Shown piece by piece: positions 1 to 64,000 of a DNA stretch of 64,000 nucleotides (the stretch's first letter is position 1; each line of letters begins with the position of its first letter). A program made the position numbers and the translations under genes. The notes beneath the pieces were generated by a model. It made no database searches, had not been told where the DNA came from, and worked only from the letters and a program-made list of their open reading frames with translations. The stretch comes from an uncultured virus (IMG/VR IMGVR_UViG_3300042477_000802) (taxonomy: Duplodnaviria; Heunggongvirae; Uroviricota; Caudoviricetes): IMG/VR virus record IMGVR_UViG_3300042477_000802, positions 1-64,000 of that record, one strand, 5' to 3'.

Positions 1-666
1 ATGGGAGATATGCAAAATATCTCCTATTATCTATATCGGATCATCAATCAAGTAAATAATAAAATTTATATTGGTCAAACAAAAAATCCGAAACAAAGGT
101 GGCGCCGGCATAAAATTGATGCCCGTCACCTTTCTCCATTAATGTTAATTTCTAAAGCTATTAAGAAATATGGGGTAGAAAATTTTACTTTTGAAGTAAT
201 TGCTACCACAACTAGTTTAAATTTAGCCAATGAGTCAGAAATTGAATTAATTGCTCAATATCAATCGCAAGCACCATTTGGATATAATGCGACTATTGGT
301 GGTAATAATAAACCAGTGTGTTCTGCATGGAATAAGGGAACTAAAGGTATCATTAAACCTAATAGTGGAAGTTTTAAGCCGGGGCAACCCTCTTGGTTAA
401 AAGGAAAAATAGGAATTACCCATGGATTTAAAAAAGGACATCAGATTAATGTCGGTAGAAAATTTCCTAATAGGAAAATTCCGGTAGGAGAAAAAACCAG
501 TCAAGCTAAACTTAAGGGAGAGCAAGTGTTAAAAATAGTGGAATTATATAGAAAAAATTATAGTCAACAACAATTAGCTCAATTATTTAATGTGAGTCGA
601 GCTGCCATTAAAAAAATTATTACTGGAAAAACTTGGAGTCATATTACGAATATTAATTTACCATAA
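1..666 (+). CDS. GIY-YIG homing endonuclease with C-terminal HTH
   Basis: YLYRI..N..NNKIYIGQT..RW..H N-terminal motif, GYN motif, WNKG/FKKG NUMOD-like repeats, C-terminal SQQQLAQLFNVSR HTH. Confidence 0.85.
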   Translation: MGDMQNISYYLYRIINQVNNKIYIGQTKNPKQRWRRHKIDARHLSPLMLISKAIKKYGVENFTFEVIATTTSLNLANESEIELIAQYQSQAPFGYNATIGGNNKPVCSAWNKGTKGIIKPNSGSFKPGQPSWLKGKIGITHGFKKGHQINVGRKFPNRKIPVGEKTSQAKLKGEQVLKIVELYRKNYSQQQLAQLFNVSRAAIKKIITGKTWSHITNINLP

Positions 667-1113
667 AGCTTTTAATTTAACTACTCTCCAATAATCTTCT
701 TCTGTATATGGTGTACCGTGAAGATACCATTCTTTATACCCATTACTATATTCTATGGCCGGACCATCTTCTCGATGTCGTTGGCCTGATATATACCAAG
801 CTTTATAGCCATCATCCCAGATGATGGCTGGACCACCTTCTCGATGTTTTTTACCATGAATCCACCATTCTTGACGGCCACTAATAAAGTCTATTGCTGG
901 ACCATCTGCTCGATGTAATTTATCATAAATCCACCACTCTTGATCACCATTATTACATTCTATAGCTGGTTTATCTTCTCGATGACATTGTCCATGAAAA
1001 TACCAAAATTTGTCTCCATTAAAATATTCTATCGCTGGACCATCTTCTCGATGCAATTCATCATTCCAATAGTATCTTTTAGTCCCAAGTTCATCTATTA
1101 TAATTTCTTGCAT
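658..1113 (-). CDS. HREDGPA-repeat family protein (cluster A)
   Basis: 5 repeat units, MQEI head, YWRVVKLKALW tail. Confidence 0.9.
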   Translation of the reverse strand: MQEIIIDELGTKRYYWNDELHREDGPAIEYFNGDKFWYFHGQCHREDKPAIECNNGDQEWWIYDKLHRADGPAIDFISGRQEWWIHGKKHREGGPAIIWDDGYKAWYISGQRHREDGPAIEYSNGYKEWYLHGTPYTEEDYWRVVKLKALW

Positions 1114-1116
1114 ACT

Positions 1117-1437
1117 TTACCATAAAACTTTGAGCTTTACTACTCTCCAATAATTTTCTTCAGAATACTGAATATGTCTAATCCACCATTCTTTATGACC
1201 ATTAGCATATTCTACTGCTGGACCATCTTCTCGATGACGTTGACCATGAAACCACCAAGATTTATATCCAGAAATAAATTCTACCGCTGGACCATCTTCT
1301 CGATGATATCGGTCATTAAAATACCATTCTTTATCTCCATTAGCACATTCTACTGCGGGTCCATCTTCTCGATGTAATTCACCATTCCAATAGTATTCTT
1401 TATTGCCGAATTTATCTATCTTAATTTTTTGCATAAA
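1117..1437 (-). CDS. HREDGPA-repeat family protein (cluster A)
   Basis: 3 repeats; start at MQKIKID (alternative start 1446). Confidence 0.9.
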   Translation of the reverse strand, partial: FMQKIKIDKFGNKEYYWNGELHREDGPAVECANGDKEWYFNDRYHREDGPAVEFISGYKSWWFHGQRHREDGPAVEYANGHKEWWIRHIQYSEENYWRVVKLKVLW

Positions 1438-1439
1438 TT

Positions 1440-1826
1440 TTACCATAAAGCTTTCAATTTAACCACTCGCCAATATTCTTGCTCTGAATATTGTTTACCT
1501 TGAAGGTACCATTCTTTCATTTTATTAGAATATTCTAGAGCAGGGCCATCTTCTCGATGGCGTTTTCCATGAATCCAATATTCTTTACTACCATCAGCAT
1601 ATTCTATCGCCGGACCGTCTTCTCGATGACGTTGACTATGAAGATACCAATGTTTTCCATCAAGGGAACTATCTATCGCTGGGCCGTCTTCTCTATGCCA
1701 TCGCCCATGACAATACCAATATTTATCCCCATTAATATACTCTATTGCCGGACCGTCTTCTCGATGTATGATACCATTCCAATAATATCTTTTATTACCA
1801 AATTCATCTATTTTAATTTCTTGCAT
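1440..1826 (-). CDS. HREDGPA-repeat family protein (cluster A)
   Basis: 4 repeats, conserved head and tail. Confidence 0.9.
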   Translation of the reverse strand: MQEIKIDEFGNKRYYWNGIIHREDGPAIEYINGDKYWYCHGRWHREDGPAIDSSLDGKHWYLHSQRHREDGPAIEYADGSKEYWIHGKRHREDGPALEYSNKMKEWYLQGKQYSEQEYWRVVKLKALW

Positions 1827-1829
1827 ACT

Positions 1830-2216
1830 TTACCACAAAGCTTGTAATTTAACCACTCTCCAATAGTCTTCTTCTGAATATGGCGTACCGTGAAGGTACC
1901 AAGATTTATCTCCATTAGCATATTCGATAGCCGGGCCATCTTCTCGATGGAAAAGACCATGAAGACACCATATTTTACTTCCATCAGCATATTCTCTGGC
2001 CGGGCCATCTTCTCGGTGGTACTTTCCATAAAAATACCACTCTTTAGATCCATTATTATATTCTAGGGCTGGACCATCTTTTCGATGGAGTTGATTATGA
2101 AAATACCACTCTTTAGTTCCATTAGGCCATTCTATGGCTGGACCATCTTCTCGATGCAGCTAACCATTCCAATAATATCTTTTAGTTCCATCTTTATCTA
2201 TCTTAATTTCTTGCAT
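1830..2216 (-). pseudogene. HREDGPA-repeat gene with one in-frame TAG
   Basis: 387-nt frame MQEIKIDKDGTKRYYWNG*LHREDG...WRVVKLQALW; TAG at 2160-2162 where paralogs usually have Gln; absent from the ORF track. Confidence 0.85.
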
Positions 2217-2219
2217 ACT

Positions 2220-2534
2220 TCACCATAAAGCTTTTAATTTAACTAGCCGCCAATATTCTTCTTCTGTATATTGTTTACCTTGAAGGTACCACTCTTTATC
2301 TCCATTAGACCATTCTATGGCTGGTCCATCTTCTCGATGTCGTTGACCATGAAGATACCAATATTTAGTTCCATTAGCATATTCTACGGCTGGTCTATCT
2401 TCTCGATGACGAGAGCCATGAAGATACCAATGTTCATCGCCATTAAAAAATTTTATCGCAGGGCCATCTTCTCGATGGAGACGATCACTCCAATAATAAT
2501 ATTTTCCCCAGTGATCTTCTTTAATTTCTTGCAT
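2220..2534 (-). CDS. HREDGPA-repeat family protein (cluster A)
   Basis: 3 repeats, conserved termini. Confidence 0.9.
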   Translation of the reverse strand: MQEIKEDHWGKYYYWSDRLHREDGPAIKFFNGDEHWYLHGSRHREDRPAVEYANGTKYWYLHGQRHREDGPAIEWSNGDKEWYLQGKQYTEEEYWRLVKLKALW

Positions 2535-2538
2535 AACT

Positions 2539-2856
2539 TCACCATAAAGTTTTTAATTTAACCACTCGCCAATAGTCTTCTTCTGAATATTGTTTATCAT
2601 TAATAAACCAAGCTTTAAAACCGCTAGAATATTCGGCTGCTGGCCCATCTTCTCGATGTCGTTGACCATGAAGATACCAAGCTTTACTGCCATCAGACCA
2701 TTCTATGGCGGGGCCTCCTTCTCGATGACGTTGATCGTTAAAATACCATTCTTGAGAACCATCTGCAAACTCGATGGCTGGACCATCTTCTCGATGGAGA
2801 TGGTCATCCTCGAAATAGAGAATCTTATTGCTAAATCGTATTATTTCTTTTGCCAT
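2539..2856 (-). CDS. HREDGPA-repeat family protein (cluster A)
   Basis: 3 repeats, KLKTLW tail. Confidence 0.9.
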   Translation of the reverse strand: MAKEIIRFSNKILYFEDDHLHREDGPAIEFADGSQEWYFNDQRHREGGPAIEWSDGSKAWYLHGQRHREDGPAAEYSSGFKAWFINDKQYSEEDYWRVVKLKTLW

Positions 2857-2885
2857 AATTATGCCACTAAAATCACATTAATTTT

Positions 2886-4154
2886 GTCAATTATCACCAG
2901 CACAAGGCTGGTGGCTTGTAAGTAGCTTCGCTGCTCTTACCATAGGCTGATTGACTTCAGCCCCATTAAATAACATATAGTCATCTAATGCTCGTCTGCT
3001 AATATTTCTACTAGCATTTAAGTCTGCATTTAGTTTAAATCCACATTGTTGACAACAAAAACTAACCTGAGTCTTCCTGTTTTTCTTCTCAGTAAACCCG
3101 CATTTACTACATTGTTGACTGGTATAAGCAGGATTAACATGGACTACTTGTATGCCTTTTGCCTGACCTTTATAGGTTAGGAACTGCTCTAGTTGATAAT
3201 AATTCCAACTATTCAAGGCTGATCTTTGAGGTTTTCTCATACGTGATCTTCTAATACCAATTAACTTTTCTAGTACTACGGTATCACCTGGATTTAAACT
3301 ATTAATAATCTGTTTACTAATCTGATGGTTAATGTCTGCTTTAAACCGTTTTTCTTTACCTGAAAGGTTTCTAAGATGCCTTTTAGCAGATGGACTACCA
3401 ACTTTCTGTAATTTTCTCCTTAATGCTTTATACTTGTGACATATTGACTTAAGTTTACTTCCGCAATAAAACTTATTATCTGAAGTAACGGCTAACTTTT
3501 TGATACCTCGATCAACTCCTAAAAACTTACCATTAACCTTTACGTCTTCTCTTTCTTTCTCAAAAGAGATATGCAAATAGATAGTATTCTTCTTAATCAG
3601 AAGGTCAGCACTAGTATACTTCCAATCAGTAAAATAATGCTGATAATACTGAGGAATATCTAGCTTAATTTTCTTTCTACCAGCAATAGTCAGAATAGAC
3701 ACAACTCCAGATTTAGAGATAGAGTAGCTATTACAATCTAGTCGAATGGCAGCTAACTTTGACTGTGGACATTTGCTATACTTATTTTTAGCTTTAATGC
3801 TTTTAAGAGCTTCTGCGGCTTTAGTTCTAGCAGAAATTGCTAATTGAGATGGTAAGTTAAAGTTAGTTCGACAGTCTTGGTAAGTTAGCTTATGTAGTTT
3901 AATAGAATTAGTTATTTTGCTCTTGTAACCTATTTGACAGACAAGATTAAAAGCAGCAGTATAAGCTTGCAGTGAAGGTAGAATTTCTTCTGCCTTGACA
4001 TCAAGTTTTAGTTTGACCGTTCTATATAACCTCATATGTAGTGATATATCAATATATAGGAATTTTTGTGTAACCTAAAAATTTATTTAGATAGCAGAAA
4101 GGAGAGGCAATTCCTCCCTCAGCACAAGGCTGAGGGTGTCCTTGCCTAAAGATC
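2886..4154 (-). mobile_element. IS200/IS605-family tnpB-only (IS1341-like) element
   Basis: Subterminal hairpins at both ends share CAGCACAAGGCTG (~2898-2910 and ~4120-4132); minus-strand right end ...GATAATTGAC; left end preceded by TTCAT; no tnpA. Confidence 0.8.
2887..4035 (-). CDS. tnpB: RNA-guided endonuclease TnpB
   Basis: RuvC motifs GVDRG, VLEKL, NADLNA; Zn ribbon TSQQCSKCG...CQQCG. Confidence 0.92.
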   Translation of the reverse strand: MRLYRTVKLKLDVKAEEILPSLQAYTAAFNLVCQIGYKSKITNSIKLHKLTYQDCRTNFNLPSQLAISARTKAAEALKSIKAKNKYSKCPQSKLAAIRLDCNSYSISKSGVVSILTIAGRKKIKLDIPQYYQHYFTDWKYTSADLLIKKNTIYLHISFEKEREDVKVNGKFLGVDRGIKKLAVTSDNKFYCGSKLKSICHKYKALRRKLQKVGSPSAKRHLRNLSGKEKRFKADINHQISKQIINSLNPGDTVVLEKLIGIRRSRMRKPQRSALNSWNYYQLEQFLTYKGQAKGIQVVHVNPAYTSQQCSKCGFTEKKNRKTQVSFCCQQCGFKLNADLNASRNISRRALDDYMLFNGAEVNQPMVRAAKLLTSHQPCAGDN

Positions 4155-4547
4155 ATGAAAAAAGCCACTCTTCAACTAGTTAAACAAGCTAATAAATTAT
4201 TAAAAAAATATGCTGATATTGATGCTAATGAAATGAAACAAGAAATAGCAGATTATATTAAGCAACAAGTAGCTAATGCTTCTACTAGTACCGAAACTAG
4301 TGGTGTTATGCCTTTTGTTAGTATGTTACAAGAGGATAGAGCTACCTTAGCTATTAATGTAGTCAGAGACGGTAATAAAATTAAAGTTTCTTATCCAGCA
4401 GTAGCTCCTAGCCATTTAACAGATAAGTACTCTCCATTATCTAATCAAATTAGAAATTATCTGCAAAGAAATTTAGAATTATTTGGAACCGTTAAAAATG
4501 GCGAAGATATTGATTATGATGATTTTACGTTTACATTAAATTATTAA
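4155..4547 (+). CDS. hypothetical protein
   Basis: 130-aa ORF; ATG abuts the IS left end. Confidence 0.7.
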   Translation: MKKATLQLVKQANKLLKKYADIDANEMKQEIADYIKQQVANASTSTETSGVMPFVSMLQEDRATLAINVVRDGNKIKVSYPAVAPSHLTDKYSPLSNQIRNYLQRNLELFGTVKNGEDIDYDDFTFTLNY

Positions 4548-4910
4548 TCACCATAAAGCTTGTAATTTTAGCGATCTATCAAATTCTTCTTGAGAAGAAG
4601 AAGTGACAAATTTGCCTTTAAACCACCATTCTTTCCGGCCAGAAACATGTTCTATGGCTGGTCCGTCTTCTCGATGAAGAAGATCATGACAATACCACTC
4701 TTGATTACCATTATCATAGATAATGGCTGGCCCATCCATACGATGGAGTTGACCGTAATTAAACCACATTTGAGAGCCATTAGCTCGCTCAATAGCTGGA
4801 CCATTTTCTCGATGAAGAGTACTATTGAATAGCCAATATTTATCTCCTTCGTTATCCATCAGCAAGAAATAAGATTTATTATCTTCTATAATAGTTTTCG
4901 TCTGATACAT
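4548..4910 (-). CDS. HREDGPA-repeat family protein (cluster B)
   Basis: 3 repeats, KLQALW tail. Confidence 0.88.
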   Translation of the reverse strand: MYQTKTIIEDNKSYFLLMDNEGDKYWLFNSTLHRENGPAIERANGSQMWFNYGQLHRMDGPAIIYDNGNQEWYCHDLLHREDGPAIEHVSGRKEWWFKGKFVTSSSQEEFDRSLKLQALW

Positions 4911-4913
4911 AAT

Positions 4914-5447
4914 TTACCAAAATAATTTTAATTTTAAATAGCGCTGAAAATCTAATTGACAAGAGACTGGTATTTTAACGTCGCAGTAAAACCATCTTTT
5001 ACTTCCATCAAAAGATTCTACTGCTGGACCATCTTCTCGATGAAGTTTTCCATGACGATACCATTCTTTATATCCATCAGCCAGTTCTACTGCTGGACCA
5101 TCTTCTCGATGAAGTTTTCCATGACGATACCATTCTTTACTTCCATCAAAAGATTCTACTGCTGGACCACCTTCTCGATGTCTTTTGCCATGAATCCACC
5201 ATTGTTTATCTCCATTAGAATATTCTATGGCTGGACCATCTTCTCGATGTAATTGCCCCTTAACCCACCATTCTTTAGCTCCACTAATACGATCTATGGC
5301 TGGACCATCTTCTCGATGTCGTTGACCATGAATCCACCATTCTTTACTACCATTAGCATATTCTAGGGCTGGACCATCTTCTCGATGTAGATCACCTTTC
5401 AAAAAATATTTTTTGGTCCCCAATTTGTCGATTTTAATTTTTTGCAT
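4914..5447 (-). CDS. HREDGPA-repeat family protein (cluster B)
   Basis: 6 repeats including near-identical internal duplications; KLKLFW tail. Confidence 0.9.
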   Translation of the reverse strand: MQKIKIDKLGTKKYFLKGDLHREDGPALEYANGSKEWWIHGQRHREDGPAIDRISGAKEWWVKGQLHREDGPAIEYSNGDKQWWIHGKRHREGGPAVESFDGSKEWYRHGKLHREDGPAVELADGYKEWYRHGKLHREDGPAVESFDGSKRWFYCDVKIPVSCQLDFQRYLKLKLFW

Positions 5448-5450
5448 ACT

Positions 5451-5831
5451 TTACCATAAAGCTTGTAACTTTACTACTCTCCAATAATCTTCTTCTGAAT
5501 ATTTTTGACCGTTAAGATACCATTCTTTAGTTCCAGCAGATCCTTTAATTGAATTAACACCATATTCTATCGCATCGTGAAGATACCACTCTTTACCTCC
5601 ATTAAGATATTCTATTGCTGGACCATCTGTTCGATGTAATTTACCATGAAACCACCATTGTTTACAATCATTAGGATGTTCTATGGCAGGACCATCTTCT
5701 CGATGTCGTTGACCATGAAGATACCAATCTTTTCTACCATCTTTATATTCTATAGCAGGACCATCTTCTCTATGTAACTGACCATTATAAGAATAATATA
5801 TATTACCAAATTGATTTACAATTGTTTGCAT
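5451..5831 (-). CDS. HREDGPA-repeat family protein (cluster B)
   Basis: 3 repeats plus a degenerate unit. Confidence 0.88.
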   Translation of the reverse strand: MQTIVNQFGNIYYSYNGQLHREDGPAIEYKDGRKDWYLHGQRHREDGPAIEHPNDCKQWWFHGKLHRTDGPAIEYLNGGKEWYLHDAIEYGVNSIKGSAGTKEWYLNGQKYSEEDYWRVVKLQALW

Positions 5832-5833
5832 AA

Positions 5834-6079
5834 TTACCACAAAGCTTTGAGCTTAACTACTCGCCAATATTCTTTTTCTGAATATTGTTTACCTTGAAGC
5901 CACCACTCTTTAAGCCCACTAAAATGTTGTATAGCTGGACCATCTTCTCGATGACGCTGATCATGAAGATACCAAAATTTACTTCCATCAGTATATTCTA
6001 TGGCAGGACCATCTTCTCGATGTAATTGGCCATTCCAATAATAAGATTTACCCCAGCGGTCTGTTTTAATTTCCTGCAT
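5834..6079 (-). CDS. HREDGPA-repeat family protein (cluster B)
   Basis: 2 repeats, conserved termini. Confidence 0.9.
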   Translation of the reverse strand: MQEIKTDRWGKSYYWNGQLHREDGPAIEYTDGSKFWYLHDQRHREDGPAIQHFSGLKEWWLQGKQYSEKEYWRVVKLKALW

Positions 6080-6083
6080 AACT

Positions 6084-6401
6084 TTACCACAAAGCTTTCA
6101 ATTTAACTAATCTCCAATACTCTTCTTCTGTATATTCTTTGCCTTGAATATAGAATCCTGTGAAGCCACAAGGTGATTCAAATGCTGGGCCATCTATTCG
6201 ATGTCGTTGACCATGATAATACCAAACTTTAATTCCAGTGCTATGCTCCATCGCAGGAGCATTTTCTCGATGCAATTGACCATGCATCCACCACTCTTTA
6301 GAACCATTAGGCCATTCTATAGCTGGACCATCTTCTCGATGTATCTGACTATTCCAATAATATTTTTTAGTCCCATCTCCATCTATTTTAATTTCTTGCA
6401 T
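6084..6401 (-). CDS. HREDGPA-repeat family protein (cluster B)
   Basis: 3 repeats, conserved termini. Confidence 0.9.
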   Translation of the reverse strand: MQEIKIDGDGTKKYYWNSQIHREDGPAIEWPNGSKEWWMHGQLHRENAPAMEHSTGIKVWYYHGQRHRIDGPAFESPCGFTGFYIQGKEYTEEEYWRLVKLKALW

Positions 6402-6402
6402 A

Positions 6403-6723
6403 CTATTGCCATAACGCTTTCAATTTAACCACTCGCCAATAGTCTTCTTCAGAGTATTCTTTATTTTGAAGAAACCACCATTTTACTCCATTGATATAAT
6501 CCATGGCCGGACCATCTTCTCGATGATGTCGACCATGAATAAGCCATTCTTTGGATCCATCAGACCATTCGATAGCTGGGCCATCTTCTCGATGAAGAAT
6601 ACCATTCCAATAATATTCTTTGGTTCCAGAAATAAACTCTACTGCTGGGCCATCTTCTCGATGTTTTTGACCATTATAGTAATAAAATTTATTATCCTCT
6701 TGATCTATTTTCACTTTTTGCAT
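6403..6723 (-). CDS. HREDGPA-repeat family protein (cluster B)
   Basis: 3 repeats; tail KLKALWQ. Confidence 0.9.
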   Translation of the reverse strand: MQKVKIDQEDNKFYYYNGQKHREDGPAVEFISGTKEYYWNGILHREDGPAIEWSDGSKEWLIHGRHHREDGPAMDYINGVKWWFLQNKEYSEEDYWRVVKLKALWQ

Positions 6724-6727
6724 AAAT

Positions 6728-7246
6728 TTACCATAAAGCTTTTAATTTCACCACTCTCCAATATTCTTCTCCTGAATAGATTTTATCTTGAAGATACCAC
6801 AATTTAATTCCATTAGCATATTCTATAGCCGGACCATCTTCTCGATGTAATTTGCCGTGATACCACCACTCTTTAGCTCCACTAGAATATTCAATAGCAG
6901 GGCCATCTTCTCGATGAAGACGTCCATTAAAATACCAGACTTTATTATCCGGGCTTTCTAAGGCTGGACCATCTATTCGATGGAGTTGACCATGAAGCCA
7001 CCATTGTTTATCCCCATTAGCTACTTCTACCGCTGGACCGCCCTCTCGATGGCATTGACTATAGAGATGCCATTCTTTGGATCCACTCTCCCACTCTATA
7101 GCTGGACCGTTTTCTCGATGTCGTTGACCATGAATCCACCATTGCTTATGGCCCTCAGACCATTCTGCCGCTGGACCATCTTCTCGATGGAGTTGACCAT
7201 TCCAATAATAGCATTTACTAAATTCATCTTCTTTAATTTCTTGCAT
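6728..7246 (-). CDS. HREDGPA-repeat family protein (cluster B)
   Basis: 6 repeats, conserved termini. Confidence 0.9.
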   Translation of the reverse strand: MQEIKEDEFSKCYYWNGQLHREDGPAAEWSEGHKQWWIHGQRHRENGPAIEWESGSKEWHLYSQCHREGGPAVEVANGDKQWWLHGQLHRIDGPALESPDNKVWYFNGRLHREDGPAIEYSSGAKEWWYHGKLHREDGPAIEYANGIKLWYLQDKIYSGEEYWRVVKLKALW

Positions 7247-7370
7247 ATTAACCTCGATAAATTATCGAAACACAATTTTTCGTCTTTCAGTCCTAAAAGG
7301 AATGAATTCTGGAGATAAATAATTTGCCTGTCCCAATAATTTTTGTTCTCGCCTCACCAGACGCAAAGAT

Positions 7371-7883
7371 TCATTTATTTTTTCTTCGATGATCTCGAAA
7401 GGTTCCAAATAATTTGTCGGCCCAAAAAGAGAAAATTCCATAATTAATTTGCATATTTACATGATGTAAGTAATGTAAATAACTCCACTTTCTATATATA
7501 GTGTAGATTACGGGAATTTTCCCCAACCAATGATTTTTAATATGAAAAGCATCATGTAAGTAATTGTGAGCTAGTCCAGTCAGTATCTGTACGCTCCAAA
7601 TAATAAGTACTAAATAACATGAGATTAACCCTAAGAAATATAAAATAAGTGGCAAGATCACTAGCGGGAGGGCGGCAATAATAAAAAACTTGGGAGCCGC
7701 ATCTTTACCTGCATGACGATAGGTGCTAGAAACATAATCATGAGCTGGATATAACCTTTGATGATGAGTCATATGAGCCTGATGAGCTTCTTTCATCCAG
7801 GTTTGATGTAACGCCCAATGAAAACCATATCCAAAAAGTAAAGTGGTAATATATGATATAATTATAGTTAACACTATTAACAT
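7371..7883 (-). CDS. fatty-acid hydroxylase/sterol desaturase superfamily membrane enzyme
   Basis: Di-metal His boxes HWALH, HMTHH, HNYLHDAFH, HYLHH; TM segments; NYG...DKLFGT. Confidence 0.85.
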   Translation of the reverse strand: MLIVLTIIISYITTLLFGYGFHWALHQTWMKEAHQAHMTHHQRLYPAHDYVSSTYRHAGKDAAPKFFIIAALPLVILPLILYFLGLISCYLVLIIWSVQILTGLAHNYLHDAFHIKNHWLGKIPVIYTIYRKWSYLHYLHHVNMQINYGIFSFWADKLFGTFRDHRRKNK

Positions 7884-7900
7884 AATTATATGTTAAGATA

Positions 7901-8101
7901 TTAGATTAGAAATGGCCTGCCAGAAATTAAATCATCTAAAGAGATAGAAAATTTTACTAAATCTTTGGCCTGATCAGCTAAGCCTAGATCAGAAAATTCT
8001 GAGGCTTGCTCTAATGCTAATTGAGATAAAGAAACCATTATTTCCTGTGGAGAATAATTCTTAAATAAATCTCGTAACTTATCTTGATCTATAGGCGACA
8101 T
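7901..8101 (-). CDS. hypothetical protein
   Basis: 66-aa ORF with GGAG RBS. Confidence 0.6.
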   Translation of the reverse strand: MSPIDQDKLRDLFKNYSPQEIMVSLSQLALEQASEFSDLGLADQAKDLVKFSISLDDLISGRPFLI

Positions 8102-8115
8102 CTTTTGGCTCCAAT

Positions 8116-8139
8116 AAAAAAGCGACCCGCAGGTCGCTT
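8116..8139 (-). terminator. intrinsic terminator
   Basis: AGCGACC-TGCG-GGTCGCT hairpin followed by a T-run on the minus strand. Confidence 0.7.
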
Positions 8140-8162
8140 AGTGTTTAGTTAAGTGATAAGAT

Positions 8163-8522
8163 TCAGTTTAATTCTAACTGCGAATTATTTTCATATTCCG
8201 AAATCAAATGAATACATTCTTCAGCTTGCGCAACTGCATCACCGAAATACGCATTTTTAGAAACAGAGGATAAAAAACTCTTAATAAAAGGTAATGATTT
8301 TTGATTAACAATTCCGCTTTTAATTGACTCCTCTACTCCCAAATCTAGGATATTTTCAATTTGATTTTGAATTTGCCAACCAAGTTTATTAAACTCTTTG
8401 CAAATAGCAATAATATCGGAAATATCTAAAGGAATAGAAAACTCTTCATCTTGATCAGTGACAGCAACATTATTAATTAATGTTAAGTTATCTAAATTTT
8501 GAGCAGTCATATGCAACTCCAT
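8163..8522 (-). CDS. hypothetical protein
   Basis: ORF track, co-oriented. Confidence 0.65.
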   Translation of the reverse strand: MELHMTAQNLDNLTLINNVAVTDQDEEFSIPLDISDIIAICKEFNKLGWQIQNQIENILDLGVEESIKSGIVNQKSLPFIKSFLSSVSKNAYFGDAVAQAEECIHLISEYENNSQLELN

Positions 8523-8648
8523 GTCTCTGGATATGTTAGGTAGCCAACTACCTAACTCCTACTAAAGCGGTTTTGTTAATTAAAAATTGTTAATTACCTC
8601 CTAGACGTATATATTATATGTGATTTTATTGGTTTTTAACCCAAAAAA

Positions 8649-9131
8649 TTATCCATCAATCTCTTCGTAAATAGCATCAAATCCATACGTATGATACAAT
8701 ACTTGTATGGCATTTTTTACTTCTGGAAATTTAGATCCATAATTGGTAACAGCATTTTTACCATCATGCACCTCATAAAAAATATCTTGCAAGAGATTAC
8801 TGCCGCAGATTTTTTCTAATCTGTCTAATTCTGAAAGAAGATAATGTAAATTAACCGTGGGAAAACTAATTTCTTCTACCACAGACACTTGAGAGGGTGT
8901 TAAATCTTTTTCTTGATGTATAAATTGCTCTTTATCTAACGCATAACTTTTAGCAAAGTGCACTAAAATTGGGTGATAATTAATAGAATTAGGAATATCA
9001 TGTAGGGTTTCATGACACATGTATTTAACATACATGACAATTCTATTAAATTCGTCAGTATCAATGGTAAAAAACCAATCTTTGGTGCCAAATTTATCAA
9101 ATAATGTGTCAATGCTGGAATTGATATCCAT
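8649..9131 (-). CDS. hypothetical protein
   Basis: ORF with TAAGGA RBS. Confidence 0.7.
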   Translation of the reverse strand: MDINSSIDTLFDKFGTKDWFFTIDTDEFNRIVMYVKYMCHETLHDIPNSINYHPILVHFAKSYALDKEQFIHQEKDLTPSQVSVVEEISFPTVNLHYLLSELDRLEKICGSNLLQDIFYEVHDGKNAVTNYGSKFPEVKNAIQVLYHTYGFDAIYEEIDG

Positions 9132-9144
9132 ATATTTATCCTTA

Positions 9145-9164
9145 GTCTCTACATATAGAGCAAT
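9145..9164 (-). repeat. solitary Cas12j(CasPhi)-like repeat hairpin, copy 1
   Basis: minus strand ATTG-CTCTA-TATG-TAGAG-AC. Confidence 0.6.
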
Positions 9165-9187
9165 AGAAAGTTTTTTAATAAGTTAAA

Positions 9188-9730
9188 TCACTTATTTTTC
9201 AGTGATAAGTGTAATTGTTTACTGGCTAACGCATAATTAGTATAATTACTATTATCCGTCACTTCTTGAACCAAAGTTAAGAATGGAGGGAAACGAATTG
9301 GGTCAGATTTATTAGATAATTCTATCTCTAAAATTGCTAGACCTTTTAATGGTACTTTAAAAATATCTAACTCAAATATCTGATCTTTATATCTAAAAAG
9401 AAACCTAGTTTTATCGATAGATACTTTTTCTGGATGGGCTTGAGTTAAATATTTCTGATATTGGGATAATGAAATCTCTTTTTCTAACTCTTGATGCACG
9501 CCAGTTGCAACTGGCTTTTTTTGATTAAAATGATAAACTGTTTTCTTGTTGTCAGCTAATCCAGCAACCGTTTTTCTGACTCGACCAGATTGTTCTTCGC
9601 CTTTTGGCTTTAAGTAAGTTTGGCAAATTCTTTTAATATCTATTAATCCTTCTAACATAGATGCCAAAGCAGTCCAAGAGGAAGGAAATTTCACTATAAA
9701 TCTTCTCTCTATTTCTAATTTTTTTGACAT
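9188..9730 (-). CDS. CYTH / triphosphate tunnel metalloenzyme
   Basis: EIERRF, QTYL, RVRK, K.R, ELD, LEIEL motifs. Confidence 0.85.
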   Translation of the reverse strand: MSKKLEIERRFIVKFPSSWTALASMLEGLIDIKRICQTYLKPKGEEQSGRVRKTVAGLADNKKTVYHFNQKKPVATGVHQELEKEISLSQYQKYLTQAHPEKVSIDKTRFLFRYKDQIFELDIFKVPLKGLAILEIELSNKSDPIRFPPFLTLVQEVTDNSNYTNYALASKQLHLSLKNK

Positions 9731-9886
9731 ATTATATTGCTAATTAATTGATATCGCTAGCCAACTTTTCCAAGCCTAACCAGGTGCCACCATCGTAATA
9801 AATACGATGGCCCATCTTAAAAAATACGCGAGCCGTGGCACGAGCCACGGACCGTTAACCGGTGGCGGTAATTTTATAAGTTACTG

Positions 9887-10222
9887 TTAGCTCTTGCCTT
9901 TATGATTAGTTGGACTAAAATTAGTAATAATCTCAAACTTAATAGAAGGGGTAGTGGATAAATGATTGCCTAATTGGCAGGATTTACCTTTATGTAAACC
10001 AGAATTATTCTGCCAAAAGTTTAAATATACGGATTTATCTTGTTCAGATTTGAACTTAAGAATAGTAGCTTGAGCCTGTTTGCCGTCGGCAGATTGAACT
10101 CCAGCATATTTAATGGTTGATTCGTTAGCACATTCGGGGCACTCATTAATTTTGCCTCCTGCTAATTTTTTGGCAGGTGAATGTAACTCAAATTCATCGT
10201 GACAGTGAATACAGATTTGCAT
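9887..10222 (-). CDS. hypothetical Zn-finger protein
   Basis: CIHC...CPEC. Confidence 0.65.
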   Translation of the reverse strand: MQICIHCHDEFELHSPAKKLAGGKINECPECANESTIKYAGVQSADGKQAQATILKFKSEQDKSVYLNFWQNNSGLHKGKSCQLGNHLSTTPSIKFEIITNFSPTNHKGKS

Positions 10223-10243
10223 AAATTTTACCTGGAAATAAAA

Positions 10244-10582
10244 ATGAAATTATTTAAATTAAATAATATGACTCGTGGATGGATGGTGGGGCAATTTGAG
10301 CCCCATGTATATCAAAAGGATTATGAATTAGGATTCAAATATTATCAACAAGGGGATTATGAACAATCCCATTGCCATTTAAAAAGCGAAGAAGTGACTA
10401 TTATCTTATTAGGATCCGTCAAGATGAATGACAATATTTACCAGGAGGGCGATATTGTCGTTCAAGAACAAGGCGAATATACTGATTTTGAATGCCTATC
10501 TGAGAGAGCAATTACTGCGGTGTATCGACCTGATGGTTCTTTTCCTCAAGACAAATATGTTAGAGATAACTCCACCGCTTAA
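10244..10582 (+). CDS. cupin-fold protein
   Basis: GWMVGQFEP, H.H...E...G.V cupin motif. Confidence 0.7.
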   Translation: MKLFKLNNMTRGWMVGQFEPHVYQKDYELGFKYYQQGDYEQSHCHLKSEEVTIILLGSVKMNDNIYQEGDIVVQEQGEYTDFECLSERAITAVYRPDGSFPQDKYVRDNSTA

Positions 10583-10585
10583 AAT

Positions 10586-10613
10586 ATAATAACACCGATC
10601 TGGCCCGTGTCAA
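10586..10613 (-). promoter_or_regulatory. sigma70-like promoter
   Basis: TTGACA-N16-TATTAT; similar sites near 15435-15462, 25766-25793, 29731-29758 and 38719-38746. Confidence 0.55.
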
Positions 10614-10645
10614 GGTCGGCTATTTTATAAAATAAATTTTAAAAA

Positions 10646-10963
10646 TTACCATAAAGCTTTTAGCTTAACTACTCTCAAATATTCTTCTTCTGAATATTCT
10701 TTATTTTGAAGGTACCATCTTTTAGTACCATTAGCTAATTCTACCGCTGGACCATTTTCTCGATGACATCGATCATGAAGATACCAATATTTATCTCCAT
10801 TAGAACATTCTATTGCGGGACCATTCTCTCGATGGCGTTGACCATGAAGCAACCAAAATTTATCTCCATTATAGAATTCTATCGCTGGACCATCTTCTCG
10901 ATGAAGATTTCCATTACAATAATATTTTTTCTTGCCATTGTTATCTGTTTTAATTTCTTGCAT
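10646..10963 (-). CDS. HREDGPA-repeat family protein (cluster C)
   Basis: 3 repeats, conserved termini. Confidence 0.9.
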   Translation of the reverse strand: MQEIKTDNNGKKKYYCNGNLHREDGPAIEFYNGDKFWLLHGQRHRENGPAIECSNGDKYWYLHDRCHRENGPAVELANGTKRWYLQNKEYSEEEYLRVVKLKALW

Positions 10964-10966
10964 ATT

Positions 10967-11284
10967 TCACCACAAAGCTTTCAACTTAACTAATCGCCAA
11001 TATTCTTCTTCTGTATATTTTTTACCTTGAAGGAACCACGCTTTATAGCCATCAACATGATCTGCTGCTGGGCCATCTTCTCGATGACATTTGCCATGAA
11101 ACCACCATTCTTTACTACCATTACCATATTCTACTGCCGGGCCATCGTCTCGATGAAGACGACCATGACGATACCAATATTTATTTCCATTAGCATATTC
11201 TACGGCTGGACCAGCTTCTCGATGGAGTTGACCATTATAAGAATAAAATTTATTACCATATTTATCTGTTGTAATTTTTTCCAT
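10967..11284 (-). CDS. HREDGPA-repeat family protein (cluster C)
   Basis: 3 repeats, conserved tail. Confidence 0.9.
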   Translation of the reverse strand: MEKITTDKYGNKFYSYNGQLHREAGPAVEYANGNKYWYRHGRLHRDDGPAVEYGNGSKEWWFHGKCHREDGPAADHVDGYKAWFLQGKKYTEEEYWRLVKLKALW

Positions 11285-11325
11285 ACTTCACCATAAAAAT
11301 TTAAGCTTTACTGTTCGCCAATCTA

Positions 11326-12297
11326 TCAACCGGGCCAAGGATACGAAAGAATAACTTCTAATTTAGCCAGCATATCACTATTCAAATCTTTTGGCAATTC
11401 AGCATAATAAATGCCCGGCCAACAACCCGTCGTTTTCTCTAAAAGATTTGCCATATGACGTAAAGAATCAATAGTTCTTTTTCTCAATTCATCATGTCCT
11501 AAAGTTTGAACTAAATTCCTAAATTTATCTTCCTTATTTGCATGAGCTAATTTTTGTGATTTACACAATTGTAGCCAAAAAACTAATTCTTTATCATTAG
11601 AAAGCTCTGCTTTCTCTATCAGAAAATTTAATTGATTAAATCCAGACTCTTCTTTAGAGACATATGGAGTCTCCGAACTTTCCTTTACCTCTTGAAAGTG
11701 ATCAAGTAATTTTGATATGTCTTGTGACGAGCGTCCTCGTCTAGCATATTCTTCTCTAATTTTTAGATAAAAATTTTGATAAGTAGATATTTTAGATCGA
11801 TAAGGAGCGGTTAAATTAATCATCATATACATGGTACCAGTATCTACTAGAGATAGATCTAAGTCTGAGAAAAGAGAATTAATAGCTGAAAAATTCTTTT
11901 GCTCCAACAATTTGGAGATAAAAAAATATGCTTGGTCAGCGCCTCCTTCTTTTAAATTAAGACATTGATAATATAAATTATTTAAAAATTCTTTTGACAT
12001 GTTATTACCTAATTTGCCATATTCTTCTTCTGTATATTCTTTACCATGAAGAAAAAATTTACCTTCATGATCTATAGCCGGACCATTTGTTCGATGTAAT
12101 TTTCCATGAAAATACCACCATTCTTTATGGCCACTGGCTAACTCTATTGCTGGCCCATCCACTCGATGATATTTACCATGAAAAAACCACTCTTTATCTC
12201 CATTAACAAATTCTATCGCAGGGCCATCTTCTCGATGTAACTTATCATTCCAATAATAATATTTATTTCCACCTTGATCTATCTTAATTTCTTGCAT
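11326..12297 (-). CDS. chimeric protein: HREDGPA repeats fused to an unrelated helical domain
   Basis: Repeats up to YTEEEY, then ~225 aa of unrelated sequence; displaced tail WRTVKLKFLW* at 11288-11320. Confidence 0.8.
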   Translation of the reverse strand: MQEIKIDQGGNKYYYWNDKLHREDGPAIEFVNGDKEWFFHGKYHRVDGPAIELASGHKEWWYFHGKLHRTNGPAIDHEGKFFLHGKEYTEEEYGKLGNNMSKEFLNNLYYQCLNLKEGGADQAYFFISKLLEQKNFSAINSLFSDLDLSLVDTGTMYMMINLTAPYRSKISTYQNFYLKIREEYARRGRSSQDISKLLDHFQEVKESSETPYVSKEESGFNQLNFLIEKAELSNDKELVFWLQLCKSQKLAHANKEDKFRNLVQTLGHDELRKRTIDSLRHMANLLEKTTGCWPGIYYAELPKDLNSDMLAKLEVILSYPWPG

Positions 12298-12300
12298 ATT

Positions 12301-12684
12301 TCACCACAAAGCTTGTAATTTAACTACTCGCCAAAACTCTTCTTTAGAATATTGTTTACCTTGAAGATACCACCTTTTAGTGCCATTAGCTAATTCTACA
12401 GCTGAGCCATCTTCTCGATGATAAATACCATTAATAAGCCATATTTTAGTTCCACCAATATTATCTACGGCTGGACCGTCTTCTCGATGACGTTGGTCAT
12501 GAATCCACCACTCTGTATCTCCATTAATTCGCTCTATGGCTGGACCATCTGTTCGATGTAGTTGACCATGAAGATACCAAGATTTATCTCCATTAGCCCA
12601 TTCTACTGCAGGCCCGTCTTCTCGATGATAAACTCCATCGACCATCCAAAAAATATCTCCCTCATCATTTGTATACTTTACCAT
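12301..12684 (-). CDS. HREDGPA-repeat family protein (cluster C)
   Basis: 4 repeats; MVK start overlaps the previous stop. Confidence 0.88.
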   Translation of the reverse strand: MVKYTNDEGDIFWMVDGVYHREDGPAVEWANGDKSWYLHGQLHRTDGPAIERINGDTEWWIHDQRHREDGPAVDNIGGTKIWLINGIYHREDGSAVELANGTKRWYLQGKQYSKEEFWRVVKLQALW

Positions 12685-13064
12685 AAAGCTTTTAACTTAA
12701 CTACTCGCCAATAGTCTTCTTCTGAATATTTCTTTTCTTGCAACCAATATTCTTTAATTCCATCAGCATATTCTATGGCCGGGCCATCTTCTCGATGGAT
12801 TTCACCATGAAGAAACCAATATTTCGTTCCATTAGCGCGCTCTACTGCCGGTCCATCTTCCCGATGGAGTTTACCGTAAACCCACCATTCTTTAATAGAA
12901 TTATAAGTAAATTTTACTGCGGGACCATCTGTTCGATGCAGTTTGCCATGAAGATACCATTCTGTACTTCCGTCATTATTCTCTATAGCTGGACCATCTT
13001 CTCGATGTAATCGACCATTAAAGAAATAATGTTTACCATATTTATTTGTTTTTATTTCTTGCAT
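12678..13064 (-). CDS. HREDGPA-repeat family protein (cluster C)
   Basis: 4 repeats. Confidence 0.9.
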   Translation of the reverse strand: MQEIKTNKYGKHYFFNGRLHREDGPAIENNDGSTEWYLHGKLHRTDGPAVKFTYNSIKEWWVYGKLHREDGPAVERANGTKYWFLHGEIHREDGPAIEYADGIKEYWLQEKKYSEEDYWRVVKLKALW

Positions 13065-13067
13065 ACT

Positions 13068-13382
13068 TTACCATAAAGCTTTTAATTTAACTATTCTCCA
13101 ATAGTCTTTTTCGGTATATTCTTTACCTTGAAGAAACCAATATTTGTTTCCAACAACCCATTCTATGGCAGGACCATCTTCTCGATGTAATTGACCGTGA
13201 AGATACCATTCTTTATTTCCATTAACCCATTCTAATGCTGGACCATTTGTTCGATGTAGTTTACCATGTAAACGCCATTCTTTATATCCACTAGGTTCTT
13301 CTAACGCCGGCCCATCTTCTCGATGTAAGTTCCCATTATAACAATAATATTTACCCCATTTATTTTCTTTAATTTCTTGCAT
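13068..13382 (-). CDS. HREDGPA-repeat family protein (cluster C)
   Basis: 3 repeats. Confidence 0.9.
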   Translation of the reverse strand: MQEIKENKWGKYYCYNGNLHREDGPALEEPSGYKEWRLHGKLHRTNGPALEWVNGNKEWYLHGQLHREDGPAIEWVVGNKYWFLQGKEYTEKDYWRIVKLKALW

Positions 13383-13386
13383 AACT

Positions 13387-13737
13387 TTACCATAAAGTTT
13401 TCAACTTAACTAGTCTCCAATATTTTTTTTCTGAAGAAATTTTATTATCTTGTATAAACCATGATTTTCCGCCATCAGGCCATTCAATAGCGGGGCCATC
13501 TGATCGATGAAGTTGACCATAAAGATACCAACATTTAACTCCATTAGCGTATACTACTGCAGGTCCATCTTCTCGATGAAGATGGCCATGAAGACACCAA
13601 TGTTTTTCTCCACTGCTAAATTCTCTCGCCGGACCATCTTCTCGATGAACAAGATTATTCGCATAATATTCTTTAATTAGAATACCATTATAAAGGCTCC
13701 ACCTATATATTCTGATCCATTTATTGTTCATGGTCAA
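13387..13737 (-). CDS. HREDGPA-repeat family protein (cluster C)
   Basis: 3 repeats, KLKTLW tail. Confidence 0.88.
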   Translation of the reverse strand: MTMNNKWIRIYRWSLYNGILIKEYYANNLVHREDGPAREFSSGEKHWCLHGHLHREDGPAVVYANGVKCWYLYGQLHRSDGPAIEWPDGGKSWFIQDNKISSEKKYWRLVKLKTLW

Positions 13738-14773
13738 TTACATTTCTTTTATTACTATCTCTTTTCAAAAAAGCCACATAACTCTCTTTAAGAGAGAATT
13801 TCTCCGCAATTTGCCGATGAGTTAAATGCTCAAACAAAGAGTCAATCTCTTGAATCAAGGATTCGCTAACCATTTTAGGCTTCCTAAACCCGTTAAAATT
13901 TTTAGCCCTCTCTACGGGATACAGGGTTTTTAATTGTTGATAATAACCAATTTTTCTTAATCTAGAAACTAATCCCCAAGCCGACACATTCAAATGCTGA
14001 GCCGTCAACTTAAACGATCCGTGATAAGAACAAACTAAATTAAATAATTCCTGATCACCTGGCCAATCTTTAATAGGCAACTTATTAAAACTTAATAACT
14101 TGTCTGGCGACCAACGAGACTCATAATGGTTAATAATTTCAAAAGCTTGAGCCTTCTTTCTATCTAAACTAAAACAATCTGGTTGATAATAAATATGTTT
14201 TAATAATTTATATGCATTCAAATTTACGATAGATAGCCTATACATTTGAGTAGTAGAACTAGCTGCTTGACCATTAATAGTGGTAGTAATCCAAGGCGTT
14301 TCCTTGAGAGAAAGAGTAAAACCTAAAGTTGAATTAAGATAATCTTTGACTCCATTAATTAAATGGAAGGATGCCGAGTCAAATCTAATCATCGGAGATT
14401 TGTAAAATCCAATGCTTCCATCTCCATCTAATAACCCTCGAATCAAATCTGGATAATATTTTTCTGGTATAGTTGGAAACTTGACTATTTTAGTTTTATT
14501 CGGGACGCAACCATAAGAGACTAACCACTCAGCAATCGCTTGGCAATTAAAACTTAATTTAAAACAATTAGAATTTTTAATTTTGACTAGCGATTTAGTA
14601 GGGCATACTAACTTAGCAATAGCGTGCAATAAGGACACATCAATTGATTTGATGGAAACCTCATATCCATGCTTCAGATATACATTACCATCCGTAATGT
14701 ACAATCCCAAAAAATAAAAGGATAAAGCTGTTTCATCGGTAAAAATATTAGGATAATAGGTATATCTCATCAT
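13721..14773 (-). CDS. LAGLIDADG homing endonuclease
   Basis: YFLGLYITDGNV and LIRGLLDGDGSI motifs, PNKT, LDRK. Confidence 0.88.
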   Translation of the reverse strand: MMRYTYYPNIFTDETALSFYFLGLYITDGNVYLKHGYEVSIKSIDVSLLHAIAKLVCPTKSLVKIKNSNCFKLSFNCQAIAEWLVSYGCVPNKTKIVKFPTIPEKYYPDLIRGLLDGDGSIGFYKSPMIRFDSASFHLINGVKDYLNSTLGFTLSLKETPWITTTINGQAASSTTQMYRLSIVNLNAYKLLKHIYYQPDCFSLDRKKAQAFEIINHYESRWSPDKLLSFNKLPIKDWPGDQELFNLVCSYHGSFKLTAQHLNVSAWGLVSRLRKIGYYQQLKTLYPVERAKNFNGFRKPKMVSESLIQEIDSLFEHLTHRQIAEKFSLKESYVAFLKRDSNKRNVIDHEQ

Positions 14774-14784
14774 GAGATGCTATA

Positions 14785-15309
14785 TCACTGATATTTTTTC
14801 TTATAATATTCAGATGAGAGGAAAGGTTGTTGGGGAAGTTTGCGGATGAGTCGGAGCTGGAGCTGTCTGCTATAACGCCCCGCACACAGCCTGCTACAAA
14901 ATGGCCCAGCTCGCTTCTTCTTCGCCTTATCCCTCAACAACCTGGGACTTCTCTCAAATTCCTTATCACACAAGGCGCACTTCAATTTAACCAATTTCAC
15001 CCGACGAGTATCATCTGCCGAATGCTGATCCCGAGGAACCAATCTTAAATTCGATAAATCATTATTTAAATAATTGGAATCCCAATGATCTACGGTTTCT
15101 AAATCGGGGTCTAAAGTTCGACCTAAATGTTCTTCCATTAAGAATTTAGGATAGCTAACAGTTCTCCGAGAACCGTCTTCTTCTACGACAATGACAATTT
15201 GTCGACCATCTAAACGATGGTACGGGCCATACACTTTACTAGCTTGGGCTAATAAATAATAGCTATCAATCTCTTCTAGCAGGGCTCCATATTTAGATAA
15301 ATTGCTCAT
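14785..15309 (-). CDS. HNH endonuclease with Zn finger
   Basis: MEEHLGR.L...ETVDH.D.N..NN..SNL; CALC...FCSRLC; ATG start at 15309 preferred. Confidence 0.8.
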   Translation of the reverse strand: MSNLSKYGALLEEIDSYYLLAQASKVYGPYHRLDGRQIVIVVEEDGSRRTVSYPKFLMEEHLGRTLDPDLETVDHWDSNYLNNDLSNLRLVPRDQHSADDTRRVKLVKLKCALCDKEFERSPRLLRDKAKKKRAGPFCSRLCAGRYSRQLQLRLIRKLPQQPFLSSEYYKKKYQ

Positions 15310-15345
15310 GCCTATATATGGCAAACTATTAGTTAGTCGGCGCCC

Positions 15346-15365
15346 GTCTCCACGTATGGAGCAAT
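15346..15365 (-). repeat. solitary Cas12j(CasPhi)-like repeat hairpin, copy 2
   Basis: minus strand ATTG-CTCCA-TACG-TGGAG-AC. Confidence 0.65.
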
Positions 15366-15377
15366 TAGAACTTATGT

Positions 15378-15467
15378 CAGACAACGGGTCCTCTCAGAGA
15401 TCTAGTCAGACAGGATAATTTCCCAGAGTGGTATAATATAACCTCAAAGTAAAGATTGTCAAGGGCT
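15378..15467 (-). pseudogene. decayed duplicate of the promoter plus 5' half of tRNA-Tyr
   Basis: Near-copy of 25675-25729 and 25763-25799; stops within the anticodon loop; no 3' half found. Confidence 0.75.
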
Positions 15468-15481
15468 AAACTAATCCCCAA

Positions 15482-16183
15482 TTATTTAGATTTTTTATCT
15501 GCTGCATCCATTTGCTTGCAAATTTTGTTGGCCCAAGATCTCCCCGGATCACCTCCCCAGATCAGCCAAGCAATATAACCTTTATCTTGAGTTAAAGGTT
15601 TTCCATCGCTGGCGCCTTTATTCTTTTCGTGTCGATCAAAAAAAGATTTCATTCGACGAACGGTGGAAGGACTTAAAGTTTGTCTATTTTTCAGCGACAC
15701 TGCTCTAGCTACACCAGAACCAATTCCTTGGGCTCCAGCTTGCTGGGTACTTAAACCGCCTTTTCCTTTATTTTTCTTACGTAATTCTAAACCACGAGCA
15801 GCGGCATTAGCCACGGCTTCAGAGGGTTTGAAATCAATATGGTCATATTTCCCGGCGGCATATTTAACTAAATCATGCAATTGATAAGCATTCTTTTCTG
15901 TTTCTCCATGGGAGGACTTTTCTGCTCTGACATAATTTAGAATTTTAGTCACATTAAATTTAGCTAATGCAATAAATTCATCGGCCCATTGAGGTAAATC
16001 ATCTTGATCATTTAATAATTCTAATAATTCATTTGCGTCTTTAACGATATTTTTTAAATTATTAAAAGCCATATAAGAGACCGGAGAAACTCCTTCATGC
16101 TCTTCTAAGACGGTATCTGGATTAATTTTGGCTAATTTATCTTCAATGTGTTGGGCTAACTTAAATAATTTACTGGTACTCAT
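15482..16183 (-). CDS. conserved phage protein (possibly virion-associated)
   Basis: C-terminal AARGLELR...GVARA...RMKSFFDRHE...IAWLIWGGD domain that I recognise from phage proteins. Confidence 0.65.
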   Translation of the reverse strand: MSTSKLFKLAQHIEDKLAKINPDTVLEEHEGVSPVSYMAFNNLKNIVKDANELLELLNDQDDLPQWADEFIALAKFNVTKILNYVRAEKSSHGETEKNAYQLHDLVKYAAGKYDHIDFKPSEAVANAAARGLELRKKNKGKGGLSTQQAGAQGIGSGVARAVSLKNRQTLSPSTVRRMKSFFDRHEKNKGASDGKPLTQDKGYIAWLIWGGDPGRSWANKICKQMDAADKKSK

Positions 16184-16212
16184 GTAAAATATGAGTAACT
16201 ATTAATAGATAG

Positions 16213-16286
16213 TGGTTCGGGTTTAGAGAATCGAACTCCAATTCGAGGATTCAAAGTCCTCTGTCCTACCGTTGAACGAAACCCGA
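16213..16286 (-). tRNA. tRNA-Gln(UUG)
   Basis: Cloverleaf; GAGGA-CT-TTG-AA-TCCTC; TTCGATT loop; CCA encoded. Confidence 0.92.
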
Positions 16287-16338
16287 ATAAAGTAACAATC
16301 TTAATATAACACGCGACTAATGTTAATATTTCAAAAAA

Positions 16339-16794
16339 TTACCATAAAGCTTTAAGTTTAATCATTTGCCAATATTCTTGTTCTGAATATCTTTTATCTT
16401 GAAGAAACCAATACTTATTTCCATTAGTGCCTTCTACTGCTGGTCCATCTTCTCGATGGAATTTACCATGACGGTACCACTCTTTATGGCCATTAGCATT
16501 TTCTAATGCTGGACCATCAACTCGATGTAGTTTGTCATGAAGATACCAATGTTTAGATCCATGAGCATATTCTACTGCCGGACCATCTTCTCGATGACGT
16601 TGACCATGAAGATACCATTCTTTACTTCCATCAGAATATTCTACCGCTGGACCGTCTTCTCGATGTTGTTGGTCATTAATAAACCAATATTTTTCCCCAT
16701 TAATAGACTCTATTGCCGGACCGTCTTCTCGATGCAATTTACCATTGCAATAATATCTTTTAGTTCCGTCTTTATCAACCTTAATTTCTTGCAT
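16339..16794 (-). CDS. HREDGPA-repeat family protein (cluster D)
   Basis: 5 repeats. Confidence 0.9.
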   Translation of the reverse strand: MQEIKVDKDGTKRYYCNGKLHREDGPAIESINGEKYWFINDQQHREDGPAVEYSDGSKEWYLHGQRHREDGPAVEYAHGSKHWYLHDKLHRVDGPALENANGHKEWYRHGKFHREDGPAVEGTNGNKYWFLQDKRYSEQEYWQMIKLKALW

Positions 16795-16797
16795 ACT

Positions 16798-17112
16798 TTA
16801 CCACAAAGCTTTCAACTTAACTAATCGCCAATAAGATTCTTCTAAGTAGAATTTCCCATGCAGATAAAATGCTTTGGCGCCATTTTGTTGTTCAATCGCT
16901 GGCCCATCTTCTCGATGGAGCTGCCCCTGATAATACCATAATTTATGTGTTTTTTTAACAATTGCCGGCCCGTCCTCTCTATGAGGTAGACCATACATCC
17001 AATATTCTTGTTCTCCATTGTAATATTCTACCGCTGGACCATCTTCTCGGTGTGGCTGATTATTCCAATAATAATATTGGGATCCATTTTTCTCTGTTAT
17101 AATTTTTTGCAT
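16798..17112 (-). CDS. HREDGPA-repeat family protein (cluster D)
   Basis: 3 repeats. Confidence 0.9.
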   Translation of the reverse strand: MQKIITEKNGSQYYYWNNQPHREDGPAVEYYNGEQEYWMYGLPHREDGPAIVKKTHKLWYYQGQLHREDGPAIEQQNGAKAFYLHGKFYLEESYWRLVKLKALW

Positions 17113-17116
17113 TATG

Positions 17117-17278
17117 TTACCAGAAAGCTTTTAATTTAACTAAACGCCAATATATTTTTTCAGAATAATTTTTACCTTGAAGGTACCAATATTTACGATC
17201 TTTATAGCAGAAAGCCAACCACTTTAGTGGTTGGACCATTAGCAAATTCTATGGCAGATCCATTCTCTCGATGGAGTT
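17117..17278 (-). pseudogene. truncated HREDGPA gene interrupted by an IS-end remnant
   Basis: LHRENGSAIEFANG / KYWYLQGKNYSEKIYWRLVKLKAFW* around a ~40-nt insert. Confidence 0.75.
17197..17235 (+). mobile_element. IS200/IS605 left-end remnant
   Basis: GATCTTTA...CCAACCAC-TTTA-GTGGTTGG hairpin; same GATCTTTA start as the left end of the 2886-4154 element. Confidence 0.6.
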
Positions 17279-17280
17279 AT

Positions 17281-17694
17281 TCAATTGACAGTAGCAAAAG
17301 CATATTTTATTTTGCCAGTAAAGGTAACATATACGCATCCTTTTAAGGATGCTCCGTCATCTACCGCAGTATTCATAAAAGTAAAGACCAATAAATTATC
17401 TATTTTATCACTGGCTTTTATTTCTCGAAGATCCCAATACTCTGACTTATGAGCTTCCGTTTGTAAGAAATTAGCTTTATCAACATCTGTTTCTAACAAT
17501 TTAGCATAATTGTTATGTGGAGCAATATTAATAATTTGCTCGGCTAATTTAGCCGCATTAGCTGCTACATTGGCAGATAATTTATTAGTTAAATCCTCAA
17601 TGGTAATTCCTAATACTTCTTGTATAATAGAAGAGATATCTTCCTTTTTTGTTTCCGCCCCTAATCCTAAATCTGAAAAATTTTCAATAGCCAT
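17281..17694 (-). CDS. hypothetical protein
   Basis: ORF track. Confidence 0.7.
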   Translation of the reverse strand: MAIENFSDLGLGAETKKEDISSIIQEVLGITIEDLTNKLSANVAANAAKLAEQIINIAPHNNYAKLLETDVDKANFLQTEAHKSEYWDLREIKASDKIDNLLVFTFMNTAVDDGASLKGCVYVTFTGKIKYAFATVN

Positions 17695-17717
17695 ACTTAC
17701 CTGTTAATTATCCTTAA

Positions 17718-18308
17718 TTATTTAACTAAATCTTTATTGAGAGACCACATCGGGAATAACCATTGCTTGCTAAATGTGCATGCCTCGTGCGGCTGCATAT
17801 TATGCAAAAAACCATCTCCTAATTTTTCTCGACCCAAATTAATTCGATAAATATATTGCTTCGCATAAGCCGGAATAGTCCAGCCCATAAGAAAATATTC
17901 TGGCATTTTACCAGTCACTAATACTAATGGAACTTTATTTTGGTCCTTTTTCATAATCATTAATCCATCTTCTGGATCATTGATATGACGAACATTGACT
18001 TGACCTACATCGGGATAAGAATGAAATTCATTAGGTTGAGTTACCCGAGCAGTACCACCGCCCCATTCTTGAACGGCAAATTCTGCGCCTTTGGATTCCG
18101 TCGTACAGAACAAACTTTGTTCTCTAGAATTTTGAAAAGCATGATCATATAATTCATTATCTCGAGAGTCATCTTCTTGAATTTTAGCTAAACGGAAAGA
18201 TTCTTGTTGCTTCTTGTCTGGAATAATAACTTTAATCCAATCACTTTCTTGGGTGAGAATTAATTCTTTGATTCCTAAACGAGAAAATAATTCTTTATTT
18301 ATATTCAT
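17718..18308 (-). CDS. hypothetical protein, possible PD-(D/E)XK-like fold
   Basis: GAEFAV...PDVG..NVR pattern; weak. Confidence 0.55.
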   Translation of the reverse strand: MNINKELFSRLGIKELILTQESDWIKVIIPDKKQQESFRLAKIQEDDSRDNELYDHAFQNSREQSLFCTTESKGAEFAVQEWGGGTARVTQPNEFHSYPDVGQVNVRHINDPEDGLMIMKKDQNKVPLVLVTGKMPEYFLMGWTIPAYAKQYIYRINLGREKLGDGFLHNMQPHEACTFSKQWLFPMWSLNKDLVK

Positions 18309-18309
18309 A

Positions 18310-18765
18310 TTAATACCACAAAGCTTTTAATTTAACTACTCGCCAATATTCTTTCTCTGAATATTTTTTACCTTGAAGGTACCACGCTTTATATCCATCA
18401 GTATGATCTGCTGCAGGTCCATCTTCTCGATGCCGTTTTCCCTGAAGCCACCAATCTTTACTTCCATCGGCATATTCTATAGCTGGTCCGTTTTCTCGAT
18501 GACATCGACCGTGGATCCACCACCCTTTATATCCATTAACCTTTTCTACTGCTGAACCATCTTCTCGATGAAGAAGGCTATGACGATACCAAAATTTACT
18601 TCCATTAGAAAATTCTACTGCTGGACCATCTTCTCGATGACGCTGACCATGAAGCCACCATTCTTTATCTCCCTCATAATCTTCTACTGCCGGACCATCT
18701 TCTCGGTGCAACTGATTATTCCAGTAATAATATATACCAAATTGATCTGTTTCTATTTCTTGCAT
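18310..18765 (-). CDS. HREDGPA-repeat family protein (cluster E)
   Basis: 5 repeats; tail KLKALWY. Confidence 0.9.
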   Translation of the reverse strand: MQEIETDQFGIYYYWNNQLHREDGPAVEDYEGDKEWWLHGQRHREDGPAVEFSNGSKFWYRHSLLHREDGSAVEKVNGYKGWWIHGRCHRENGPAIEYADGSKDWWLQGKRHREDGPAADHTDGYKAWYLQGKKYSEKEYWRVVKLKALWY

Positions 18766-18768
18766 ACT

Positions 18769-19020
18769 TTACCACAAAGTTTTTAATTTAAGTACTCGAA
18801 AATATTCTTCTTCTGAATATTCTTCGCCTTGAAGATACCAGAATTTCCGCCCATCATTATATTCCTTGGCAGGACCATCTTCTCGATGTCTTTTGCCATG
18901 AATCCACCACTCTTTATCTCCATTAACATACTCTATGGCGGGACTATTTTCTCGATGGTATTTATGACCCAAATAATAATATGTAGCATGTTCAGTGATA
19001 ATTTTTAGATGTTTTACCAT
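18769..19020 (-). CDS. HREDGPA-repeat family protein (cluster E)
   Basis: 2 repeats; MVK start. Confidence 0.88.
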   Translation of the reverse strand: MVKHLKIITEHATYYYLGHKYHRENSPAIEYVNGDKEWWIHGKRHREDGPAKEYNDGRKFWYLQGEEYSEEEYFRVLKLKTLW

Positions 19021-19256
19021 AAAGATTTTAATTTAAGTGCTCTCCAATATTCTTCTTCGGAATATCGTTTGCCTTGAAGGTACCAATATTTAGTTCCATC
19101 ATTATTTTCTATGGCGGCACCATCTTCTCGATGTAACTGACCATGAAGATACCAATATTTATCTCCATTAGTATTTTCTAGGGCTGGTCCATCTTCTCGA
19201 TGAAGTTTGCCATTACAAAAATAATGTTTATTATTAAACATATCTGTATATATCAT
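19014..19256 (-). CDS. HREDGPA-repeat family protein (cluster E)
   Basis: 2 repeats. Confidence 0.88.
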   Translation of the reverse strand: MIYTDMFNNKHYFCNGKLHREDGPALENTNGDKYWYLHGQLHREDGAAIENNDGTKYWYLQGKRYSEEEYWRALKLKSLW

Positions 19257-19257
19257 A

Positions 19258-19851
19258 TTACCATAAAGCTTGCAATTTAACTAATCGCCAATATTTTTCT
19301 GGCGAATATTTTTTACCTTCTAGGTAAAAAGTTTTACTTCCATTAGAATGTTCTATAGCCGGGCCATCTACTCGATGGCGCAAATCATAACGCCACCATT
19401 CTTTAGTTCCATTAGCATGGATAATGGCTGGTCCATCTTCTCGATGTCGTTGATCATAACGATACCAATATTTATCTCCATTAGCCAATTCTATGGCAGG
19501 ACCATTTTCTCGATGTAATTCATCATGATGATACCAGTGTTTATCTCCATTGGCCTTTTCTACTGCTGGACCATCTTCTCGATGGAGTTGATCATGAAGA
19601 TACCATTCTTTACTGCCATCAGACCATTCTATGGCTGGACCATCTTCTCGATGTCGTCGATCATTAACCCACCACTCTTTAGTTCCATCAGCCTCTTCTA
19701 CTGCAGGGCCATCTTCCCGATGGTATTTATCATAAACCCACCAAGATTTATCTCCATTAGGATATTCTACTGCTGGACCATCTTCTCGATGAAGCTGGTT
19801 ATTCCAGCGATATCTTTTAACGCCATGTTCATCTATCTCAATTTTTTGCAT
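19258..19851 (-). CDS. HREDGPA-repeat family protein (cluster E)
   Basis: 7 repeats. Confidence 0.9.
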   Translation of the reverse strand: MQKIEIDEHGVKRYRWNNQLHREDGPAVEYPNGDKSWWVYDKYHREDGPAVEEADGTKEWWVNDRRHREDGPAIEWSDGSKEWYLHDQLHREDGPAVEKANGDKHWYHHDELHRENGPAIELANGDKYWYRYDQRHREDGPAIIHANGTKEWWRYDLRHRVDGPAIEHSNGSKTFYLEGKKYSPEKYWRLVKLQALW

Positions 19852-19855
19852 ATTG

Positions 19856-20242
19856 CTACCATAAAGCTTTTAGTTTAACTACTCGCCAATATTCTTCTTC
19901 TGAATAGCTTTTACCTTGAAGGTGCCAATATTTATGGCCATGAGTATTTTCTATAGCTGGGCCATCTTCTCGATGTAAATTTCCATAATAATACCACTGC
20001 TTAAATCCATTAGCATAATCTATGGCCGGACCACCTTCTCGATGAAGGTGATCATAAATAAACCATTCTTTGTCTCCATTAACCTTCTCTACAGCCGGAC
20101 CATTTTCCCGATGTCTTTGACCATTAAAAAACCAATGCTTATCTCCATCATACCATTCAATAGCTGGACCATCTTCTCGATGGAATTTGCCATTCCAATA
20201 GTATTTTTTAGTTCCACGTTCATCTATTATAATTTCTTGCAT
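19856..20242 (-). CDS. HREDGPA-repeat family protein (cluster E)
   Basis: 4 repeats. Confidence 0.9.
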   Translation of the reverse strand: MQEIIIDERGTKKYYWNGKFHREDGPAIEWYDGDKHWFFNGQRHRENGPAVEKVNGDKEWFIYDHLHREGGPAIDYANGFKQWYYYGNLHREDGPAIENTHGHKYWHLQGKSYSEEEYWRVVKLKALW

Positions 20243-20245
20243 ACT

Positions 20246-20629
20246 TTACCATAAAGTTTTTAACTTGACTACTCGCCAATATTCTTCTTCAGAGTATTCT
20301 TTATCTTGAAGAAACCATCGTTTCTCTCCATCAGCATATTCTACTGCTGGACCATCTTCTCGATGGAGTTGACCATAAATCCACCAAGATTTATCTCCAT
20401 TATAAACCTCTACGGCTGGCCCACCTTCTCGATGGTACTGGCCATAAAAATACCAACATTTATCTCCATTAACATATTCTACTGCGGGACCATCTTCTCG
20501 GTGGCGTTGACCGCGAATCCACCAAGCTTTATCGCCATTTATATATTCTATAGCCGGACCATCTTCCCGATGAAGATCTCCATTACAATAATAAAATTTA
20601 GTACCAATTATATCTATAATTTCTTGCAT
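20246..20629 (-). CDS. HREDGPA-repeat family protein (cluster E)
   Basis: 4 repeats. Confidence 0.9.
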   Translation of the reverse strand: MQEIIDIIGTKFYYCNGDLHREDGPAIEYINGDKAWWIRGQRHREDGPAVEYVNGDKCWYFYGQYHREGGPAVEVYNGDKSWWIYGQLHREDGPAVEYADGEKRWFLQDKEYSEEEYWRVVKLKTLW

Positions 20630-20632
20630 ACT

Positions 20633-20840
20633 TTACCATAAAGCTTTTAGCTTAACTATTCGCCAATACTCTTCTTCAGAATAGTGATCGCCTGCTAGGT
20701 AAAAACTTTTTCTACCATCAGCATGTTCTATGGCCGGCCCATCTATTCGATGCCGTTGATCATTACGATACCAAGCCTTATATCCATTGGCTCCTTCTAA
20801 TGCTGGACCATCTTCTCGATGAAGAGCGCCATAAATATCT
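20633..20840 (-). pseudogene. 5'-truncated HREDGPA gene
   Basis: 2 repeats plus tail WRIVKLKALW; no in-frame start. Confidence 0.75.
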
Positions 20841-20969
20841 TATGTGCCATAATCTTGCTTTCTGAAAAGTGTGGTCGGCCATGATGGTAACGCTCCATCG
20901 TCTATAGACATTTTATTTAAAATGTATAATTTTATGTAAATTTATACTAATATAATTTCATATAAATGA

Positions 20970-21551
20970 ATGAAACTATCTCAATGGGCAAAAAAGAATG
21001 GATTAACTTATCAGACAGCATTTAACCTTTTTAAAAAAGGTCAGTTGCCAGGAAAAGTTATCCAGCTGTCATCTGGAACTATTTTAGTAGAAGAAGATTC
21101 AGTAGTTAAAAATAATCAATCATTAAAAACCTATGTTTATTGCAGAGTATCTTCTTCCAATAAGAAAGATGATTTAAATAGACAAATAGAAAGATGTTTA
21201 CAATTTTGTACTGCCAACGGCTGGGAAGTAGAGAAAGTTTATAAAGAAATTGCTTCTGGAATGAATGATAATAGAAAGCAATTAAATCTTTTATTAAATT
21301 CCGAGCCTAAAAGAATTGTAGTAGAACATAAAGATAGATTAACAAGATTTGGATTTAATTACCTAGATAGACTGTTAAATATTCTGGGATATCATCTAGT
21401 TGTTATCAACAGAGATAAAGAAGATGAAAACGATCTAATTAAAGATTTAATTGCAATAATTACTTCCTTTTGTTGTCGACTATATGGATTACGAAGAGGC
21501 GCTAAAAAAGTAAAAGCAATTAAAAAAACATTAGAGGAATCTAGTGATTAG
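20970..21551 (+). CDS. tnpA: IS607 serine recombinase TnpA
   Basis: MKLSQWAK HTH; YCRVSS; DDLNRQ; EIASG; DRLTRFG; RLYGLR. Confidence 0.93.
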   Translation: MKLSQWAKKNGLTYQTAFNLFKKGQLPGKVIQLSSGTILVEEDSVVKNNQSLKTYVYCRVSSSNKKDDLNRQIERCLQFCTANGWEVEKVYKEIASGMNDNRKQLNLLLNSEPKRIVVEHKDRLTRFGFNYLDRLLNILGYHLVVINRDKEDENDLIKDLIAIITSFCCRLYGLRRGAKKVKAIKKTLEESSD

Positions 21552-22803
21552 ATCTACGAAACACTATCTGCAAGATTGTAATTCTGGAAAAAAAGAAATA
21601 ATTTCTTCTTTCTTGAAAGAATATCGATTTGCAGTTCAGTCTTATATTGATTACATTTGGTCAAACAAATTATTAGATCATAATGGAAGAATCATTTGGA
21701 GCATTAATGACGATTTATTATTTCTTCCAAAATTTTTAGATTATAAAATAATAAGTCATGATAAATTATCTGCCAGGGCTCTTTCTGCGGCCTTATCCCA
21801 AGCAATTGGAATCGTTAAAGGCAGGGTATCGATTAGAAATAAAATATTATATATTATTAAAAAAAGAAAAGAAGAGAATAAGTCTTCCAATTATTGGGAA
21901 TCAAAACTTGAAAAATTAAAACTTACAAAACCAATTATTGGATCAAATTTTCAAGCAGAGCTGTCTCAAAAACAAATAGAAATACGAGAAAGTTCAAATC
22001 ACTTTAACTTGTTTATTAAGTTGTATGGAACTGGTTTTGATATTGTTAAAATTCCTATAAAATATCACAAACAAGACCAGAAATGGATTTCTTCATCTGG
22101 AAAAAGATTGGCAGGAGTTTTAATCAAAGAAAATTGTATTCAATTAAGATATGAAGTTCCAGTTCCCACTAAAAAGGTCGGAAAAACTGTTGGAGGAGAT
22201 ACTGGATTAAAAACAGCTCTTACTTTATCTAATGGGCATAAAACTCCAGAGAAAGATAATCATGGTCATTCTTTAGATTCTATTTGCAATAAAATTGCCA
22301 AAAAGAAAAAAGGATCAAAAGCTTTTAATAAAGCTCAGGATCATAGAATGAATTTTATTAATTGGTCCATTAACCAATTAAATTGGAAAGATATTGGTCA
22401 AGTCAATCTTGAACATGTGTATGATATTAAACGAGGAAAAAGAACTAGCAGAAAAATGTCTGCTTGGAGCAATCTTTTAATTCATAATAAAATAACAAAA
22501 GTTTTAGAAGAGGTTGGGGTCCAACTGAATCTACAATCCAGTCCATATCGGTCTCAGAGATGTTCTGGATGCGGAATAGTACGAAAAGCAAATCGCAAAG
22601 GTAAGGAATATAAATGTAAAGAGTGCAAGTTGCATATAGATGCAGATTTAAATGCGGCACTTAATCATGAAATAGATCTTCCTGAAATACGATTTTATTT
22701 TCGGCAGTATTTATCGAAACTATCTAGTTTCTATTGGAAATCAGAAGGTTTATTTGATAATACTGGTCAGGAGCTTAGAGTCCCTGGCACAAACAAAAAC
22801 TAA
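21544..22803 (+). CDS. tnpB: IS607-type TnpB
   Basis: GGDTG, NLE, SQRCSGCG...CKEC, DADLNAA. Confidence 0.88.
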   Translation: MIRSTKHYLQDCNSGKKEIISSFLKEYRFAVQSYIDYIWSNKLLDHNGRIIWSINDDLLFLPKFLDYKIISHDKLSARALSAALSQAIGIVKGRVSIRNKILYIIKKRKEENKSSNYWESKLEKLKLTKPIIGSNFQAELSQKQIEIRESSNHFNLFIKLYGTGFDIVKIPIKYHKQDQKWISSSGKRLAGVLIKENCIQLRYEVPVPTKKVGKTVGGDTGLKTALTLSNGHKTPEKDNHGHSLDSICNKIAKKKKGSKAFNKAQDHRMNFINWSINQLNWKDIGQVNLEHVYDIKRGKRTSRKMSAWSNLLIHNKITKVLEEVGVQLNLQSSPYRSQRCSGCGIVRKANRKGKEYKCKECKLHIDADLNAALNHEIDLPEIRFYFRQYLSKLSSFYWKSEGLFDNTGQELRVPGTNKN

Positions 22804-22895
22804 ATATATTTTTATATATTTATGTTAACTCTACTGCTTATCAGACAGTGACACTTAACTTTTGTACGAATGGCCGATTAAAAATATTTAATATC

Positions 22896-22969
22896 TGGAG
22901 CTAACGAACGGACTCGAACCGCCAACCGCCTGTTTACAAAACAGGGCTCTACCATTGAGCTACGTTAGC
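22896..22969 (-). tRNA. tRNA-Thr(UGU)
   Basis: CCTGT-TT-TGT-AA-ACAGG; canonical D and T loops; CCA. Confidence 0.92.
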
Positions 22970-23005
22970 TTATGATAAGCTATATTTTCAAATATAGTTA
23001 ATAAC

Positions 23006-23070
23006 TATAATGACAAAAATTGTAATTGATATAATTTAATCCGATGTAATCAATTACGGCATTCATTATA
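23006..23070 (-). ncRNA. Y-RNA-like (putative Ro60-binding) hairpin 1
   Basis: Two-stem hairpin with internal loop AUGCC/AAUUUUUG; 3 covarying copies; TROVE gene nearby. Confidence 0.55.
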
Positions 23071-23083
23071 TTTAATTTTAAAA

Positions 23084-23152
23084 TGGCGCCAACTAGCCGT
23101 TACGATCGGCTTTAGTCTTCTTTTAAGAGATTAAAAATCTATCTCTATTGGC
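23084..23152 (-). ncRNA. tRNA-like element lacking a normal anticodon arm
   Basis: GCCAAU/GUUGGC acceptor-like stem plus GCCA end; AGCCG-AUCGUAA-CGGCU T-arm; GAGAU/AUCUC D-like arm. Confidence 0.5.
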
Positions 23153-23165
23153 AAGACAGCTGCCT

Positions 23166-23197
23166 GTCTAGATATTTAGGGATTCTAGCTTCCATTA
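23166..23197 (-). repeat. 32-nt dispersed repeat (pseudoknot-like), copy 1
   Basis: TAATGGAAGCTAGAATCCCTAAATATCTAGAC. Confidence 0.85.
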
Positions 23198-23198
23198 A

Positions 23199-23270
23199 TA
23201 TATAATGACAAAAATTGTAATTGATGTTTTTATCCAATTAAATGTAATCAATTACGGCATTCACTATATA
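23199..23270 (-). ncRNA. Y-RNA-like hairpin 2
   Basis: Near-copy of 23006-23070 with a different apical loop. Confidence 0.55.
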
Positions 23271-23274
23271 CTTG

Positions 23275-23347
23275 CTCTACTTCCAGGATTTGAACCTGGG
23301 ACCCACGGCTTAACAGGCCGCTGCTACTACCGCTGAGCTAAAGTAGA
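23275..23347 (-). tRNA. tRNA-Asn(GUU)
   Basis: GCGGC-CT-GTT-AA-GCCGT; TTCAAAT T loop; CCA not encoded. Confidence 0.92.
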
Positions 23348-23377
23348 ATAATCTATTCAATAGATATCGTGTAGTCT

Positions 23378-23397
23378 GTCTCCACTAATGGAGCAAT
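23378..23397 (-). repeat. solitary Cas12j(CasPhi)-like repeat hairpin, copy 3
   Basis: minus strand ATTG-CTCCA-TTAG-TGGAG-AC. Confidence 0.65.
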
Positions 23398-23423
23398 AAA
23401 GGCTTTCATCGCACTTAGTAGTC

Positions 23424-23455
23424 GTCTAGATATTTAAGGATTCTAGCTTCCATTA
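23424..23455 (-). repeat. 32-nt dispersed repeat, copy 2
   Basis: TAATGGAAGCTAGAATCCTTAAATATCTAGAC. Confidence 0.85.
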
Positions 23456-23476
23456 TTTATCATCCAAGATGGATGA

Positions 23477-23562
23477 TGGTAGCCCAGGAGGGACTTGAAC
23501 CCCCACACCCGAAAAGGTACCTAATCTTGAGTTAGGTGCGTCTGCCATTCCGCCACTAGGCC
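23477..23562 (-). tRNA. tRNA-Leu(CAA)
   Basis: CCTAA-CT-CAA-GA-TTAGG, long variable arm, CCA. Confidence 0.93.
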
Positions 23563-23575
23563 ATATTTTACTGTT

Positions 23576-24049
23576 CTAGATATTTAACATCTGTTTTTTA
23601 ACACAATAAGTTGGAGTTTGCGAATGACAATTAGGACACAATATTCTTAAATTAGAGAGAGAGTGATTGGTATTATTACCATCAATATGATCTAAATGTA
23701 AAGAAATTGGTTTACCTTGCCAATCAACAATCCCACACTGACTACAACGATAATTGAGTATTTTCTCCTTCAATAATCTATTTTTGAGATGATAGGTATT
23801 AAAGTTACTATTTTCTACTAAGATTTCTGACAGTGGAATCTTAGCATTCCAAGAATGCGTCTTCCCTTGTAAATGACCTTGACCAGTAAAATGGTCAAGG
23901 GATACTTGTAATCGTTTGATTCTAGCATAGAAGGATTTATAATTTCCTCCAGCCGGAGTTAAGTTTTGTGCTAGTAATACCTCTGCAATAGAGGTAGAGC
24001 GATTAACTAACTCGATAAACTCGAGATCTGATATTTTCGATTTAGCCAT
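23576..24049 (-). CDS. HNH endonuclease
   Basis: CSQCG..W.G....LHLDHIDGN..N....NLRILCPNCHSQT. Confidence 0.9.
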   Translation of the reverse strand: MAKSKISDLEFIELVNRSTSIAEVLLAQNLTPAGGNYKSFYARIKRLQVSLDHFTGQGHLQGKTHSWNAKIPLSEILVENSNFNTYHLKNRLLKEKILNYRCSQCGIVDWQGKPISLHLDHIDGNNTNHSLSNLRILCPNCHSQTPTYCVKKQMLNI

Positions 24050-24057
24050 TTAAAAAT

Positions 24058-24125
24058 AAATGTGATGACTAAAATTTTTATAGATTTTTATCCTAATGTA
24101 ATCCATAAATGCATTCATCACATTT
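24058..24125 (-). ncRNA. Y-RNA-like hairpin 3
   Basis: Diverged stems (AUGUGAUGA/UCAUCACAU) with the same AUGC/AAUUUUAG internal loop and UUACAU..GGAU apex. Confidence 0.5.
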
Positions 24126-24127
24126 AG

Positions 24128-24210
24128 TAGCCCAGGAGGGACTTGAACCCCCACACCCGAAAGGGTACCTGATCTTAAGTCAGGCGCGTCTGCCATTCCG
24201 CCACTAGGCC
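24128..24210 (-). tRNA. tRNA-Leu(UAA)
   Basis: CCTGA-CT-TAA-GA-TCAGG; near-identical to tRNA-Leu(CAA). Confidence 0.93.
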
Positions 24211-24253
24211 ATATTTACTTCTTTAAGTATTTGTTTTATTATTTACCCGCTTT

Positions 24254-24285
24254 GTCTAGATATTTAAGGATTCTAGCTTCCATTA
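24254..24285 (-). repeat. 32-nt dispersed repeat, copy 3
   Basis: Identical to copy 2. Confidence 0.85.
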
Positions 24286-24304
24286 TTTGTCATTTGAGAT
24301 GACA

Positions 24305-24381
24305 TGGTCGGGACATCGGGACTTGAACCCGTTTTAGAGCTTTATAAGAACTCCGAGGAACACCCTTCCTCCCTGCTCCCG
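24305..24381 (-). tRNA. atypical tRNA-Ile(UAU)
   Basis: GAGTT-CT-TAT-AA-AGCTC; 6-bp D stem; 4-bp T stem; bulged acceptor; CCA. Confidence 0.7.
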
Positions 24382-24396
24382 ATAATATTTAAAATT

Positions 24397-24472
24397 TGGA
24401 GCAACTAGTGGGATTCAAACCCACACCCTCTGAGTGGAAGTCAGGAATGCTATCATTAAACACTATAGTTGC
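24397..24472 (-). tRNA. tRNA-Gly(UCC)
   Basis: CTGA-CT-TCC-AC-TCAG; GCAACTA/TAGTTGC; U73-CCA. Confidence 0.88.
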
Positions 24473-24476
24473 TTAT

Positions 24477-24552
24477 TGGCGATCCTAGTGAGAATCGAAC
24501 TCGACATTAAAAGATTGAAAGTCTTTCATCTTAACCATTAGAAGATAGGACC
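24477..24552 (-). tRNA. tRNA-Glu(UUC)
   Basis: AAAGA-CT-TTC-AA-TCTTT; CCA. Confidence 0.88.
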
Positions 24553-24579
24553 ATATTTATTAGATTATAATTAGACATT

Positions 24580-25482
24580 CTAGTTTCCAGTATTTAATGG
24601 AATTAAGGATTTTATTTGATTCAATAACTTTTCTCTATCTTCTAGATTTCTAATCCCAGTCCAGGGAATTCGATGCACTTGCCATCCTACTTGAGATAGG
24701 TAGGTATCTTTATTGAAATCAGACTTTTTTCTTTCTGGAAGATTATGTTGCTTGCCATCTACCTCTAATGCAATTTTAGAATCAGGAATTGTAAAATCAA
24801 TAAACCATTTATTCACCTTTAATTCCCTAATATAATTAACATTCAATTCATCTAAAATGGAGGCTACATATTTTTCTGGATATGACGGAATCAATTTATT
24901 CCGAGTGGCCCAGCCAGGATGAATACCTAACGCTACTCTTTTCTTAATAGCTTGAGAAATTTTTTGCCTAGTCAATGGAGACGGATTATTTTTTAAATAA
25001 CACAAACAATCTGGAGAACAAGTTTTAGTAATTGATTTGCCTGAAAAGAATTCTTTGTTACATACTTGACAATTTAAGGTATACTGTACTTCACCATTAA
25101 GTATGGTTGTACGTTTAGTGGAACCATGTAACTTTAATAAAGTATGAGATTTTTTTAATCTACTAGAAATAGTAGAGACTCGTTTCTTAAAGAAACGATT
25201 AGCACAAGAATAAGAACAGGTTATCTTTCTATTTTTAGAAAGAGTAGAAAAACTATTAAAACAAATCGGACAAGATTTTGTCGTCCGATCGTGAGTTCTT
25301 TGAGAACGACGAGTTGCTGTTGCATCAAAATGTTGTGTAGAAACTTGTAGTCGATCAATTATTTGCTGAATCGATTTCCAAACTTTACCATTAAAGTAAG
25401 TAAATCCTAATTTTCTAGCTAGATCGGATTTGCAAGTAGCTGCATGTATGATATTTATCAATTCATCGTCAGATAGTTCCAT
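24580..25482 (-). CDS. DUF559/Vsr-like (PD-(D/E)XK) putative homing endonuclease with Zn fingers
   Basis: SYPEK...WFIDF...IALEVDGKQH...D..KD..L...GW.V.RI; CPIC/CSYSC and CQVC/CSPDC. Confidence 0.82.
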   Translation of the reverse strand: MELSDDELINIIHAATCKSDLARKLGFTYFNGKVWKSIQQIIDRLQVSTQHFDATATRRSQRTHDRTTKSCPICFNSFSTLSKNRKITCSYSCANRFFKKRVSTISSRLKKSHTLLKLHGSTKRTTILNGEVQYTLNCQVCNKEFFSGKSITKTCSPDCLCYLKNNPSPLTRQKISQAIKKRVALGIHPGWATRNKLIPSYPEKYVASILDELNVNYIRELKVNKWFIDFTIPDSKIALEVDGKQHNLPERKKSDFNKDTYLSQVGWQVHRIPWTGIRNLEDREKLLNQIKSLIPLNTGN

Positions 25483-25503
25483 GTTGGAACATATATCAGA
25501 TGT

Positions 25504-25579
25504 TGGTCGAGGATGTACGATTTGAACGTCTCTACGTCGGTCCAGACGACGGGTGCTACCAGGTTACACTTCATCCTCG
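25504..25579 (-). tRNA. atypical tRNA-Pro(UGG)
   Basis: CGTCG-TC-TGG-AC-CGACG; 8-bp acceptor CGAGGATG/CATCCTCG; short T stem; A73-CCA. Confidence 0.8.
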
Positions 25580-25624
25580 ATGAATTATTATATTATAAAG
25601 GAACAACAACCTTAATTTGTTGTA

Positions 25625-25711
25625 TGGTCCCGTCTGGGGGAATCGAACCACTTAGCTCATTGGCAACTGTTTTACAGACAGCGGATCCTCCCAGGGATCT
25701 AGTCAGACGGG
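25625..25711 (-). tRNA. atypical tRNA-Tyr(GUA)
   Basis: GCTGT-CT-GTA-AA-ACAGT; 8-bp acceptor CCCGTCTG/CAGACGGG; 5-bp D stem; weak T stem; CCA. Confidence 0.75.
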
Positions 25712-25833
25712 ATAATTTCCCAGAGTGGGAAAATAAGCAATATTAATATGACTTATTATGCCCTATAATATAACCTCAAAGTGAAGATTGTCAAGGGCTG
25801 TTTATTTTTTTTAATACTGACAAGTTGCATACT

Positions 25834-25865
25834 TAGGGGTGTGTGAAAAAATTTAGTCGCTGGGA
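25834..25865 (-). promoter_or_regulatory. bipartite phage promoter-like motif, copy 1
   Basis: TCCCAGCGACTAAA-N14-CCTA, upstream of the tRNA cluster. Confidence 0.7.
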
Positions 25866-25890
25866 TTCCAGCCACACTAGAATCGAGATA

Positions 25891-26589
25891 TTAGGGTTCA
25901 CTGAAAAGATCCCAGAAATCGCTGGCATCTAAACCTTGACCAGTATCTTCTAGTGGAGCTAAGTCTTGAATATTAACTTGGTCCCATGGAGTATTAACAG
26001 GAAGGGAGATCGCTGGTATAACTGACGAATACTCTCCAAATCCTAGTAAAGCTGGTTGATGATAATGATGATGAGTAATTCTCCATTTACCCAAACTATT
26101 TCCAGAAATACAAGTAAATTTAGCAGCATCTCCTGAGCCAGGATCTAAGACAAAACCAATATGACGAAACCAAGCGGTATGTGGCTCATTGGGGCGACTA
26201 CGATCAAAAAAAACAGGGTCTCCTACTTTTATCTGATAATTTCCATTTTTAACTTCGCTAAGTGGCCGATAAGTATCAAGTTTTTGCATATCAGCTATTA
26301 TTTCTACTACCCCTAAACGAAAGCCATGAGGAGGAGTTTCGTGAGGCAAAAGTGATTGTGATAAGGTAAAAGAGACTGCGGCACTACACCAATTACCCAC
26401 CCTAAATGTTTTTCCAATAGGAAATTCTTTTCCATTAACTAATCGGGTGCAAATAGAAAAGTATTCTCTAATACGAGGAGAAGTAAAAGAATTAGGTTTA
26501 TCTTCTGCTACTTTATTAGCTAATTCTTGTTGGGCGAAAGTTATACAACGTTCGCCCAACGTTAATTTAGGATTCTGCCATGGTTCCAT
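25891..26589 (-). CDS. CHAP/NlpC-like cysteine amidase (putative peptidoglycan hydrolase)
   Basis: NWCSAAV; GD..FF.R; RHIGFV; SGNS. Confidence 0.65.
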   Translation of the reverse strand: MEPWQNPKLTLGERCITFAQQELANKVAEDKPNSFTSPRIREYFSICTRLVNGKEFPIGKTFRVGNWCSAAVSFTLSQSLLPHETPPHGFRLGVVEIIADMQKLDTYRPLSEVKNGNYQIKVGDPVFFDRSRPNEPHTAWFRHIGFVLDPGSGDAAKFTCISGNSLGKWRITHHHYHQPALLGFGEYSSVIPAISLPVNTPWDQVNIQDLAPLEDTGQGLDASDFWDLFSEP

Positions 26590-26614
26590 GGCAGAATATT
26601 TAATAATTAGTAGA

Positions 26615-27328
26615 TTAGTTTGTTACTTTAACAAATCTGCCCCGACTATCTCTAGCAAGAACAGTATTTTTTTGCTGAGAATTTGTCTTACTAGAGGTAG
26701 TAGTAGCGGTAAAGTTACTTGTAAACGTACTAGACCCTGAACCTGATCGGAAACTTTGAGTAGTGGCACTAATACCTTTATAGACGTTACGAATTCCGAT
26801 CGAATCGGAACTATAATTAAAAGAATTATTCGCCGCCACTCCTAAAGAAGATCCCACTGAGACGGCATCAATATTAGCTCCTAAGAAAATAAACTCCCAA
26901 GAATATACTTGACGTTGATGCTCAATCATGTCTTTTATTTTAGACAAAGTATATTTTCTAGAAGAGTTCTCTTCTCCATCAGTAATAATGACAAACAATA
27001 CTTTAGAGGGTCGATCTGGTTCGGCCATCGCGGCTAGCTTTTGGCCTAAAGTATCCATGGTTAATCCAATGGCATCGAGCAAAGCGGTACCACCAGACGG
27101 TTGGTAGGTTTCTGGGGTAAGATCTGGAACTTCGGTTAAGTTAACAAAATCATGAAGGGTATGAGGAGTATAATTAAAAGTGGTAACAGTTAACGCCGCT
27201 TCACCCGGAACAAGTTTTTGTTCCGCTAAAAAGTTATTAAAGCTTCCAATGGTATCTTTAGATAGATGAGCCATCGAGCCGCTTTGGTCAATAATCATAT
27301 TGATGGAAGAAAAATTTGGTTTAGTCAT
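26615..27328 (-). CDS. von Willebrand factor A domain protein
   Basis: MIDAS DQSGSM; GGTALLDAIG; ITDGEENSS; WEFIFLGAN. Confidence 0.9.
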   Translation of the reverse strand: MTKPNFSSINMIIDQSGSMAHLSKDTIGSFNNFLAEQKLVPGEAALTVTTFNYTPHTLHDFVNLTEVPDLTPETYQPSGGTALLDAIGLTMDTLGQKLAAMAEPDRPSKVLFVIITDGEENSSRKYTLSKIKDMIEHQRQVYSWEFIFLGANIDAVSVGSSLGVAANNSFNYSSDSIGIRNVYKGISATTQSFRSGSGSSTFTSNFTATTTSSKTNSQQKNTVLARDSRGRFVKVTN

Positions 27329-27343
27329 ACTTGTTCCTATTGT

Positions 27344-27583
27344 TTAATAAATTTCTGTATCTGGCGGTCCAACTGATAGTTCGTTTTCAATTTCTACTCC
27401 TAGAACAGGAGTAAGATTTTGTATCTGTTGTAGAGTATTGTCAAAATTGATTTCAGAAACAGATCCTAAGACAATCCCTAACTCTTCTAAAGAACTAGAA
27501 ACTGTGACGCCAAGATGTTGAAGTTCAGTTAATAAGGCCGCATCAACCTTCTCTTTGGCAGTAATAATTAAATGTATAGCCAT
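27344..27583 (-). CDS. hypothetical protein
   Basis: 79-aa ORF between vWA and TROVE genes. Confidence 0.6.
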   Translation of the reverse strand: MAIHLIITAKEKVDAALLTELQHLGVTVSSSLEELGIVLGSVSEINFDNTLQQIQNLTPVLGVEIENELSVGPPDTEIY

Positions 27584-27588
27584 CTATT

Positions 27589-29142
27589 TTATATCTCCAC
27601 TGATTCTATGGTATTAATCCACAGATCTTTGTGATTTCCTAATTCCGTAAATTTAGCAATTACTTCAAAGACCGAATCAGAAAACCCGCCAATATTTAAA
27701 ATGGCATTGCCATCACTAGCTTGCACAGTACCATTAGGAGTAACATCAATACAGACCAGTTTAGCATTTTTATTACGCGACTTAAATTTAACCCATTCAG
27801 CCATGGTTGCGGTACTCCGATAACGAGTCGGATCTACCCAAGATTCATTATCGGAGACATAGATAACTAGGTCTCCGGAAGCCTGTGTATTATTAAGATG
27901 ACGCAAAGCAATTGAACAATCCGTTCCACCTCCACCAAAATTAGATAATTTCTGAGCATTAGTCATGACAGAATCCCATGGATTCAATCGATGGGAATGA
28001 ACTTGAGTATCAAAAGGAATAATTTCGGCATTAGGATTCTTTCGCATAATGGCTGCTGCGACTAAAGCTGCGACATCAATACATCGCATTTTACTAGTAA
28101 CACTGCCTCGATGACCTGTCACCGGAGAACTCATAGAGCCAGAAGTATCAACCATAACATATACTTGACCTGGAAAGGTAGGGATATTTTCCATCGAAAT
28201 CTCGGCTGCTTGTTGCAAAGCGATAGAGACCGAAGAAGGAATCGTTGAGTTCATATTTTTGAAAGCAGTAAATAACTGATACGGGAACACTTTCGCTTTC
28301 TCAACTTGGTGTGCATCTTGCAATTTATTGGCCAGAAGTTGCGTCAGTTTGGCATCTTTAAAAACGCCATGACGCTCAAAAGTATTGAGATTCAATCGAG
28401 TTTGGGTCCAAGTGGCATTAGCTGCAATTTGCTTCCAATGACTGTCAGTCAATGGCAACTGTGTTAACATTTGAAATGGAACGTCTGGTATTTCTGATCC
28501 CATTTCCTTTTTAAAAAGTTCAAACTGCTTTGCTAGTTGACATAAGTGCTGAGGATTATATTTCTTATCTAGAAGATATCCATATAAAGCTGAACGAGAT
28601 TCGCTATTTGGTTTAGGATGCACCATCTTAATGATGTCTTTTAATGATGGATCTTGGCCCACATCGGCGTTAAACAGCTGCTCATCTGTTAAGGATGCTA
28701 AATATTGTTGGATTAATTTCTTCGGGCGGGTACCTAAGGATTTACGACCAGTCACTCCGGAACGGAGTACTTGAACAAAGTTCCGCAACATTTTGGGACT
28801 ATCAATAACTTGAGGAAAGATTCGTGATAAAAGCGCTGAATCTTTACCAGCCACTACCGCTGCTAAGACAGCTGGCATATCTTTCATTAAACCTTGTTGA
28901 CGAGAATACACTGCTAACTTGGCTACATACTTGGGGCTCAATTTATTAGCCAACTCGATAACTTTTTCTAATTGATGTTCGGCTGATACATAATAGGTGC
29001 CATTAAAACAGCCGGTCATGGCTAATTGAGCCAGGGCTGCCTTATCTGACATGGCATAAGCTGATCCTCCGGCATTATTAGTAGTATTGGTGACAGGTGC
29101 TGCGACAGTAGATTTAGAGTTGAATAATTTCTTGGAAGCCAT
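27589..29142 (-). CDS. Ro60/TROVE domain RNA-binding protein (Rsr-like)
   Basis: N..GG.AY, LAQLAMTG, MKDMPA, MLRNFVQ..RSG..GRKSLG; C-terminal vWA DTSGSM, GGGTDC, SDNESW, IGGFSD. Confidence 0.93.
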   Translation of the reverse strand: MASKKLFNSKSTVAAPVTNTTNNAGGSAYAMSDKAALAQLAMTGCFNGTYYVSAEHQLEKVIELANKLSPKYVAKLAVYSRQQGLMKDMPAVLAAVVAGKDSALLSRIFPQVIDSPKMLRNFVQVLRSGVTGRKSLGTRPKKLIQQYLASLTDEQLFNADVGQDPSLKDIIKMVHPKPNSESRSALYGYLLDKKYNPQHLCQLAKQFELFKKEMGSEIPDVPFQMLTQLPLTDSHWKQIAANATWTQTRLNLNTFERHGVFKDAKLTQLLANKLQDAHQVEKAKVFPYQLFTAFKNMNSTIPSSVSIALQQAAEISMENIPTFPGQVYVMVDTSGSMSSPVTGHRGSVTSKMRCIDVAALVAAAIMRKNPNAEIIPFDTQVHSHRLNPWDSVMTNAQKLSNFGGGGTDCSIALRHLNNTQASGDLVIYVSDNESWVDPTRYRSTATMAEWVKFKSRNKNAKLVCIDVTPNGTVQASDGNAILNIGGFSDSVFEVIAKFTELGNHKDLWINTIESVEI

Positions 29143-29175
29143 AAAAATCCTTTATTTGTAAATAAATACAACAAT

Positions 29176-29706
29176 TTAAGATTGAAGAGTTAATCGTTTG
29201 CCTTGCACGGCAATTGTATTGAGATGTTGTGGGGTTAAGGTAAACTGTCTAATTTTACTAATCGGTAACATTTTACGAAAATGTTCTTTAGTTTGTGCCA
29301 GGCCACAACGCTGACGATTTGAATAAGTCCCAGGCACAATGACACGCTTACTATTAATAAGCCCAGATAGATAAAGAACACCAGTCTGATGATGCTTTTT
29401 AATTCCCGAAATGATTTGACCATTGGGACCTGTAACTTGGGTATATATCGCATGTGGAGATTTTTTAGACAGAGAATTATTTAATTCTCTCATTAATTGT
29501 TGCTTGGCTTGTGCCTCTATATCAAAGGAGGTTTCTATTTTAGAAAGAATAGAAATAGATCGTAATAGTGCATTACGATAATTGATATTGAAAATAATAT
29601 TGTAATCCGCTAACTCTTGATTATTATTTCGATAACCTAACAGGGTTATAAACGTTGATCCTTGACGGATCGTTGACAATTCCGATAATAGCTTTTCTTG
29701 ATCCAA
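29176..29706 (-). CDS. hypothetical protein
   Basis: TTG start with GGGAG RBS and upstream promoter. Confidence 0.65.
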   Translation of the reverse strand: MDQEKLLSELSTIRQGSTFITLLGYRNNNQELADYNIIFNINYRNALLRSISILSKIETSFDIEAQAKQQLMRELNNSLSKKSPHAIYTQVTGPNGQIISGIKKHHQTGVLYLSGLINSKRVIVPGTYSNRQRCGLAQTKEHFRKMLPISKIRQFTLTPQHLNTIAVQGKRLTLQS

Positions 29707-29963
29707 GGTGCGACTCCCTTTCGTCCACCTAAGGTAAAAACTATAAATTGGCTGTCAAGGCCGGGCGCATTTTTAAAAATTAGTCTCGAAGCACGGTGCA
29801 GCGACCCTCGCAAGTACATTCCAATACCATGGTATCTTCTTGAACTTTTTCAAGGTCTTCTTCTTCGTCAAAGGTGACGCTAATAATCATATGACAGGAG
29901 TCACATTTAAATAAAAATTTTCGAGACGGAAAACTGTAGTCCATAATTATAATGTTTCAAAAA

Positions 29964-30854
29964 TCATATTTTCAAACAATGAGGGCTAAACCAAATTCTT
30001 TCTTTATCTGAGTTAGCTCTACCACGAGTATTAGAAGCATTAGCAAAACCCCCATTAGTTTTCCATGCCACCGTTTCCCAAGTATCTGGGAAAGTTAACT
30101 CGCTGTCATAACCGCATAAAGCAATTCTTACATTCGGTAAATCTCCATGGTCTAATGCCCATTGATAAACTTGAGGAAAAATATTAGACTCCTCTAAATA
30201 AACCTTATCTCGACCTGAGGTCAGGTAAGGTGGGTCTAAAAAAATAGCGGTCACATCATTGTGAGACAAGCCTTTATTTTTAAAAGTAATCGAGGGGGAC
30301 ATGACACGTTCCCAATCACCACAGGCTACTCTTACTCGTCTCAATCTAGTTTGTAAAGCAGTAAACCAATCAAAAATATTATGAGTTAATCCGTGAATGC
30401 CTGAACCGGCGGAAGAGAGTAAGGGTAAAGAATTTACACCATATGGGTTCATCCAACTGGATCCAATCGAGGCGCTGATTCCCCAGACCCACCATCCGGC
30501 AATTTTTAGATCATAAAAATCTGGATTATGATCCATTTGATATTTAAAGTCATCAGTAGCATCAGATACTAACCAATGATGACGGGCATGCAAATCAGCC
30601 TCATTGACTGGATGGTCGGCAAATTTAGCAACTCCTGCTGGGTCGATGGTGATAGCTCGCCAAAAATTAGCAATAAAATGATTTTTATCATTAATAGTTT
30701 CAATTTTGGCTGGATGAGGATTAGCTAACAAGACAGCTAATGAACCGGCAAAAGGTTCGATATAATTGGAAACATGACCCAATCTTGACCAAATCAAATC
30801 AGCGACCTTGCTTTTTCCTCCAAAAAAGGGAAAAGGAGATTTTATTTTACTCAT
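29964..30854 (-). CDS. DNA adenine methyltransferase (D12/Dam-like)
   Basis: PFPFFGGKS, YIEPFAGS, IND, FLDPPY. Confidence 0.9.
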   Translation of the reverse strand: MSKIKSPFPFFGGKSKVADLIWSRLGHVSNYIEPFAGSLAVLLANPHPAKIETINDKNHFIANFWRAITIDPAGVAKFADHPVNEADLHARHHWLVSDATDDFKYQMDHNPDFYDLKIAGWWVWGISASIGSSWMNPYGVNSLPLLSSAGSGIHGLTHNIFDWFTALQTRLRRVRVACGDWERVMSPSITFKNKGLSHNDVTAIFLDPPYLTSGRDKVYLEESNIFPQVYQWALDHGDLPNVRIALCGYDSELTFPDTWETVAWKTNGGFANASNTRGRANSDKERIWFSPHCLKI

Positions 30855-30886
30855 AAAACTATATATACCATAAAGACAAGGTACAC

Positions 30887-32428
30887 ATGAGCCAACTATC
30901 TACAATCTTAAAATTAGCTGATTTATTTTATCGAAGGGTCTTGCGGTCTCTCGGTCAAACTACATATTATACTATGCCAGATGATGACACGGGAGAGGAT
31001 GACTTTTCTTTAACTGGAAATATTGAAGCTGATTATGACTCCATTGATATTAAAAATCCAGAATTATTTTCTTTATTAGAAGCATTCTATAATCAATATA
31101 ATGTATTTATGGATACTTTAGAAGAGGAAGATGAGGATGTAGGTAATTCTATTGAAGTGTATGATACCTTTAAAAGGTTGTATGAAAAGTTACTGAATAA
31201 TGCGTATATTGGAAGTTCGTCATTTTTAGAGAATGAGGATATAGATCCTGCTTCATTAAATAAATTTATTGAAAATGTTTTTAACGATGTGTACCAGCAT
31301 ATTAAAAAACATGAAGAAGACGGTGTGTCTGAAGCAGAAATGATGGCTTTGGTATTACCGGAAGAATTTGGTTATTCGACTGAAATGGAAGGTAATCCTA
31401 ATGCTGAGGGTTATCGGGCTAAAAGAATGCACGATGCCTCTGAAAAAGCCAAAGAAACACTTGAATTGTATAAGACTAATCCTCTATTTAAAAAGAAATA
31501 CGAAGCATTACAAGCGGCAGCTAGAAAAAGATATTTAAAAATGAAAGCCGACCCAGAAAAATGGAAATTGCATCAAGCTAAAAGACAAGCATGGTATCAA
31601 GAGACGCAAAAAGATAAAGATAAATATGATTCAATATTAGCTAGAGAAAAATCTAGACAAACAGAATTACGTAAAAAAATGAAAGAAGATCCTGAACTTT
31701 ATGTTCAATATCGAGATAAAATAAGAAGTGCTGTTCAAGAAACTAGAAAAAAACGAGTGGTAGACATTGAACAACTAGCTATTGTATATAAAGCTAATGC
31801 TGCTAAAATTGGCTTATTACCAGATAACGACCCAGAAAAGTCGAAACTAATAAATGAAAATAAAAAATTACAGCAAAAAATGACTGCTATTGCTAAAGTT
31901 TTAGCAGCTACAGAGCAAAGTAGCTTTCATGTATCACGTGAAAAAGAAATAGAAGATAGAAAAGTTCGTCGAGATTCTGGCACTTTGGATGGTGTCAATT
32001 TGAGTTTAAAACAAAAAACTCAAAGCGCAAAAAGTGAAATTAAAAAGAAATTGCTAAAAAGCGTAGATAAACATCCAGAAATTATTGAGATACGTTTAAA
32101 AATAACAGCGGCCTTTGCGTTATTCAAAGAATCCCCAACTGAGGAGAATAAAGAGAATTTAAAGAGATTAGAAGCAATAGCTAAAAATATGGCTGATACA
32201 TTAGTGAATGTAAACCCTATTTTTATCAAGGCTAGTGAAGATATTAATCAAATTGAAAATTTTAGAAAAATGGTAGAGAAAGTAGTTAAACAAGAATCTT
32301 TACCATTCTCAATAGAAGAATTGATATCTATGGGAGAAAAGTTAATAGTTAACTTTAATAAAGAGAAAGAATATAAATCTCCACTTAATGCTTTGCAAGT
32401 AGTCTTAGACTCCTTAAGGAACCAATGA
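30887..32428 (+). CDS. hypothetical coiled-coil protein
   Basis: 513-aa ORF, acidic N-terminal and basic/coiled C-terminal halves. Confidence 0.75.
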   Translation: MSQLSTILKLADLFYRRVLRSLGQTTYYTMPDDDTGEDDFSLTGNIEADYDSIDIKNPELFSLLEAFYNQYNVFMDTLEEEDEDVGNSIEVYDTFKRLYEKLLNNAYIGSSSFLENEDIDPASLNKFIENVFNDVYQHIKKHEEDGVSEAEMMALVLPEEFGYSTEMEGNPNAEGYRAKRMHDASEKAKETLELYKTNPLFKKKYEALQAAARKRYLKMKADPEKWKLHQAKRQAWYQETQKDKDKYDSILAREKSRQTELRKKMKEDPELYVQYRDKIRSAVQETRKKRVVDIEQLAIVYKANAAKIGLLPDNDPEKSKLINENKKLQQKMTAIAKVLAATEQSSFHVSREKEIEDRKVRRDSGTLDGVNLSLKQKTQSAKSEIKKKLLKSVDKHPEIIEIRLKITAAFALFKESPTEENKENLKRLEAIAKNMADTLVNVNPIFIKASEDINQIENFRKMVEKVVKQESLPFSIEELISMGEKLIVNFNKEKEYKSPLNALQVVLDSLRNQ

Positions 32429-32622
32429 AAAATAAAAAAATAGCTTTCTTAGATGATAGAAACCTCAAACTAACTGCTGAAGAAGAAGCCGCATTAAGAA
32501 GAGCCTCTCCAGAAGTATTAGCCGAAGCAGAAGCATATAGTTCTGCAGTTATTGATAAGGTTATTCAAGAATTAATTGATGAAGAGGATAAAAAATTAGC
32601 TGCTATTTTAGCTCAAGAATAA
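32425..32622 (+). CDS. hypothetical protein
   Basis: ATGA-overlap coupling with the previous gene. Confidence 0.6.
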   Translation: MKNKKIAFLDDRNLKLTAEEEAALRRASPEVLAEAEAYSSAVIDKVIQELIDEEDKKLAAILAQE

Positions 32623-33215
32623 GGTTGTTGAGATAATAACCCAGTTAAAATTTCATTTACTTTATTTAAATTCTTCACTAAAAAGATAGAGTTCTTACTA
32701 CCAATTTGTCTCATGTAATTATTATTTTCTCCTGGAATAGAGAAATTAAATTCTATCCATCTTTCTTTTGGTAAGCAATCAGCGGAAGACAACCAAAAAC
32801 AATAATCTCTAATAACTGAGGCGCCAATGTTTTCATAATCTTGATAATCGGCTGGATTATTAAGACGGTTAACAAAGATTACCATATCTTGATGGTAATC
32901 AAATAACTCAGTAAAATCTTTGGGAGAAAAGAGACCATCGATTACAAACTGATGTGTCTGATAATTTTTTTTATTAATTGAAATAATATCTTGAATATTG
33001 CTAACAATTAGTTTGGGATTTTCTTTTATTCTTTCTAACAGCCAAGTATGTTTAGCGTCTTGATATTGACTTATCGTTTCTGATTCTAATGGCTCTCTAA
33101 AAGAGGAGAGAATCCAAGACGTAGCATCAATATATCCATAATTATGATGGGACGCAATATATTTGGCCACGGTGGTTCTTCCACTTTGGGGCATACCTAT
33201 CAGAAAAATTTGCAT
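32613..33215 (-). CDS. P-loop nucleoside/nucleotide kinase-like protein
   Basis: IFLIGMPQSGRTT Walker A variant; VIDG. Confidence 0.6.
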   Translation of the reverse strand: MQIFLIGMPQSGRTTVAKYIASHHNYGYIDATSWILSSFREPLESETISQYQDAKHTWLLERIKENPKLIVSNIQDIISINKKNYQTHQFVIDGLFSPKDFTELFDYHQDMVIFVNRLNNPADYQDYENIGASVIRDYCFWLSSADCLPKERWIEFNFSIPGENNNYMRQIGSKNSIFLVKNLNKVNEILTGLLSQQPYS

Positions 33216-33222
33216 AATAATC

Positions 33223-34050
33223 CTAATATTTTAGGCAATTAAAAGTTGTCACATACTTATGCCAAGACTTATCATTAGTAATGGATTCAAATTTCATTTC
33301 TTGAAATGCTTGATGCAAAGCATCAAAATTAGCATGACCATCCAGCAAAATAATTTCTTCTTCAGGAACGTGTCTAAATTCAATTAATTGTCGATTAATA
33401 TTGAAATTGGCACGATTTTCTTCGATCGAAAGAAAAGATTGAAATAGTTGAGGATGACTAATAGTGTCTAAAGCTTTTTTAGGTTTTAAGATGCCAGGAA
33501 TATTATCTGACTTATCTCCTACTAAACATTTATGAGCGACATAAGGATAAGGTGGCGCTTCGACAAATATTTTTTTAATGGGATTATAAATTTGAATATG
33601 AGGATAATTTCTTTGTAATAACTGAGTAAAATCAGAATCGCTACTGATAATAGTTAATGACTCTAACTGCATATTATCACACAGAGTGGCAATCACATCA
33701 TCGGCTTCATAAGCTTCCGCTCGACATAAAGTGATGGGAAGAAATTGCATTAATTGCAATATTTTTTCTTTAGTGGCGTAAAACTTATCTCGAGTTTCTT
33801 GTTTAGAAGCTTGTTTGATAATTCTGTTGGCTTTATAATCGGCGAATAGATCGTATCTAAATTGAGGATGACCTTCTAAGACGAAGAAGCATTTATGTGG
33901 TTTAAAATCTTCAATGATTGGCCTGAGATTTCTAAAGAAGTTAAAAGTAAAGATAGTAGTATCATCCACATCGGCTACTGGTGGTACTCCAAATTTGATA
34001 CAGGCTCTCCAGATAAAATTTAAACCATCAATTAATAAAATATTGTCCAT
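33223..34050 (-). CDS. 5'-3' exonuclease / flap endonuclease (PolI N-terminal or T4 RNase H-like)
   Basis: LLIDG, YKANR, EADDVI, SSDSDF, LVGDKSDNIPG. Confidence 0.9.
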   Translation of the reverse strand: MDNILLIDGLNFIWRACIKFGVPPVADVDDTTIFTFNFFRNLRPIIEDFKPHKCFFVLEGHPQFRYDLFADYKANRIIKQASKQETRDKFYATKEKILQLMQFLPITLCRAEAYEADDVIATLCDNMQLESLTIISSDSDFTQLLQRNYPHIQIYNPIKKIFVEAPPYPYVAHKCLVGDKSDNIPGILKPKKALDTISHPQLFQSFLSIEENRANFNINRQLIEFRHVPEEEIILLDGHANFDALHQAFQEMKFESITNDKSWHKYVTTFNCLKY

Positions 34051-34051
34051 C

Positions 34052-34372
34052 TTATTGGAGAACTTTCAAACGCAATAATCTAAAATTGTACAGGCTCATT
34101 TGGTTAAGTAACCAATCTGATCCTACTTCAATACGACGAGTAGAATTAATATAAACTGGTTTGCCCCAAGCTTTTCGATAAGCATTGGGATATTGAATCT
34201 TATCCCCTGATTTATTTTGATAATGATAGGACTCACCTACTAATATAGGTGGGCTATCTCCATCAATAATAGAGATGGGGCAATTGGATTCGGCATTTAC
34301 CGATTTCCTAATTTCTCTCTTAATTAGTCGTGATAGATTTTTTTTTTCTGTTAATTTTAACATTAGTTGCAC
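34052..34372 (-). CDS. hypothetical protein
   Basis: ORF track. Confidence 0.6.
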   Translation of the reverse strand: MQLMLKLTEKKNLSRLIKREIRKSVNAESNCPISIIDGDSPPILVGESYHYQNKSGDKIQYPNAYRKAWGKPVYINSTRRIEVGSDWLLNQMSLYNFRLLRLKVLQ

Positions 34373-34403
34373 CTAAGGCTGTCAATTTAAACGCATTGAT
34401 AAT

Positions 34404-34745
34404 ATGAATAAAACGGGATACATGTTAAGATGGGCTTGGCTTTATCAACAAAAGCAAGCCGCTAAACCTGAGATTAATTTAGTTAAAAAAATAGTCAGAA
34501 ACTCTATTGAAGATCTCTTCAAAAAGTTTCCATTAGTTATGGATGGTTTAGTCTATGTATCTCATGTTACTATGCCAGCTGAACAGACGATAGCTTTTAC
34601 TCTTAATCTAGACAAGAATAAACAAGAGACTATTAATAAACATAAAGAAAAAAGAGATAAGTTAATTAACTTAGCAGTTAAAAGTTCTTTGAAAGAAAAC
34701 TTTCAAAAGGATTTTGATTTAGGATTTCAAGAAATTTTGGTTTAA
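34404..34745 (+). CDS. hypothetical protein
   Basis: ORF track. Confidence 0.6.
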   Translation: MNKTGYMLRWAWLYQQKQAAKPEINLVKKIVRNSIEDLFKKFPLVMDGLVYVSHVTMPAEQTIAFTLNLDKNKQETINKHKEKRDKLINLAVKSSLKENFQKDFDLGFQEILV

Positions 34746-34953
34746 TTTTTAATTATATCCGGCTCGGTAATATGTCGGGTTAATCTTTCAAACTCAGTAA
34801 AAATAATAACCGATATTAAATACATCCCTTTTCTTTCTTCATTTTGAGCATTGCGAACACATGAGGCAAATAAGTTCTGTCTAATTTGTAGTAGACGTTC
34901 CTTATTAGCCTCATTTATTTCTTCAATGTCTAGAAAGGTGTTTTTTATTGACA

Positions 34954-35520
34954 TTACCTAATAATTAAACTAGCCGCTATCTGCGAACATAATTCAGCAT
35001 TATCTCCAAATCCGCCGCAAGATAAATTATATGCATTATTATTCTTGACAGTCACCCAATTATCTACAATTACCTCATTCTTGAGGGCTTTAATTAATAC
35101 AAAATTATGACCATTTATCATAACTGGATCGGCAGAAATTACTTCTGCATCAATTCCTTTGAGACTTCTCAGTGAAAGAATTACAAAAGTATCAAATGAT
35201 TCATTAAAAGTTTCCCTAATGAAAATTACCATGGCCTCACGATTGGGAGATCGTAAGACAACCCCACAATTTTGTGGAGTACATTCTCCTTGCTCTCCTT
35301 CTAGGGGCCATGGTTCTGGCAACGTAAACTCCCAATTTTCTTGGGAAAATGTAAATTTCTCTGGTGGTTTGGGTACTGGAACTTCAGTAGGTTCTGCAGA
35401 GGGAACAATGGTAGCAGGCAAATCTACCGTATTCCCTCCGTTAGAGGACGAATTTCCTGCACAAGCCGAGCAAGACATTAAACTAACTGCTAATAGAGAT
35501 GTTAAAAAAATACTTTTCAT
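34954..35520 (-). CDS. putative lipoprotein
   Basis: Signal peptide with lipobox-like LMSC/SAC; Pro-rich linker. Confidence 0.65.
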   Translation of the reverse strand: MKSIFLTSLLAVSLMSCSACAGNSSSNGGNTVDLPATIVPSAEPTEVPVPKPPEKFTFSQENWEFTLPEPWPLEGEQGECTPQNCGVVLRSPNREAMVIFIRETFNESFDTFVILSLRSLKGIDAEVISADPVMINGHNFVLIKALKNEVIVDNWVTVKNNNAYNLSCGGFGDNAELCSQIAASLIIR

Positions 35521-35627
35521 ATGAACCTTTCTATGCCTTGTCGGCGTCTTTAGACATCTAGATATCTAGATTCTATTATCTAAGAATAATGGCCCCTTCG
35601 TATCTCGTAAGGGGCATGATTCCTATA

Positions 35628-36035
35628 TCACTCGTTTTCTGCCGAATCATCCTCGGATACATCTGAGGTAACCTGTGAGGTTACTTTGCTTTCCATCGCA
35701 GCTACCTTAGCCTCTAAATCACTTTTCATTTGTTTTTTAGTCAACTCTTTAGACAGTTTAGCTTGTTCTTTTTTATTTTTATCAGCTGCCCTCATAATGC
35801 CGCCATGAGCACCACGAGTGACATACCATTCAGGATGGTTCCGAATATATTCTCGGACAAAAGGATCGGCCCGTCGTACCTGTTTCTCATCCCAGTTATT
35901 ACGAACAGCAATCATTCCTAATAAAACAGGGAATTGTAGATTGGTATCTCCAGACCAGCTATTGAGAACTTCATCTGTCGAATCAATTAATTGATTGATA
36001 TCTTGTAGTAATTTATCCTTAGTAGGGTTATTCAT
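35628..36035 (-). CDS. winged-helix-like protein (RGAHGG wing)
   Basis: VTRGAHGGI motif shared with 48134-48463, reminiscent of the Rrf2 wing. Confidence 0.55.
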   Translation of the reverse strand: MNNPTKDKLLQDINQLIDSTDEVLNSWSGDTNLQFPVLLGMIAVRNNWDEKQVRRADPFVREYIRNHPEWYVTRGAHGGIMRAADKNKKEQAKLSKELTKKQMKSDLEAKVAAMESKVTSQVTSDVSEDDSAENE

Positions 36036-36282
36036 GTTTTTCTTCCTTATCTGTGTTAATGTAATTAACAATTTTATGGTTGTATGCTATCCAGGCCCAG
36101 ACAACCAGGGCAATTAAAATCCCAATTACCAATGGCCATTTAGAAGTAGGATACGCTTGAGTCAGTTCTAACATCACCACTAGAGCAATGGTAGAGCAAA
36201 TAATAGTATTCATCATTGAGACTAATACTAACAGTGGCGCTTTCCTACTTAACAAGTGTAGATTGGTCTTAAATCTTTTCAT
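36028..36282 (-). CDS. small membrane protein
   Basis: Two hydrophobic segments. Confidence 0.6.
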   Translation of the reverse strand: MKRFKTNLHLLSRKAPLLVLVSMMNTIICSTIALVVMLELTQAYPTSKWPLVIGILIALVVWAWIAYNHKIVNYINTDKEEKHE

Positions 36283-36305
36283 AAGATGAGTGTCTTAGTC
36301 AGAAA

Positions 36306-36596
36306 TTAGACTGACTTAACGAATCTGCCTCGCAAGTCACGTACATTATAGTACGTCTTGTTTCCAGCTGTGGCTAGGGCTCCGTTATTTTTTTTATTTT
36401 TGGACTGCTGGAGCGCATAAAATTCGCCCAACGTGAAAACAAAAGTCAAATTATTACGAACTAACTCGTTCGCAACAGGCAAGAAATCAGTCTCAGAATC
36501 TACTTGCTTTTGAACATCACGAGCCAAATTCTCAATTTTGGCAGCTAACACCTTAACATCATTTAACTTATTTGACATAATCAATCCTTTTATCAA
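36306..36596 (-). CDS. hypothetical protein with C-terminal RDxRGRFVK motif
   Basis: Motif shared with the vWA protein. Confidence 0.65.
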   Translation of the reverse strand: MIKGLIMSNKLNDVKVLAAKIENLARDVQKQVDSETDFLPVANELVRNNLTFVFTLGEFYALQQSKNKKNNGALATAGNKTYYNVRDLRGRFVKSV

Positions 36597-36874
36597 TTAG
36601 TTTCTGGTAAACCATTGGGATTAGCTAACACACTAATAATTTTAGCTAAAGCATCTTCTTTACCCGGAATAGAAGATTGAGCAATAACACTCTTCATGTC
36701 AGCAATGAGTGCGGTAGACTCATTTGCGATACTAACCGCAAGGCCCATACATTTAGACATGTTAAGTACATACTGATGCTTTTCCGCAGTTTTTTTATTC
36801 TCTTCTGTGGTTTTCATACTGGCTTCTAATTCTGCCACTAGTGACTTGAGTAACGATAAATCAATATTTGCCAT
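36593..36874 (-). CDS. hypothetical protein
   Basis: GGAG RBS. Confidence 0.65.
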   Translation of the reverse strand: MANIDLSLLKSLVAELEASMKTTEENKKTAEKHQYVLNMSKCMGLAVSIANESTALIADMKSVIAQSSIPGKEDALAKIISVLANPNGLPETN

Positions 36875-36883
36875 AATTATCTC

Positions 36884-37504
36884 CTATTTTGTTCTATCAA
36901 AATCTATAAGTTTAAAGTTTCCATCACTATCCTTCATAAGATTTCTTGGATGAAGATCCGAATGTTGGATAGTTAATTTATTTAAATTTTTACAAAAAAA
37001 CATAACCTTGTGTAAGTCGAAGTCAAGCCCAATCGATAAGCCTTGTAATATTTTATTAATTTCTAATGAAGAATATTTCTTTATTTTATTTTGATCTTCA
37101 TGAGAGACTAAAGAATGAAAAACTTTAATTTCATCCTCTGACAGAGGATGGAGTTTTTCCATAATATAATAATAAAGTAAAAATCTTTGCGGCTGATTAT
37201 TTATCGTTCTAGTATGGACTCCTAATTTATCATAATAATAAACTTTAGCGAGCAAGTTATTATTTGATAATAATATTGAGTGTAATACTTTCGATAAGTG
37301 AATCCAAGTATGTTCGATATTTTTATCCGTAGAATATGGCGGCTCGTAATAAGCCCCCAATTTAATTACTTTATCTGGGCACTCAATGATATTAAATACT
37401 TGACCATCTGCGCCAGATCCCAATTCCTTTCCTAAGGAAAGGGTTTGATTGTTCTCATCAATGAAACAATAATTATACTGGTTAACTAAAGGTAAAACCT
37501 GCAT
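36884..37504 (-). CDS. Ser/Thr protein kinase-like protein
   Basis: LGSGADGQV, VIK, IMEKL, HSDLHPRN, LIDFD. Confidence 0.85.
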   Translation of the reverse strand: MQVLPLVNQYNYCFIDENNQTLSLGKELGSGADGQVFNIIECPDKVIKLGAYYEPPYSTDKNIEHTWIHLSKVLHSILLSNNNLLAKVYYYDKLGVHTRTINNQPQRFLLYYYIMEKLHPLSEDEIKVFHSLVSHEDQNKIKKYSSLEINKILQGLSIGLDFDLHKVMFFCKNLNKLTIQHSDLHPRNLMKDSDGNFKLIDFDRTK

Positions 37505-37505
37505 T

Positions 37506-38231
37506 TCACTTTAAAACTATTAATCGACGTTTAAGATTATTTTGTTTAACTCCATGTGCGGCAAAAGAAATACCCATCTGGTCTCGATACAATCGATCAG
37601 CATTGAAGCATAATCGACAATCAGTACATCCAATTTCTTTGCCTCCCGGCTTTGTTTGAGCTGGGCAAGGAATCCACTTAACATCAGACCCTGGTAAAGA
37701 ATAAGCTTTAGTGGTGGTATGTTCTGGAACCACAATAGCCGGAGCATAACCTTGCTGTCTAGCCAACTCTACCTCTGCGGTAGAGGTAACTGAAGCTAAA
37801 ATAGATACTTGAGACCATTCATGTCGAGGAACTTTTTTCCAAGCGTGAGTATAAGACCAACAGTCTCCTCCTCCTCTTTTTTTCCAGCGAGCAATCGCTT
37901 TATTGATCAAACGAGTTCCAGTAATAGTCCGAGAATCTCCGGCGACATGCAATCTTAGATCTCGATGTGCTGGAACATCTCCTCCTTGATAAGCAGAATC
38001 AATAGCTTTGACTTCAGCCTGCGCCGCTTGCACGGGAGAAATGTGCTCTGACTTTTGATCGAGACGGGCATTAGTTATCCCAACATAAGATGTTTGGGCA
38101 TAGCATCCTTCTCCCATTAATGGGCAATCAGTCGGGCAAGACGCCTTAATAGAAACATAAGTAGCATCTGCTTTATGTGACCCCATAATTTTTTTATTGC
38201 CAGAATCTGAAACGTATATTGCTACGCTCAT
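37506..38231 (-). CDS. Cys-rich phage protein (possible Fe-S / radical-SAM-related)
   Basis: SCPTDCPL...CYA; RLHVAGD; YTH; CPAQ; CTDCRLC. Confidence 0.6.
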   Translation of the reverse strand: MSVAIYVSDSGNKKIMGSHKADATYVSIKASCPTDCPLMGEGCYAQTSYVGITNARLDQKSEHISPVQAAQAEVKAIDSAYQGGDVPAHRDLRLHVAGDSRTITGTRLINKAIARWKKRGGGDCWSYTHAWKKVPRHEWSQVSILASVTSTAEVELARQQGYAPAIVVPEHTTTKAYSLPGSDVKWIPCPAQTKPGGKEIGCTDCRLCFNADRLYRDQMGISFAAHGVKQNNLKRRLIVLK

Positions 38232-38435
38232 ATTTTACCCGCTTTGCACTTAGCTCTGAGTGTTATTATTTAGTGTCAGTAGATAGAGTTGAATCCTTCA
38301 CATCTACAAAAGGATCATTGGCTTTATAAGCCATATAAGCCTTTTTGAGACGCTCCCCATTAGCTTGATGAAGATGGAAAGCTACCCCACCTAATAAGGG
38401 GAAAAATGTAGCTAAGATACAAATTACAACTAACA

Positions 38436-38675
38436 TCACTTACCTTCTTTTTTATTTTTATTAGTGGTCTGCTCAGTAGCAGCTGATACTTTTTGTTCTT
38501 CTGCTAATTTAGCTAGCAAACGTTGCCTCTGACGAGTTGCTCCAGTAGGAGGCAAAGCGTTTAACTTATCTTGGGTAGTTGGATATTTTTGATGGTACTC
38601 TTCTAACATTTTTTCTGCCCGAAGACGACGCTCTGTACGAATAGCCTGAGTAACTGGTTTACCGCGTTTTGACAT
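38436..38675 (-). CDS. hypothetical basic protein
   Basis: AAGGA RBS; upstream TTGACA-N16-TACAAT. Confidence 0.65.
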   Translation of the reverse strand: MSKRGKPVTQAIRTERRLRAEKMLEEYHQKYPTTQDKLNALPPTGATRQRQRLLAKLAEEQKVSAATEQTTNKNKKEGK

Positions 38676-38768
38676 ATTATTTTCCTTTGTGTTAATGTTG
38701 AATGGGGAATCTCTTATTATTGTATTTTTTTTAAATACCGTGTCAAGTGCCAGCGCTTATTTTTAAAA

Positions 38769-39389
38769 TTAACTCTGATGAGTAGACTTCCACCAAGAAA
38801 CATATTGGTGCATTAAAATACCAGAAGCTACTCCGCAGTTAAGACTGCGAACAGATCCATACATTTCAATTTCTACAATATCTTGGCAGAAAGATTGCAT
38901 CTGGGGAGTTAATCCCACACCTTCCTCTCCAAAAATGAAGAGGGTATTAGGCACAAATTGATAGTTAGTAAGTGGAACAGACTTGCCTGTAATATTATCT
39001 ACTCCAACAATAGTATATTGGGATTGAAGAGTTGATATTTCTTCCACGGTAGAAAGCCACTGCAAATCTGTATAATTATGGGTGCCTAAAGCAGAACGCC
39101 GATCCCATTTCTTATCTCCCAGATAAAAAACTTTTTGAGCATTAAAAGCATTGGCATTACGAATCATTGTGCCAAAATTAAAATCACCCACCCAACGTTC
39201 CATGAGAACGGAAAATGGATGCGCAGTTGATCGTAAAACTTGTTTAATTTCTTCTACAGATTTTCCTTTAAGAGCATCTGTAACATTATATTGCCAGGTA
39301 CTAAAATGAGAAGTGCCCGCAGCCATAGCTTGTTGGTGTACTTCAGAAGTTAGAGAAAAATCAGGGGAGGTTCTATTTTTAACTTGCAT
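38769..39389 (-). CDS. SpoU/TrmH-family RNA 2'-O-methyltransferase
   Basis: NFGTMIRN, FGEEGVGL, I.M.G.VRSLN. Confidence 0.9.
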   Translation of the reverse strand: MQVKNRTSPDFSLTSEVHQQAMAAGTSHFSTWQYNVTDALKGKSVEEIKQVLRSTAHPFSVLMERWVGDFNFGTMIRNANAFNAQKVFYLGDKKWDRRSALGTHNYTDLQWLSTVEEISTLQSQYTIVGVDNITGKSVPLTNYQFVPNTLFIFGEEGVGLTPQMQSFCQDIVEIEMYGSVRSLNCGVASGILMHQYVSWWKSTHQS

Positions 39390-39394
39390 ATGTT

Positions 39395-39595
39395 TTAATG
39401 TAAAGAATTAATATCTAATGACCAAGAATCATCAATCTGCCGTAAGAGCTCTTGATTAAACTCTTGATCGGTCCAGCCGCATTCGGCTAAGTAATTAAAA
39501 TACAATTTAAAATAATATTCTGAATCACCGGCAGCAGCCATCCTAATTAAATAGAGAGCAAAATCTTCAATAGTTTGAAAAGGAAGCTTGACCAT
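39395..39595 (-). CDS. hypothetical protein
   Basis: ORF; YL..CGW motif also seen at 59413-59688 and 60281-60478. Confidence 0.6.
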   Translation of the reverse strand: MVKLPFQTIEDFALYLIRMAAAGDSEYYFKLYFNYLAECGWTDQEFNQELLRQIDDSWSLDINSLH

Positions 39596-39598
39596 AAT

Positions 39599-40618
39599 TT
39601 AAGTATTATTGAGACGAGTTACTACTTCTTGCATCAAAGAACGAGGAATGGCTAAGTTCATTCTAATGAATCCTGGCGCGCCAAAAGGTGCTCCCTGAAT
39701 TATTTTAATTTTTGCTTGCTCAAATGCTAAGACATTATGGCATTTAAAAAATCCAAACATTCCAAACTGTTGTTCAATATCTTCTGGAACTAACAAAATG
39801 TTAGGATTTATTTCTTTACATAGCTTTTTATTATGTAAAATATCGGCAGCACTAGTCCGCTCAAAATTGAGCGTAGTTTGAGGGTACAGGTCTAAATGTT
39901 TAGCTAAGATCTGAAAATAAAACTTCTGAGACAAAATAGACACGCCAACAGTCATAGCCTCCATATATTCTGTAATATATGAATGCATTAACTTATTTTT
40001 ACATACTACATATCCTAAACGAAGTCCAGACAGACCTAACATTTTAGAAACTGAATATATTTGAGCGTCACCAATAACTGGTAATGGATGTTCGGTAGGC
40101 AAGTAAATGTGATTATAATAAGCCGCATCATGAACTAACGGAACATGAAAAACGGAATATTTTTTTTCTAAATTTATTAGTTCCTCTACCTTTACAGAAT
40201 CACCATTTGGATTATTAGGATCTAATAAGAGAAACGGTAATTTTCCTTGATTGGCATAAAAAGAACATTCCATGTTATGGATGGATGATAGAGGTGGAAT
40301 CAAAGCCCAAAATGGTTTTTTCATGGTATATTGACTCCACCCCATTTTTTTCCAAGCATAGAAACAAGCACCTAAAGCTTGTTTAGCTCCATTAGTAATA
40401 ACCACTGGATAGTGGTACTTATCTTCTAGATATTTAACTAATGGTCCATATCCTGCTGGAGCAGGATAAATAAGATCTTCAGCGGATAAGGAATCTAAAA
40501 TTTTATCATCTAAATTAAAAGAATTTAATAGATTGTCTCGAACTACATGTGGTTCACCAATAGCACAATCAATAAAACCCGGAGGACATTTATTAGATGC
40601 TAAAATTAAATTATCCAT
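39599..40618 (-). CDS. PLP-dependent aminotransferase class I/II
   Basis: ITNGAKQAL, PNNPNG, DAAY, SVSKMLGLSGLRLGY. Confidence 0.9.
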   Translation of the reverse strand: MDNLILASNKCPPGFIDCAIGEPHVVRDNLLNSFNLDDKILDSLSAEDLIYPAPAGYGPLVKYLEDKYHYPVVITNGAKQALGACFYAWKKMGWSQYTMKKPFWALIPPLSSIHNMECSFYANQGKLPFLLLDPNNPNGDSVKVEELINLEKKYSVFHVPLVHDAAYYNHIYLPTEHPLPVIGDAQIYSVSKMLGLSGLRLGYVVCKNKLMHSYITEYMEAMTVGVSILSQKFYFQILAKHLDLYPQTTLNFERTSAADILHNKKLCKEINPNILLVPEDIEQQFGMFGFFKCHNVLAFEQAKIKIIQGAPFGAPGFIRMNLAIPRSLMQEVVTRLNNT

Positions 40619-40619
40619 A

Positions 40620-42164
40620 TTATTTTAATTCAATAGGCTTTAAGGTAGGGAAAAGTATTACATCTTTGATGTTAGAAGAATTAGTTAGAAAGGAAACTAA
40701 GCGATCGATACCTAGACCTAGACCGATAGCGGGAGGCATTCCATATTCTAATGCTTCAATATAATCTTGGTCAAAAGCCATTGGATCCTTTTCGGAGGAT
40801 GACAATTGCTGTTGAAATCTTAAAAATTGTTCTTGAGGGTCATTTAATTCTTGGAAAGCATTCGCTAATTCTTGACCATTAACAAAAAGCTCAAACCTAT
40901 CGCAAAAATTAGGGTCTTGATCTGAGGCTCTGGCTAACGGAGAAATATCTTTTGGATAATCAGTAATAAAGACTGGCACTGATTTAGTGCCATTTTCATT
41001 CCTATAATCTTCAGTTAGAAAAGGTTCAACTAGGTGCTCGAATAAAATTCCAATTTTGGAACCAGAAGAAACATTCTTGACTGCCTCTGAAAGATCTGGC
41101 AGAGAAATTTTCTGCAGTCTAGGATTATTTTCTTGTTGCACTTGCAGTGTTGATAAATCAATTCCAGACTTATGAGCAGCATATTCAATGGAATTGAGCA
41201 TGGAAACAGAATGAAATCTACTCCAATCAATAGGAGAATTAACCATCCAATTATTAAAATAATTTAATGCACTAGCAGGCAAATTATTTTCTAAATAAGA
41301 AATAATAAAATTCCAAAGATTAGAGGTATGCGAAATCAAATCTTTAAAGTTACCATATGCTTCATAACTTTCCAGCATAGTAAATTCTGGATTATGTCGA
41401 GGCGACAATCCTTCATTTCGATAATTTTTACCAATTTCAAATACCTTTTCATAGCCTCCCACTAATAATCTTTTTAGATAAAGTTCTGGAGCAATTCTTA
41501 ATTGCAAGGAACAATTTAGAGAGTTATGAAAAGTATTAAAAGGCTTAGCGTTAGCTCCTGAACTAATAGCAGATAGAGTTGGAGTTTCTACTTCCATAAA
41601 AGAGCGAGTCTCCATAAACTGTCTAATAGCCTTAATGACCATAGAACGAACAATAAATCGCGCTCTAGTTTCTTCGGAGGATAGAAGATCTAAATATCTT
41701 TGACGATACTTAACTTCTTCATCTGAAAGTCCAGAAAACTTCTCTGGCGGAGGAAGATGTGATTTAGTTAGCACTTTCCAAGTTTGGAGTAGAATAGAAA
41801 TTTCTCCCGTCTTAGATAGGCAAGATAATCCAGAAATCTCAATAATATCTCCTAGATCAAGAAGATAAAGGTCTTGATAATTTGAAAGAGATGACTTAGA
41901 AGCAATCAATTGAATTGACCCAGAAGCATCCGTCATCTTGATGAAAGTAATTCCTCCAGACTTACGAATATTAGTAATTCTGCCGTGTAGTTTCCACTCT
42001 TCAGATAACTCGTCTGGAGAAATAGAGGTGGGCGGATGATTATGACTGCTTTCTTTAAGAACAGAAGCAATAGAATGATGCTTCTCTGCCAAGGGATAAG
42101 TACCACCATTTAAGATGGTGTGCTTATTTAATCTTACTTCCTTTAAACTTTCTTGACTTGACAT
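40620..42164 (-). CDS. lysS: lysine--tRNA ligase (class II)
   Basis: OB domain; YRQRYLDL; EVETP; LRIAPELYLKRL; RNEG...HNPEFT; ELANAF.EL; YGMPP..G.G.GIDRL. Confidence 0.96.
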   Translation of the reverse strand: MSSQESLKEVRLNKHTILNGGTYPLAEKHHSIASVLKESSHNHPPTSISPDELSEEWKLHGRITNIRKSGGITFIKMTDASGSIQLIASKSSLSNYQDLYLLDLGDIIEISGLSCLSKTGEISILLQTWKVLTKSHLPPPEKFSGLSDEEVKYRQRYLDLLSSEETRARFIVRSMVIKAIRQFMETRSFMEVETPTLSAISSGANAKPFNTFHNSLNCSLQLRIAPELYLKRLLVGGYEKVFEIGKNYRNEGLSPRHNPEFTMLESYEAYGNFKDLISHTSNLWNFIISYLENNLPASALNYFNNWMVNSPIDWSRFHSVSMLNSIEYAAHKSGIDLSTLQVQQENNPRLQKISLPDLSEAVKNVSSGSKIGILFEHLVEPFLTEDYRNENGTKSVPVFITDYPKDISPLARASDQDPNFCDRFELFVNGQELANAFQELNDPQEQFLRFQQQLSSSEKDPMAFDQDYIEALEYGMPPAIGLGLGIDRLVSFLTNSSNIKDVILFPTLKPIELK

Positions 42165-42165
42165 A

Positions 42166-42504
42166 TTAAGTATGGGTAGAATAATCTGGAGAGGTATTAA
42201 AATAATGTTCCATTATCTCCTCATCTTCATGAGGAAGAATTTCTTCTAAGGGATCTAGATGATATGGTAACTGAAAAGGATCGCACATAACGGGAACTTC
42301 TAAAGTAAATTTAGAGCCATCTACGTTAGTTTTAATGGTTTGAAACAAACCACAGGATAATCCCTCTTTATTTTCTTCATAAGAAGAAAATGGTAACTCT
42401 TCTTGAGTAGAAAATTCATTTTCACTAAAATTTTCAGAAGAATCTTCCTCTACGCAACCCAAGATAAACACAACTAGACCTAGTGAGATTAATTTTTGTA
42501 ACAT
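42166..42504 (-). CDS. putative lipoprotein
   Basis: N-terminal hydrophobic stretch with ILGC lipobox. Confidence 0.6.
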   Translation of the reverse strand: MLQKLISLGLVVFILGCVEEDSSENFSENEFSTQEELPFSSYEENKEGLSCGLFQTIKTNVDGSKFTLEVPVMCDPFQLPYHLDPLEEILPHEDEEIMEHYFNTSPDYSTHT

Positions 42505-42526
42505 ACAACCCCGTTTAATTGAAAAT

Positions 42527-42856
42527 TTACCACATTAATAATGTGTGAAAAATAGCTCCTACCACAAAAATAATTGTGGCAAATAGCAAATCATAAAATA
42601 ATTTAAAAAACAAATAGGAAGAAGTGGCTTGTTTAGCTGCTAATTGAATAACCACAGAAGTTTGATTAAACAAATCAACTACCTCTTTAGTTTTAAAGAG
42701 CTGCAATAAAAGCAACACTCCAATAAAATGAGCAGGCCCTAATAAGGGAAAGTTAGTAAATTGTTTAACAACAAACCATTTCCAAAATATGGAAATATAA
42801 AATGCTCTCAACACAAAATTAAACAAATACCAAACTACATAAAGGGCATACATCAT
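42527..42856 (-). CDS. membrane protein
   Basis: 3 hydrophobic segments. Confidence 0.65.
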   Translation of the reverse strand: MMYALYVVWYLFNFVLRAFYISIFWKWFVVKQFTNFPLLGPAHFIGVLLLLQLFKTKEVVDLFNQTSVVIQLAAKQATSSYLFFKLFYDLLFATIIFVVGAIFHTLLMW

Positions 42857-42885
42857 AACTATTCTTTCTGAGTGCCCTCACTATC

Positions 42886-42917
42886 TAGGGCGTGAGAATA
42901 AAATTTAGTCGCTGGGA
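42886..42917 (-). promoter_or_regulatory. bipartite phage promoter-like motif, copy 2
   Basis: TCCCAGCGACTAAA-N14-CCTA. Confidence 0.7.
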
Positions 42918-42925
42918 GCTGGCCG

Positions 42926-42941
42926 TGGCACGAAAATTGCA
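42926..42941 (+). promoter_or_regulatory. sigma54 (-24/-12) consensus site
   Basis: TGGCACG-AAAA-TTGCA. Confidence 0.55.
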
Positions 42942-42947
42942 TCCGGT

Positions 42948-43769
42948 TCAATCGGAATTCGCAATCATACTTTTAATTCTAGTGATAGAAGATCGATAAT
43001 CACTTCCAAATAAGAAAACAGATTTGAATAATTCTTCTAGATGTGCAAAAGAAAAACCAGCAGTATCTTTGACCCATTGGTCTAAGTTTTCAATTTTAGA
43101 TTTCCCTAACAGTAATTTTTGCAAATATTCTTTTCTAATTTTTGCTTGAGGAGGCTTAACTTCTAAAACTAGATCGAATCTATTGGGTCTATTTTTAATG
43201 TTATTTTGTAAATCTTTAATGTAATTAGTAGTTCCAAGATATACTGTAGAGTGTGAAAATTTTTCTAAACCATCTAACATGTTTAGAACATCTGATTCAT
43301 CAATACTATCTAGTATATAATTTAAATCTTCTAATAGAACAATGATCGGTTTATCCGGATAAATTTCTCTAAATTTAGAGAGACACTCTTTATAAACGTC
43401 GATGTTAGTATTAAACTTAATTACGACGCCATCTTTAGAAGTGACATTAGATGTCAACAAAGAGATAATAGATGACTTACCACATCCGGGCGGTCCATAC
43501 ATTAAGATTCCTCTCTTAAATGGCATTTGATATGCTGCGTACTTATCTTTCAGGGTCCAAAATTTTTGGATGTCTTTAATGATAAAGTCACTCGTATCAT
43601 CTTGAAAAGCAAAGATTCTTCTTTGCTCAATATCTAATTTTTTAAAATAAAACCCATATTGACGGTCATAACAGGTTTCGTACAAACCTGGAGGAAAAAC
43701 ATCAGTACATTTACTGAGGTCAATCGGAACAAATATCTCGGGACTTGGGCAGGAAAAACCTTGTTTCAT
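42948..43769 (-). CDS. AAA+ ATPase
   Basis: RGILMYGPPGCGKSS; LLED; LNMLDG; TTN; RPNRFD. Confidence 0.9.
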   Translation of the reverse strand: MKQGFSCPSPEIFVPIDLSKCTDVFPPGLYETCYDRQYGFYFKKLDIEQRRIFAFQDDTSDFIIKDIQKFWTLKDKYAAYQMPFKRGILMYGPPGCGKSSIISLLTSNVTSKDGVVIKFNTNIDVYKECLSKFREIYPDKPIIVLLEDLNYILDSIDESDVLNMLDGLEKFSHSTVYLGTTNYIKDLQNNIKNRPNRFDLVLEVKPPQAKIRKEYLQKLLLGKSKIENLDQWVKDTAGFSFAHLEELFKSVFLFGSDYRSSITRIKSMIANSD

Positions 43770-43795
43770 ACGTACCTTTCAATTTCTTGCATACT

Positions 43796-44044
43796 TTACC
43801 ATAAAGTTTTTAATTTAAGTATTCGCCAATATTCTTCTTCTGTATATTGTTTATTTTGAAGATACCACTCTTTATATCCATCAGCATATTCTACCGCTGG
43901 CCCATCTTCTCGATGTAAGAGATCATGAAGATACCACCATTTATTTCCATTAGAAAATTCTATCGCTGGACCGTCTTCTCGATGATATCGATCATTCCAA
44001 TAATAAAATTTATTTCCATTTTTGTCTATATTAATTCCGTGCAT
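43796..44044 (-). CDS. HREDGPA-repeat family protein (cluster F)
   Basis: 2 repeats. Confidence 0.9.
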   Translation of the reverse strand: MHGINIDKNGNKFYYWNDRYHREDGPAIEFSNGNKWWYLHDLLHREDGPAVEYADGYKEWYLQNKQYTEEEYWRILKLKTLW

Positions 44045-44048
44045 TACT

Positions 44049-44435
44049 TTACCATAAAGCTTTTAATTTAACCATTCGCCAATACTTTTTTTCTGTGTAT
44101 CTCTTATTTTTAAGATGCCAAAATTTAGTACCATCAACATATTCTACTGCCGGACCATCTTCTCGATGGAGTTGATTATGAAGCAACCATTCTTTAGATC
44201 CATTACTCCACTCTACGGCTGGACCATCTTCTCGATGTAGTTGATCATGACGATACCAATATTTATCTCCATTAACATACTCTACAGCCGGACCATCTTC
44301 TCGATGTCGTTGACCATGAAGATACCAATATTTATTTCCATCATACCATTCGATAGCTGGTCCATCTTCTCGATGGAGTTGGCCATTCCAATAGTATCTT
44401 TTAGTCCCACGTTCATCTATTTTAATTTCTTGCAT
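44049..44435 (-). CDS. HREDGPA-repeat family protein (cluster F)
   Basis: 4 repeats. Confidence 0.9.
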   Translation of the reverse strand: MQEIKIDERGTKRYYWNGQLHREDGPAIEWYDGNKYWYLHGQRHREDGPAVEYVNGDKYWYRHDQLHREDGPAVEWSNGSKEWLLHNQLHREDGPAVEYVDGTKFWHLKNKRYTEKKYWRMVKLKALW

Positions 44436-44438
44436 ACT

Positions 44439-44687
44439 TCACCATAATGCTTTTAATTTAACTAATCTCCAATACTCTTCTTCTGAATATGATTCACCTT
44501 GAAGATACCATTTTTTAAATCCATTAACATAATCTATGGCCGGACCACCTTCTCGATGCCGTTGACCATGATGATACCATTGTTTATATCCATTAATATA
44601 TTTTATTGCTGGTCCATCTTCTCGATGGAGTTTATTACTCCAAAAATATCTTTTAGTGCCAAATTTATCTATCGTAATTTCTTGCAT
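44439..44687 (-). CDS. HREDGPA-repeat family protein (cluster F)
   Basis: 2 repeats. Confidence 0.9.
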   Translation of the reverse strand: MQEITIDKFGTKRYFWSNKLHREDGPAIKYINGYKQWYHHGQRHREGGPAIDYVNGFKKWYLQGESYSEEEYWRLVKLKALW

Positions 44688-44690
44688 ATT

Positions 44691-45008
44691 TTACCACAAA
44701 GCTTTTAGCTTAACTAAACGCCAATATTTTTCTTCTGTATATTTTTTACCGTGAAGGAACCACTCTTTATCTCCATTAGCATATTCTGCGGCCGGACCAT
44801 CTTCTCGATGAAATTGATCATGCAAATACCAGAATTTGTCTCCATTAGAATATTCTAATGCCGGGCCATCTTCTCGATGATATTGACCATTAAGACACCA
44901 CTCTTTAGATCCATTAGCATATTCTATCGCAGGACCATCTTCTCGATGTAATTGGTTATTCCAATAATATCTTTTAGTCCCGTGTTCATCTATTGTAATT
45001 TCTTGCAT
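44691..45008 (-). CDS. HREDGPA-repeat family protein (cluster F)
   Basis: 3 repeats. Confidence 0.9.
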   Translation of the reverse strand: MQEITIDEHGTKRYYWNNQLHREDGPAIEYANGSKEWCLNGQYHREDGPALEYSNGDKFWYLHDQFHREDGPAAEYANGDKEWFLHGKKYTEEKYWRLVKLKALW

Positions 45009-45011
45009 ACT

Positions 45012-45398
45012 TTACCATAATGCTTTTAGCTTGACTAATCTCCAATATTCTTCTTCGGAATATCTTTTGCCTTGAAGGCACCAATATTTAGTACCATTAG
45101 CATCTTCTACGGCTGGTCCATCTTCTCGATGTAGATCGCCATGATGATACCATTCTTTATATCCACTAACATATTCTAGAGCAGGCCCATCTTCTCGATG
45201 TCTTTTACCATTAACATACCAAGCTTTATATTTATTAATATATTCTATTGCTGGCCCAGCTTCTCGATGCCAACGATCATAAAGCCTCCATTCGTTACTG
45301 CCATTAGTAAATTCTATGGCGGGTCCAGCTTCTCGATGAAGCTGACCGTTCCAATAATAAAATTTAGTACCATATTTATTTATCTTAATTTCTTGCAT
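45012..45398 (-). CDS. HREDGPA-repeat family protein (cluster F)
   Basis: 4 repeats. Confidence 0.9.
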   Translation of the reverse strand: MQEIKINKYGTKFYYWNGQLHREAGPAIEFTNGSNEWRLYDRWHREAGPAIEYINKYKAWYVNGKRHREDGPALEYVSGYKEWYHHGDLHREDGPAVEDANGTKYWCLQGKRYSEEEYWRLVKLKALW

Positions 45399-45401
45399 AT
45401 T

Positions 45402-45719
45402 TTACCATAAAGCTTTTAATTTAACCACTCGCCAATACTCTTCTTCTGAATATTCTTTACCTTGAAGGTAATATTCTCGGTATCCATTAATAAATTCTAA
45501 TGCCGGGCCATCTTCTCGATGGCGTCGACCATGAAGATACCATGATTTACCTCCATCAAAATATTCTATCGCTGGACCATCTAGTCGATGGAGTTTGTCG
45601 TGAATATACCACTCTTTAGTTCCGCTAACAAATTCTACGGCCGGACCATCTTCTCGATGAAGACAAAGGTCCCAAAAATAATATTTATTTCCATATTTAT
45701 CAGATTTTATCTTTTGCAT
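45402..45719 (-). CDS. HREDGPA-repeat family protein (cluster F)
   Basis: 3 repeats. Confidence 0.9.
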   Translation of the reverse strand: MQKIKSDKYGNKYYFWDLCLHREDGPAVEFVSGTKEWYIHDKLHRLDGPAIEYFDGGKSWYLHGRRHREDGPALEFINGYREYYLQGKEYSEEEYWRVVKLKALW

Positions 45720-45975
45720 GATCATTTTATGCTGGCACTGGGATTAAATCTTGACTAGCCTTAAGAACAATTTATAAACAGTCATCCTGAAATTATACAT
45801 ATTTTTAAAGTTTAAAACCTAGCTGTGACGCTTCCACTAGCCGCGTTTGTGTTAAATATATTTATAGCTTTAGACACGTTAAAAGATTTTAATATACGAA
45901 GTGTCTCTCGACAAATGATCGGGGGATCTAATAGGGGGAAGTGTTGCTGTACTACTTAACCTAATTTTTAGTAAT

Positions 45976-46674
45976 TTAGATAAAGGTAAGTAATAGAAAT
46001 AGTAGTAGGTAGTAAATAAATAACCAAGCTAGTAGTGTTTGAAATATCTCACTTAATGTTAAGGCAACAAATACCTTTTTCTTTTTAAAGATATTAGAGT
46101 AATCATCTAATATTCTTAAGGAAGAAAGCAGAATAATAGCCACCGCTAAGATGACATTAATCTTCCATAAGAAGAATACAATTACTACTGAAGTAAAAAT
46201 TAAATGATAAAATCCTAAACGTTTATCAATAGAGCTTCCAATACAATTAAAAACTTGTCCGCCATCTAAAAATGCTAGCGGAAGCATATTAAATATATTT
46301 AATATGCTCATTAAAACTACCGTTTCTTTCAGAATTAAAAGGCCGGTTAACTGATATAGAACGGCTGTCAATGCCGCAAATAAACTTCCACCCAAGGGAC
46401 CGGCTAAAGACACAATGACATTATGTTTATGACTTTTATAAGTTCCTCCAATAAAAGCCAAGCCTCCAATAAAAGGTAACAAGATAAAACCATGAGTTTT
46501 CATTCCCAATCTTTGGGCCGCCCAAAGATGACTCATCTCATGTAAAGAGATACTTACTACTAAAAGTATACCTAGTTTCCAACCCAGAAATATACTATAA
46601 ATTAGTAGAGTAAATAGAACGCACAAGCTCTGTATTAAATACCTATTAAAATTTTTTTCTTTAATTTTTACCAT
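45976..46674 (-). CDS. site-2 protease (peptidase M50) family protein
   Basis: HEMSH; AGP; NMLP...DGG; multi-TM. Confidence 0.88.
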   Translation of the reverse strand: MVKIKEKNFNRYLIQSLCVLFTLLIYSIFLGWKLGILLVVSISLHEMSHLWAAQRLGMKTHGFILLPFIGGLAFIGGTYKSHKHNVIVSLAGPLGGSLFAALTAVLYQLTGLLILKETVVLMSILNIFNMLPLAFLDGGQVFNCIGSSIDKRLGFYHLIFTSVVIVFFLWKINVILAVAIILLSSLRILDDYSNIFKKKKVFVALTLSEIFQTLLAWLFIYYLLLFLLLTFI

Positions 46675-46979
46675 AAAGTTTTTAATTTAACCGTCCGCCA
46701 ATATTCTTCTTCTGTATATTGTTTACCTTGAAGGTACCACCATTTCTCTCCATTAGCGTTTTCTATCGCTGGACCATCTTCTCGATGCAATCGATCATGC
46801 AAATACCAGTTTTTACTTCCATTAGCATATATTACTGTAGGTCCATCTTCTCGATGAAGCTGACCATGAAGACACCAATGTTTTTCTCCATTGCTAAATT
46901 CTACGGCCGGGCCATCTTCTCGATGTAATTCTCCATTTACTAAATATCTTTTAATACCAAATTCATCATACTTTACCAT
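46668..46979 (-). CDS. HREDGPA-repeat family protein (cluster G)
   Basis: 3 repeats; MVK start. Confidence 0.88.
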   Translation of the reverse strand: MVKYDEFGIKRYLVNGELHREDGPAVEFSNGEKHWCLHGQLHREDGPTVIYANGSKNWYLHDRLHREDGPAIENANGEKWWYLQGKQYTEEEYWRTVKLKTLW

Positions 46980-47434
46980 AAAGCTTGTAACTTAAGCATT
47001 CGCCAATATTCTTCTTCGGTATATTCTTTATCTTCAAGATACCAGCGTTTTCCTTCAACAGGATATTCTATATCTTTATAATCTGTCAAACCTGACATTA
47101 AAAAGTACCATACCTGATAAGAATTAGAATTATTACTCCACTCTACTGCTGGCCCATCTGTTCGATGTAACTTATTATAAAGATAATATCTGGTATGATC
47201 TTTATATTCAGTAGCAGGGCCATCTGCTCGATGGCATTCGCCATGAAGAAACCAATGTTTACTTTCATTAACACGCTCTATGGCTGGGCCATCTTCTCGA
47301 TGGAGAAGATCGTTTAAATACCACAACTTATCTCCATTTGTATTTATAATAGCCGGTCCATCTTCTCGATGAAGCTGCCCATTCAACATATATTTTTTAG
47401 TTTTATTAGAGGTTAAGATATAAGTCGGCTTCAT
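46973..47434 (-). CDS. HREDGPA-repeat family protein (cluster G)
   Basis: 4 repeats plus an insertion. Confidence 0.88.
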   Translation of the reverse strand: MKPTYILTSNKTKKYMLNGQLHREDGPAIINTNGDKLWYLNDLLHREDGPAIERVNESKHWFLHGECHRADGPATEYKDHTRYYLYNKLHRTDGPAVEWSNNSNSYQVWYFLMSGLTDYKDIEYPVEGKRWYLEDKEYTEEEYWRMLKLQALW

Positions 47435-47448
47435 TTGTCTTGTAAATT

Positions 47449-47868
47449 CTAAATAAATTGAAGTTTAACTAAACGATTAAATTTATTGACAGAATAAATT
47501 CTTTTACCCTGTAAGTAATAATACACGCGACCACTAATCATTTCAATAGCCGGCCCATCTGTACGATGTAATTCTCCATTACAATACCACTTTTTATTAC
47601 CTTTTTTATCTATTAAAGCTGGACCATCAGTCCTATGAAATAGACCATTGAGACGCCATTCTTGATGGCCATCTGGGCGCTCTATAGCAGGACCATCTTC
47701 TCGATGAAGAGTACCATTTTTATGGTAGATAGAAAATCCATTAGGATATACAGTTCGATAACCAACATTACGGTAATAATATTTCTTAATGCCACAAGAA
47801 ATTTCTATAATAGAGTAATCTCCTTCTTCGTGGCATTTAATTTCTTGATTAAGATCAATGATCGTCAT
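47449..47868 (-). CDS. divergent HREDGPA-repeat protein (cluster G)
   Basis: 3 repeats; tail RLVKLQFI; start likely MTIIDLNQEIK. Confidence 0.8.
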   Translation of the reverse strand: MTIIDLNQEIKCHEEGDYSIIEISCGIKKYYYRNVGYRTVYPNGFSIYHKNGTLHREDGPAIERPDGHQEWRLNGLFHRTDGPALIDKKGNKKWYCNGELHRTDGPAIEMISGRVYYYLQGKRIYSVNKFNRLVKLQFI

Positions 47869-48103
47869 CAGACTCATCAACAAAATCTTCATCATCCATG
47901 GATGAAAAATCAGAATCAAAATCATCATCCTCTTCATCTTCAGCAGATAGAAGTTCTACTAACTCTCCATCATCCTCTTCACACAGACCAGTCATAATAA
48001 TAATTTGACCCCGACTATCCTTAGTCGTATGAAAACCTGATGGAAATAACTCTTCTAACGCCTCTTCAAGATCTTCTAAATTCATTTTTTCTCCTTTAAA
48101 CAA
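47855..48103 (-). CDS. small acidic protein
   Basis: Asp/Glu-rich C-terminal half. Confidence 0.65.
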   Translation of the reverse strand: MFKGEKMNLEDLEEALEELFPSGFHTTKDSRGQIIIMTGLCEEDDGELVELLSAEDEEDDDFDSDFSSMDDEDFVDESDDDH

Positions 48104-48133
48104 ATCAAATATATTTTAATTAGTATATTTCGT

Positions 48134-48463
48134 TCACTCTGAGAGAGTCTCTTCTGAATTAGTAACATCTACCTTAACATCTGGTGTGGCCGTATCTACC
48201 ACGGTTTTCGTGGTAGGTAACTTACATAAACCGCCATGAGCCCCACGCTTAATCTCAATACCAGGAAAATCCTTAAAGAGGAACAAAAGAGTAGGATACA
48301 ATTGAGGTCCTGTCATACCAATTTCTTTGCCGAGTTCCTTAGCTAACTCAGTTGCGGGAACTTTCTCTCCGGGTCGAAGGCTATCAATTTTAGCAGCCGC
48401 CTTCTCAAAAATGGGACGAAGACGCTGATTCAGAACTAACTCGATGTGTTGCTTGCTATCCAT
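48134..48463 (-). CDS. winged-helix DNA-binding-like protein
   Basis: ATELAKELG helix plus IKRGAHGGL wing. Confidence 0.6.
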   Translation of the reverse strand: MDSKQHIELVLNQRLRPIFEKAAAKIDSLRPGEKVPATELAKELGKEIGMTGPQLYPTLLFLFKDFPGIEIKRGAHGGLCKLPTTKTVVDTATPDVKVDVTNSEETLSE

Positions 48464-48492
48464 AATTTTAAATTCTCCAATTAAAAGGTAAT

Positions 48493-48528
48493 AAAAAGAC
48501 CAACCAACTTATCTCTCGTTGGTTGGTC
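48493..48528 (-). terminator. intrinsic terminator-like hairpin
   Basis: GACCAACCAAC...GTTGGTTGGTC followed by TTTTT. Confidence 0.6.
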
Positions 48529-48535
48529 GCAGTAC

Positions 48536-48567
48536 TAGGTGGTGTTAAAAAAATTTAGTCGCTGGGA
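48536..48567 (-). promoter_or_regulatory. bipartite phage promoter-like motif, copy 3
   Basis: TCCCAGCGACTAAA-N14-CCTA. Confidence 0.7.
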
Positions 48568-48580
48568 ACACCTACCCAGC

Positions 48581-48596
48581 TGGCACGAGGCTTGCA
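48581..48596 (+). promoter_or_regulatory. sigma54 (-24/-12) consensus site
   Basis: TGGCACG-AGGC-TTGCA. Confidence 0.55.
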
Positions 48597-48615
48597 AGCC
48601 GCCAGTAAAAACTAG

Positions 48616-48939
48616 TCAAACACTATTCTGATGCAACCATAATTGAGCTGCCTTTTTAGCTCGAGAAGGCGACTTGATATTATTGCTAATATCACTCATA
48701 ACTAGCTTGGTCACATCATGCATACTATACTTAAGTACCGCTGGAATAGTAACACTAAAGGGCCTTTCTACTAAACGACCCAAAGCTAAATGGCGAGCCA
48801 TCTTACGGTCAAACTTATCGTTTGGATTCAAAACTGACAACTGATAACTCAGTTGGCTAGTCTGAAAATCAAAATTAATAGCTACACATCCTACAGGATG
48901 ATTCTTAGTATCTCGCAAAAACATAATTCGGTTTGTCAT
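48616..48939 (-). CDS. hypothetical phage protein
   Basis: NPNDKFDRK..R.LALGRL motif. Confidence 0.65.
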   Translation of the reverse strand: MTNRIMFLRDTKNHPVGCVAINFDFQTSQLSYQLSVLNPNDKFDRKMARHLALGRLVERPFSVTIPAVLKYSMHDVTKLVMSDISNNIKSPSRAKKAAQLWLHQNSV

Positions 48940-48986
48940 ATTTTTTATCTTTCTATCAAGGTTAATTATTAATTGTTAAGTTAATT

Positions 48987-49466
48987 TTAATAGCATACAG
49001 CAGAATGCTGCCATCCATAATCATCTTCGCTACCATAAGTGCCCGTGACACTTTCTAAGAAGTCTGAATCCAGATCAGGATATTTTTTTGATCTGGATTT
49101 AGGATTATAATTTTGACTAATAAAAGAAATATTTGTAGAAAATGGGATGCCATATTTTTCTGAAATATTTACGGCCGCATCTAATTCCCGACAAGCATTT
49201 TCTAAATGCTCATCAATTTCTTTTAATCTCTTCATAGCTTCTAGTCTAAATTCTCTCTCGAAAAGAGAGTCTCTATTAGAGAGACGATAGTAGTCCTCTT
49301 CAGAGGAAGAGCCATCAGTCCATGATACTAAAAATTTTTCTCCTACTAATTCGGTTACTTGACCATCCATAATAGAATTATCTTTTATTTTTTGTACTAA
49401 ATCTCCAACTTTAAATTTTTTCATAATCTTATTGACGTTACTCCTATGATTGAGCCCGGTCTTCAA
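48987..49466 (-). CDS. hypothetical phage protein
   Basis: FKVGDLV SH3-like start; GWQHSAVC end. Confidence 0.65.
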   Translation of the reverse strand: MKTGLNHRSNVNKIMKKFKVGDLVQKIKDNSIMDGQVTELVGEKFLVSWTDGSSSEEDYYRLSNRDSLFEREFRLEAMKRLKEIDEHLENACRELDAAVNISEKYGIPFSTNISFISQNYNPKSRSKKYPDLDSDFLESVTGTYGSEDDYGWQHSAVCY

Positions 49467-49773
49467 TCTCTTCCAATAAAGATTGAACTTCAGGCTCTGT
49501 TAATTTATCTAACCAATCTTCTCCATTTTCATTTTCAACCGAAAGAATTTCGGTATCTGATTCACTAGGATAACAATATTCTGGTGGACCATAATATTGT
49601 CCAGGATGATAGTATGATCTGCCTTCAACTTTTAATTTGATAGTTTTAAACTCAACATCTTCTGACTCTTCTAAAGAATTAGAAAATACTTGAGTTTTTG
49701 GATCGAATAATCTTTCTAATTCAAATTCAAAAAATACTGTTTCGTTATACGGATCACTCATAAAATTTCGCAT
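49444..49773 (-). CDS. hypothetical phage protein
   Basis: YGPPEYCYP motif. Confidence 0.65.
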   Translation of the reverse strand: MRNFMSDPYNETVFFEFELERLFDPKTQVFSNSLEESEDVEFKTIKLKVEGRSYYHPGQYYGPPEYCYPSESDTEILSVENENGEDWLDKLTEPEVQSLLEEIEDRAQS

Positions 49774-50894
49774 CTAGTAAGAATTGTTTCTTTAATGGAT
49801 TTGAATTCTTGGTGAGCCTTGACTGTGGCTTTAATTTGGTATTGCTGCCCCTCTTGCAAATCTTTAGAGGTAGAGGTTAACCATACTAAAATGTTACCAG
49901 CAGGGTCATGAAAAATATATTTATTGGTCCAACCATAATTTCCAGAAAACCCGGTCACCTTTTTAAGGTTGAGAGTAAAAACACTTCTATCATTTACTAA
50001 TCCAACAAATTGAGATTCTTTTTTAAACTGTAACTGTTTAACTTGACGTAAATATGAAGAAATAATACTAACACTATATCCAATAGTTCTAACTCCAACC
50101 ATTCCAGAACGAGCAATGGCTCTAATGTTATAGAGATAATCAGAGTTTTCTACTTCTTCATCAGACAGATTTTCTACCCAATTAATAGCTTGTTCTGCTA
50201 ACTCTCGATCTTCAGTCGACACCGGAAATAAACCATAAGTGCTATCTTGTAATAGATTATATTCTACTACGGTAGCCGTAGCTAGTTTTCCAGTTTCTTT
50301 AGCTTCAGTCTTAGACATCCATCCACATTCTCTAATACAAGCTGCCGCTTGCGCTAAGACATGGTTTAAATAATAAATGCCTTCATTATTTTCAAAATTA
50401 TTGTGACGAGCACCTTCCATAAAGGAAATTAATTCGCCGACCAAGGCAGCTTGCTGCAAGATATTATCAGGAGAATTTCCTCCTAGAAAATCTTTAATAC
50501 AAGAAGATCCTACTTGCAATGCCTCACAAGTAGCATCATGTCGTACAACGTAAGTATCTTTGCGATATCTTTTAACATTACAATGTTCGCAAGCGCTACC
50601 GGAAGTACGATATTGAAGAGGAATTTCATAATCATTAGTAATGGCTCTAATGATATTTTCTCCGGTAGGAAGATGCTGTAAGGTAGCAATAAACTCCCAA
50701 CCATCATAAGACACTTGAAAAGGTCCAGTTAATTCGCAAGGCAAGCATAGTTTATCTTGCTCTAAGAATGCTTTACCCCAGGTAATGGAAACGGGCTCCA
50801 GTTTTAATTTTAGAGCCCGCTTATTTAATTTCTCAATTTTTTGCTCCACGATGCTTTGGTTAGCGACCGGGACAATAAAAGAACGTGTAGTCAT
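49758..50894 (-). CDS. conserved phage protein with Zn site and probable C-terminal OB fold
   Basis: CEHC..RYRK...VGSSC..DF; ATVKAH...ET.LTR. Confidence 0.7.
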   Translation of the reverse strand: MTTRSFIVPVANQSIVEQKIEKLNKRALKLKLEPVSITWGKAFLEQDKLCLPCELTGPFQVSYDGWEFIATLQHLPTGENIIRAITNDYEIPLQYRTSGSACEHCNVKRYRKDTYVVRHDATCEALQVGSSCIKDFLGGNSPDNILQQAALVGELISFMEGARHNNFENNEGIYYLNHVLAQAAACIRECGWMSKTEAKETGKLATATVVEYNLLQDSTYGLFPVSTEDRELAEQAINWVENLSDEEVENSDYLYNIRAIARSGMVGVRTIGYSVSIISSYLRQVKQLQFKKESQFVGLVNDRSVFTLNLKKVTGFSGNYGWTNKYIFHDPAGNILVWLTSTSKDLQEGQQYQIKATVKAHQEFKSIKETILTRCEIL

Positions 50895-50940
50895 TATGTC
50901 TGGTTTCCTAAATTAATCTTAACTCCGCTGCATTCCTACT

Positions 50941-50972
50941 TAGGGAGCAGCGAAAAAATTTAGTCGCTGGGA
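50941..50972 (-). promoter_or_regulatory. bipartite phage promoter-like motif, copy 4
   Basis: TCCCAGCGACTAAA-N14-CCTA; adjacent minus-strand sigma54-like TGGCACG-TTTC-TTGCC at 50978-50993. Confidence 0.7.
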
Positions 50973-51034
50973 GCGGTGGCAAGAAACGTGCCAAGATTGT
51001 TGGCGTCAAATTAACTCTAATCCTAGATTAATAG

Positions 51035-51349
51035 TTAACATGTTTCCTCTTGGTCATTGACCAAGTAAGTCACATATTCTCGTTCTTTACTTACTGCTGG
51101 ATTAATTAGGATTTCGTAATAAATAGTATTCTTATCAGAATTAATTCCTTCAAATTCTCTCTCAGCCAAAATGACAAAACCCATTGTTCCAATCATCCAA
51201 CGATCAACATCAGTTGATAATTTATTAATATAATCTAAAATTGTTTGACGAATCTCTTCGTCTTTACCTAGAAAAGATGTATTATGTTTTGATAAAAATT
51301 TAACCGCCGCCTCTAATTCAGCTTTTGAATAATTAATTTCAATTTCCAT
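51035..51349 (-). CDS. hypothetical protein
   Basis: ORF track. Confidence 0.6.
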   Translation of the reverse strand: MEIEINYSKAELEAAVKFLSKHNTSFLGKDEEIRQTILDYINKLSTDVDRWMIGTMGFVILAEREFEGINSDKNTIYYEILINPAVSKEREYVTYLVNDQEETC

Positions 51350-51557
51350 CTGAATGGTCTTTCAATTTTTTCTGAAAATCTTCCCAACAAGAATCACAAG
51401 CCCAAGTTTGATAAGCTCCCAATTTCATTTGTTGACCAGCTAATGCGGTAGGATAAGTAATCCATCTTATAGTACTAGGCTTACAACAAGTATATTCTTG
51501 CCCATGACAAGGATGATGTGATTGATTTTCAATATATCCGCAACGACAAGCTGTCAT
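51339..51557 (-). CDS. small Cys-rich protein
   Basis: CRC, HPCH, CC, CDSC. Confidence 0.6.
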   Translation of the reverse strand: MTACRCGYIENQSHHPCHGQEYTCCKPSTIRWITYPTALAGQQMKLGAYQTWACDSCWEDFQKKLKDHSDGN

Positions 51558-51742
51558 TGAAAAGTGACCTTTACTACTTTATCATGATCAATTTCAACAC
51601 AAACCCGATCAGATCTAGTATCTTCAGGATAATCAAAATATGATTTATCATTGATTCTAATCAATCTGAAAATTAGATTTTGTTGCTCTGCTTTATTTTG
51701 TGCCGCCTTTTTTGTTAATCCTAAATAATCTTCGCTTTTCAT
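51554..51742 (-). CDS. hypothetical small protein
   Basis: YLGL...A...D.R.DRV pattern. Confidence 0.55.
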   Translation of the reverse strand: MKSEDYLGLTKKAAQNKAEQQNLIFRLIRINDKSYFDYPEDTRSDRVCVEIDHDKVVKVTFQ

Positions 51743-51752
51743 TTTTTTCCTT

Positions 51753-52835
51753 TCACTTTAACAAATTGTATCCTTGACCAATTATTTTTAATTGTAATCT
51801 GCCATTAAGTCGTGGCTCAAATCTCTCATGAAGAGGAACTATTACGGCGCCTTCTCTAACATGTTTAGAGTTAAGAGTAGACATTCCTTCGGCAAATTGA
51901 TAGGCGTGCTCTTTTCCTAACCAGGGGCCACGATATAATTCTGGAGCCGGAGACAATTCCAGTTGATTGATTTTATCAACTCTTTCTTGATAATCTAAAT
52001 ACCTATTATTATGAGCATCATAAACATCAAAGAAATGAACTGTAGTATGTAATTTACCATCTTTAATACTAGAATCATATCTAAATCCTTTGACTTGTCC
52101 AATAGCCTCTCCAAAGAAGACTAGTTTGGGAAACTTAGATAGTTTTTCTTCTAAATTATACCTGAGAGCAAGATCCCACCACATATCATCCGGGTCTAAT
52201 TTTTTATAAAAATTTCTAGATTTAACCCATAAACGCTGACCATCATAGCAAAAAGCTGCATTACTTCCATGTAATTTTTCTGTAATGGTAATCTCTTCTT
52301 GAGGACGAAAACAATTAATATACTTCCGAATTCCTTCAATATCATAATAAGGAATGGCCCAGTTAGTTGGAGGTTTCTCAGCATTACTATTTTTAAATTT
52401 AGTAATATTCTCTTCTTCCTCTTCTACTACCTTTTTTAGGTTAAGGACTTCTACTAGAGAATCTCCTTCTTGTAGGTGAGGTGGGGCTGGAACTAACATT
52501 CCCTGAGAATAAACATTTCTAATTTTCTTAGCTTTAATTACTCGATTCTTTTCTGGAACAGAGCCAAGAGGATATTTCATCCCATTGGGTCGAGTTTTAA
52601 TTTCTCCATTTTCTTCATATTTCTCTATATTTTTAGGAGATAGAAAATAGAATTGTTCTGTATCTGGAACAATAGTATCGATAGCAATATAACCTACTAA
52701 TTGGTTGAGATGGTAGTCTTCTGTTTTTACCACGACTGGATAGTCGGACATTACGGTGGCAATAGAGAGACTATCTGCATTAGGATGTTTTTCTAACTTT
52801 TCTATTCGACAAACTTGACAATTCCAATCTGACAT
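51753..52835 (-). CDS. RNA ligase (DRB0094/Rnl2-like, N-terminal OB domain)
   Basis: HPNADSL, SQG, TEKLHGSN (motif I), FGE, FDV, REG.V, LK. Confidence 0.88.
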   Translation of the reverse strand: MSDWNCQVCRIEKLEKHPNADSLSIATVMSDYPVVVKTEDYHLNQLVGYIAIDTIVPDTEQFYFLSPKNIEKYEENGEIKTRPNGMKYPLGSVPEKNRVIKAKKIRNVYSQGMLVPAPPHLQEGDSLVEVLNLKKVVEEEEENITKFKNSNAEKPPTNWAIPYYDIEGIRKYINCFRPQEEITITEKLHGSNAAFCYDGQRLWVKSRNFYKKLDPDDMWWDLALRYNLEEKLSKFPKLVFFGEAIGQVKGFRYDSSIKDGKLHTTVHFFDVYDAHNNRYLDYQERVDKINQLELSPAPELYRGPWLGKEHAYQFAEGMSTLNSKHVREGAVIVPLHERFEPRLNGRLQLKIIGQGYNLLK

Positions 52836-53034
52836 AATTCACCTGTATCGCAAAATTTACCCACGTTGCACTTACTAAGTAATTTTAAATATTTATTATT
52901 TAATTTCGTTATGATATAAAGTTACTAAATAATTATTAGCGTCTATACAATTTATCTTTACGGTTTTATATTCAGTATTTATTTCAATACTTAATACAGT
53001 TAATAGTTGATTATCTTTCTTACTAAGAACTGAA

Positions 53035-53394
53035 TCATGAGAGTGAAGTCTCTTGGCGTCTAGATATTTCACGTTTTAATTCCAATCCAGGGTGATTAAC
53101 TATTTCAGTTAATGATTCTTTATAAGAAAAAACTTGGTCTTCAGTGGCAGATATTTTTCTTTTTAATTCTTCTATTAGAATATTATATAAAGATTGAGCC
53201 GCATTCAAATGCGACTCTGAATAAAATTCTTTTGTGTCGCATTTAATATGCCAGGGCTTGGATATTCCCAATTCGTAACCTTTATAGGTTATAAAAACTT
53301 CCGATTCTTTTTTAGAAATAGCCTTGGTTAATTTTTTAATGTCAACGATATATTGCTCAAAATCCATATATTTAAAATTTAAATAAATCTCCAA
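53035..53394 (-). CDS. hypothetical protein
   Basis: ORF track. Confidence 0.6.
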   Translation of the reverse strand: MEIYLNFKYMDFEQYIVDIKKLTKAISKKESEVFITYKGYELGISKPWHIKCDTKEFYSESHLNAAQSLYNILIEELKRKISATEDQVFSYKESLTEIVNHPGLELKREISRRQETSLS

Positions 53395-53575
53395 CCACTA
53401 AACATTCTACATTAAAACCTTCCCAGGAGGTTGGAACTATTTTTTTATCTTTTTCTGTAGCTACTCTGACAGCAATAGTTGTCACGCTAGAAATTCCTAC
53501 ACCTTTTAGGTTATCTCCTAGTAATGGAACTAAATGATTTTTTAATTTATTCTTTGCTTGTTTTAAAGTTAACAT
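53372..53575 (-). CDS. hypothetical protein
   Basis: AAGGA RBS. Confidence 0.6.
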   Translation of the reverse strand: MLTLKQAKNKLKNHLVPLLGDNLKGVGISSVTTIAVRVATEKDKKIVPTSWEGFNVECLVVGDLFKF

Positions 53576-53587
53576 AACATCCTTTTA

Positions 53588-53977
53588 TTACCATAAAGCT
53601 TTCAACTTAACTAAACGCCGATATTCTTCTTCTGATTCTATTTCTTCATTTTGAAGAAACCAGTTTTTCTCTCCATAGAAATACTCTATAGCTGGACCAT
53701 CTTCTCGATGGCGTTGACCATGACGCCACCATTCTTTACTGCTATCAGACCATTCTACAGCTGGGCCGTCTTCTCGATGTAATTTATTATTATAATACCA
53801 TTTTTTACTACTACCAATCCATACTACGGCTGGACCATCTTCTCGATGGCGTTGATCATGACGCCACCATTCTTTAGATCCATCACTATATTCTACCGCT
53901 GGACCATCTTCTCGATGTAATTGACTATTATAATGGTAGCTTTTAGTTCCTTCTTTATCTATTTTAATTTCTTGCAT
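53588..53977 (-). CDS. HREDGPA-repeat family protein (cluster H)
   Basis: 4 repeats. Confidence 0.9.
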   Translation of the reverse strand: MQEIKIDKEGTKSYHYNSQLHREDGPAVEYSDGSKEWWRHDQRHREDGPAVVWIGSSKKWYYNNKLHREDGPAVEWSDSSKEWWRHGQRHREDGPAIEYFYGEKNWFLQNEEIESEEEYRRLVKLKALW

Positions 53978-53981
53978 ATCT

Positions 53982-54299
53982 TTACCATAAAGCTTTTAAT
54001 TTAACTAAACGCCAATATTCTTCTTCTATATATCCTATACCTTGAAGGTACCATCTTTTAGATCCATTAGCTTTTTCTACTGCTGGACCATCTTCTCGAT
54101 GACATTTACCATAAAGATACCACCATTTATCTCCATTAGGATCTTCTATAGCTGGTCCAGCTTCTCGATGTAGTTGGCCATGAAGATACCATTTTTTACT
54201 TCCATCAGCCCATTCTATGGCTGGACCATCGTCTCGATGCAATTTACCATTCCAATAATAAAATTTATTTCCAAATTCGTCTTCTTTAATTTCTTGCAT
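53982..54299 (-). CDS. HREDGPA-repeat family protein (cluster H)
   Basis: 3 repeats. Confidence 0.9.
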   Translation of the reverse strand: MQEIKEDEFGNKFYYWNGKLHRDDGPAIEWADGSKKWYLHGQLHREAGPAIEDPNGDKWWYLYGKCHREDGPAVEKANGSKRWYLQGIGYIEEEYWRLVKLKALW

Positions 54300-54302
54300 A
54301 TT

Positions 54303-54749
54303 TTACCATAAAGATTTTAATTTAACCATCCGCCAATATTCTGCTTCGGAATATTTTTTATTTTGAATCCAAAATTCTTTATCTCCATTATGATGTTGAA
54401 CAGCTGGCCCATCTTCTCGATGGCGAAGACCAAAATAATACCAGGCGGTATAATTGCGTTTCTTATCAATAAGAGCTGGACCATTTGATCTATGCAATTG
54501 TCCTTGAAACCACCATTGTTTTTCTCCACTAGCATATTCTATGGCCGGCCCATCTTCTCGATGAATCTCTCCATAGCGAAACCAAGCTTTATCACCATTC
54601 AAATATAGGATAGCGGGACCATCTTCTCGATGAATTAGATTATCATAATAGTAACAAAATTTACCAAAAATAGGATCTTTAATTATTTCAATGTGTCGGT
54701 CGAGACGTAAATAAATATCGCCCAATTTATTATTTTTATATTTTACCAT
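54303..54749 (-). CDS. HREDGPA-repeat family protein (cluster H)
   Basis: 4 repeats; MVK start. Confidence 0.88.
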   Translation of the reverse strand: MVKYKNNKLGDIYLRLDRHIEIIKDPIFGKFCYYYDNLIHREDGPAILYLNGDKAWFRYGEIHREDGPAIEYASGEKQWWFQGQLHRSNGPALIDKKRNYTAWYYFGLRHREDGPAVQHHNGDKEFWIQNKKYSEAEYWRMVKLKSLW

Positions 54750-55129
54750 AAAGCTTTTAGCTTAACTAAACGCCAATATTCTTTTTCTGTATATTTTTTA
54801 CTATAAATCCAATATTCTTTATTTCCAGTACAATACTCTATGGCTGGACCATCCGCTCGATGTAATTGTTGATAACAATACCAATATTTGGTTCCATCAG
54901 CAAATTCTATGGCCGGACCATCAACTCGATGGAGTTGACCATGATGGTACCAATATTTGGTACCTTCAATATATTCTGCTGCTGGACCATCTTCTCGATG
55001 TAAGATATCTTGAATCCACCATTCTTTAGAGCCGTCATCCCATTCTACTGCCGGACCATCTTCTCGATGCAACTTACCATTCCAATAATATCTTATAGTG
55101 CCAAATTCACTTATCTTAATTTCTCGCAT
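54743..55129 (-). CDS. HREDGPA-repeat family protein (cluster H)
   Basis: 4 repeats. Confidence 0.9.
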   Translation of the reverse strand: MREIKISEFGTIRYYWNGKLHREDGPAVEWDDGSKEWWIQDILHREDGPAAEYIEGTKYWYHHGQLHRVDGPAIEFADGTKYWYCYQQLHRADGPAIEYCTGNKEYWIYSKKYTEKEYWRLVKLKALW

Positions 55130-55132
55130 AAT

Positions 55133-55621
55133 TTACCATAAAGCTTGCAATTTTAACCATCTTTTAAATTGCTTAGTAGATTTAACGGGAATAAATTTCC
55201 CATGATAATACCATTGTTTGGCACCTTTAACTGGATGCACAGCCGGACCATCTTCTCGATGGCATTTGCCATGAAGCCACCATTCTTTAGTTCCAGAAAT
55301 AAATTCTGCTGCTGGACCATCTTCTCGATGTTTTTGACCATGAAACCACCAAAACTTATTTCCATTAGCAGCCTCAACAGCTGGACCATCTTCTCGATGT
55401 CTTTTACCATAACAATACCAATATTTAGATCCGCAAGCAAATTCTACTGCAGGACCATTTTCTCGATGTAATTTACCATAAAGATACCATTCTTTATTTC
55501 CATTAGGATATTCTACTGCTGGCCCTTTTACTCGATGTAATTTGTTATTTCTATAATGTTTTATAACTCCGTCTTTACTTTTTTTTCTTTTATAGATTGG
55601 TTTATTTTTTGTGGTGGTCAT
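55133..55621 (-). CDS. HREDGPA-repeat family protein (cluster H)
   Basis: 5 repeats. Confidence 0.9.
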   Translation of the reverse strand: MTTTKNKPIYKRKKSKDGVIKHYRNNKLHRVKGPAVEYPNGNKEWYLYGKLHRENGPAVEFACGSKYWYCYGKRHREDGPAVEAANGNKFWWFHGQKHREDGPAAEFISGTKEWWLHGKCHREDGPAVHPVKGAKQWYYHGKFIPVKSTKQFKRWLKLQALW

Positions 55622-55628
55622 TTTAATT

Positions 55629-56048
55629 TTACCAAAAGTTTTTTAACTTAATTAATCTCCAATATTCTTCTTCTGAAGGAATAAGAACATTATTCAACCA
55701 AAACTCTTTATATCCATCCGAACATTCTACAGCCGGACCATTTTCTCGATGCCGCATATCATGGAGATACCATTCGTAAATCTTAATTGTTCCATCAATA
55801 GTACTCTCTATGGCCGGGCCATTCTCTCGATGTAAAGCCCCATGGTAATACCACTCAATATCTCCATTTACATGAAATACTGCGGGACCATTTTCTCGAT
55901 GTCTCTTACCATTAAGATACCAAGCTTGATGCCCATTATCACCTTCTATTGAAGGCCATTCTACTGCCGGTCCATCTTCTCGGTGTAATTCATTATTCTT
56001 AGTATATTTAATATATCCGATAGGGTCTTGTATAATTTTAATTGACAT
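55629..56048 (-). CDS. HREDGPA-repeat family protein (cluster H)
   Basis: 4 repeats; KLKNFW tail. Confidence 0.88.
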   Translation of the reverse strand: MSIKIIQDPIGYIKYTKNNELHREDGPAVEWPSIEGDNGHQAWYLNGKRHRENGPAVFHVNGDIEWYYHGALHRENGPAIESTIDGTIKIYEWYLHDMRHRENGPAVECSDGYKEFWLNNVLIPSEEEYWRLIKLKNFW

Positions 56049-56063
56049 TTGCTACTCTTCATC

Positions 56064-56315
56064 CTAAAGATGATCGAACATCTCATCAAAAGCTAAAGTT
56101 AACTTATTTAATAGATCCTTAGCGTTAATATCATTGACTAAATGTTTCTCTATCTTAGAGAAAGAGATAGTAAGCTTTGCAGACCCCCACATATTAGAAT
56201 CTTCAGCAAGATTTCCGAATCTCTTTAATAAAGATAAACCTTCTGTATCCTTACTTAAGTATTTTTCTAATTCTGCATAACACATTAAAAAAGAACGAGA
56301 CCACTTAAAATTCAT
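56064..56315 (-). CDS. hypothetical protein
   Basis: ORF track. Confidence 0.55.
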   Translation of the reverse strand: MNFKWSRSFLMCYAELEKYLSKDTEGLSLLKRFGNLAEDSNMWGSAKLTISFSKIEKHLVNDINAKDLLNKLTLAFDEMFDHL

Positions 56316-56317
56316 TT

Positions 56318-57244
56318 TTAACCTTTAGTAATAAATGGCTTTACTAAGCCAGTAGTAATTCCATGTTGAATTTTATCCCAAAAATACACCGGATACATTT
56401 TCAAAATGTCTAAGGCATTCTCATAAGCAAATTCACGAAACCAACCGCTGGTAATAGAAGTACATACTTTACTTAACGCAAACCTCCAAGCATATTCTGG
56501 CGACCAAACTCCAGGATGCGGAATCAAAGATCGTTCTGCGGCTAAAACACAAGCCTCCTCAATTACTCCAGCTAATTGAATCTCTCTCGAACATTGGAAA
56601 AATTTCTTTTTATCAGACTTAACCTCTTCTCCATCCTTCATATAAGATAGATAAGCCGGCTGACCATATAAAGCCACTGCCTGATGCAAAGTATCATGAT
56701 CAAATTTATAGTCAATATGATCATCCTTAAAGAAGTTATCCTTAGATACATTCAATTTAGGATGAGAATAATTGTATGTTTCTCGCTCTCGAACTTTAAG
56801 AAAATCTTGGAAAGCTTCCTTGACCTTAGCTCCAGCGAATTTCATTCGATGATAATCTAATAAGGTTTTCCAAAAATATGGACTATTCTTTAGATATCTA
56901 TGAGAACACTTAAGGGTAAACAACAAATCTAAAGAAAGAACTTTACCAAATGAAGTCTCCATCGTCTCAGGATCATTATTGACTAAATCTACTAACATTT
57001 GAGTAGAGGGTTGTTGACCCACAATTTCAAATTCACAATTAACTAAACCTTCTACAATTTGTTTATTGTGGATAGAATAAATTTTATTGGGAGCAACTTT
57101 CTTTTCATTATTATTTAACCATTGAGTAAATTCTTCTTCTGAACAAACAAAATCAAAATCTACTGGTTTTTTAGTCAGTAGATAAGGCGCCCGTAAAGCT
57201 AAAGCTCGACTACCAATCAGAATCATATTAACTTTTTTCTTCAA
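56318..57244 (-). CDS. phage protein with nucleotidyltransferase-like N-terminus
   Basis: LIGSRAL...DFDF; K.SH; HD.LH; EEA.V.A.ER; TSITSGWF. Confidence 0.65.
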   Translation of the reverse strand: MKKKVNMILIGSRALALRAPYLLTKKPVDFDFVCSEEEFTQWLNNNEKKVAPNKIYSIHNKQIVEGLVNCEFEIVGQQPSTQMLVDLVNNDPETMETSFGKVLSLDLLFTLKCSHRYLKNSPYFWKTLLDYHRMKFAGAKVKEAFQDFLKVRERETYNYSHPKLNVSKDNFFKDDHIDYKFDHDTLHQAVALYGQPAYLSYMKDGEEVKSDKKKFFQCSREIQLAGVIEEACVLAAERSLIPHPGVWSPEYAWRFALSKVCTSITSGWFREFAYENALDILKMYPVYFWDKIQHGITTGLVKPFITKG

Positions 57245-57746
57245 GAAAAATACCAGCTACTAAACCCATAGGAGTTTCAATGGCCCAATCAGCCACCAAG
57301 TCAACTGCACTATCATCTTCAAAAGTAAGAGTTACTACATTAACCGAAGGTTGACTAATATGTTTAATTGTTTTCCCGATTAAATCAGTTTCTTTAATTT
57401 GTCGCATAGTAAATTATAGTGTTGTTCTATATTTTTATTATTAAAATACTGAATAGAAATTTTATTTGTTTCCAACAAATCCATTAAAGAATTAAGATAT
57501 TGTGTGACTTCACTTAAAGAAGTGTCAAGGCACTTGATTTTATCTTCTATTTCTTGATGGAGCTGTTGACGATGCCAATCATCGTACGATGATAATTTAG
57601 ATAATGGTAGGTCTAAAAATTTTCCAGCCGCATCCTGACACAGAACCATATCTTTTAAATTAGGAAGATCCATTATTGTGTAAATGGTATCAGTAGCATC
57701 AGATAAATAAACTTTCAATCCGATTGAAATTTTATTTTTATCCATA

Positions 57747-57965
57747 TTAATAACTACAACCAGAAGGTGTCCAGGCTTCTGAAGAAGAATACCACTCTTC
57801 ATCTGAAGAAGATGATGGAAAATAAATTCTCTCAGAAATCATATTCTGCAAGATACTTGCATCTTTAGATGAAAGCTGAGAAGATTTTTGCAAGTCATTT
57901 ACTTTAGCTCGCATCTCTTCGACTAACTTAGTAAATTCTAATTCTAAATCGGTGGCTTGATCCAT
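57747..57965 (-). CDS. hypothetical protein
   Basis: W.SS..W..S.C end typical of small phage proteins. Confidence 0.6.
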   Translation of the reverse strand: MDQATDLELEFTKLVEEMRAKVNDLQKSSQLSSKDASILQNMISERIYFPSSSSDEEWYSSSEAWTPSGCSY

Positions 57966-58224
57966 AATTTGCCCTAACGGTCCCTAAGTCTCCTTAACTT
58001 TTCTTGGAGTCTTTCTTTTTTAAGAGTTACATCAATTAATTTAGTTTCTAAAGAAAGAAATTCATTTCTTAAAGAATTTAATTCTTTTTTAATTTCTGAC
58101 CGAGCTTCATCTAATTTACTAATTAGAAGCATCAATTCTTGTTCTAACATGCAAATCCTTTATGTTATTAGCCCCAGCCTACGCCAATAACGATGACATC
58201 CTGTTGATATCTTTCCGATTGAAA

Positions 58225-58458
58225 TTAACTTAATCCCTTAACAAACTCTTGACGCTCCTCATCTGTTAATCGATTCCAGAAAGCTACGCCTTCTTCAGTG
58301 GCGTTGAGCTCCCTCACAATTTCAGTTCCTTGAGTAAACCAAACTTCTTCAGCCTCTCGATTCCAATGACGATATTTAACTGAACGAGTCTTAACGACGA
58401 CCTTAGTCACCTTTTCACGAGGCTTACTCAGTTTATTAGTAATTTCACATCGAAACAT
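58225..58458 (-). CDS. hypothetical protein
   Basis: ORF with GGAG RBS. Confidence 0.6.
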   Translation of the reverse strand: MFRCEITNKLSKPREKVTKVVVKTRSVKYRHWNREAEEVWFTQGTEIVRELNATEEGVAFWNRLTDEERQEFVKGLS

Positions 58459-59054
58459 ATATCACTCCATTTCTTCCTGAGACCGCCGCTTGCCGCCCCT
58501 ACGTTTAGTTACTTCTACATCCTTAGGCTGCTCTACCTCTACTTCTGGAAGAGCTTCTCGCATCTTGCCCTGGAAACGGGTAAGATGAACATTCTCATCT
58601 AGAATATATGATTCACTACCAAAAGTGACCACAATCCCGCCCTCTGTTCCCTGAACATGGGAATCAACTACCCCCAAACTTCCAGATAACTTCTGAGCAA
58701 ACTTATGCCCAATATAAGTTACCTTATCACCTGCCTGAAACCTCTTAAAAAACTTCATGTAAATTATTTCCTTTATCGTAAAAAAGTTAACGAATAAATA
58801 AGTATCAGTCACACAATTGTTCAAGTCCCTATTTATTCTGCTTGCTACTCTTGATATTTCAAACTGACATAGCAAAGACTAAGAATTTTTAGAAGAACCT
58901 TCAGAAGGATCATCTTCATCATATCCAGAAGCAATAACTTCGGATTTGACTTCCTCACAAGGAGGAAGAGGTTTCTTAGTCTTATAATAAGCGGCTACCA
59001 AAAATACCACTAAAGTGAGTACCACTGGTAACATTACTAGCATAAAAGCATCAA

Positions 59055-59348
59055 TCATTTTCCACCCTTATCAGACTTCTTACGTCGAGCTTGCTTAGTA
59101 GCCTGGCCTACTTCCTTGGCTCGTCGAATAGTATCTGCCGAACGAGGCGTGTTATTCTTGCCACTCTTATTGGCTTTCCAGAGTGCAACATCAGGATTAT
59201 CCTTGAGAGAACGAACGAATTGCTTGAGTGTACCAGGACACTTCTTAGCATGCCAAAGAGCCTTCAATCGAGAGCCCGGACTTCCATGACCAACTTCTCC
59301 ACGATTACCACGATTATTATCTTCACTCATAATACTGTTCCTTTGCAC
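59055..59348 (-). CDS. hypothetical basic protein
   Basis: ORF track. Confidence 0.6.
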   Translation of the reverse strand: MQRNSIMSEDNNRGNRGEVGHGSPGSRLKALWHAKKCPGTLKQFVRSLKDNPDVALWKANKSGKNNTPRSADTIRRAKEVGQATKQARRKKSDKGGK

Positions 59349-59603
59349 TCGCCTAGGGCGATTCAGTTGTTATTGTTAAGTATTCTACTGCGTAAGTGTA
59401 GTAGAATAAATTCTAATTGACAGAAGATTCTGTCTCAAATCCCATCATGACTCGGATGAAATCTACCTCATCCCAACCACAAGCATTAATAAATGCTCGA
59501 ATAAAATCACAATGTTGACTAATTCCTTCTAAATCAGAAAGAGGAAATTCCTTTTCATACAATTTATCTACCTGATCTGATACGTATTGATACGGTAATT
59601 TCA

Positions 59604-59948
59604 CTATGGCTCCAAACTGTCCCATTGATTGGGACCGCAAGTATAATAAACTTTCTTGACTTTGGCTCGACGCATAGCTCTCATACAATCAGCACACGGC
59701 TGACTGTTGGCCCATTGACCATTTTTAGTCACACGGGCCAAATAAACAATAGCTCCCTGATCTAACTTTCTCACTAACCGAGCCTCACAATGAGAACTAG
59801 GAACCGGACCACTAGGGTGCCCATTATAGGCATACACCATCACATCATCACTGCGAAGTGCAATGGCACCCAAACAAAAGCTCCTTTTGTTTTTATAAAT
59901 CCTAGCCGCCTTCGCTGCTAGAGTTAATAATTTTTTAGGATTTTTCAT
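59604..59948 (-). CDS. cytidine/deoxycytidylate deaminase-like protein
   Basis: HCE and PCADC Zn-binding motifs. Confidence 0.8.
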   Translation of the reverse strand: MKNPKKLLTLAAKAARIYKNKRSFCLGAIALRSDDVMVYAYNGHPSGPVPSSHCEARLVRKLDQGAIVYLARVTKNGQWANSQPCADCMRAMRRAKVKKVYYTCGPNQWDSLEP

Positions 59949-60381
59949 ATAATTTTATTAACGCTCGCTGAGCACGTTTTTCAATTTCTTCCCAAGAAGT
60001 ATTTAGCGCTACTAATTGTCTAGCCCATTCTCTTTTGAAGAGATCGACTGGATAGCTAGAATATTCTAGACACTTACTAAAAGAAGTAGCTGGCAACAAG
60101 TGCCAGGACTTTACTCCTTGAGGATGATCGGAGTCATAATATTTTCCTTTATATCGGATAAAGGCATGACTTTCAACGCTACAGAGCGTGGTGTGTCGAA
60201 ATAACAAATGGGCCGAATAGGCCCATAAAAAACACCGACCAAAATTAATAATGGTCGGGTCAATATCGTAAAAAATTTGGTTAGTGATAAATTGTGGGTC
60301 GAAGTTTGACCGTCGAATCAAGGCATATTTTTTCCAATATTTCATCCCAGTTCCATCCGCAACAAGAAAGATATGCTTCAA
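59935..60381 (-). CDS. hypothetical protein
   Basis: INFGRC..W...HAF......YYD; true start probably downstream of 60381. Confidence 0.55.
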   Translation of the reverse strand: MKHIFLVADGTGMKYWKKYALIRRSNFDPQFITNQIFYDIDPTIINFGRCFLWAYSAHLLFRHTTLCSVESHAFIRYKGKYYDSDHPQGVKSWHLLPATSFSKCLEYSSYPVDLFKREWARQLVALNTSWEEIEKRAQRALIKLYEKS

Positions 60382-60483
60382 TTAATTCAGCTCTATCAAC
60401 TGTATTAGTTGAGTTAACATCAGTAAACATTAACCGATCTAATCCTAGACTCACTTCTTCGTAAGATAGCTTTTTCATGTTAC

Positions 60484-60515
60484 TAGGGACCAGTAAAAAA
60501 ATTTAGTCGCTGGGA
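60484..60515 (-). promoter_or_regulatory. bipartite phage promoter-like motif, copy 5
   Basis: TCCCAGCGACTAAA-N14-CCTA. Confidence 0.7.
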
Positions 60516-60691
60516 CGCGTTACAGTCTCACGGTAATTACCGTGACACTAAAAATATGTTAGTTGTTCTTGGTAGAAATAATTTGCCGTAACATTTCCAT
60601 CCGACAAAAGCGATCATAATCGCCTGCCGCGAAAGCTTCCTTCATCCAAATATTTAAAATTTCTACTGCAATATCCTGCATAATTTCTCCA

Positions 60692-61294
60692 TCACCACAA
60701 AGTTTTTAACTTAAGTAATTTCAAGTATTCTTTTTCAGAATTTATTCTTTTACCATTTAAAAACCATTTTTTAGTTCCATTAGACAATTCCATGGCTGGG
60801 CCATCTTCTCGATGAAGAGAGCCGTGAATATACCATGATTTATCTCCATCAGTATCTATGATAGCGGGACCATCTGTTCGATGAAGCTTACCATCAAGAT
60901 ACCATTCTTGATCTCCATTTTCGCATTCTTTGGCTGGGCCATCTTCTCGATGGCGCTTTCCATTAATCCACCACTCTTTATCTTCATAGGCTTCTACGGC
61001 TGGACCATCTAGTCGATGGTGTTGACCATGAAGATACCATTCTTGAGTCCGGTAGCTGATGAGTGCAGGACCATCTTCTCGATGAAATTTGCCATTTAAC
61101 ATAAATGTTATGAGTCCTTCAGGACCAAATTTTAATTTCGATCCTTTACCTAGAGGAATAGTTAGCTCTTCCTTTTCAAGGTCTATAACTATATTTTTAG
61201 TTAGAGGCTTATCTTTGGAAAAAAGGACCTTCATAATGTCATTTTTATTTAATAAAATTTGTGCATTATTCTGGTTGATTCGTTTTTTTATCAT
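60692..61294 (-). CDS. HREDGPA-repeat family protein with N-terminal extension (cluster I)
   Basis: 5 repeats; KLKTLW tail. Confidence 0.88.
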   Translation of the reverse strand: MIKKRINQNNAQILLNKNDIMKVLFSKDKPLTKNIVIDLEKEELTIPLGKGSKLKFGPEGLITFMLNGKFHREDGPALISYRTQEWYLHGQHHRLDGPAVEAYEDKEWWINGKRHREDGPAKECENGDQEWYLDGKLHRTDGPAIIDTDGDKSWYIHGSLHREDGPAMELSNGTKKWFLNGKRINSEKEYLKLLKLKTLW

Positions 61295-61606
61295 AAAGTT
61301 TTTGGCTTAACTAATTTCCAATACTCTTCTTCGGAATACTCTTTACCTTGAAGGAACCATTTTTTTAGTTCCATTAGCTTTTTCTACTGCTGGCCCATCT
61401 TCTCGATGAAGTTTATCATCGATAAACCATCCTTTACTTCCATCAGCCCATTCTAATGCCGGCCCATCTTCTCGATGTAATTTACCATGAAGATACCACT
61501 CTTTACCTCCATCAGCCCATTCTATTGCCGGACCATCTTCTCGATGTAACTTATTATTCCAATAATAATATTTAGAGCCAAATTTATCTTTTTTAATTTT
61601 TTTCAT
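61291..61606 (-). pseudogene. HREDGPA gene frameshifted in an A7 tract
   Basis: Extra A at ~61360-61366; tail continues in another frame as WFLQGKEYSEEEYWKLVKPKTL*. Confidence 0.8.
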
Positions 61607-61609
61607 ATT

Positions 61610-61924
61610 TCACCACAAAGCTTTCAGTTTGACTACTCGCCAATATTCTTCTTCTGAATATTCTTTACCTTGAAGAAACCACTCTTTATCTCCATTAGCA
61701 TATTCTGCTGCTGGACCATCTTCTCGATGTAATTTGTCATGAAGAAACCAAAATTTAGTTCCATTAGCATATTCTACGGCTGGTCCATCTTTTCGATGTC
61801 GTTGGCCATGAAACCACCATTCTTTATGACCACGAGTACTTGCTACCGCTGGACCATCTTCTCGATGTAAGAGACCATTCCAATAATATTTAGAGCCATA
61901 TTCATCTATCTTAATTTCTTGCAT
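61610..61924 (-). CDS. HREDGPA-repeat family protein (cluster I)
   Basis: 3 repeats. Confidence 0.9.
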   Translation of the reverse strand: MQEIKIDEYGSKYYWNGLLHREDGPAVASTRGHKEWWFHGQRHRKDGPAVEYANGTKFWFLHDKLHREDGPAAEYANGDKEWFLQGKEYSEEEYWRVVKLKALW

Positions 61925-61997
61925 ACTTTACCATAAAGCTTTCAATTTAACCATTCGCCAATTTTACCATAAAGATTTTAGTTTAACTAGTGGTAGT

Positions 61998-62483
61998 TCA
62001 TTTAATGGTAGAGATTCCGTTAAAAAACGCACTCATCAACTTACAAGATTGACAGACAAAAGTTTTATTACTTTGATCCGGATGAGCATACTCATAATAT
62101 TGACCACATGGTCCACGACAAGTAGCTCCCTCCTCCAACTCATACGAGGTATCTACCGTATATGGAAATCTAATCTTCTTAATTCTAAATGCTTTATGAA
62201 TATCCTTTTCATAGACATGAAAAGAACGATGATGATTAATCATCCAATGATATTTAACATAATGATTGAATTTAGTTAATGCACTTTGATATTGTTTATT
62301 ATCAAGCAGCTCATTAATTTCTTCCGCCACTTGTAATTCTTTAGCAATTTGAAAATCAAAATGATTGTTAATCACATCTACCATATCAGCACAAGCAGAT
62401 TGTAAAGCTTCTTCCTTACTATTATAGATAGTAATATTTACTTCTTGCTCCATATGGTGAGCATATTCAACAATCCAGGGCAT
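61998..62483 (-). CDS. hypothetical protein with C-terminal Zn finger
   Basis: CRGPC...CQSC. Confidence 0.65.
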   Translation of the reverse strand: MPWIVEYAHHMEQEVNITIYNSKEEALQSACADMVDVINNHFDFQIAKELQVAEEINELLDNKQYQSALTKFNHYVKYHWMINHHRSFHVYEKDIHKAFRIKKIRFPYTVDTSYELEEGATCRGPCGQYYEYAHPDQSNKTFVCQSCKLMSAFFNGISTIK

Positions 62484-62495
62484 CTGTTCTCCTAA

Positions 62496-62972
62496 TTAAT
62501 ATTTGATAGTTTGACCATTCGGAGTTACTCTACCATAAGTAGAACCATTAGAATAAATATATTTATCTTCATGGCATTCATAATCCCTATGATCTTCAAA
62601 GTTTTCTGGCTTGATATATTTACATAAATCGTAACAAACTGTATCTCCGCATGTTTTACGGATATGATTTAAATGGTCAATTACATCTTGCTTACTTTGA
62701 TATTTTTTATCGACATTAGCCTGGTAGATGTCAGGGCCATCTTCTCGATATAGTTGACCATTAACATAATATTTTTTAGTCTCCCCTTTAACGGAGCTAT
62801 TTGTTTGCTCATTAATTTTTACTGAAAAAGGCTCTGGTAGTGGAGGATTCAAGTTTAATTGATATTTATCAATCAAATTATTGACCGCAGTTAATGCAGC
62901 GGCGGCCTCATGTTTATTATCGCTCTTAGCGAGCGATAATAATTTTTCTACTTTTTCAATTTTAGATTTCAT
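62496..62972 (-). CDS. DUF2786-like N-terminus fused to one degenerate HREDGP unit
   Basis: KVEKLLSLA.S.N.HEA..A......LI.KY; YYVNGQLYREDGP. Confidence 0.65.
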   Translation of the reverse strand: MKSKIEKVEKLLSLAKSDNKHEAAAALTAVNNLIDKYQLNLNPPLPEPFSVKINEQTNSSVKGETKKYYVNGQLYREDGPDIYQANVDKKYQSKQDVIDHLNHIRKTCGDTVCYDLCKYIKPENFEDHRDYECHEDKYIYSNGSTYGRVTPNGQTIKY

Positions 62973-64000
62973 TTTTTACTAGAAGCTAAATACAGCTCCC
63001 TCTTAGCACGAGTATAAGCGACATAAGTAAGATTGTCTTCTTCGATTCCGGTGCCAGGTCGATAAGTATCAGAGAGCATAAAAACCCTATCACGCTCCAA
63101 GCCCTTGGCTTTATGAGTAGTAGAGAGCATCACTCGATCCCTCCGATCATCTCCCTCATGGAATAACTTCTCAATATTAACCTTTACCTCTTCCAAAGAC
63201 CGAGTTCCCTCACATAGAGTACGAAGGCAATCCATCTTATCAGAGATGATATCCGTACTTCGCTTGGACTTGCTTAGTCGCTCCAATTCCGAATTCTCAT
63301 ATTCCTCTAACCAATTTAAGAAATTAATAACCGACTCAGCCTTAGAGCGGCGAATCAAGGCGATCATATTTTTGCCTAAATCCTTGCCCTGAATATTAGC
63401 CGGAATATGAGCTTTTAATAAATTGAGACACCATCGAATCAAAGGTGCATTCGTGCGCGAGAGAATGAAATCTCCAGGCTTTACCTTATCTAAGATTTGA
63501 TGGTCTGAAATCTCAGAGACCAAACCTTCTTCGGCTGAAGGGGCCGCCTGTAAATCAGGAACAAATTGTTGAGCCAAAGCCACAATTGCTTTAGCACAAC
63601 GATAAGTAACTGAGAGAGTTAATCTTTTAGATTGAAGACGATTAACAATGTTTTGAATAGCATTGCTATCGGCACCCATAAAGGAGTAAATAGCTTGTCG
63701 CTCATCTCCGACCGAGATAACTCGGCCATGACGACCTGCTGAACGAAGAGCCAATTCAATTTGAGCTTTGTTTAAGTCTTGAGCCTCATCGACAAAGACC
63801 ATGCCATAAGTTTCTAATGGAGCTTGATACACATTGGGAAACCAAATCATATCATCAAAATCCATGCGATGAGTATCATTCTTACAACCAGTCATGACTT
63901 TAATGACGCTCGTAATAAAAGACTCTCGAGTCGTATTGCAAGTATCAATATCATGACGGTCCATGATCTCATCGATATCTTCGTACCTGTCTGCCAGATA
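62969..64000 (-). CDS. UvrD/Rep-like SF1 helicase (5'-partial)
   Basis: DFDD, VDEAQD, VGDERQAIYSFMGA, L..TYR, THKAKGLE, YVAYTRA; frame open to the window edge. Confidence 0.92.
   Translation of the reverse strand, partial: YLADRYEDIDEIMDRHDIDTCNTTRESFITSVIKVMTGCKNDTHRMDFDDMIWFPNVYQAPLETYGMVFVDEAQDLNKAQIELALRSAGRHGRVISVGDERQAIYSFMGADSNAIQNIVNRLQSKRLTLSVTYRCAKAIVALAQQFVPDLQAAPSAEEGLVSEISDHQILDKVKPGDFILSRTNAPLIRWCLNLLKAHIPANIQGKDLGKNMIALIRRSKAESVINFLNWLEEYENSELERLSKSKRSTDIISDKMDCLRTLCEGTRSLEEVKVNIEKLFHEGDDRRDRVMLSTTHKAKGLERDRVFMLSDTYRPGTGIEEDNLTYVAYTRAKRELYLASSKK

What the first reader, a model, noticed from the sequence alone, without database searches (positions are those of the whole stretch)
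658..62972. About 48-member HREDGPA-repeat gene library with fixed head and tail and variable repeat number
Seen: 9 tandem clusters covering roughly a quarter of the window. Each gene has 2-7 units of ~23 aa, variable positions between fixed HR.DGPA, G and W residues, and a near-invariant C-terminal Y(S/T)EEEYWR.VKLK(A/T)LW*. Inference: a diversified binder (beta-repeat, MORN-like) plus a constant docking tail. The logic resembles ankyrin/F-box adaptor families of large eukaryotic viruses, e.g. an anti-defence or host-takeover adaptor library recruiting one common partner.
Basis: partly seen in the sequence, partly recalled or inferred. Interest (0 to 1): 0.8.

Follow-up and report, generated by a model that had tools for sequence, protein, structure and literature searches.

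The report
Giant phage's MORN-like repeat-protein gene library
A very large lake-water phage spends over a quarter of this DNA on dozens of small sister genes for beta-hairpin repeat proteins with a fixed frame, a few fast-changing surface positions and a conserved end helix; they are probably a set of protein binders used inside the host, with targets unknown.

Summary
There are 48 family intervals in 9 minus-strand arrays, covering 28% of the window: 42 intact genes with the KLKxLW end, 3 without it, and 3 remnants or pseudogenes. The whole 122-kb phage record holds 74 family ORFs.

**Fold.** The unit is a 23-residue repeat, G-x-K-x-W-Y-x-H/N-G-x-L-H-R-E-D-G-P-A-I/V-E-x-x-N/D. AlphaFold (pLDDT 93.8) gives beta hairpins plus a C-terminal helix. 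The best structural matches are MORN1, MORN4 and junctophilin.

**Selection.**
- Frame residues: omega about 0.1.
- Tail: dS 0.78, omega 0.13, so it is conserved as protein.
- Five positions per unit: dN exceeds dS (1.5, bootstrap 1.1-2.0).

**Tail.** It is first of all the cap of the fold. A related helix closes distant homologues and closes the inner modules of long multi-module relatives in the same genome. The last four tail codons are also frozen at the DNA level, next to a TGG-TAA-AGT-ATG stop-start junction. No common partner was found.

**Elsewhere.** At least seven other phage lineages carry such arrays, each with its own conserved head and tail (tail omega 0.07-0.19).

**Reading.** A repertoire of intracellular binders, function inferred. 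No paper on these phage arrays was found, but this scan noted similar arrays in other phages before. This is the largest of those listed.

The parts
658..2856 (-). Array 1, 6 genes: 658-1113 (151 aa), 1117-1446 (109), 1440-1826 (128), 1830-2216 (128, one in-frame TAG), 2220-2534 (104), 2539-2856 (105)
   Evidence: The TAG copy is shown.
4548..7246 (-). Array 2, 7 genes: 4548-4910 (120, variant tail SSSQEEFDRSLKLQALW), 4914-5447 (177, variant tail), 5451-5840 (129), 5834-6079 (81), 6084-6401 (105), 6403-6723 (106), 6728-7246 (172; first gene of the array, with GAGG before its ATG)
10646..13737 (-). Array 3, 7 genes: 10646-10963 (105), 10967-11284 (105), 11326-12297 (323 aa: 3 units, then EEEYGK, then a 220-aa helical part with no family match and no tail), 12301-12684 (127), 12678-13064 (128), 13068-13382 (104), 13387-13737 (116). 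An untranslated tail stub DWRTVKLKFLW* lies at 11288-11317.
16339..17245 (-). Array 4: 16339-16794 (151), 16798-17112 (104), 17117-17245 (42-aa remnant holding only the last half-unit and the tail)
18310..20830 (-). Array 5, 7 items: 18310-18765 (151), 18769-19020 (83), 19014-19256 (80), 19258-19851 (197, 7 units, the longest small member), 19856-20242 (128), 20246-20629 (127), 20633-20830 (5'-truncated remnant beside the IS607-like element at 20970-22803)
43796..45725 (-). Array 6, 6 genes: 43796-44044 (82), 44049-44435 (128; the member folded), 44439-44687 (82), 44691-45008 (105), 45012-45398 (128), 45402-45725 (107)
46668..47937 (-). Array 7: 46668-46979 (103), 46973-47434 (153), 47449-47937 (162, decayed tail ...RLVKLQFI). 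It is separated from array 6 by an M50-type peptidase gene at 45976-46674.
53588..56048 (-). Array 8, 6 genes: 53588-53977 (129), 53982-54299 (105), 54303-54749 (148), 54743-55129 (128), 55133-55621 (162, variant tail KSTKQFKRWLKLQALW), 55629-56048 (139)
60692..61990 (-). Array 9: 60692-61294 (200, long N-terminal leader), 61343-61606 (87 aa, frameshifted, with its tail readable in another frame), 61610-61924 (104). Two tail stubs with no gene body (LVKLKSLW* and NWRMVKLKALW*) lie at 61928-61990.
62496..62972 (-). Edge of the finding: a 158-aa DUF2786 protein with one degenerate unit (KKYYVNGQLYREDGPDIY) and no tail. It is not a regular member.

Best explanation
The window is part of a huge uncultured lake-water phage. 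The 122-kb record is rated 28% complete. The phage carries a multigene family of small, probably cytoplasmic proteins; the typical head MQEIKID is not hydrophobic.

**Build.** Each protein has three parts:
- an N-terminal cap strand;
- 1-7 copies of a 23-residue beta-hairpin unit that stack into a MORN-like single-layer beta sheet;
- a C-terminal cap made of a half-unit and an amphipathic helix (YSEEEYWRxVKLKALW).

**Selection.** Frame residues and the tail are held by strong purifying selection. Five positions per unit (unit positions 1, 3, 6, 20 and 21; four of them flank the N-G turn) change faster than silent sites. The paralogues therefore differ mainly in one recurring patch and in length.

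**Inferred function.** The family is a germline repertoire of protein binders with different specificities, made inside the infected cell to bind host or competitor proteins, for host takeover or counter-defence.

**Expression (inferred).** Genes inside an array are joined as ...TGG TAA AGT ATG... with no Shine-Dalgarno sequence. The first genes of two arrays do have GAGG. So arrays are probably read as operons by stop-start coupling.

**Tail.** It is primarily the structural cap of the fold. Its last ~8 residues are specific to this phage lineage and may in addition bind a partner, but that is not shown.

**Shown versus inferred.**
- Shown here: the gene inventory, the selection pattern and the recurrence in other phages.
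- Predicted, not measured: the fold.
- Inferred: binding, targets, timing and translational coupling.
For: **Inventory and unit.**

**Fold.**
- AlphaFold2 with 13 paralogues gives pLDDT 93.8 and pTM 0.83, with hairpins plus a helix at residues 115-127.
- Foldseek on the PDB: 9 matches at E<=0.001. All nine are MORN1, MORN4/Myo3a, junctophilin-2 or an axoneme chain.
- VIA-align across the whole PDB set puts MORN4/Myo3a first, at Z 7.4.
- BFVD (predicted viral structures): uncultured phage proteins, then a Harvfovirus 'MORN repeat-containing protein' at E 7e-15, TM 0.88 and 39% identity.

**Selection.**
- Conserved body columns have omega 0.03; the tail has omega 0.13 at dS 0.78.
- Hypervariable unit positions were defined on 234 units from the other 61 genes. 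In the 13-gene test set they give dN 0.94 against a global dS of 0.63, a ratio of 1.49 (bootstrap 1.14-1.96). Frame positions give 0.11.
- The third positions of the G, P and A codons are saturated, while the residues are held in 279-283 of 285 units.

**Age and maintenance.**
- The nearest paralogue has median 64% identity (maximum 74%), usually with the same unit number and in another array. Only 4 of 66 nearest paralogues lie within two family genes.
- 42 of 48 items in the window are intact.

**Tail as cap.**
- Distant homologues end in ...G-x-x-(S/T)-E-E-(F/W)... followed by a helix-like stretch.
- The inner modules of the 286- to 761-aa relatives end Y-T-E-A-E-W-K-K-K-V-A-A-M-K-K-K and are followed by a linker.

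**Junction.**

**Generality.**
- More than 7,800 homologous proteins.
- At least 694 stretches in viral contigs.
- Atlas neighbour clusters are 94-100% viral.
- Seven other phage lineages have arrays with their own conserved tail, omega 0.07-0.19.
Against: - No binding partner, target or expression evidence exists. No RNA run was listed.
- The structure is a prediction, and I could not read its coordinates. The placing of the variable positions on one patch is inferred from hairpin geometry, not measured.
- dN/dS was computed with a pairwise Nei-Gojobori count on old, partly saturated paralogues, without a tree or a recombination model. The local dS at the variable codons is low (0.29), and AT bias may distort the counts.
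- A ratio above 1 can also arise from relaxed constraint plus noise.
- The VIA Z of 7.4 is in the range that the tool calls a 'common arrangement'.
- The Pfam MORN model does not match.
- The host is unknown.
Confidence: 0.6

Rival explanations
1. Adaptor library. The variable sheet binds different targets, and the constant tail docks all members onto one common partner, such as a protease, a chaperone or a phage machine. The logic is that of ankyrin/F-box or ankyrin/PRANC families.
For: - The tail is conserved as protein: omega 0.13 at dS 0.78.
- K-6, L-5, L-2 and W-1 are invariant in 48 of 48 tails.
- The RxxKLKxxW end is kept across two tail subtypes in this genome and in a more distant 45%-GC phage contig, L011.
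- In other lineages the conserved tail reaches 15-25 residues beyond the cap helix and differs from lineage to lineage, as a partner-matched module would.
- The small-gene tail is more hydrophobic than the inner-module helix (read from the sequences; inference).
Against: - No partner was identified.
- No neighbour family is shared by three or more array-bearing lineages at E<1e-8.
- A related helix occurs inside multi-module proteins, where it is not a free end.
- The four last codons are frozen at silent sites next to the following start codon, so part of the invariance may be an RNA-level constraint.
- Tail stubs persist without a gene body in front of downstream genes.
Confidence: 0.25
2. 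Antitoxin or immunity-like library. The members are relatives of YwqK-type (MORN-variant) immunity proteins, and each neutralises a different host toxin or abortive-infection effector.
For: - One source names a long homologue 'antitoxin component YwqK of YwqJK toxin-antitoxin module'.
- Precomputed PF07661 (MORN_2) hits appear on two homologues.
- Many diverged paralogues with a variable patch suit one-to-one neutralisation.
Against: - PF07661 did not match any of the 5 members scanned at E<=1.
- No NCBIfam match reached its cut-off, and there was no PADLOC match.
- The YwqK name is an automatic label on one protein.
- No toxin genes lie beside the arrays.
Confidence: 0.12
3. Virion cargo. The fixed head or tail is a packaging signal, and the proteins are loaded into the capsid and injected with the DNA, like T4 internal proteins.
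For:
- Long relatives share a C-terminal helical domain that is always C-terminal on proteins of 150-3,283 aa, which could be an assembly or anchoring module.
Against: - The head's eighth residue is not a conserved Glu, and the head has omega about 0.9.
- No structural or protease genes lie near the arrays in the 122 kb.
- The T4-type late motif TATAAATA occurs 3 times in the window and precedes no array closely.
- There are no proteomic data.
Confidence: 0.08
4. Selfish or neutral DNA expansion. The repeats spread by duplication, and the conservation reflects recent copying or DNA-level constraint, not protein function.
For: - Some silent sites are frozen. The core reads CAT CGA GAA GAT, with CGA in 180 of 187 cores against a background share of 0.23. 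Tail Leu-21 is CTT in 39 of 42 against 0.10, and head Ile-6 is ATA in 19 of 20 against 0.16.
- Several remnants and pseudogenes exist.
- Mobile elements sit between arrays.
Against: - Paralogues are old: nearest identity is at most 74%, and dS is 0.6-0.8.
- 42 of 48 items are intact.
- Omega is 0.03-0.13 at the frame and the tail.
- The same architecture is kept in seven other lineages.
Confidence: 0.03

Closest known systems
MORN-repeat proteins with solved structures (MORN1 of Trypanosoma, Toxoplasma and Plasmodium: 6t68, 6t69, 6t4d; MORN4/Myo3a: 6jle; junctophilin-2: 7rxe, 9uo9)
   Same: A 23-residue period. The predicted fold is a single-layer antiparallel sheet of hairpins with an end helix. 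These are the best Foldseek and VIA matches.
   Different: - The Pfam MORN model does not match.
- The register of the conserved Gly and aromatic residues differs, and the core is H-R-E-D-G-P-A.
- Sequence identity is 12-21%.
- These are eukaryotic single-copy scaffold proteins, not viral arrays.
MORN and other repeat-protein multigene families of amoebal giant viruses
   Same: - Large tandem paralogue families of a repeat protein in a very large viral genome.
- The repeat type is shared. BFVD models from Harvfovirus, Hyperionvirus, Powai lake megavirus, Megavirus courdo11, mimivirus R871 and Marseillevirus LCMAC101 match at 28-46% identity.
   Different: - The host is a bacterium.
- The members are much smaller (80-200 aa).
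- There is no F-box.
- The tail is a short helix.
- 74 copies in 122 kb is a far higher density.
Pfam DUF6745 (PF20530)
   Same: It is the only curated model that hits. Bits are 27.2-60.3 for several members, against a cut-off of 27. Many homologues carry the precomputed label.
   Different: The matches cover only profile positions 63-107 of 206, which is one or two repeat units. The rest of the DUF6745 domain is absent.
Poxvirus ankyrin/PRANC and giant-virus ankyrin/F-box adaptor families (recalled, not searched)
   Same: The logic is the same: a variable repeat array plus a constant C-terminal element, in many paralogues.
   Different: - The repeat fold is different.
- No F-box-like domain was found.
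- Bacteria have no SCF ligase.
- The partner of the tail is unknown.
Lineage-specific expansion of about 35 zinc-ribbon genes in Bacillus phage G (PMC7824862, passage read)
   Same: A single small-protein family expanded to dozens of copies in one jumbo phage.
   Different: A different fold. That review copies 'unprecedented'; here there are 74 in 122 kb. MORN is not mentioned in that review (0 occurrences).

Membership tests
MORN repeat (Pfam PF02493) | Repeat period of about 23 residues | tested here: met
   The unit is 23 aa in register in 285 units, and gene lengths step by 23 aa.
MORN repeat (Pfam PF02493) | Sequence match to the MORN profile (YxGxWxxGxxHGxG) | tested here: not met
   hmmscan of 5 members at E<=1 lists no MORN model. 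The same holds for the long members.
MORN repeat (Pfam PF02493) | Fold: single-layer antiparallel beta sheet of stacked hairpins | tested here: met
   This rests on a predicted model only (pLDDT 93.8). The top Foldseek matches are MORN1, MORN4 and junctophilin at E 6.5e-5 to 1e-3, and VIA gives MORN4 Z 7.4.
DUF6745 (PF20530) | Match over the whole 206-position domain, above the gathering score | tested here: not met
   Scores of 13.5-60.3 bits cover profile positions 63-107 only.
YwqK / MORN_2 (PF07661) immunity proteins | Match to PF07661 | tested here: not met
   None of the 5 members scanned matched at E<=1. PF07661 appears only as a precomputed label on 2 distant homologues.
YwqK / MORN_2 (PF07661) immunity proteins | Encoded next to a cognate toxin gene | tested here: not met
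   No toxin family was found among the 30 + 30 + 71 neighbouring proteins scanned.
Repeat-plus-F-box/PRANC viral adaptors | C-terminal F-box-like domain | tested here: not met
   No F-box or PRANC hit. The tail is a 15-residue helix.
Repeat-plus-F-box/PRANC viral adaptors | The constant element binds one common cellular partner | not testable with these tools
   No partner is known. A search for neighbour genes shared between array-bearing lineages found none.
T4-type internal proteins with capsid targeting sequence | N-terminal leader ending in a conserved (L/I)-x-E cleavage site (motif recalled from memory) | tested here: not met
   Head residue 8 varies (E, K, Q, G, N, H...). Head omega is about 0.9.

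The most novel reading that the evidence does not exclude
Huge phages, and with the same repeat type some giant viruses, keep a cassette-built, germline-encoded binder repertoire.

Each hypervariable 19-residue cassette is flanked by a DNA core that is frozen even at silent sites. Here the core is CAT CGA GAA GAT. Other lineages each have their own fixed Arg codon: CGT, AGA or CGG.

The core would serve as microhomology for adding, deleting and exchanging whole units between paralogues. The lineage-specific tail would couple every binder to one lineage-specific effector or assembly. That would be a viral counterpart of cassette-assembled receptor libraries.

My tests for unit exchange were inconclusive, not negative.
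Probability: 0.12. Interest if true: 0.85.

Novelty: new variant of a known kind. Interest (0 to 1): 0.62.

Why it matters
If these are binders, a single phage encodes 74 or more diverged versions of one scaffold. That is more than a quarter of the coding DNA in this region. The same design recurs in many large phages, each with its own cap.

This points to a widespread and so far undescribed way in which large phages handle host or rival proteins. It parallels the repeat-protein families of giant eukaryotic viruses.

The scaffold is small and modular, grows in 23-residue steps, and has a few free positions. That also makes it a candidate natural framework for engineered binders.

The family is invisible to PHROGs and NCBIfam and is touched by only one Pfam DUF. 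One paper reports MORN-repeat proteins 37 times more frequent in long-read than in assembled viral data (PMC9238414, passage read). Such arrays are therefore probably under-counted.

Tried and rejected
**Complex prediction and sequencing runs**
- Homodimer prediction with two copies of the 128-aa member: no verdict.
- RNA evidence: no RNA holder was listed.
- Contigs of four lake-water DNA runs were laid on the window. Unique genes are identical (pieces up to 5.3 kb with 0 differences). In the arrays, the extra depth, differences and joints look like cross-matches of paralogues, so nothing could be said about population variation.

**Unit shuffling**
- PHI test on 13 paralogues: p=0.75, with little power at this divergence.
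- Distance matrices of five gene segments are uncorrelated (Mantel r -0.10 to 0.50; one of ten at p<0.05). This fits either shuffling or a star-like radiation.
- The best DNA match of consecutive cassettes lies in the same partner gene in 6 of 85 cases, against a random expectation of 1.6.
- Local stretches of 60-120 nt are >=90% identical, with 85-91% identical third positions. They were picked after the fact and are not clearly beyond what about 40,000 unit pairs give by chance.

**Partner and promoter searches**
- Conserved neighbour or partner gene: none shared by three or more lineages.
- Sigma-70-like promoters: 76 found against 84 expected.
- No shared motif upstream of 13 array starts.
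- TATAAATA: 3 sites, none useful.

**Family and structure libraries**
- PHROGs: no family at E<=0.001 for the one member scanned; only one match, at E 0.088, for the other member scanned. The shared C-terminal domain got only two isolated matches at E>=0.0045.
- NCBIfam: nothing near a cut-off.
- PADLOC: nothing.
- PDB by sequence: nothing below E 0.24.
- Megablast of 10 kb against phage records: no match.
- Reverse transcriptase (diversity-generating retroelement): none among the proteins scanned.
- The shared C-terminal domain of the long relatives folds as long helices (pLDDT 84.8) with no structural match at E<=0.001.

**Literature**
- HREDGPA, LHREDGPA, HRxDGPA, DUF6745, HREDGP: 0 papers.
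- 'MORN repeat' plus 'phage genome': 1 paper, not about arrays.
- Jumbo-phage review: MORN is not mentioned.
- YwqK/MORN/phage: nothing on phage arrays among the 12 papers listed.

Full report
**What the window is.** The window is the first 64 kb of a 121,933-base virus record. The source labels the record 'provirus' and rates it 28% complete.
- It has 35% G+C.
- It is densely packed with minus-strand genes.
- It has no close DNA match among deposited phages.

Its other genes are those of a very large phage's auxiliary region:
- a class II aminoacyl-tRNA synthetase, a Ro60/TROVE protein, an RNA ligase and a SpoU methylase;
- a dCMP deaminase, a Dam methylase, a 5'-3' exonuclease and a UvrD-like helicase;
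- seven tRNA genes;
- homing endonucleases, an IS200/605-type element and an IS607-type element.

No structural genes were seen in the 122 kb.

Two other virus records hold the same phage. One matches at 99.998% over the whole length; a 20-kb piece of the other is 100% identical. Lake-water metagenome runs hold the stretch: ten runs have at least half of its sampled words, and two of those ten may be the source.

**The observation.** It is confirmed in detail.
- A motif scan and a unit HMM give 45 repeat ORFs in the window, plus one edge case (62496-62972).
- There is also one copy with an in-frame TAG and two remnants.
- That makes 48 intervals in 9 arrays, 28.4% of the window.
- The whole record has 74 family ORFs, 28.9% of its bases.
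- A further 36.9-kb contig of the same sample series adds at least 8.

The unit is 23 residues: G-x-K-x-W-Y/W-x-H/N-G-x-L/R-H-R-E-D-G-P-A-I/V-E-x-x-N/D. H and R are invariant, and the following G, P and A are held in 279-283 of 285 units.

Gene lengths fall in classes 23 residues apart. 42 of 45 window ORFs end in KL[KQ]x[LF]W.

**What the proteins look like.** AlphaFold2, given an alignment of 13 four-unit paralogues, returns a confident model (pLDDT 93.8). It has short paired strands throughout and a helix at residues 115-127, which is the tail.
- All nine Foldseek matches at E<=0.001 are MORN proteins or an axoneme chain: MORN1, MORN4/Myo3a, junctophilin-2.
- An aligner that does not depend on Foldseek also ranks MORN4/Myo3a first, but at Z 7.4, which the tool warns may only reflect a common arrangement.
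- Among predicted viral structures, the best matches are uncultured phage proteins, Agrobacterium phage Atu_ph07 and Celeribacter phage P12053L. Giant eukaryotic viruses also match at 28-46% identity: Harvfovirus, Hyperionvirus, Powai lake megavirus, Megavirus, mimivirus R871 and Marseillevirus.
- By sequence, the Pfam MORN model does not match. Only one or two units' worth of DUF6745 does.
- PHROGs, NCBIfam, PADLOC and PDB sequences give nothing of note.

So it works like a MORN sheet but is not a member of the curated MORN family.

**Selection.** In the codon alignment of the 13 paralogues, overall dS is 0.63.

| Region | dN/dS |
|---|---|
| Conserved body columns | 0.03 |
| 15-codon tail (dS 0.78, dN 0.10) | 0.13 |
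| Nine-codon head (dS only 0.31) | about 0.9 |

To avoid choosing variable columns on the same data, I defined hypervariable unit positions on the 234 units of the other 61 genes. They are positions 1, 3, 6, 20 and 21. I then measured them in the 13-gene set: dN 0.94, or 1.49 times the global dS (bootstrap 1.14-1.96). Intermediate positions give 0.67 and frame positions 0.11.

Four of the five positions flank the N-G turn. In a two-residue hairpin turn, positions 21, 1 and 3 would point to one face. That is inference, because I could not read the model's coordinates.

The method is a pairwise count on old paralogues, so the ratio above 1 is suggestive, not proof.

**Age and dynamics.**
- No two small paralogues exceed 74% protein identity, and the median nearest neighbour is at 64%.
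- The nearest neighbour usually has the same number of units and lies in a different array. Only 4 of 66 lie within two family genes.
- So this is an old, maintained family, not a recent tandem burst.
- Decay does occur: one TAG-interrupted copy, one frameshifted copy, a copy fused to an unrelated 220-residue part, a truncated copy beside an IS607-like element, and tail stubs without a gene body.

**The tail.** Three observations make it first of all a cap of the fold.
1. Distant homologues from other organisms end with a half-unit followed by (S/T)-E-E-(F/W/Y) and a helix-like stretch.
2. Seven long relatives at 67-88 kb of the same record consist of two to five head-units-helix modules joined by Ser/Thr/Lys linkers. 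Inside them, the helix (Y-T-E-A-E-W-K-K-K-V-A-A-M-K-K-K) is not a free end.
3. The model gives the helix pLDDT 80-90.

DNA-level constraints are superimposed on the protein-level ones. The last four codons are AAA GCT TTR TGG:
- AAA in 44 of 44 tails;
- GCT in 34 of 37, against a background share of 0.44;
- the Leu codon is never CTN.

They sit directly before TAA-AGT-ATG of the next gene. Codons further up (R-9, K-6, L-5) vary freely.

Inside arrays there is no Shine-Dalgarno sequence, but the first genes of two arrays have GAGG. I infer stop-start coupled translation. I also infer that the tail's 3' end doubles as the leader of the next gene, which would explain why tail stubs persist in front of genes 10967-11284 and 61610-61924.

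What remains for a docking role is the lineage-specific part.

**Other lineages.** In seven other phage lineages with arrays of 4-19 genes, the units are the same, but each lineage has its own head and its own near-invariant tail of 14-24 residues. Examples are ...GINDPSEDEINDKVQQVTSASILD...EFNKKITELNVSKIHELW and ...GKIVEIDGKRYKLEEV. Tail omega is 0.07-0.19 at dS 0.3-2.0.

These extensions are longer than a cap helix needs, which keeps the adaptor reading alive. No candidate partner emerged: no neighbour gene family is shared by three or more lineages. A homodimer prediction gave no verdict.

**Distribution.**
- The repeat type has more than 7,800 relatives of similar length and 2,768 longer ones. 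Nearly all are unnamed.
- It matched at least 694 stretches in 2.9 million viral contigs, against 319 in the genomes of 185,579 bacterial and archaeal species.
- The nearest Atlas clusters are 94-100% viral.

**An unexplained detail.** The core H-R-E-D is written CAT CGA GAA GAT in nearly every unit. CGA is used in 180 of 187 cores, although Arg in the tail uses five codons and the background share of CGA is 0.23. Meanwhile the third positions of the adjacent G, P and A codons are saturated.

Other lineages each fix a different Arg codon: CGT, AGA, or CGG in 13 of 13 units in a 30%-GC contig.

A frozen microhomology flanking each variable cassette would suit unit gain, loss and exchange. Nearest paralogues of different size do differ by gaps of 22-23 residues. 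But the PHI test, segment-wise distance matrices and a search for mosaic stretches gave no decisive signal.

**Comparison with what is known.**
- Repeat-protein multigene families, MORN among them, are described for amoebal giant viruses (PMC5753266, passages read).
- A jumbo-phage review calls about 35 zinc-ribbon copies in phage G unprecedented and does not mention MORN (PMC7824862, passages read).
- Searches for the motif, for DUF6745 and for MORN repeats in phage genomes found no description of such phage arrays.
- This scan has noted similar MORN-like arrays of 12-26 genes in other uncultured phages, and a fused multi-module gene with a shared tail domain. I saw these notes after my own analysis. 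They agree with it, and they mean the kind is not new to the scan.
- This case is the largest among them and adds the selection measurements, the cap-versus-docking argument, the coupled junction and the frozen-codon pattern.

**Verdict.** This is a real and striking family. The binder idea is supported indirectly. The docking-tail idea is open and partly replaced by a cap-plus-leader explanation.

Noticed in passing
window 1830-2216 (-); tRNA at record 66059-66134 = L001:2059-2134 (-), outside the window: The record encodes a tRNA with anticodon CTA, which reads TAG. One family gene has a single in-frame TAG exactly at the unit position where paralogues most often have Gln (NG*LHREDGPA). TAG also ends 26 of 209 genes, so there is no sign of general recoding in this region.
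   Followed up: partly
all units, e.g. window 44049-44435; other lineages L012, L027, L033, L037: The H-R-E-D core is frozen at silent sites: CAT CGA GAA GAT, with CGA in 180 of 187 cores against a background share of 0.23. The neighbouring Gly, Pro and Ala third positions are saturated. Each other phage lineage fixes its own Arg codon (CGT, AGA, CGG). The cause is unknown.
   Followed up: partly
record 67233-87677 (L001, L002), outside the window: Seven long relatives (286-761 aa) are chains of two to five head-units-helix modules joined by Ser/Thr/Lys linkers. Each module starts ...STQPV-MEVD... with conserved DNA. Five of the seven end in a shared domain of about 150 aa.
   Followed up: yes
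L001:15856-16338 (-) and relatives: That C-terminal domain has 435 cluster representatives at E<=0.001. It always lies at the C-terminus of proteins of 150-3,283 aa, whose N-terminal parts mostly have no Pfam match. It folds as long helices (pLDDT 84.8) with no structural match at E<=0.001, and it is absent from PHROGs.
   Followed up: yes
window 2887-4035, 20970-22803, 1-666, 13721-15384, 23576-24049: Mobile elements sit between and beside the arrays: an IS200/605-type TnpB-like gene, an IS607-like pair next to a truncated family gene, and GIY-YIG, LAGLIDADG and HNH endonucleases. Outside the window there is a ThyX gene with an intein and HNH.
   Followed up: no
window 45976-46674 (-): A gene for an M50-type (site-2 protease family) peptidase lies wedged between arrays 6 and 7.
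   Followed up: no
window 27589-29142, 38769-42164, 51753-52835, 22896-24552: RNA-centred auxiliary genes: Ro60/TROVE with a vWA domain, a SpoU methylase, an aminotransferase-like gene next to a class II (D/K/N-type) aminoacyl-tRNA synthetase, an RNA ligase, and a cluster of six tRNAs.
   Followed up: no
record 108019-108252 (+), outside the window: A 77-aa protein without repeats lies directly upstream of an array and ends ...SLMIKFIKNFW, a tail-like end. Only 2 of 294 non-family ORFs of 60 aa or more end in Trp.
   Followed up: no
window, whole: The word TATAAATA is depleted: 3 sites against 13.4 expected from shuffles, and all 100 shuffles had at least 3.
   Followed up: no
window 48568-50953: Contigs of all four lake-water runs laid on the window show a joint that skips about 2.38 kb (around gene 49758-50894). 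Only 21 letters lie on the shorter side. It may be a variant lacking this gene or a cross-match.
   Followed up: no

Follow-up and report, generated by a model that had tools for sequence, protein, structure and literature searches.

Solitary type V-J-like CRISPR repeat hairpins in gene and tRNA leaders of a huge phage, with a possible decoy role

Three hairpin units in minus-strand leaders

The window, a stretch of 64,000 nt, belongs to a huge phage from a lake, and its record is a fragment of that genome (121,933 bp, ~28% of roughly 430 kb). The following features of the window are considered here.

2887-4035, minus strand: TnpB-like gene, 382 aa; no link to the hairpin units found
9132-9144, minus strand: copy 1 tail, 13 nt with Shine-Dalgarno-like TAAGGA, ATG next at 9131 (direct read)
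9145-9164, minus strand: copy 1, handle only, ATTG-CTCTA-TATG-TAGAG-AC (direct read, pattern scan)
13721-14773: LAGLIDADG-like gene, next after the HNH gene
14785-15309, minus strand: HNH homing-endonuclease-like gene 3' of copy 2 (HNH_3, phrog_14913)
15310-15345, minus strand: copy 2 tail, 36 nt, G+C-rich, spacer-length, up to the HNH start codon (direct read)
15346-15379 (handle 15346-15365), minus strand: copy 2, near-full-length Cas12j-type repeat (direct read, pattern scan, repeat identity)
15433-15462, minus strand: sigma-70-like promoter match, TTGACA-16/18-TATATT/TATTAT, 11/12 (consensus match only)
20970-22803, plus strand: IS607-like pair, serine resolvase (20970-21551) and TnpB-like gene (21544-22803)
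23274-23347, minus strand: tRNA-Asn(gtt), first gene after copy 3
23348-23377, minus strand: copy 3 tail, 30 nt, up to the tRNA-Asn 5' end
23378-23397, minus strand: copy 3, handle only, ATTG-CTCCA-TTAG-TGGAG-AC, within the tRNA cluster (direct read, pattern scan)
23477-23562, minus strand: tRNA-Leu(caa), last gene before copy 3
29745-29781, minus strand: intergenic element, 37 nt, 92% identical to positions 660-696 of metagenome contig L163

The three units share the form ATTG-CTCYA-TNNG-TRGAG-AC and all lie between genes on the minus strand; direct reading bore out the coordinates and sequences given in the first-pass annotation. Read on that strand, copy 1 (9164-9145) is ATTGCTCTATATGTAGAGAC, copy 2 (15365-15346) is ATTGCTCCATACGTGGAGAC and copy 3 (23397-23378) is ATTGCTCCATTAGTGGAGAC, and the 14 nt upstream of the 20-nt handle of copy 2 are TGACATAAGTTCTA. 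In copies 1 and 3 the entire 5' half of the repeat is gone, but all 14 fixed handle positions are kept and the variable stem pairs still pair, the changes being compensatory or G-U.

A scan of the window with up to 2 mismatches recovered exactly these three units against 0.00 in 100 dinucleotide shuffles. The genome-wide motif scan that the first-pass annotation had proposed, run over the whole 121,933-bp record as ATTG-N5-N4-revcomp-AC, returned the three and no others, above shuffle averages of 0.0 (strict TNNG form) and 0.1 (any loop). Relaxed scans gave 5 matches with G-U pairs allowed (0.6 in shuffles) and 9 with four of five stem pairs (4.5 in shuffles); the extra matches are at noise level, and none contains CTC...GAG. 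Two further copies sit just past the left end of the record, in sister records, for a lineage total of five; the loop of one of them, TACC, departs from TNNG. Folded with its flanks, the 5-bp hairpin is weak, and the predicted minimum-energy structure is a different one; an Rfam search of the units gave no family match.

Copy 1 starts 23 nt past the stop of a CYTH-like ORF (9188-9730) and is followed by 13 nt (TAAGGATAAATAT) and the ATG of ORF 8649-9131. The HNH gene begins (ATG at 15309) 36 nt downstream of copy 2, and the promoter-like site precedes the handle of copy 2 by ~68 nt and is one of 3 such matches in the 400-nt region of this copy against 1.0 in shuffles. Copy 3 stands between tRNA-Leu(caa) and tRNA-Asn, 30 nt ahead of the latter. 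The position of a spacer is occupied, as had been read at first, by a ribosome-binding site plus start codon (copy 1), the HNH leader (copy 2) and the tRNA-Asn leader (copy 3). No terminator-like site was found 3' of the units. The IS607-like pair adjoins the tRNA cluster and is oriented against the gene flow.

Cas12j repeats, arrays and the effector gene

In three huge-phage records (G001, G002 and G004) and contig L160, CRISPR arrays adjoin Cas12j genes, including a 796-aa ORF in G002 (E 6e-210 to CasPhi-2) and one of 718 aa in G004 (E 2e-159), and their repeats end at the 3' side in ATTG-CTCNN-TNNG-NNGAG-AC. Extended by the 14 nt upstream of its handle, copy 2 agrees at 33/34 positions with the array repeat of the metagenome loci L163/L168/L210. 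Together, the arrays beside CasPhi-2 homologues and the near-identity of copy 2 substantiate the likeness to CasPhi repeats that the first-pass annotation had noted. Stem covariation was scored in 22 units, drawn from 6 arrays and from 7 lineages with solitary units. The two stem pairs not constrained by the search were paired in 100% of cells and showed both-sided changes in 28 cells, a result reached by 0 of 500 shuffles.

Every unit retains the part of the Cas12j repeat conserved in the examined arrays, namely the 5-bp stem, the 4-nt loop, UUG at the 5' side and AC at the 3' side. In the Cas12j3 structure, according to the available text of its report, a strictly conserved Arg touches C-1 and U-18 of the crRNA handle and G-17 pairs with A-2 (PMC8298400); the invariant TG...AC flanks of the units are these contacted or paired nucleotides. 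Sequence identifies all three 20-mers as solitary CRISPR repeat units of type V-J (Cas12j/CasPhi). With the V-J arrays of huge phages they share the 20-nt 3' part (UUG, a 5-bp stem starting in CUC, a 4-nt loop, GAG) and AC directly ahead of the guide position. Unlike those arrays, they are single and dispersed with no tandem array, lack the repeat 5' half in copies 1 and 3, precede the phage's own leader sequence instead of an acquired spacer, and stand in a record with no cas12j in 122 kb.

Neither cas12j nor an array was found in the 121,933-bp record (G000) or in its two sister records (G006, G007). The first-pass statement that no array or cas gene is present is correct for cas12j and arrays but overlooked the two TnpB-like genes. 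Three relatives (G011, G012 and G013; 100, 100 and 97% complete by CheckV estimate) carry neither cas12j nor solitary units, five smaller related records (G027-G031) carry no solitary units, and overall the element is absent from ten related records. Absence of cas12j and of a related array from the phage and its relatives had been named as evidence against a Cas12j connection; it holds for the record, the two sisters and the three relatives, but an array with the same repeat lies on a contig of the clade. This contig, L163, is placed in the same phage clade by its DNA ligase, which is 66-70% identical to those of G011-G014, a distance equal to that of the Ro60-like protein of this phage. The array period in L163/L168 is 74 nt, which implies spacers of ~37 nt, and the element at 29745-29781 is a second non-coding stretch common to the record and L163. 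Because of the repeat, the ligase distance and the shared 37-nt element, an array, perhaps together with a Cas12j, probably exists in the lineage of this phage or in a sister of it. cas12j was not found in the 3 kb downstream of the L163 array, nor upstream in L168/L210, whose left flank differs from that of L163.

The search for targets of the presumed spacers after the hairpins yielded nothing above chance. The first 18 nt of the copy 2 tail have no IMG/VR match beyond the sister records, and the tail 18-mers gave 0, 2 and 1 independent matches in other viruses, each ending at 18-19 nt. None of 40 array spacer segments matches the record, and so there is no sign in them of a Cas12j system targeting this phage.

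Solitary units in other huge phages

Six other huge-phage lineages carry similar solitary units in several copies, again intergenic and on the sense strand. In the two lineages mapped, the units occupy short intergenic gaps ahead of genes, and in two lineages units lie within tRNA clusters. The exact handle of the G002 array (ATTGCTCGGTACGCCGAGAC) is found as solitary units in five records where cas12j was not found. G004 has a cas12j gene and an array, and its own handle is also present in five solitary units, three of them inside a 31-tRNA cluster, including one 23 nt before tRNA-Ser that parallels copy 3. Of the seven lineages with at least two solitary units, one showed cas12j; ~3.2 would be expected from CheckV completeness if all had it (P(<=1) ~0.06). 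Where another record has just one unit, the match may be due to chance, as pattern scans return singles at chance level, which for IMG/VR is a rough estimate; among 92 de-duplicated IMG/VR singles the inner pairs are Watson-Crick in 25, against 5.75 expected.

A possible decoy and its alternatives

Solitary repeat units have been shown experimentally to act as Racr decoys for types I-F, I-E, I-C and V-A (Cas12a) (PMC10651486, Camara-Wilpert et al. 2023). As described in the available portion of that report, Racrs resemble the window units in being isolated mimics of a CRISPR repeat, carried by a virus genome away from cas genes, in the promoter-like site, found here ahead of one unit, and in the proposed sequestering of an effector. 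The window units differ in being of type V-J ('V-J' and 'Cas12j' do not occur in the text searched, from its main article and nine supplementary files), in occurring as several copies per genome within operons and a tRNA cluster, in mimicking a phage-borne system, and in being handle-only in two of three copies, which searches requiring whole-repeat coverage probably miss. In Cracr/CreR-type viral crRNA-like RNAs, as far as the accessible text of that preprint goes, Cas12a processes the element to handle plus guide, and the tail is complementary over ~10 nt, flanked by a PAM, to the promoter of a cas or toxin gene and is followed by a terminator (bioRxiv 10.1101/2024.10.29.618823). The single repeat-like element with a spacer-like tail is common to both, whereas for the window tails no complementarity of this kind was found in the record or available Cas12j loci, and no terminator-like site follows. 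Virus-borne mini-arrays, thought in the available part of their report to use a trans-supplied effector against competitors (PMC11656645), likewise consist of minimal CRISPR parts, and G004 and L105 hold two-repeat mini-arrays of the same repeat family as the window units; the latter have one repeat and no second, and tails with no above-chance virus matches.

Units of this kind would be transcribed within minus-strand operons, one after the promoter-like site, one in the tRNA cluster and one between ORFs, and their RNA would fold as a crRNA handle. A Cas12j could bind the folded handle and probably trim its 5' side, so that the 13-36 nt of phage sequence after the handle would simply become the 'guide' of a crRNA-like RNA; for copy 3, RNase P cutting at the tRNA-Asn 5' end may set the 3' end of the handle-plus-tail RNA. 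Self-targeting by such a guide would not be possible, since the DNA ahead of the matching site in the phage is repeat sequence (..GAC) instead of a T-rich PAM. We infer from these steps that the units would sequester the Cas12j brought in by another huge phage during co-infection, as a Racr-type RNA anti-CRISPR. That they act by binding a Cas12j is likely, while the decoy reading as a whole is tentative, at a probability of about 0.4. The promoter-like site ahead of copy 2 and the tRNA-cluster position of copy 3 suit expression, and the lack of cas12j in the record, its sisters and G011-G013, with its low frequency across lineages, favours a decoy. Against it stand the weak hairpin, the lack of any spacer match to the record, the units of G004 that exist alongside its own effector, and the ~28% coverage of the genome, since a cas12j gene may sit in the unsampled part; if the lineage owns a Cas12j, there would be little point in a decoy against it.

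That last point leads to the possibility, somewhat unlikely on balance, that the units work with a Cas12j of this phage itself, coded in the unsampled 72% of its genome. Bound to handles scattered over the phage transcripts, the effector might cut polycistronic RNA there and cover the ribosome-binding site or the leader of the tRNA, in regulation or processing, or the handles might be used as additional single-guide units. The incomplete record, the array on L163, copy 2 with its resemblance to leader promoter, repeat and 36-nt spacer-length segment, and the gene content of G004 all agree with this. So does the spacing of start codons, 13-36 nt after window copies 1 and 2 and sister-record copy 4 and 15-75 nt after four intergenic units of G008, through which the ribosome-binding site would in several cases fall in the guide channel. 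The gene is nonetheless absent from the three near-complete relatives, seen in one of seven multi-unit lineages and missing from the searched flanks of L163 and L168/L210, and the tails have no targets found. An improbable reading is that the units have no present function and are what decay has left of an earlier array or of inserted repeats. Copy 2 does look like a first array unit truncated by two homing-endonuclease genes (HNH and LAGLIDADG), the lineage's five copies can be ranked by decay relative to the array repeat, from 33/34 and 31/34 through a partial 5' half to the handle alone, and the TACC loop fits; yet copies 1 and 3 keep their fixed positions and pairing despite the lost 5' half, and both the recurrence in six other lineages and the inner pairs of the IMG/VR singles argue against decay.

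Sites before start codons and in a tRNA precursor would also suit a 5' stabiliser or nuclease site, and the lack of Cas12j in the record and three near-complete relatives agrees with a generic, Cas12j-independent element for RNA stability, processing or protein binding. This is nevertheless quite improbable: such a hairpin has no need of the invariant ATTG/AC flanks, which match Cas12j-contacted nucleotides and arrays beside Cas12j. Copy 2 shares 34 nt with a real repeat, ten related records (three of them 97-100% complete) lack the element, and it matches no Rfam family. Cas12j descends from TnpB, and the unit-bearing lineage has 2-3 TnpB-like genes while G011-G015 have 0; G008/G009 and G010 carry such genes as well. 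The units could on this basis be omega RNA ends or targets of the TnpB-like genes, but we consider that very improbable, as no unit lies at either tnpB 3' end or on the tnpB strand there, where other hairpins are found, and G016, G020 and G021 bear units with no TnpB-like match.

If the decoy reading is true, the system mimicked by these units is itself phage-borne, and the conflict in which they take part would be one of phage against phage.

Three solitary handle units and their likeness to Cas12j repeats

The first-pass annotation had described three minus-strand 20-mers, each reading ATTG, a 5-bp stem closed by a TNNG loop, and AC (hereafter the handle). Their sequence and position were as claimed, and a window scan allowing two mismatches returned these three only, against 0.00 expected from 100 shuffles. 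A motif scan of the full 121,933-bp record found the same three and no others (shuffles ~0), while relaxing the stem to G-U pairs or one unpaired position only added noise of unrelated sequence. All three lie in intergenic gaps on the minus strand, which carries 185 of the 226 ORFs called in the record, and are spaced 6.2 and 8.0 kb apart:

9145-9164, minus strand: copy 1; a CYTH-like ORF ends 23 nt before it and the ATG of the ORF at 8649-9131 lies 13 nt after it, with TAAGGA within those 13 nt
15346-15365, minus strand: copy 2; the ATG of an HNH gene lies 36 nt downstream
23378-23397, minus strand: copy 3; between tRNA-Leu and tRNA-Asn, with tRNA-Asn 30 nt downstream

The units are lone repeats on a mobile element, without an adjoining repeat or cas gene. 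The annotation's statement that there is no array holds, as the 121,933-bp record contains no tandem array of ~72-75 nt period; its statement that there is no cas gene stands for cas12j, which is not found in the record, and has to be qualified by the presence of two TnpB-like genes, the C-terminal zinc-ribbon parts of which were all that a CasPhi-2-like query matched. No terminator-like site adjoins any of the three units and a promoter consensus match precedes copy 2 alone (one of three). At the gathering score Rfam matches were confined to tRNAs, and with E values up to 10 no credible family emerged for copy 2; RNA folding in context did not pick out the 5-bp hairpin. Contigs of four DNA runs compared with 8500-24500 showed no difference at the units among the matches listed. 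The record, whose lineage occurs in lake-water samples, has 38% G+C and is rated 28% complete in IMG/VR, which implies a genome of ~430 kb, and 8 kb of it gave no megablast match among GenBank phages.

The resemblance to CasPhi repeats, put forward in the annotation, is borne out by arrays that adjoin Cas12j genes and whose repeats end in the same 20-mer frame. An IMG/VR pattern scan with ATTGCTCNNTNNGNNGAGAC, in which the two inner stem pairs were left free, yielded at least 120 stretches, and among the 120 listed five are arrays or two-repeat mini-arrays with a period of ~70-75 nt (L013, L056, L022, L105, L081). Arrays of the complete huge-phage records G001 (362 kb) and G002 (529 kb) touch ORFs of ~797 aa and a seven-repeat array of a third record, G004, touches a 718-aa ORF; the G002 and G004 proteins match the solved CasPhi-2 at E 6e-210 and 2e-159. 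A metagenome array (L160) begins 130 nt past the C-terminus of a Cas12j ORF. The Cas12j repeats examined have a variable 5' half and a 3' end made of ATTG, a CTCNN stem, a 4-nt loop, NNGAG and then AC. Copies 1-3 share this 5-bp stem with its 4-nt loop, and the hairpin stops 2 nt short of the guide position, in the same frame as in the arrays beside Cas12j. Differences lie in length and arrangement: the full type V-J repeat is ~36 nt, which copy 2 nearly reaches (33/34), whereas copies 1 and 3 are similar over ~20 nt only, and type V-J arrays are tandem with a period of ~72-75 nt, whereas the window units are single and dispersed.

According to PMC8298400, a strictly conserved arginine in the Cas12j3 structure contacts C-1 and U-18, and G-17 pairs with A-2. 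Numbered backwards from the guide, these positions fall on the TG of ATTG and on the AC that closes the unit, so that the invariant flanks of the units are the same nucleotides. In sequence comparison copies 1-3 all read UUG, stem-loop, AC, and the window units thus keep the nucleotides predicted to make the Cas12j-specific contacts. In a set of 22 units from seven solitary-unit lineages and six arrays, which retained every pattern match in those records, pairing at the two free stem positions is complete and uses eleven different dinucleotides; 0 of 500 shuffles reached this.

Units, arrays and gene content in the lineage and its relatives

All three window copies recur with unchanged spacing in the sister records G006 (128.5 kb) and G007 (71.7 kb), which have two extra units beyond the record's left end. 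These two flank a 93-aa ORF, 338 nt apart, and bring the lineage to five copies:

L231:5880-5899 and L231:6222-6255 (G006; same in G007): sister-record units, one with a G-U stem pair

The second of these matches the array repeat nearly in full (31/34), has a TACC loop and is followed after 7 nt by an ORF that starts with GTG. Lineage copies therefore range from near-full repeat to handle only, with the fixed handle positions and the pairing kept in 5/5. A search with the 629-aa protein to extend the lineage returned the sister record only.

As in the record, no cas12j was found in the sister records G006/G007, a result that rests on ~28% of the genome. A search with the Ro60-like protein found relatives at 67-74% identity, three of which are 433-448-kb records rated 97-100% complete. 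Among G011-G015, which include these three, 0/5 gave any match to a Cas12j query and 0/5 a TnpB-like match, and units of the handle type were found in 0/10 related records. Since the relatives have neither, this lineage acquired both the units and the TnpB-like genes. Relatives carry the genes flanking copy 1 in the same order, but 2-5 kb apart, and their tRNA order differs from that of the record, so that no direct empty allele can be read from them.

Three ORFs were considered as cas12j remnants and rejected. The 233-aa ORF beside copy 2 has no Cas12j similarity, belongs to a PHROG family unmatched by Cas12j proteins and has no homologue in the relatives. Neither the 513-aa ORF (best E 0.96) nor the 629-aa ORF (no match at all) had a significant sequence match in PDB; for the former there was no informative Atlas match and one marginal partial match (E 5e-4, in G011) in five other genomes.

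Copy 2 extends beyond the handle. Together with its upstream 14 nt it matches 33/34 positions of the repeat (TGACATAAGTTCTA plus handle) of arrays on three low-G+C contigs, L163, L168 and L210 (35-39% G+C), which came from a metagenome scan with a narrower pattern (54 stretches). A sigma-70 consensus match (11/12) lies ~68 nt upstream and a G+C-rich stretch of 36 nt, a spacer length, separates copy 2 from the HNH start; taken together, its architecture looks like a promoter, a repeat and one spacer. The NAD-dependent DNA ligase of L163 shares 66-70% identity with the same relatives, compared with 50% with G004 and 40% with G001, and a second non-coding stretch of 37 nt is common to L163 and the record:

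29745-29781, minus strand: 37-nt intergenic element, 92% identical to L163:660-696, AATTTTTAAAAA..GCCTTGACAGCCAATTT, with a TTGACA hexamer; once in the record

The ligase distances and the common element indicate that an array with the copy 2 repeat exists in the same phage clade, very possibly in this very lineage. L163 starts inside its array and has no cas12j in the 3 kb downstream of it, and the small ORFs adjoining its ligase are not conserved in G011. In L168 and L210 the same repeat stands behind a cytochrome-like gene without a homologue in the relatives or in G006.

The record further encodes a Ro60/TROVE protein, a class II aminoacyl-tRNA synthetase, an RNA ligase, an intein-bearing ThyX and tRNAs. 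The first three suggest an RNA repair and quality-control set; they and the TnpB-like genes are placed as follows:

27589-29142: Ro60/TROVE-vWA protein, near the tRNA cluster
40620-42164: class II aminoacyl-tRNA synthetase, near the tRNA cluster
51753-52835: RNA ligase, near the tRNA cluster
20970-22803, plus strand: IS607-like serine resolvase and TnpB pair, inserted against gene flow beside the tRNA cluster
2887-4035, minus strand: second TnpB-like gene

Genes of homing-endonuclease type are numerous (window 13721-15309, 23576-24049 and 24580-25482; L003:9326-9874; L005:10989-12734) and comprise LAGLIDADG, several HNH, an endonuclease-like DUF559/MTES_1575-domain ORF and a GIY-YIG ORF at 1-666; the intein that splits ThyX has an HNH domain. 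A 69-nt coding repeat (23-aa unit with HREDGPA) occurs in more than 200 copies (window 726-2813, 4991-5722 and many more; L003, L004, L005); it makes up small paralogous ORFs of 104/105/128 aa, which number in the dozens, as well as a few longer ones. Pfam gives only weak DUF6745 matches. An ORF-poor stretch (L004:10929-15985, record 94929-99985) holds fourteen copies of a ~42-nt unit ending GACAAAACTTAGTCGCTGGGA, in clusters spaced 56-112 nt and with a GCGAC/GTCGC inverted repeat inside; Rfam gave no match there save one tRNA.

Solitary units in other phages and searches with the tails

Solitary units in multiple copies were found in seven lineages: this one, G004, G008/G009, G010, G016, G020 and G021. 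The mapped units of G008 and G006 lie on the sense strand; 5/6 occupy short gaps between genes, with the next start 15-75 nt downstream, and the sixth, from G008, is inside a called 626-aa ORF. In G004, a 323-kb record that bears cas12j, three units sit inside a cluster of 31 tRNAs plus a tmRNA:

L230:4053-4072, 5440-5459 and 7627-7646: G004 tRNA-cluster units

Only G004, one of the seven multi-unit lineages, was seen to have cas12j. Based on CheckV completeness, ~3.2 sightings would be expected if all lineages carried it (P of one or fewer ~0.06). Further unit-bearing records had cas12j in 0/11, and G006-G010 had TnpB-like frames only. The exact handle of the G002 array recurs as solitary units in five records where cas12j was not found. 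Among de-duplicated single matches, Watson-Crick inner pairs occur in 25/92 against 5.75 expected (p 3e-10), which indicates that many, not all, single units are real. We rate the 16 single pattern matches in GTDB genomes, with no array, as chance-level.

The tail, i.e. the phage sequence directly 3' of a unit, takes the position of a guide. Within the record the tails have no second site of 10 nt or more, save one 11-nt coincidence for copy 1, and against the Cas12j loci and array contigs examined they gave nothing longer than 9 nt. Conversely, 40 spacer-like segments from nine arrays gave no match to this phage longer than 17 nt, the 17-nt one being repeat sequence. A search of phages with the tails, proposed in the first-pass annotation and run with the first 18 nt against IMG/VR, did return matches; in our rough judgement they are chance-level because they end at the query length. 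The copy 2 tail found sister records only. The copy 3 tail found ten other contigs, which represent two independent events: nine (L259-L270, 14-40 kb) share one homologous conserved gene of small phages with an exact 18-nt match and a TGG flank, and the remaining contig has a 19-nt match with a GAA flank. The tail of copy 4, in the sister records, had one 18-nt match. These units thereby differ from crRNA-like regulatory RNAs of the Cracr/CreR type, whose tail partly matches a cas or toxin promoter beside a PAM and is followed by a terminator; the window tails have no such match in the record or in the Cas12j loci and array contigs examined, and no terminator follows the window units.

In G004, the tails of all three cluster units read like tRNA 3' ends that start just past the T-loop TTC, with GAYT, a 5-nt T-stem, a 7-nt acceptor and a discriminator, and a terminal CCA in one. 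The phage's own tRNAs match these tails over 9-11 nt only, with TTC in front, and one tail (23 nt) ends at the 5' end of tRNA-Ser. Their layout makes the cluster tails candidate guides that would target tRNA genes in a host or a rival.

Possible roles: decoys, own guides or relics

Effectors of the Cas12 type turn a single repeat and the sequence after it into a guide. Cas12j1 and Cas12j2 process pre-crRNA with their RuvC site, as stated in PMC8298400. Sequestration of effectors by solitary repeats has been demonstrated for several CRISPR types, V-A among them (PMC10651486), and a preprint reports repeat-plus-tail RNAs that redirect Cas12a (bioRxiv 10.1101/2024.10.29.618823). The window units are presumably transcribed within their operons, and Cas12j binding would then yield RNAs whose tails are the phage's own leaders. 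Such tails would not harm their own phage because the repeat occupies the PAM position. For copy 3 and one G004 unit, the 3' end would be set by tRNA 5' processing. Cognate arrays for such units exist, in L160 beside a Cas12j C-terminus and in L163, L168 and L210.

We tentatively favour the units being RNA decoys against the Cas12j of a rival phage, at a probability of about 0.4. This choice was made because cas12j is absent wherever it was looked for in the clade, because it was seen in only one of the seven multi-unit lineages, and because array handles of other phages recur in records where it was not found. That the units serve the phage's own Cas12j is a close alternative, only somewhat less probable, which the L163 array and the presence of cas12j beside solitary units in G004 speak for. 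Neutral relics would account for copy 2, though not for handle-only copies that have been preserved, and we consider them improbable. A hairpin that works independently of Cas12j has little support and is quite unlikely, and a link to the TnpB-like genes, similarly little supported, is the least credible of all: an omega RNA of TnpB would be expected on the tnpB strand, at the 3' end of that gene and immediately ahead of the guide, a placement the units do not have, and the link was rejected on this test.

At long odds, the units might function as single-guide genes and form a natural device for homing or exclusion. An own or borrowed Cas12j would load RNAs of handle plus own leader, the corresponding gene start of a related co-infecting phage without the insertion would be cleaved, and repair from the unit-bearing genome would copy the unit in, with the own locus immune because the inserted repeat replaces the PAM. 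The PAM of Cas12j is T-rich, 5'-TBN. With the 20-mer removed, the bases before the tails of copies 1 and 3 are TCT and TTT, which fit, and those of the remaining three lineage copies do not; in A+T-rich spacers, a fit in 2/5 does not exceed chance.

Neither solitary repeat units nor RNA anti-CRISPRs are new in themselves. Literature searches found no report of solitary repeat units for type V-J and none pairing "solitary repeat" with "Cas12j"; the text and supplementary files of PMC10651486, of which the long files were possibly incomplete, contain neither "V-J" nor "Cas12j". Judging from the sequences compared, the new elements would be the handle-only form, the several copies per genome, the placement in short pre-gene gaps and tRNA clusters, and a phage-borne system as partner. 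The selected module appears to be the 20-nt handle alone, which bears on minimal Cas12j guide design, and censuses that demand full-length repeat matches probably miss handle-only units.

RNA anti-CRISPRs made of solitary repeat units are known to act on host systems, and Cas12j is carried by huge phages themselves. Handle mimics in other huge phages, if they act as decoys, would therefore give the first indication of RNA-based counter-defence in a conflict between phages. If the units instead serve the phage's own Cas12j, a CRISPR nuclease would be wired into the handling of phage mRNA and tRNA precursors through dispersed single repeats, an arrangement of which engineered tRNA-guide arrays are the artificial counterpart.
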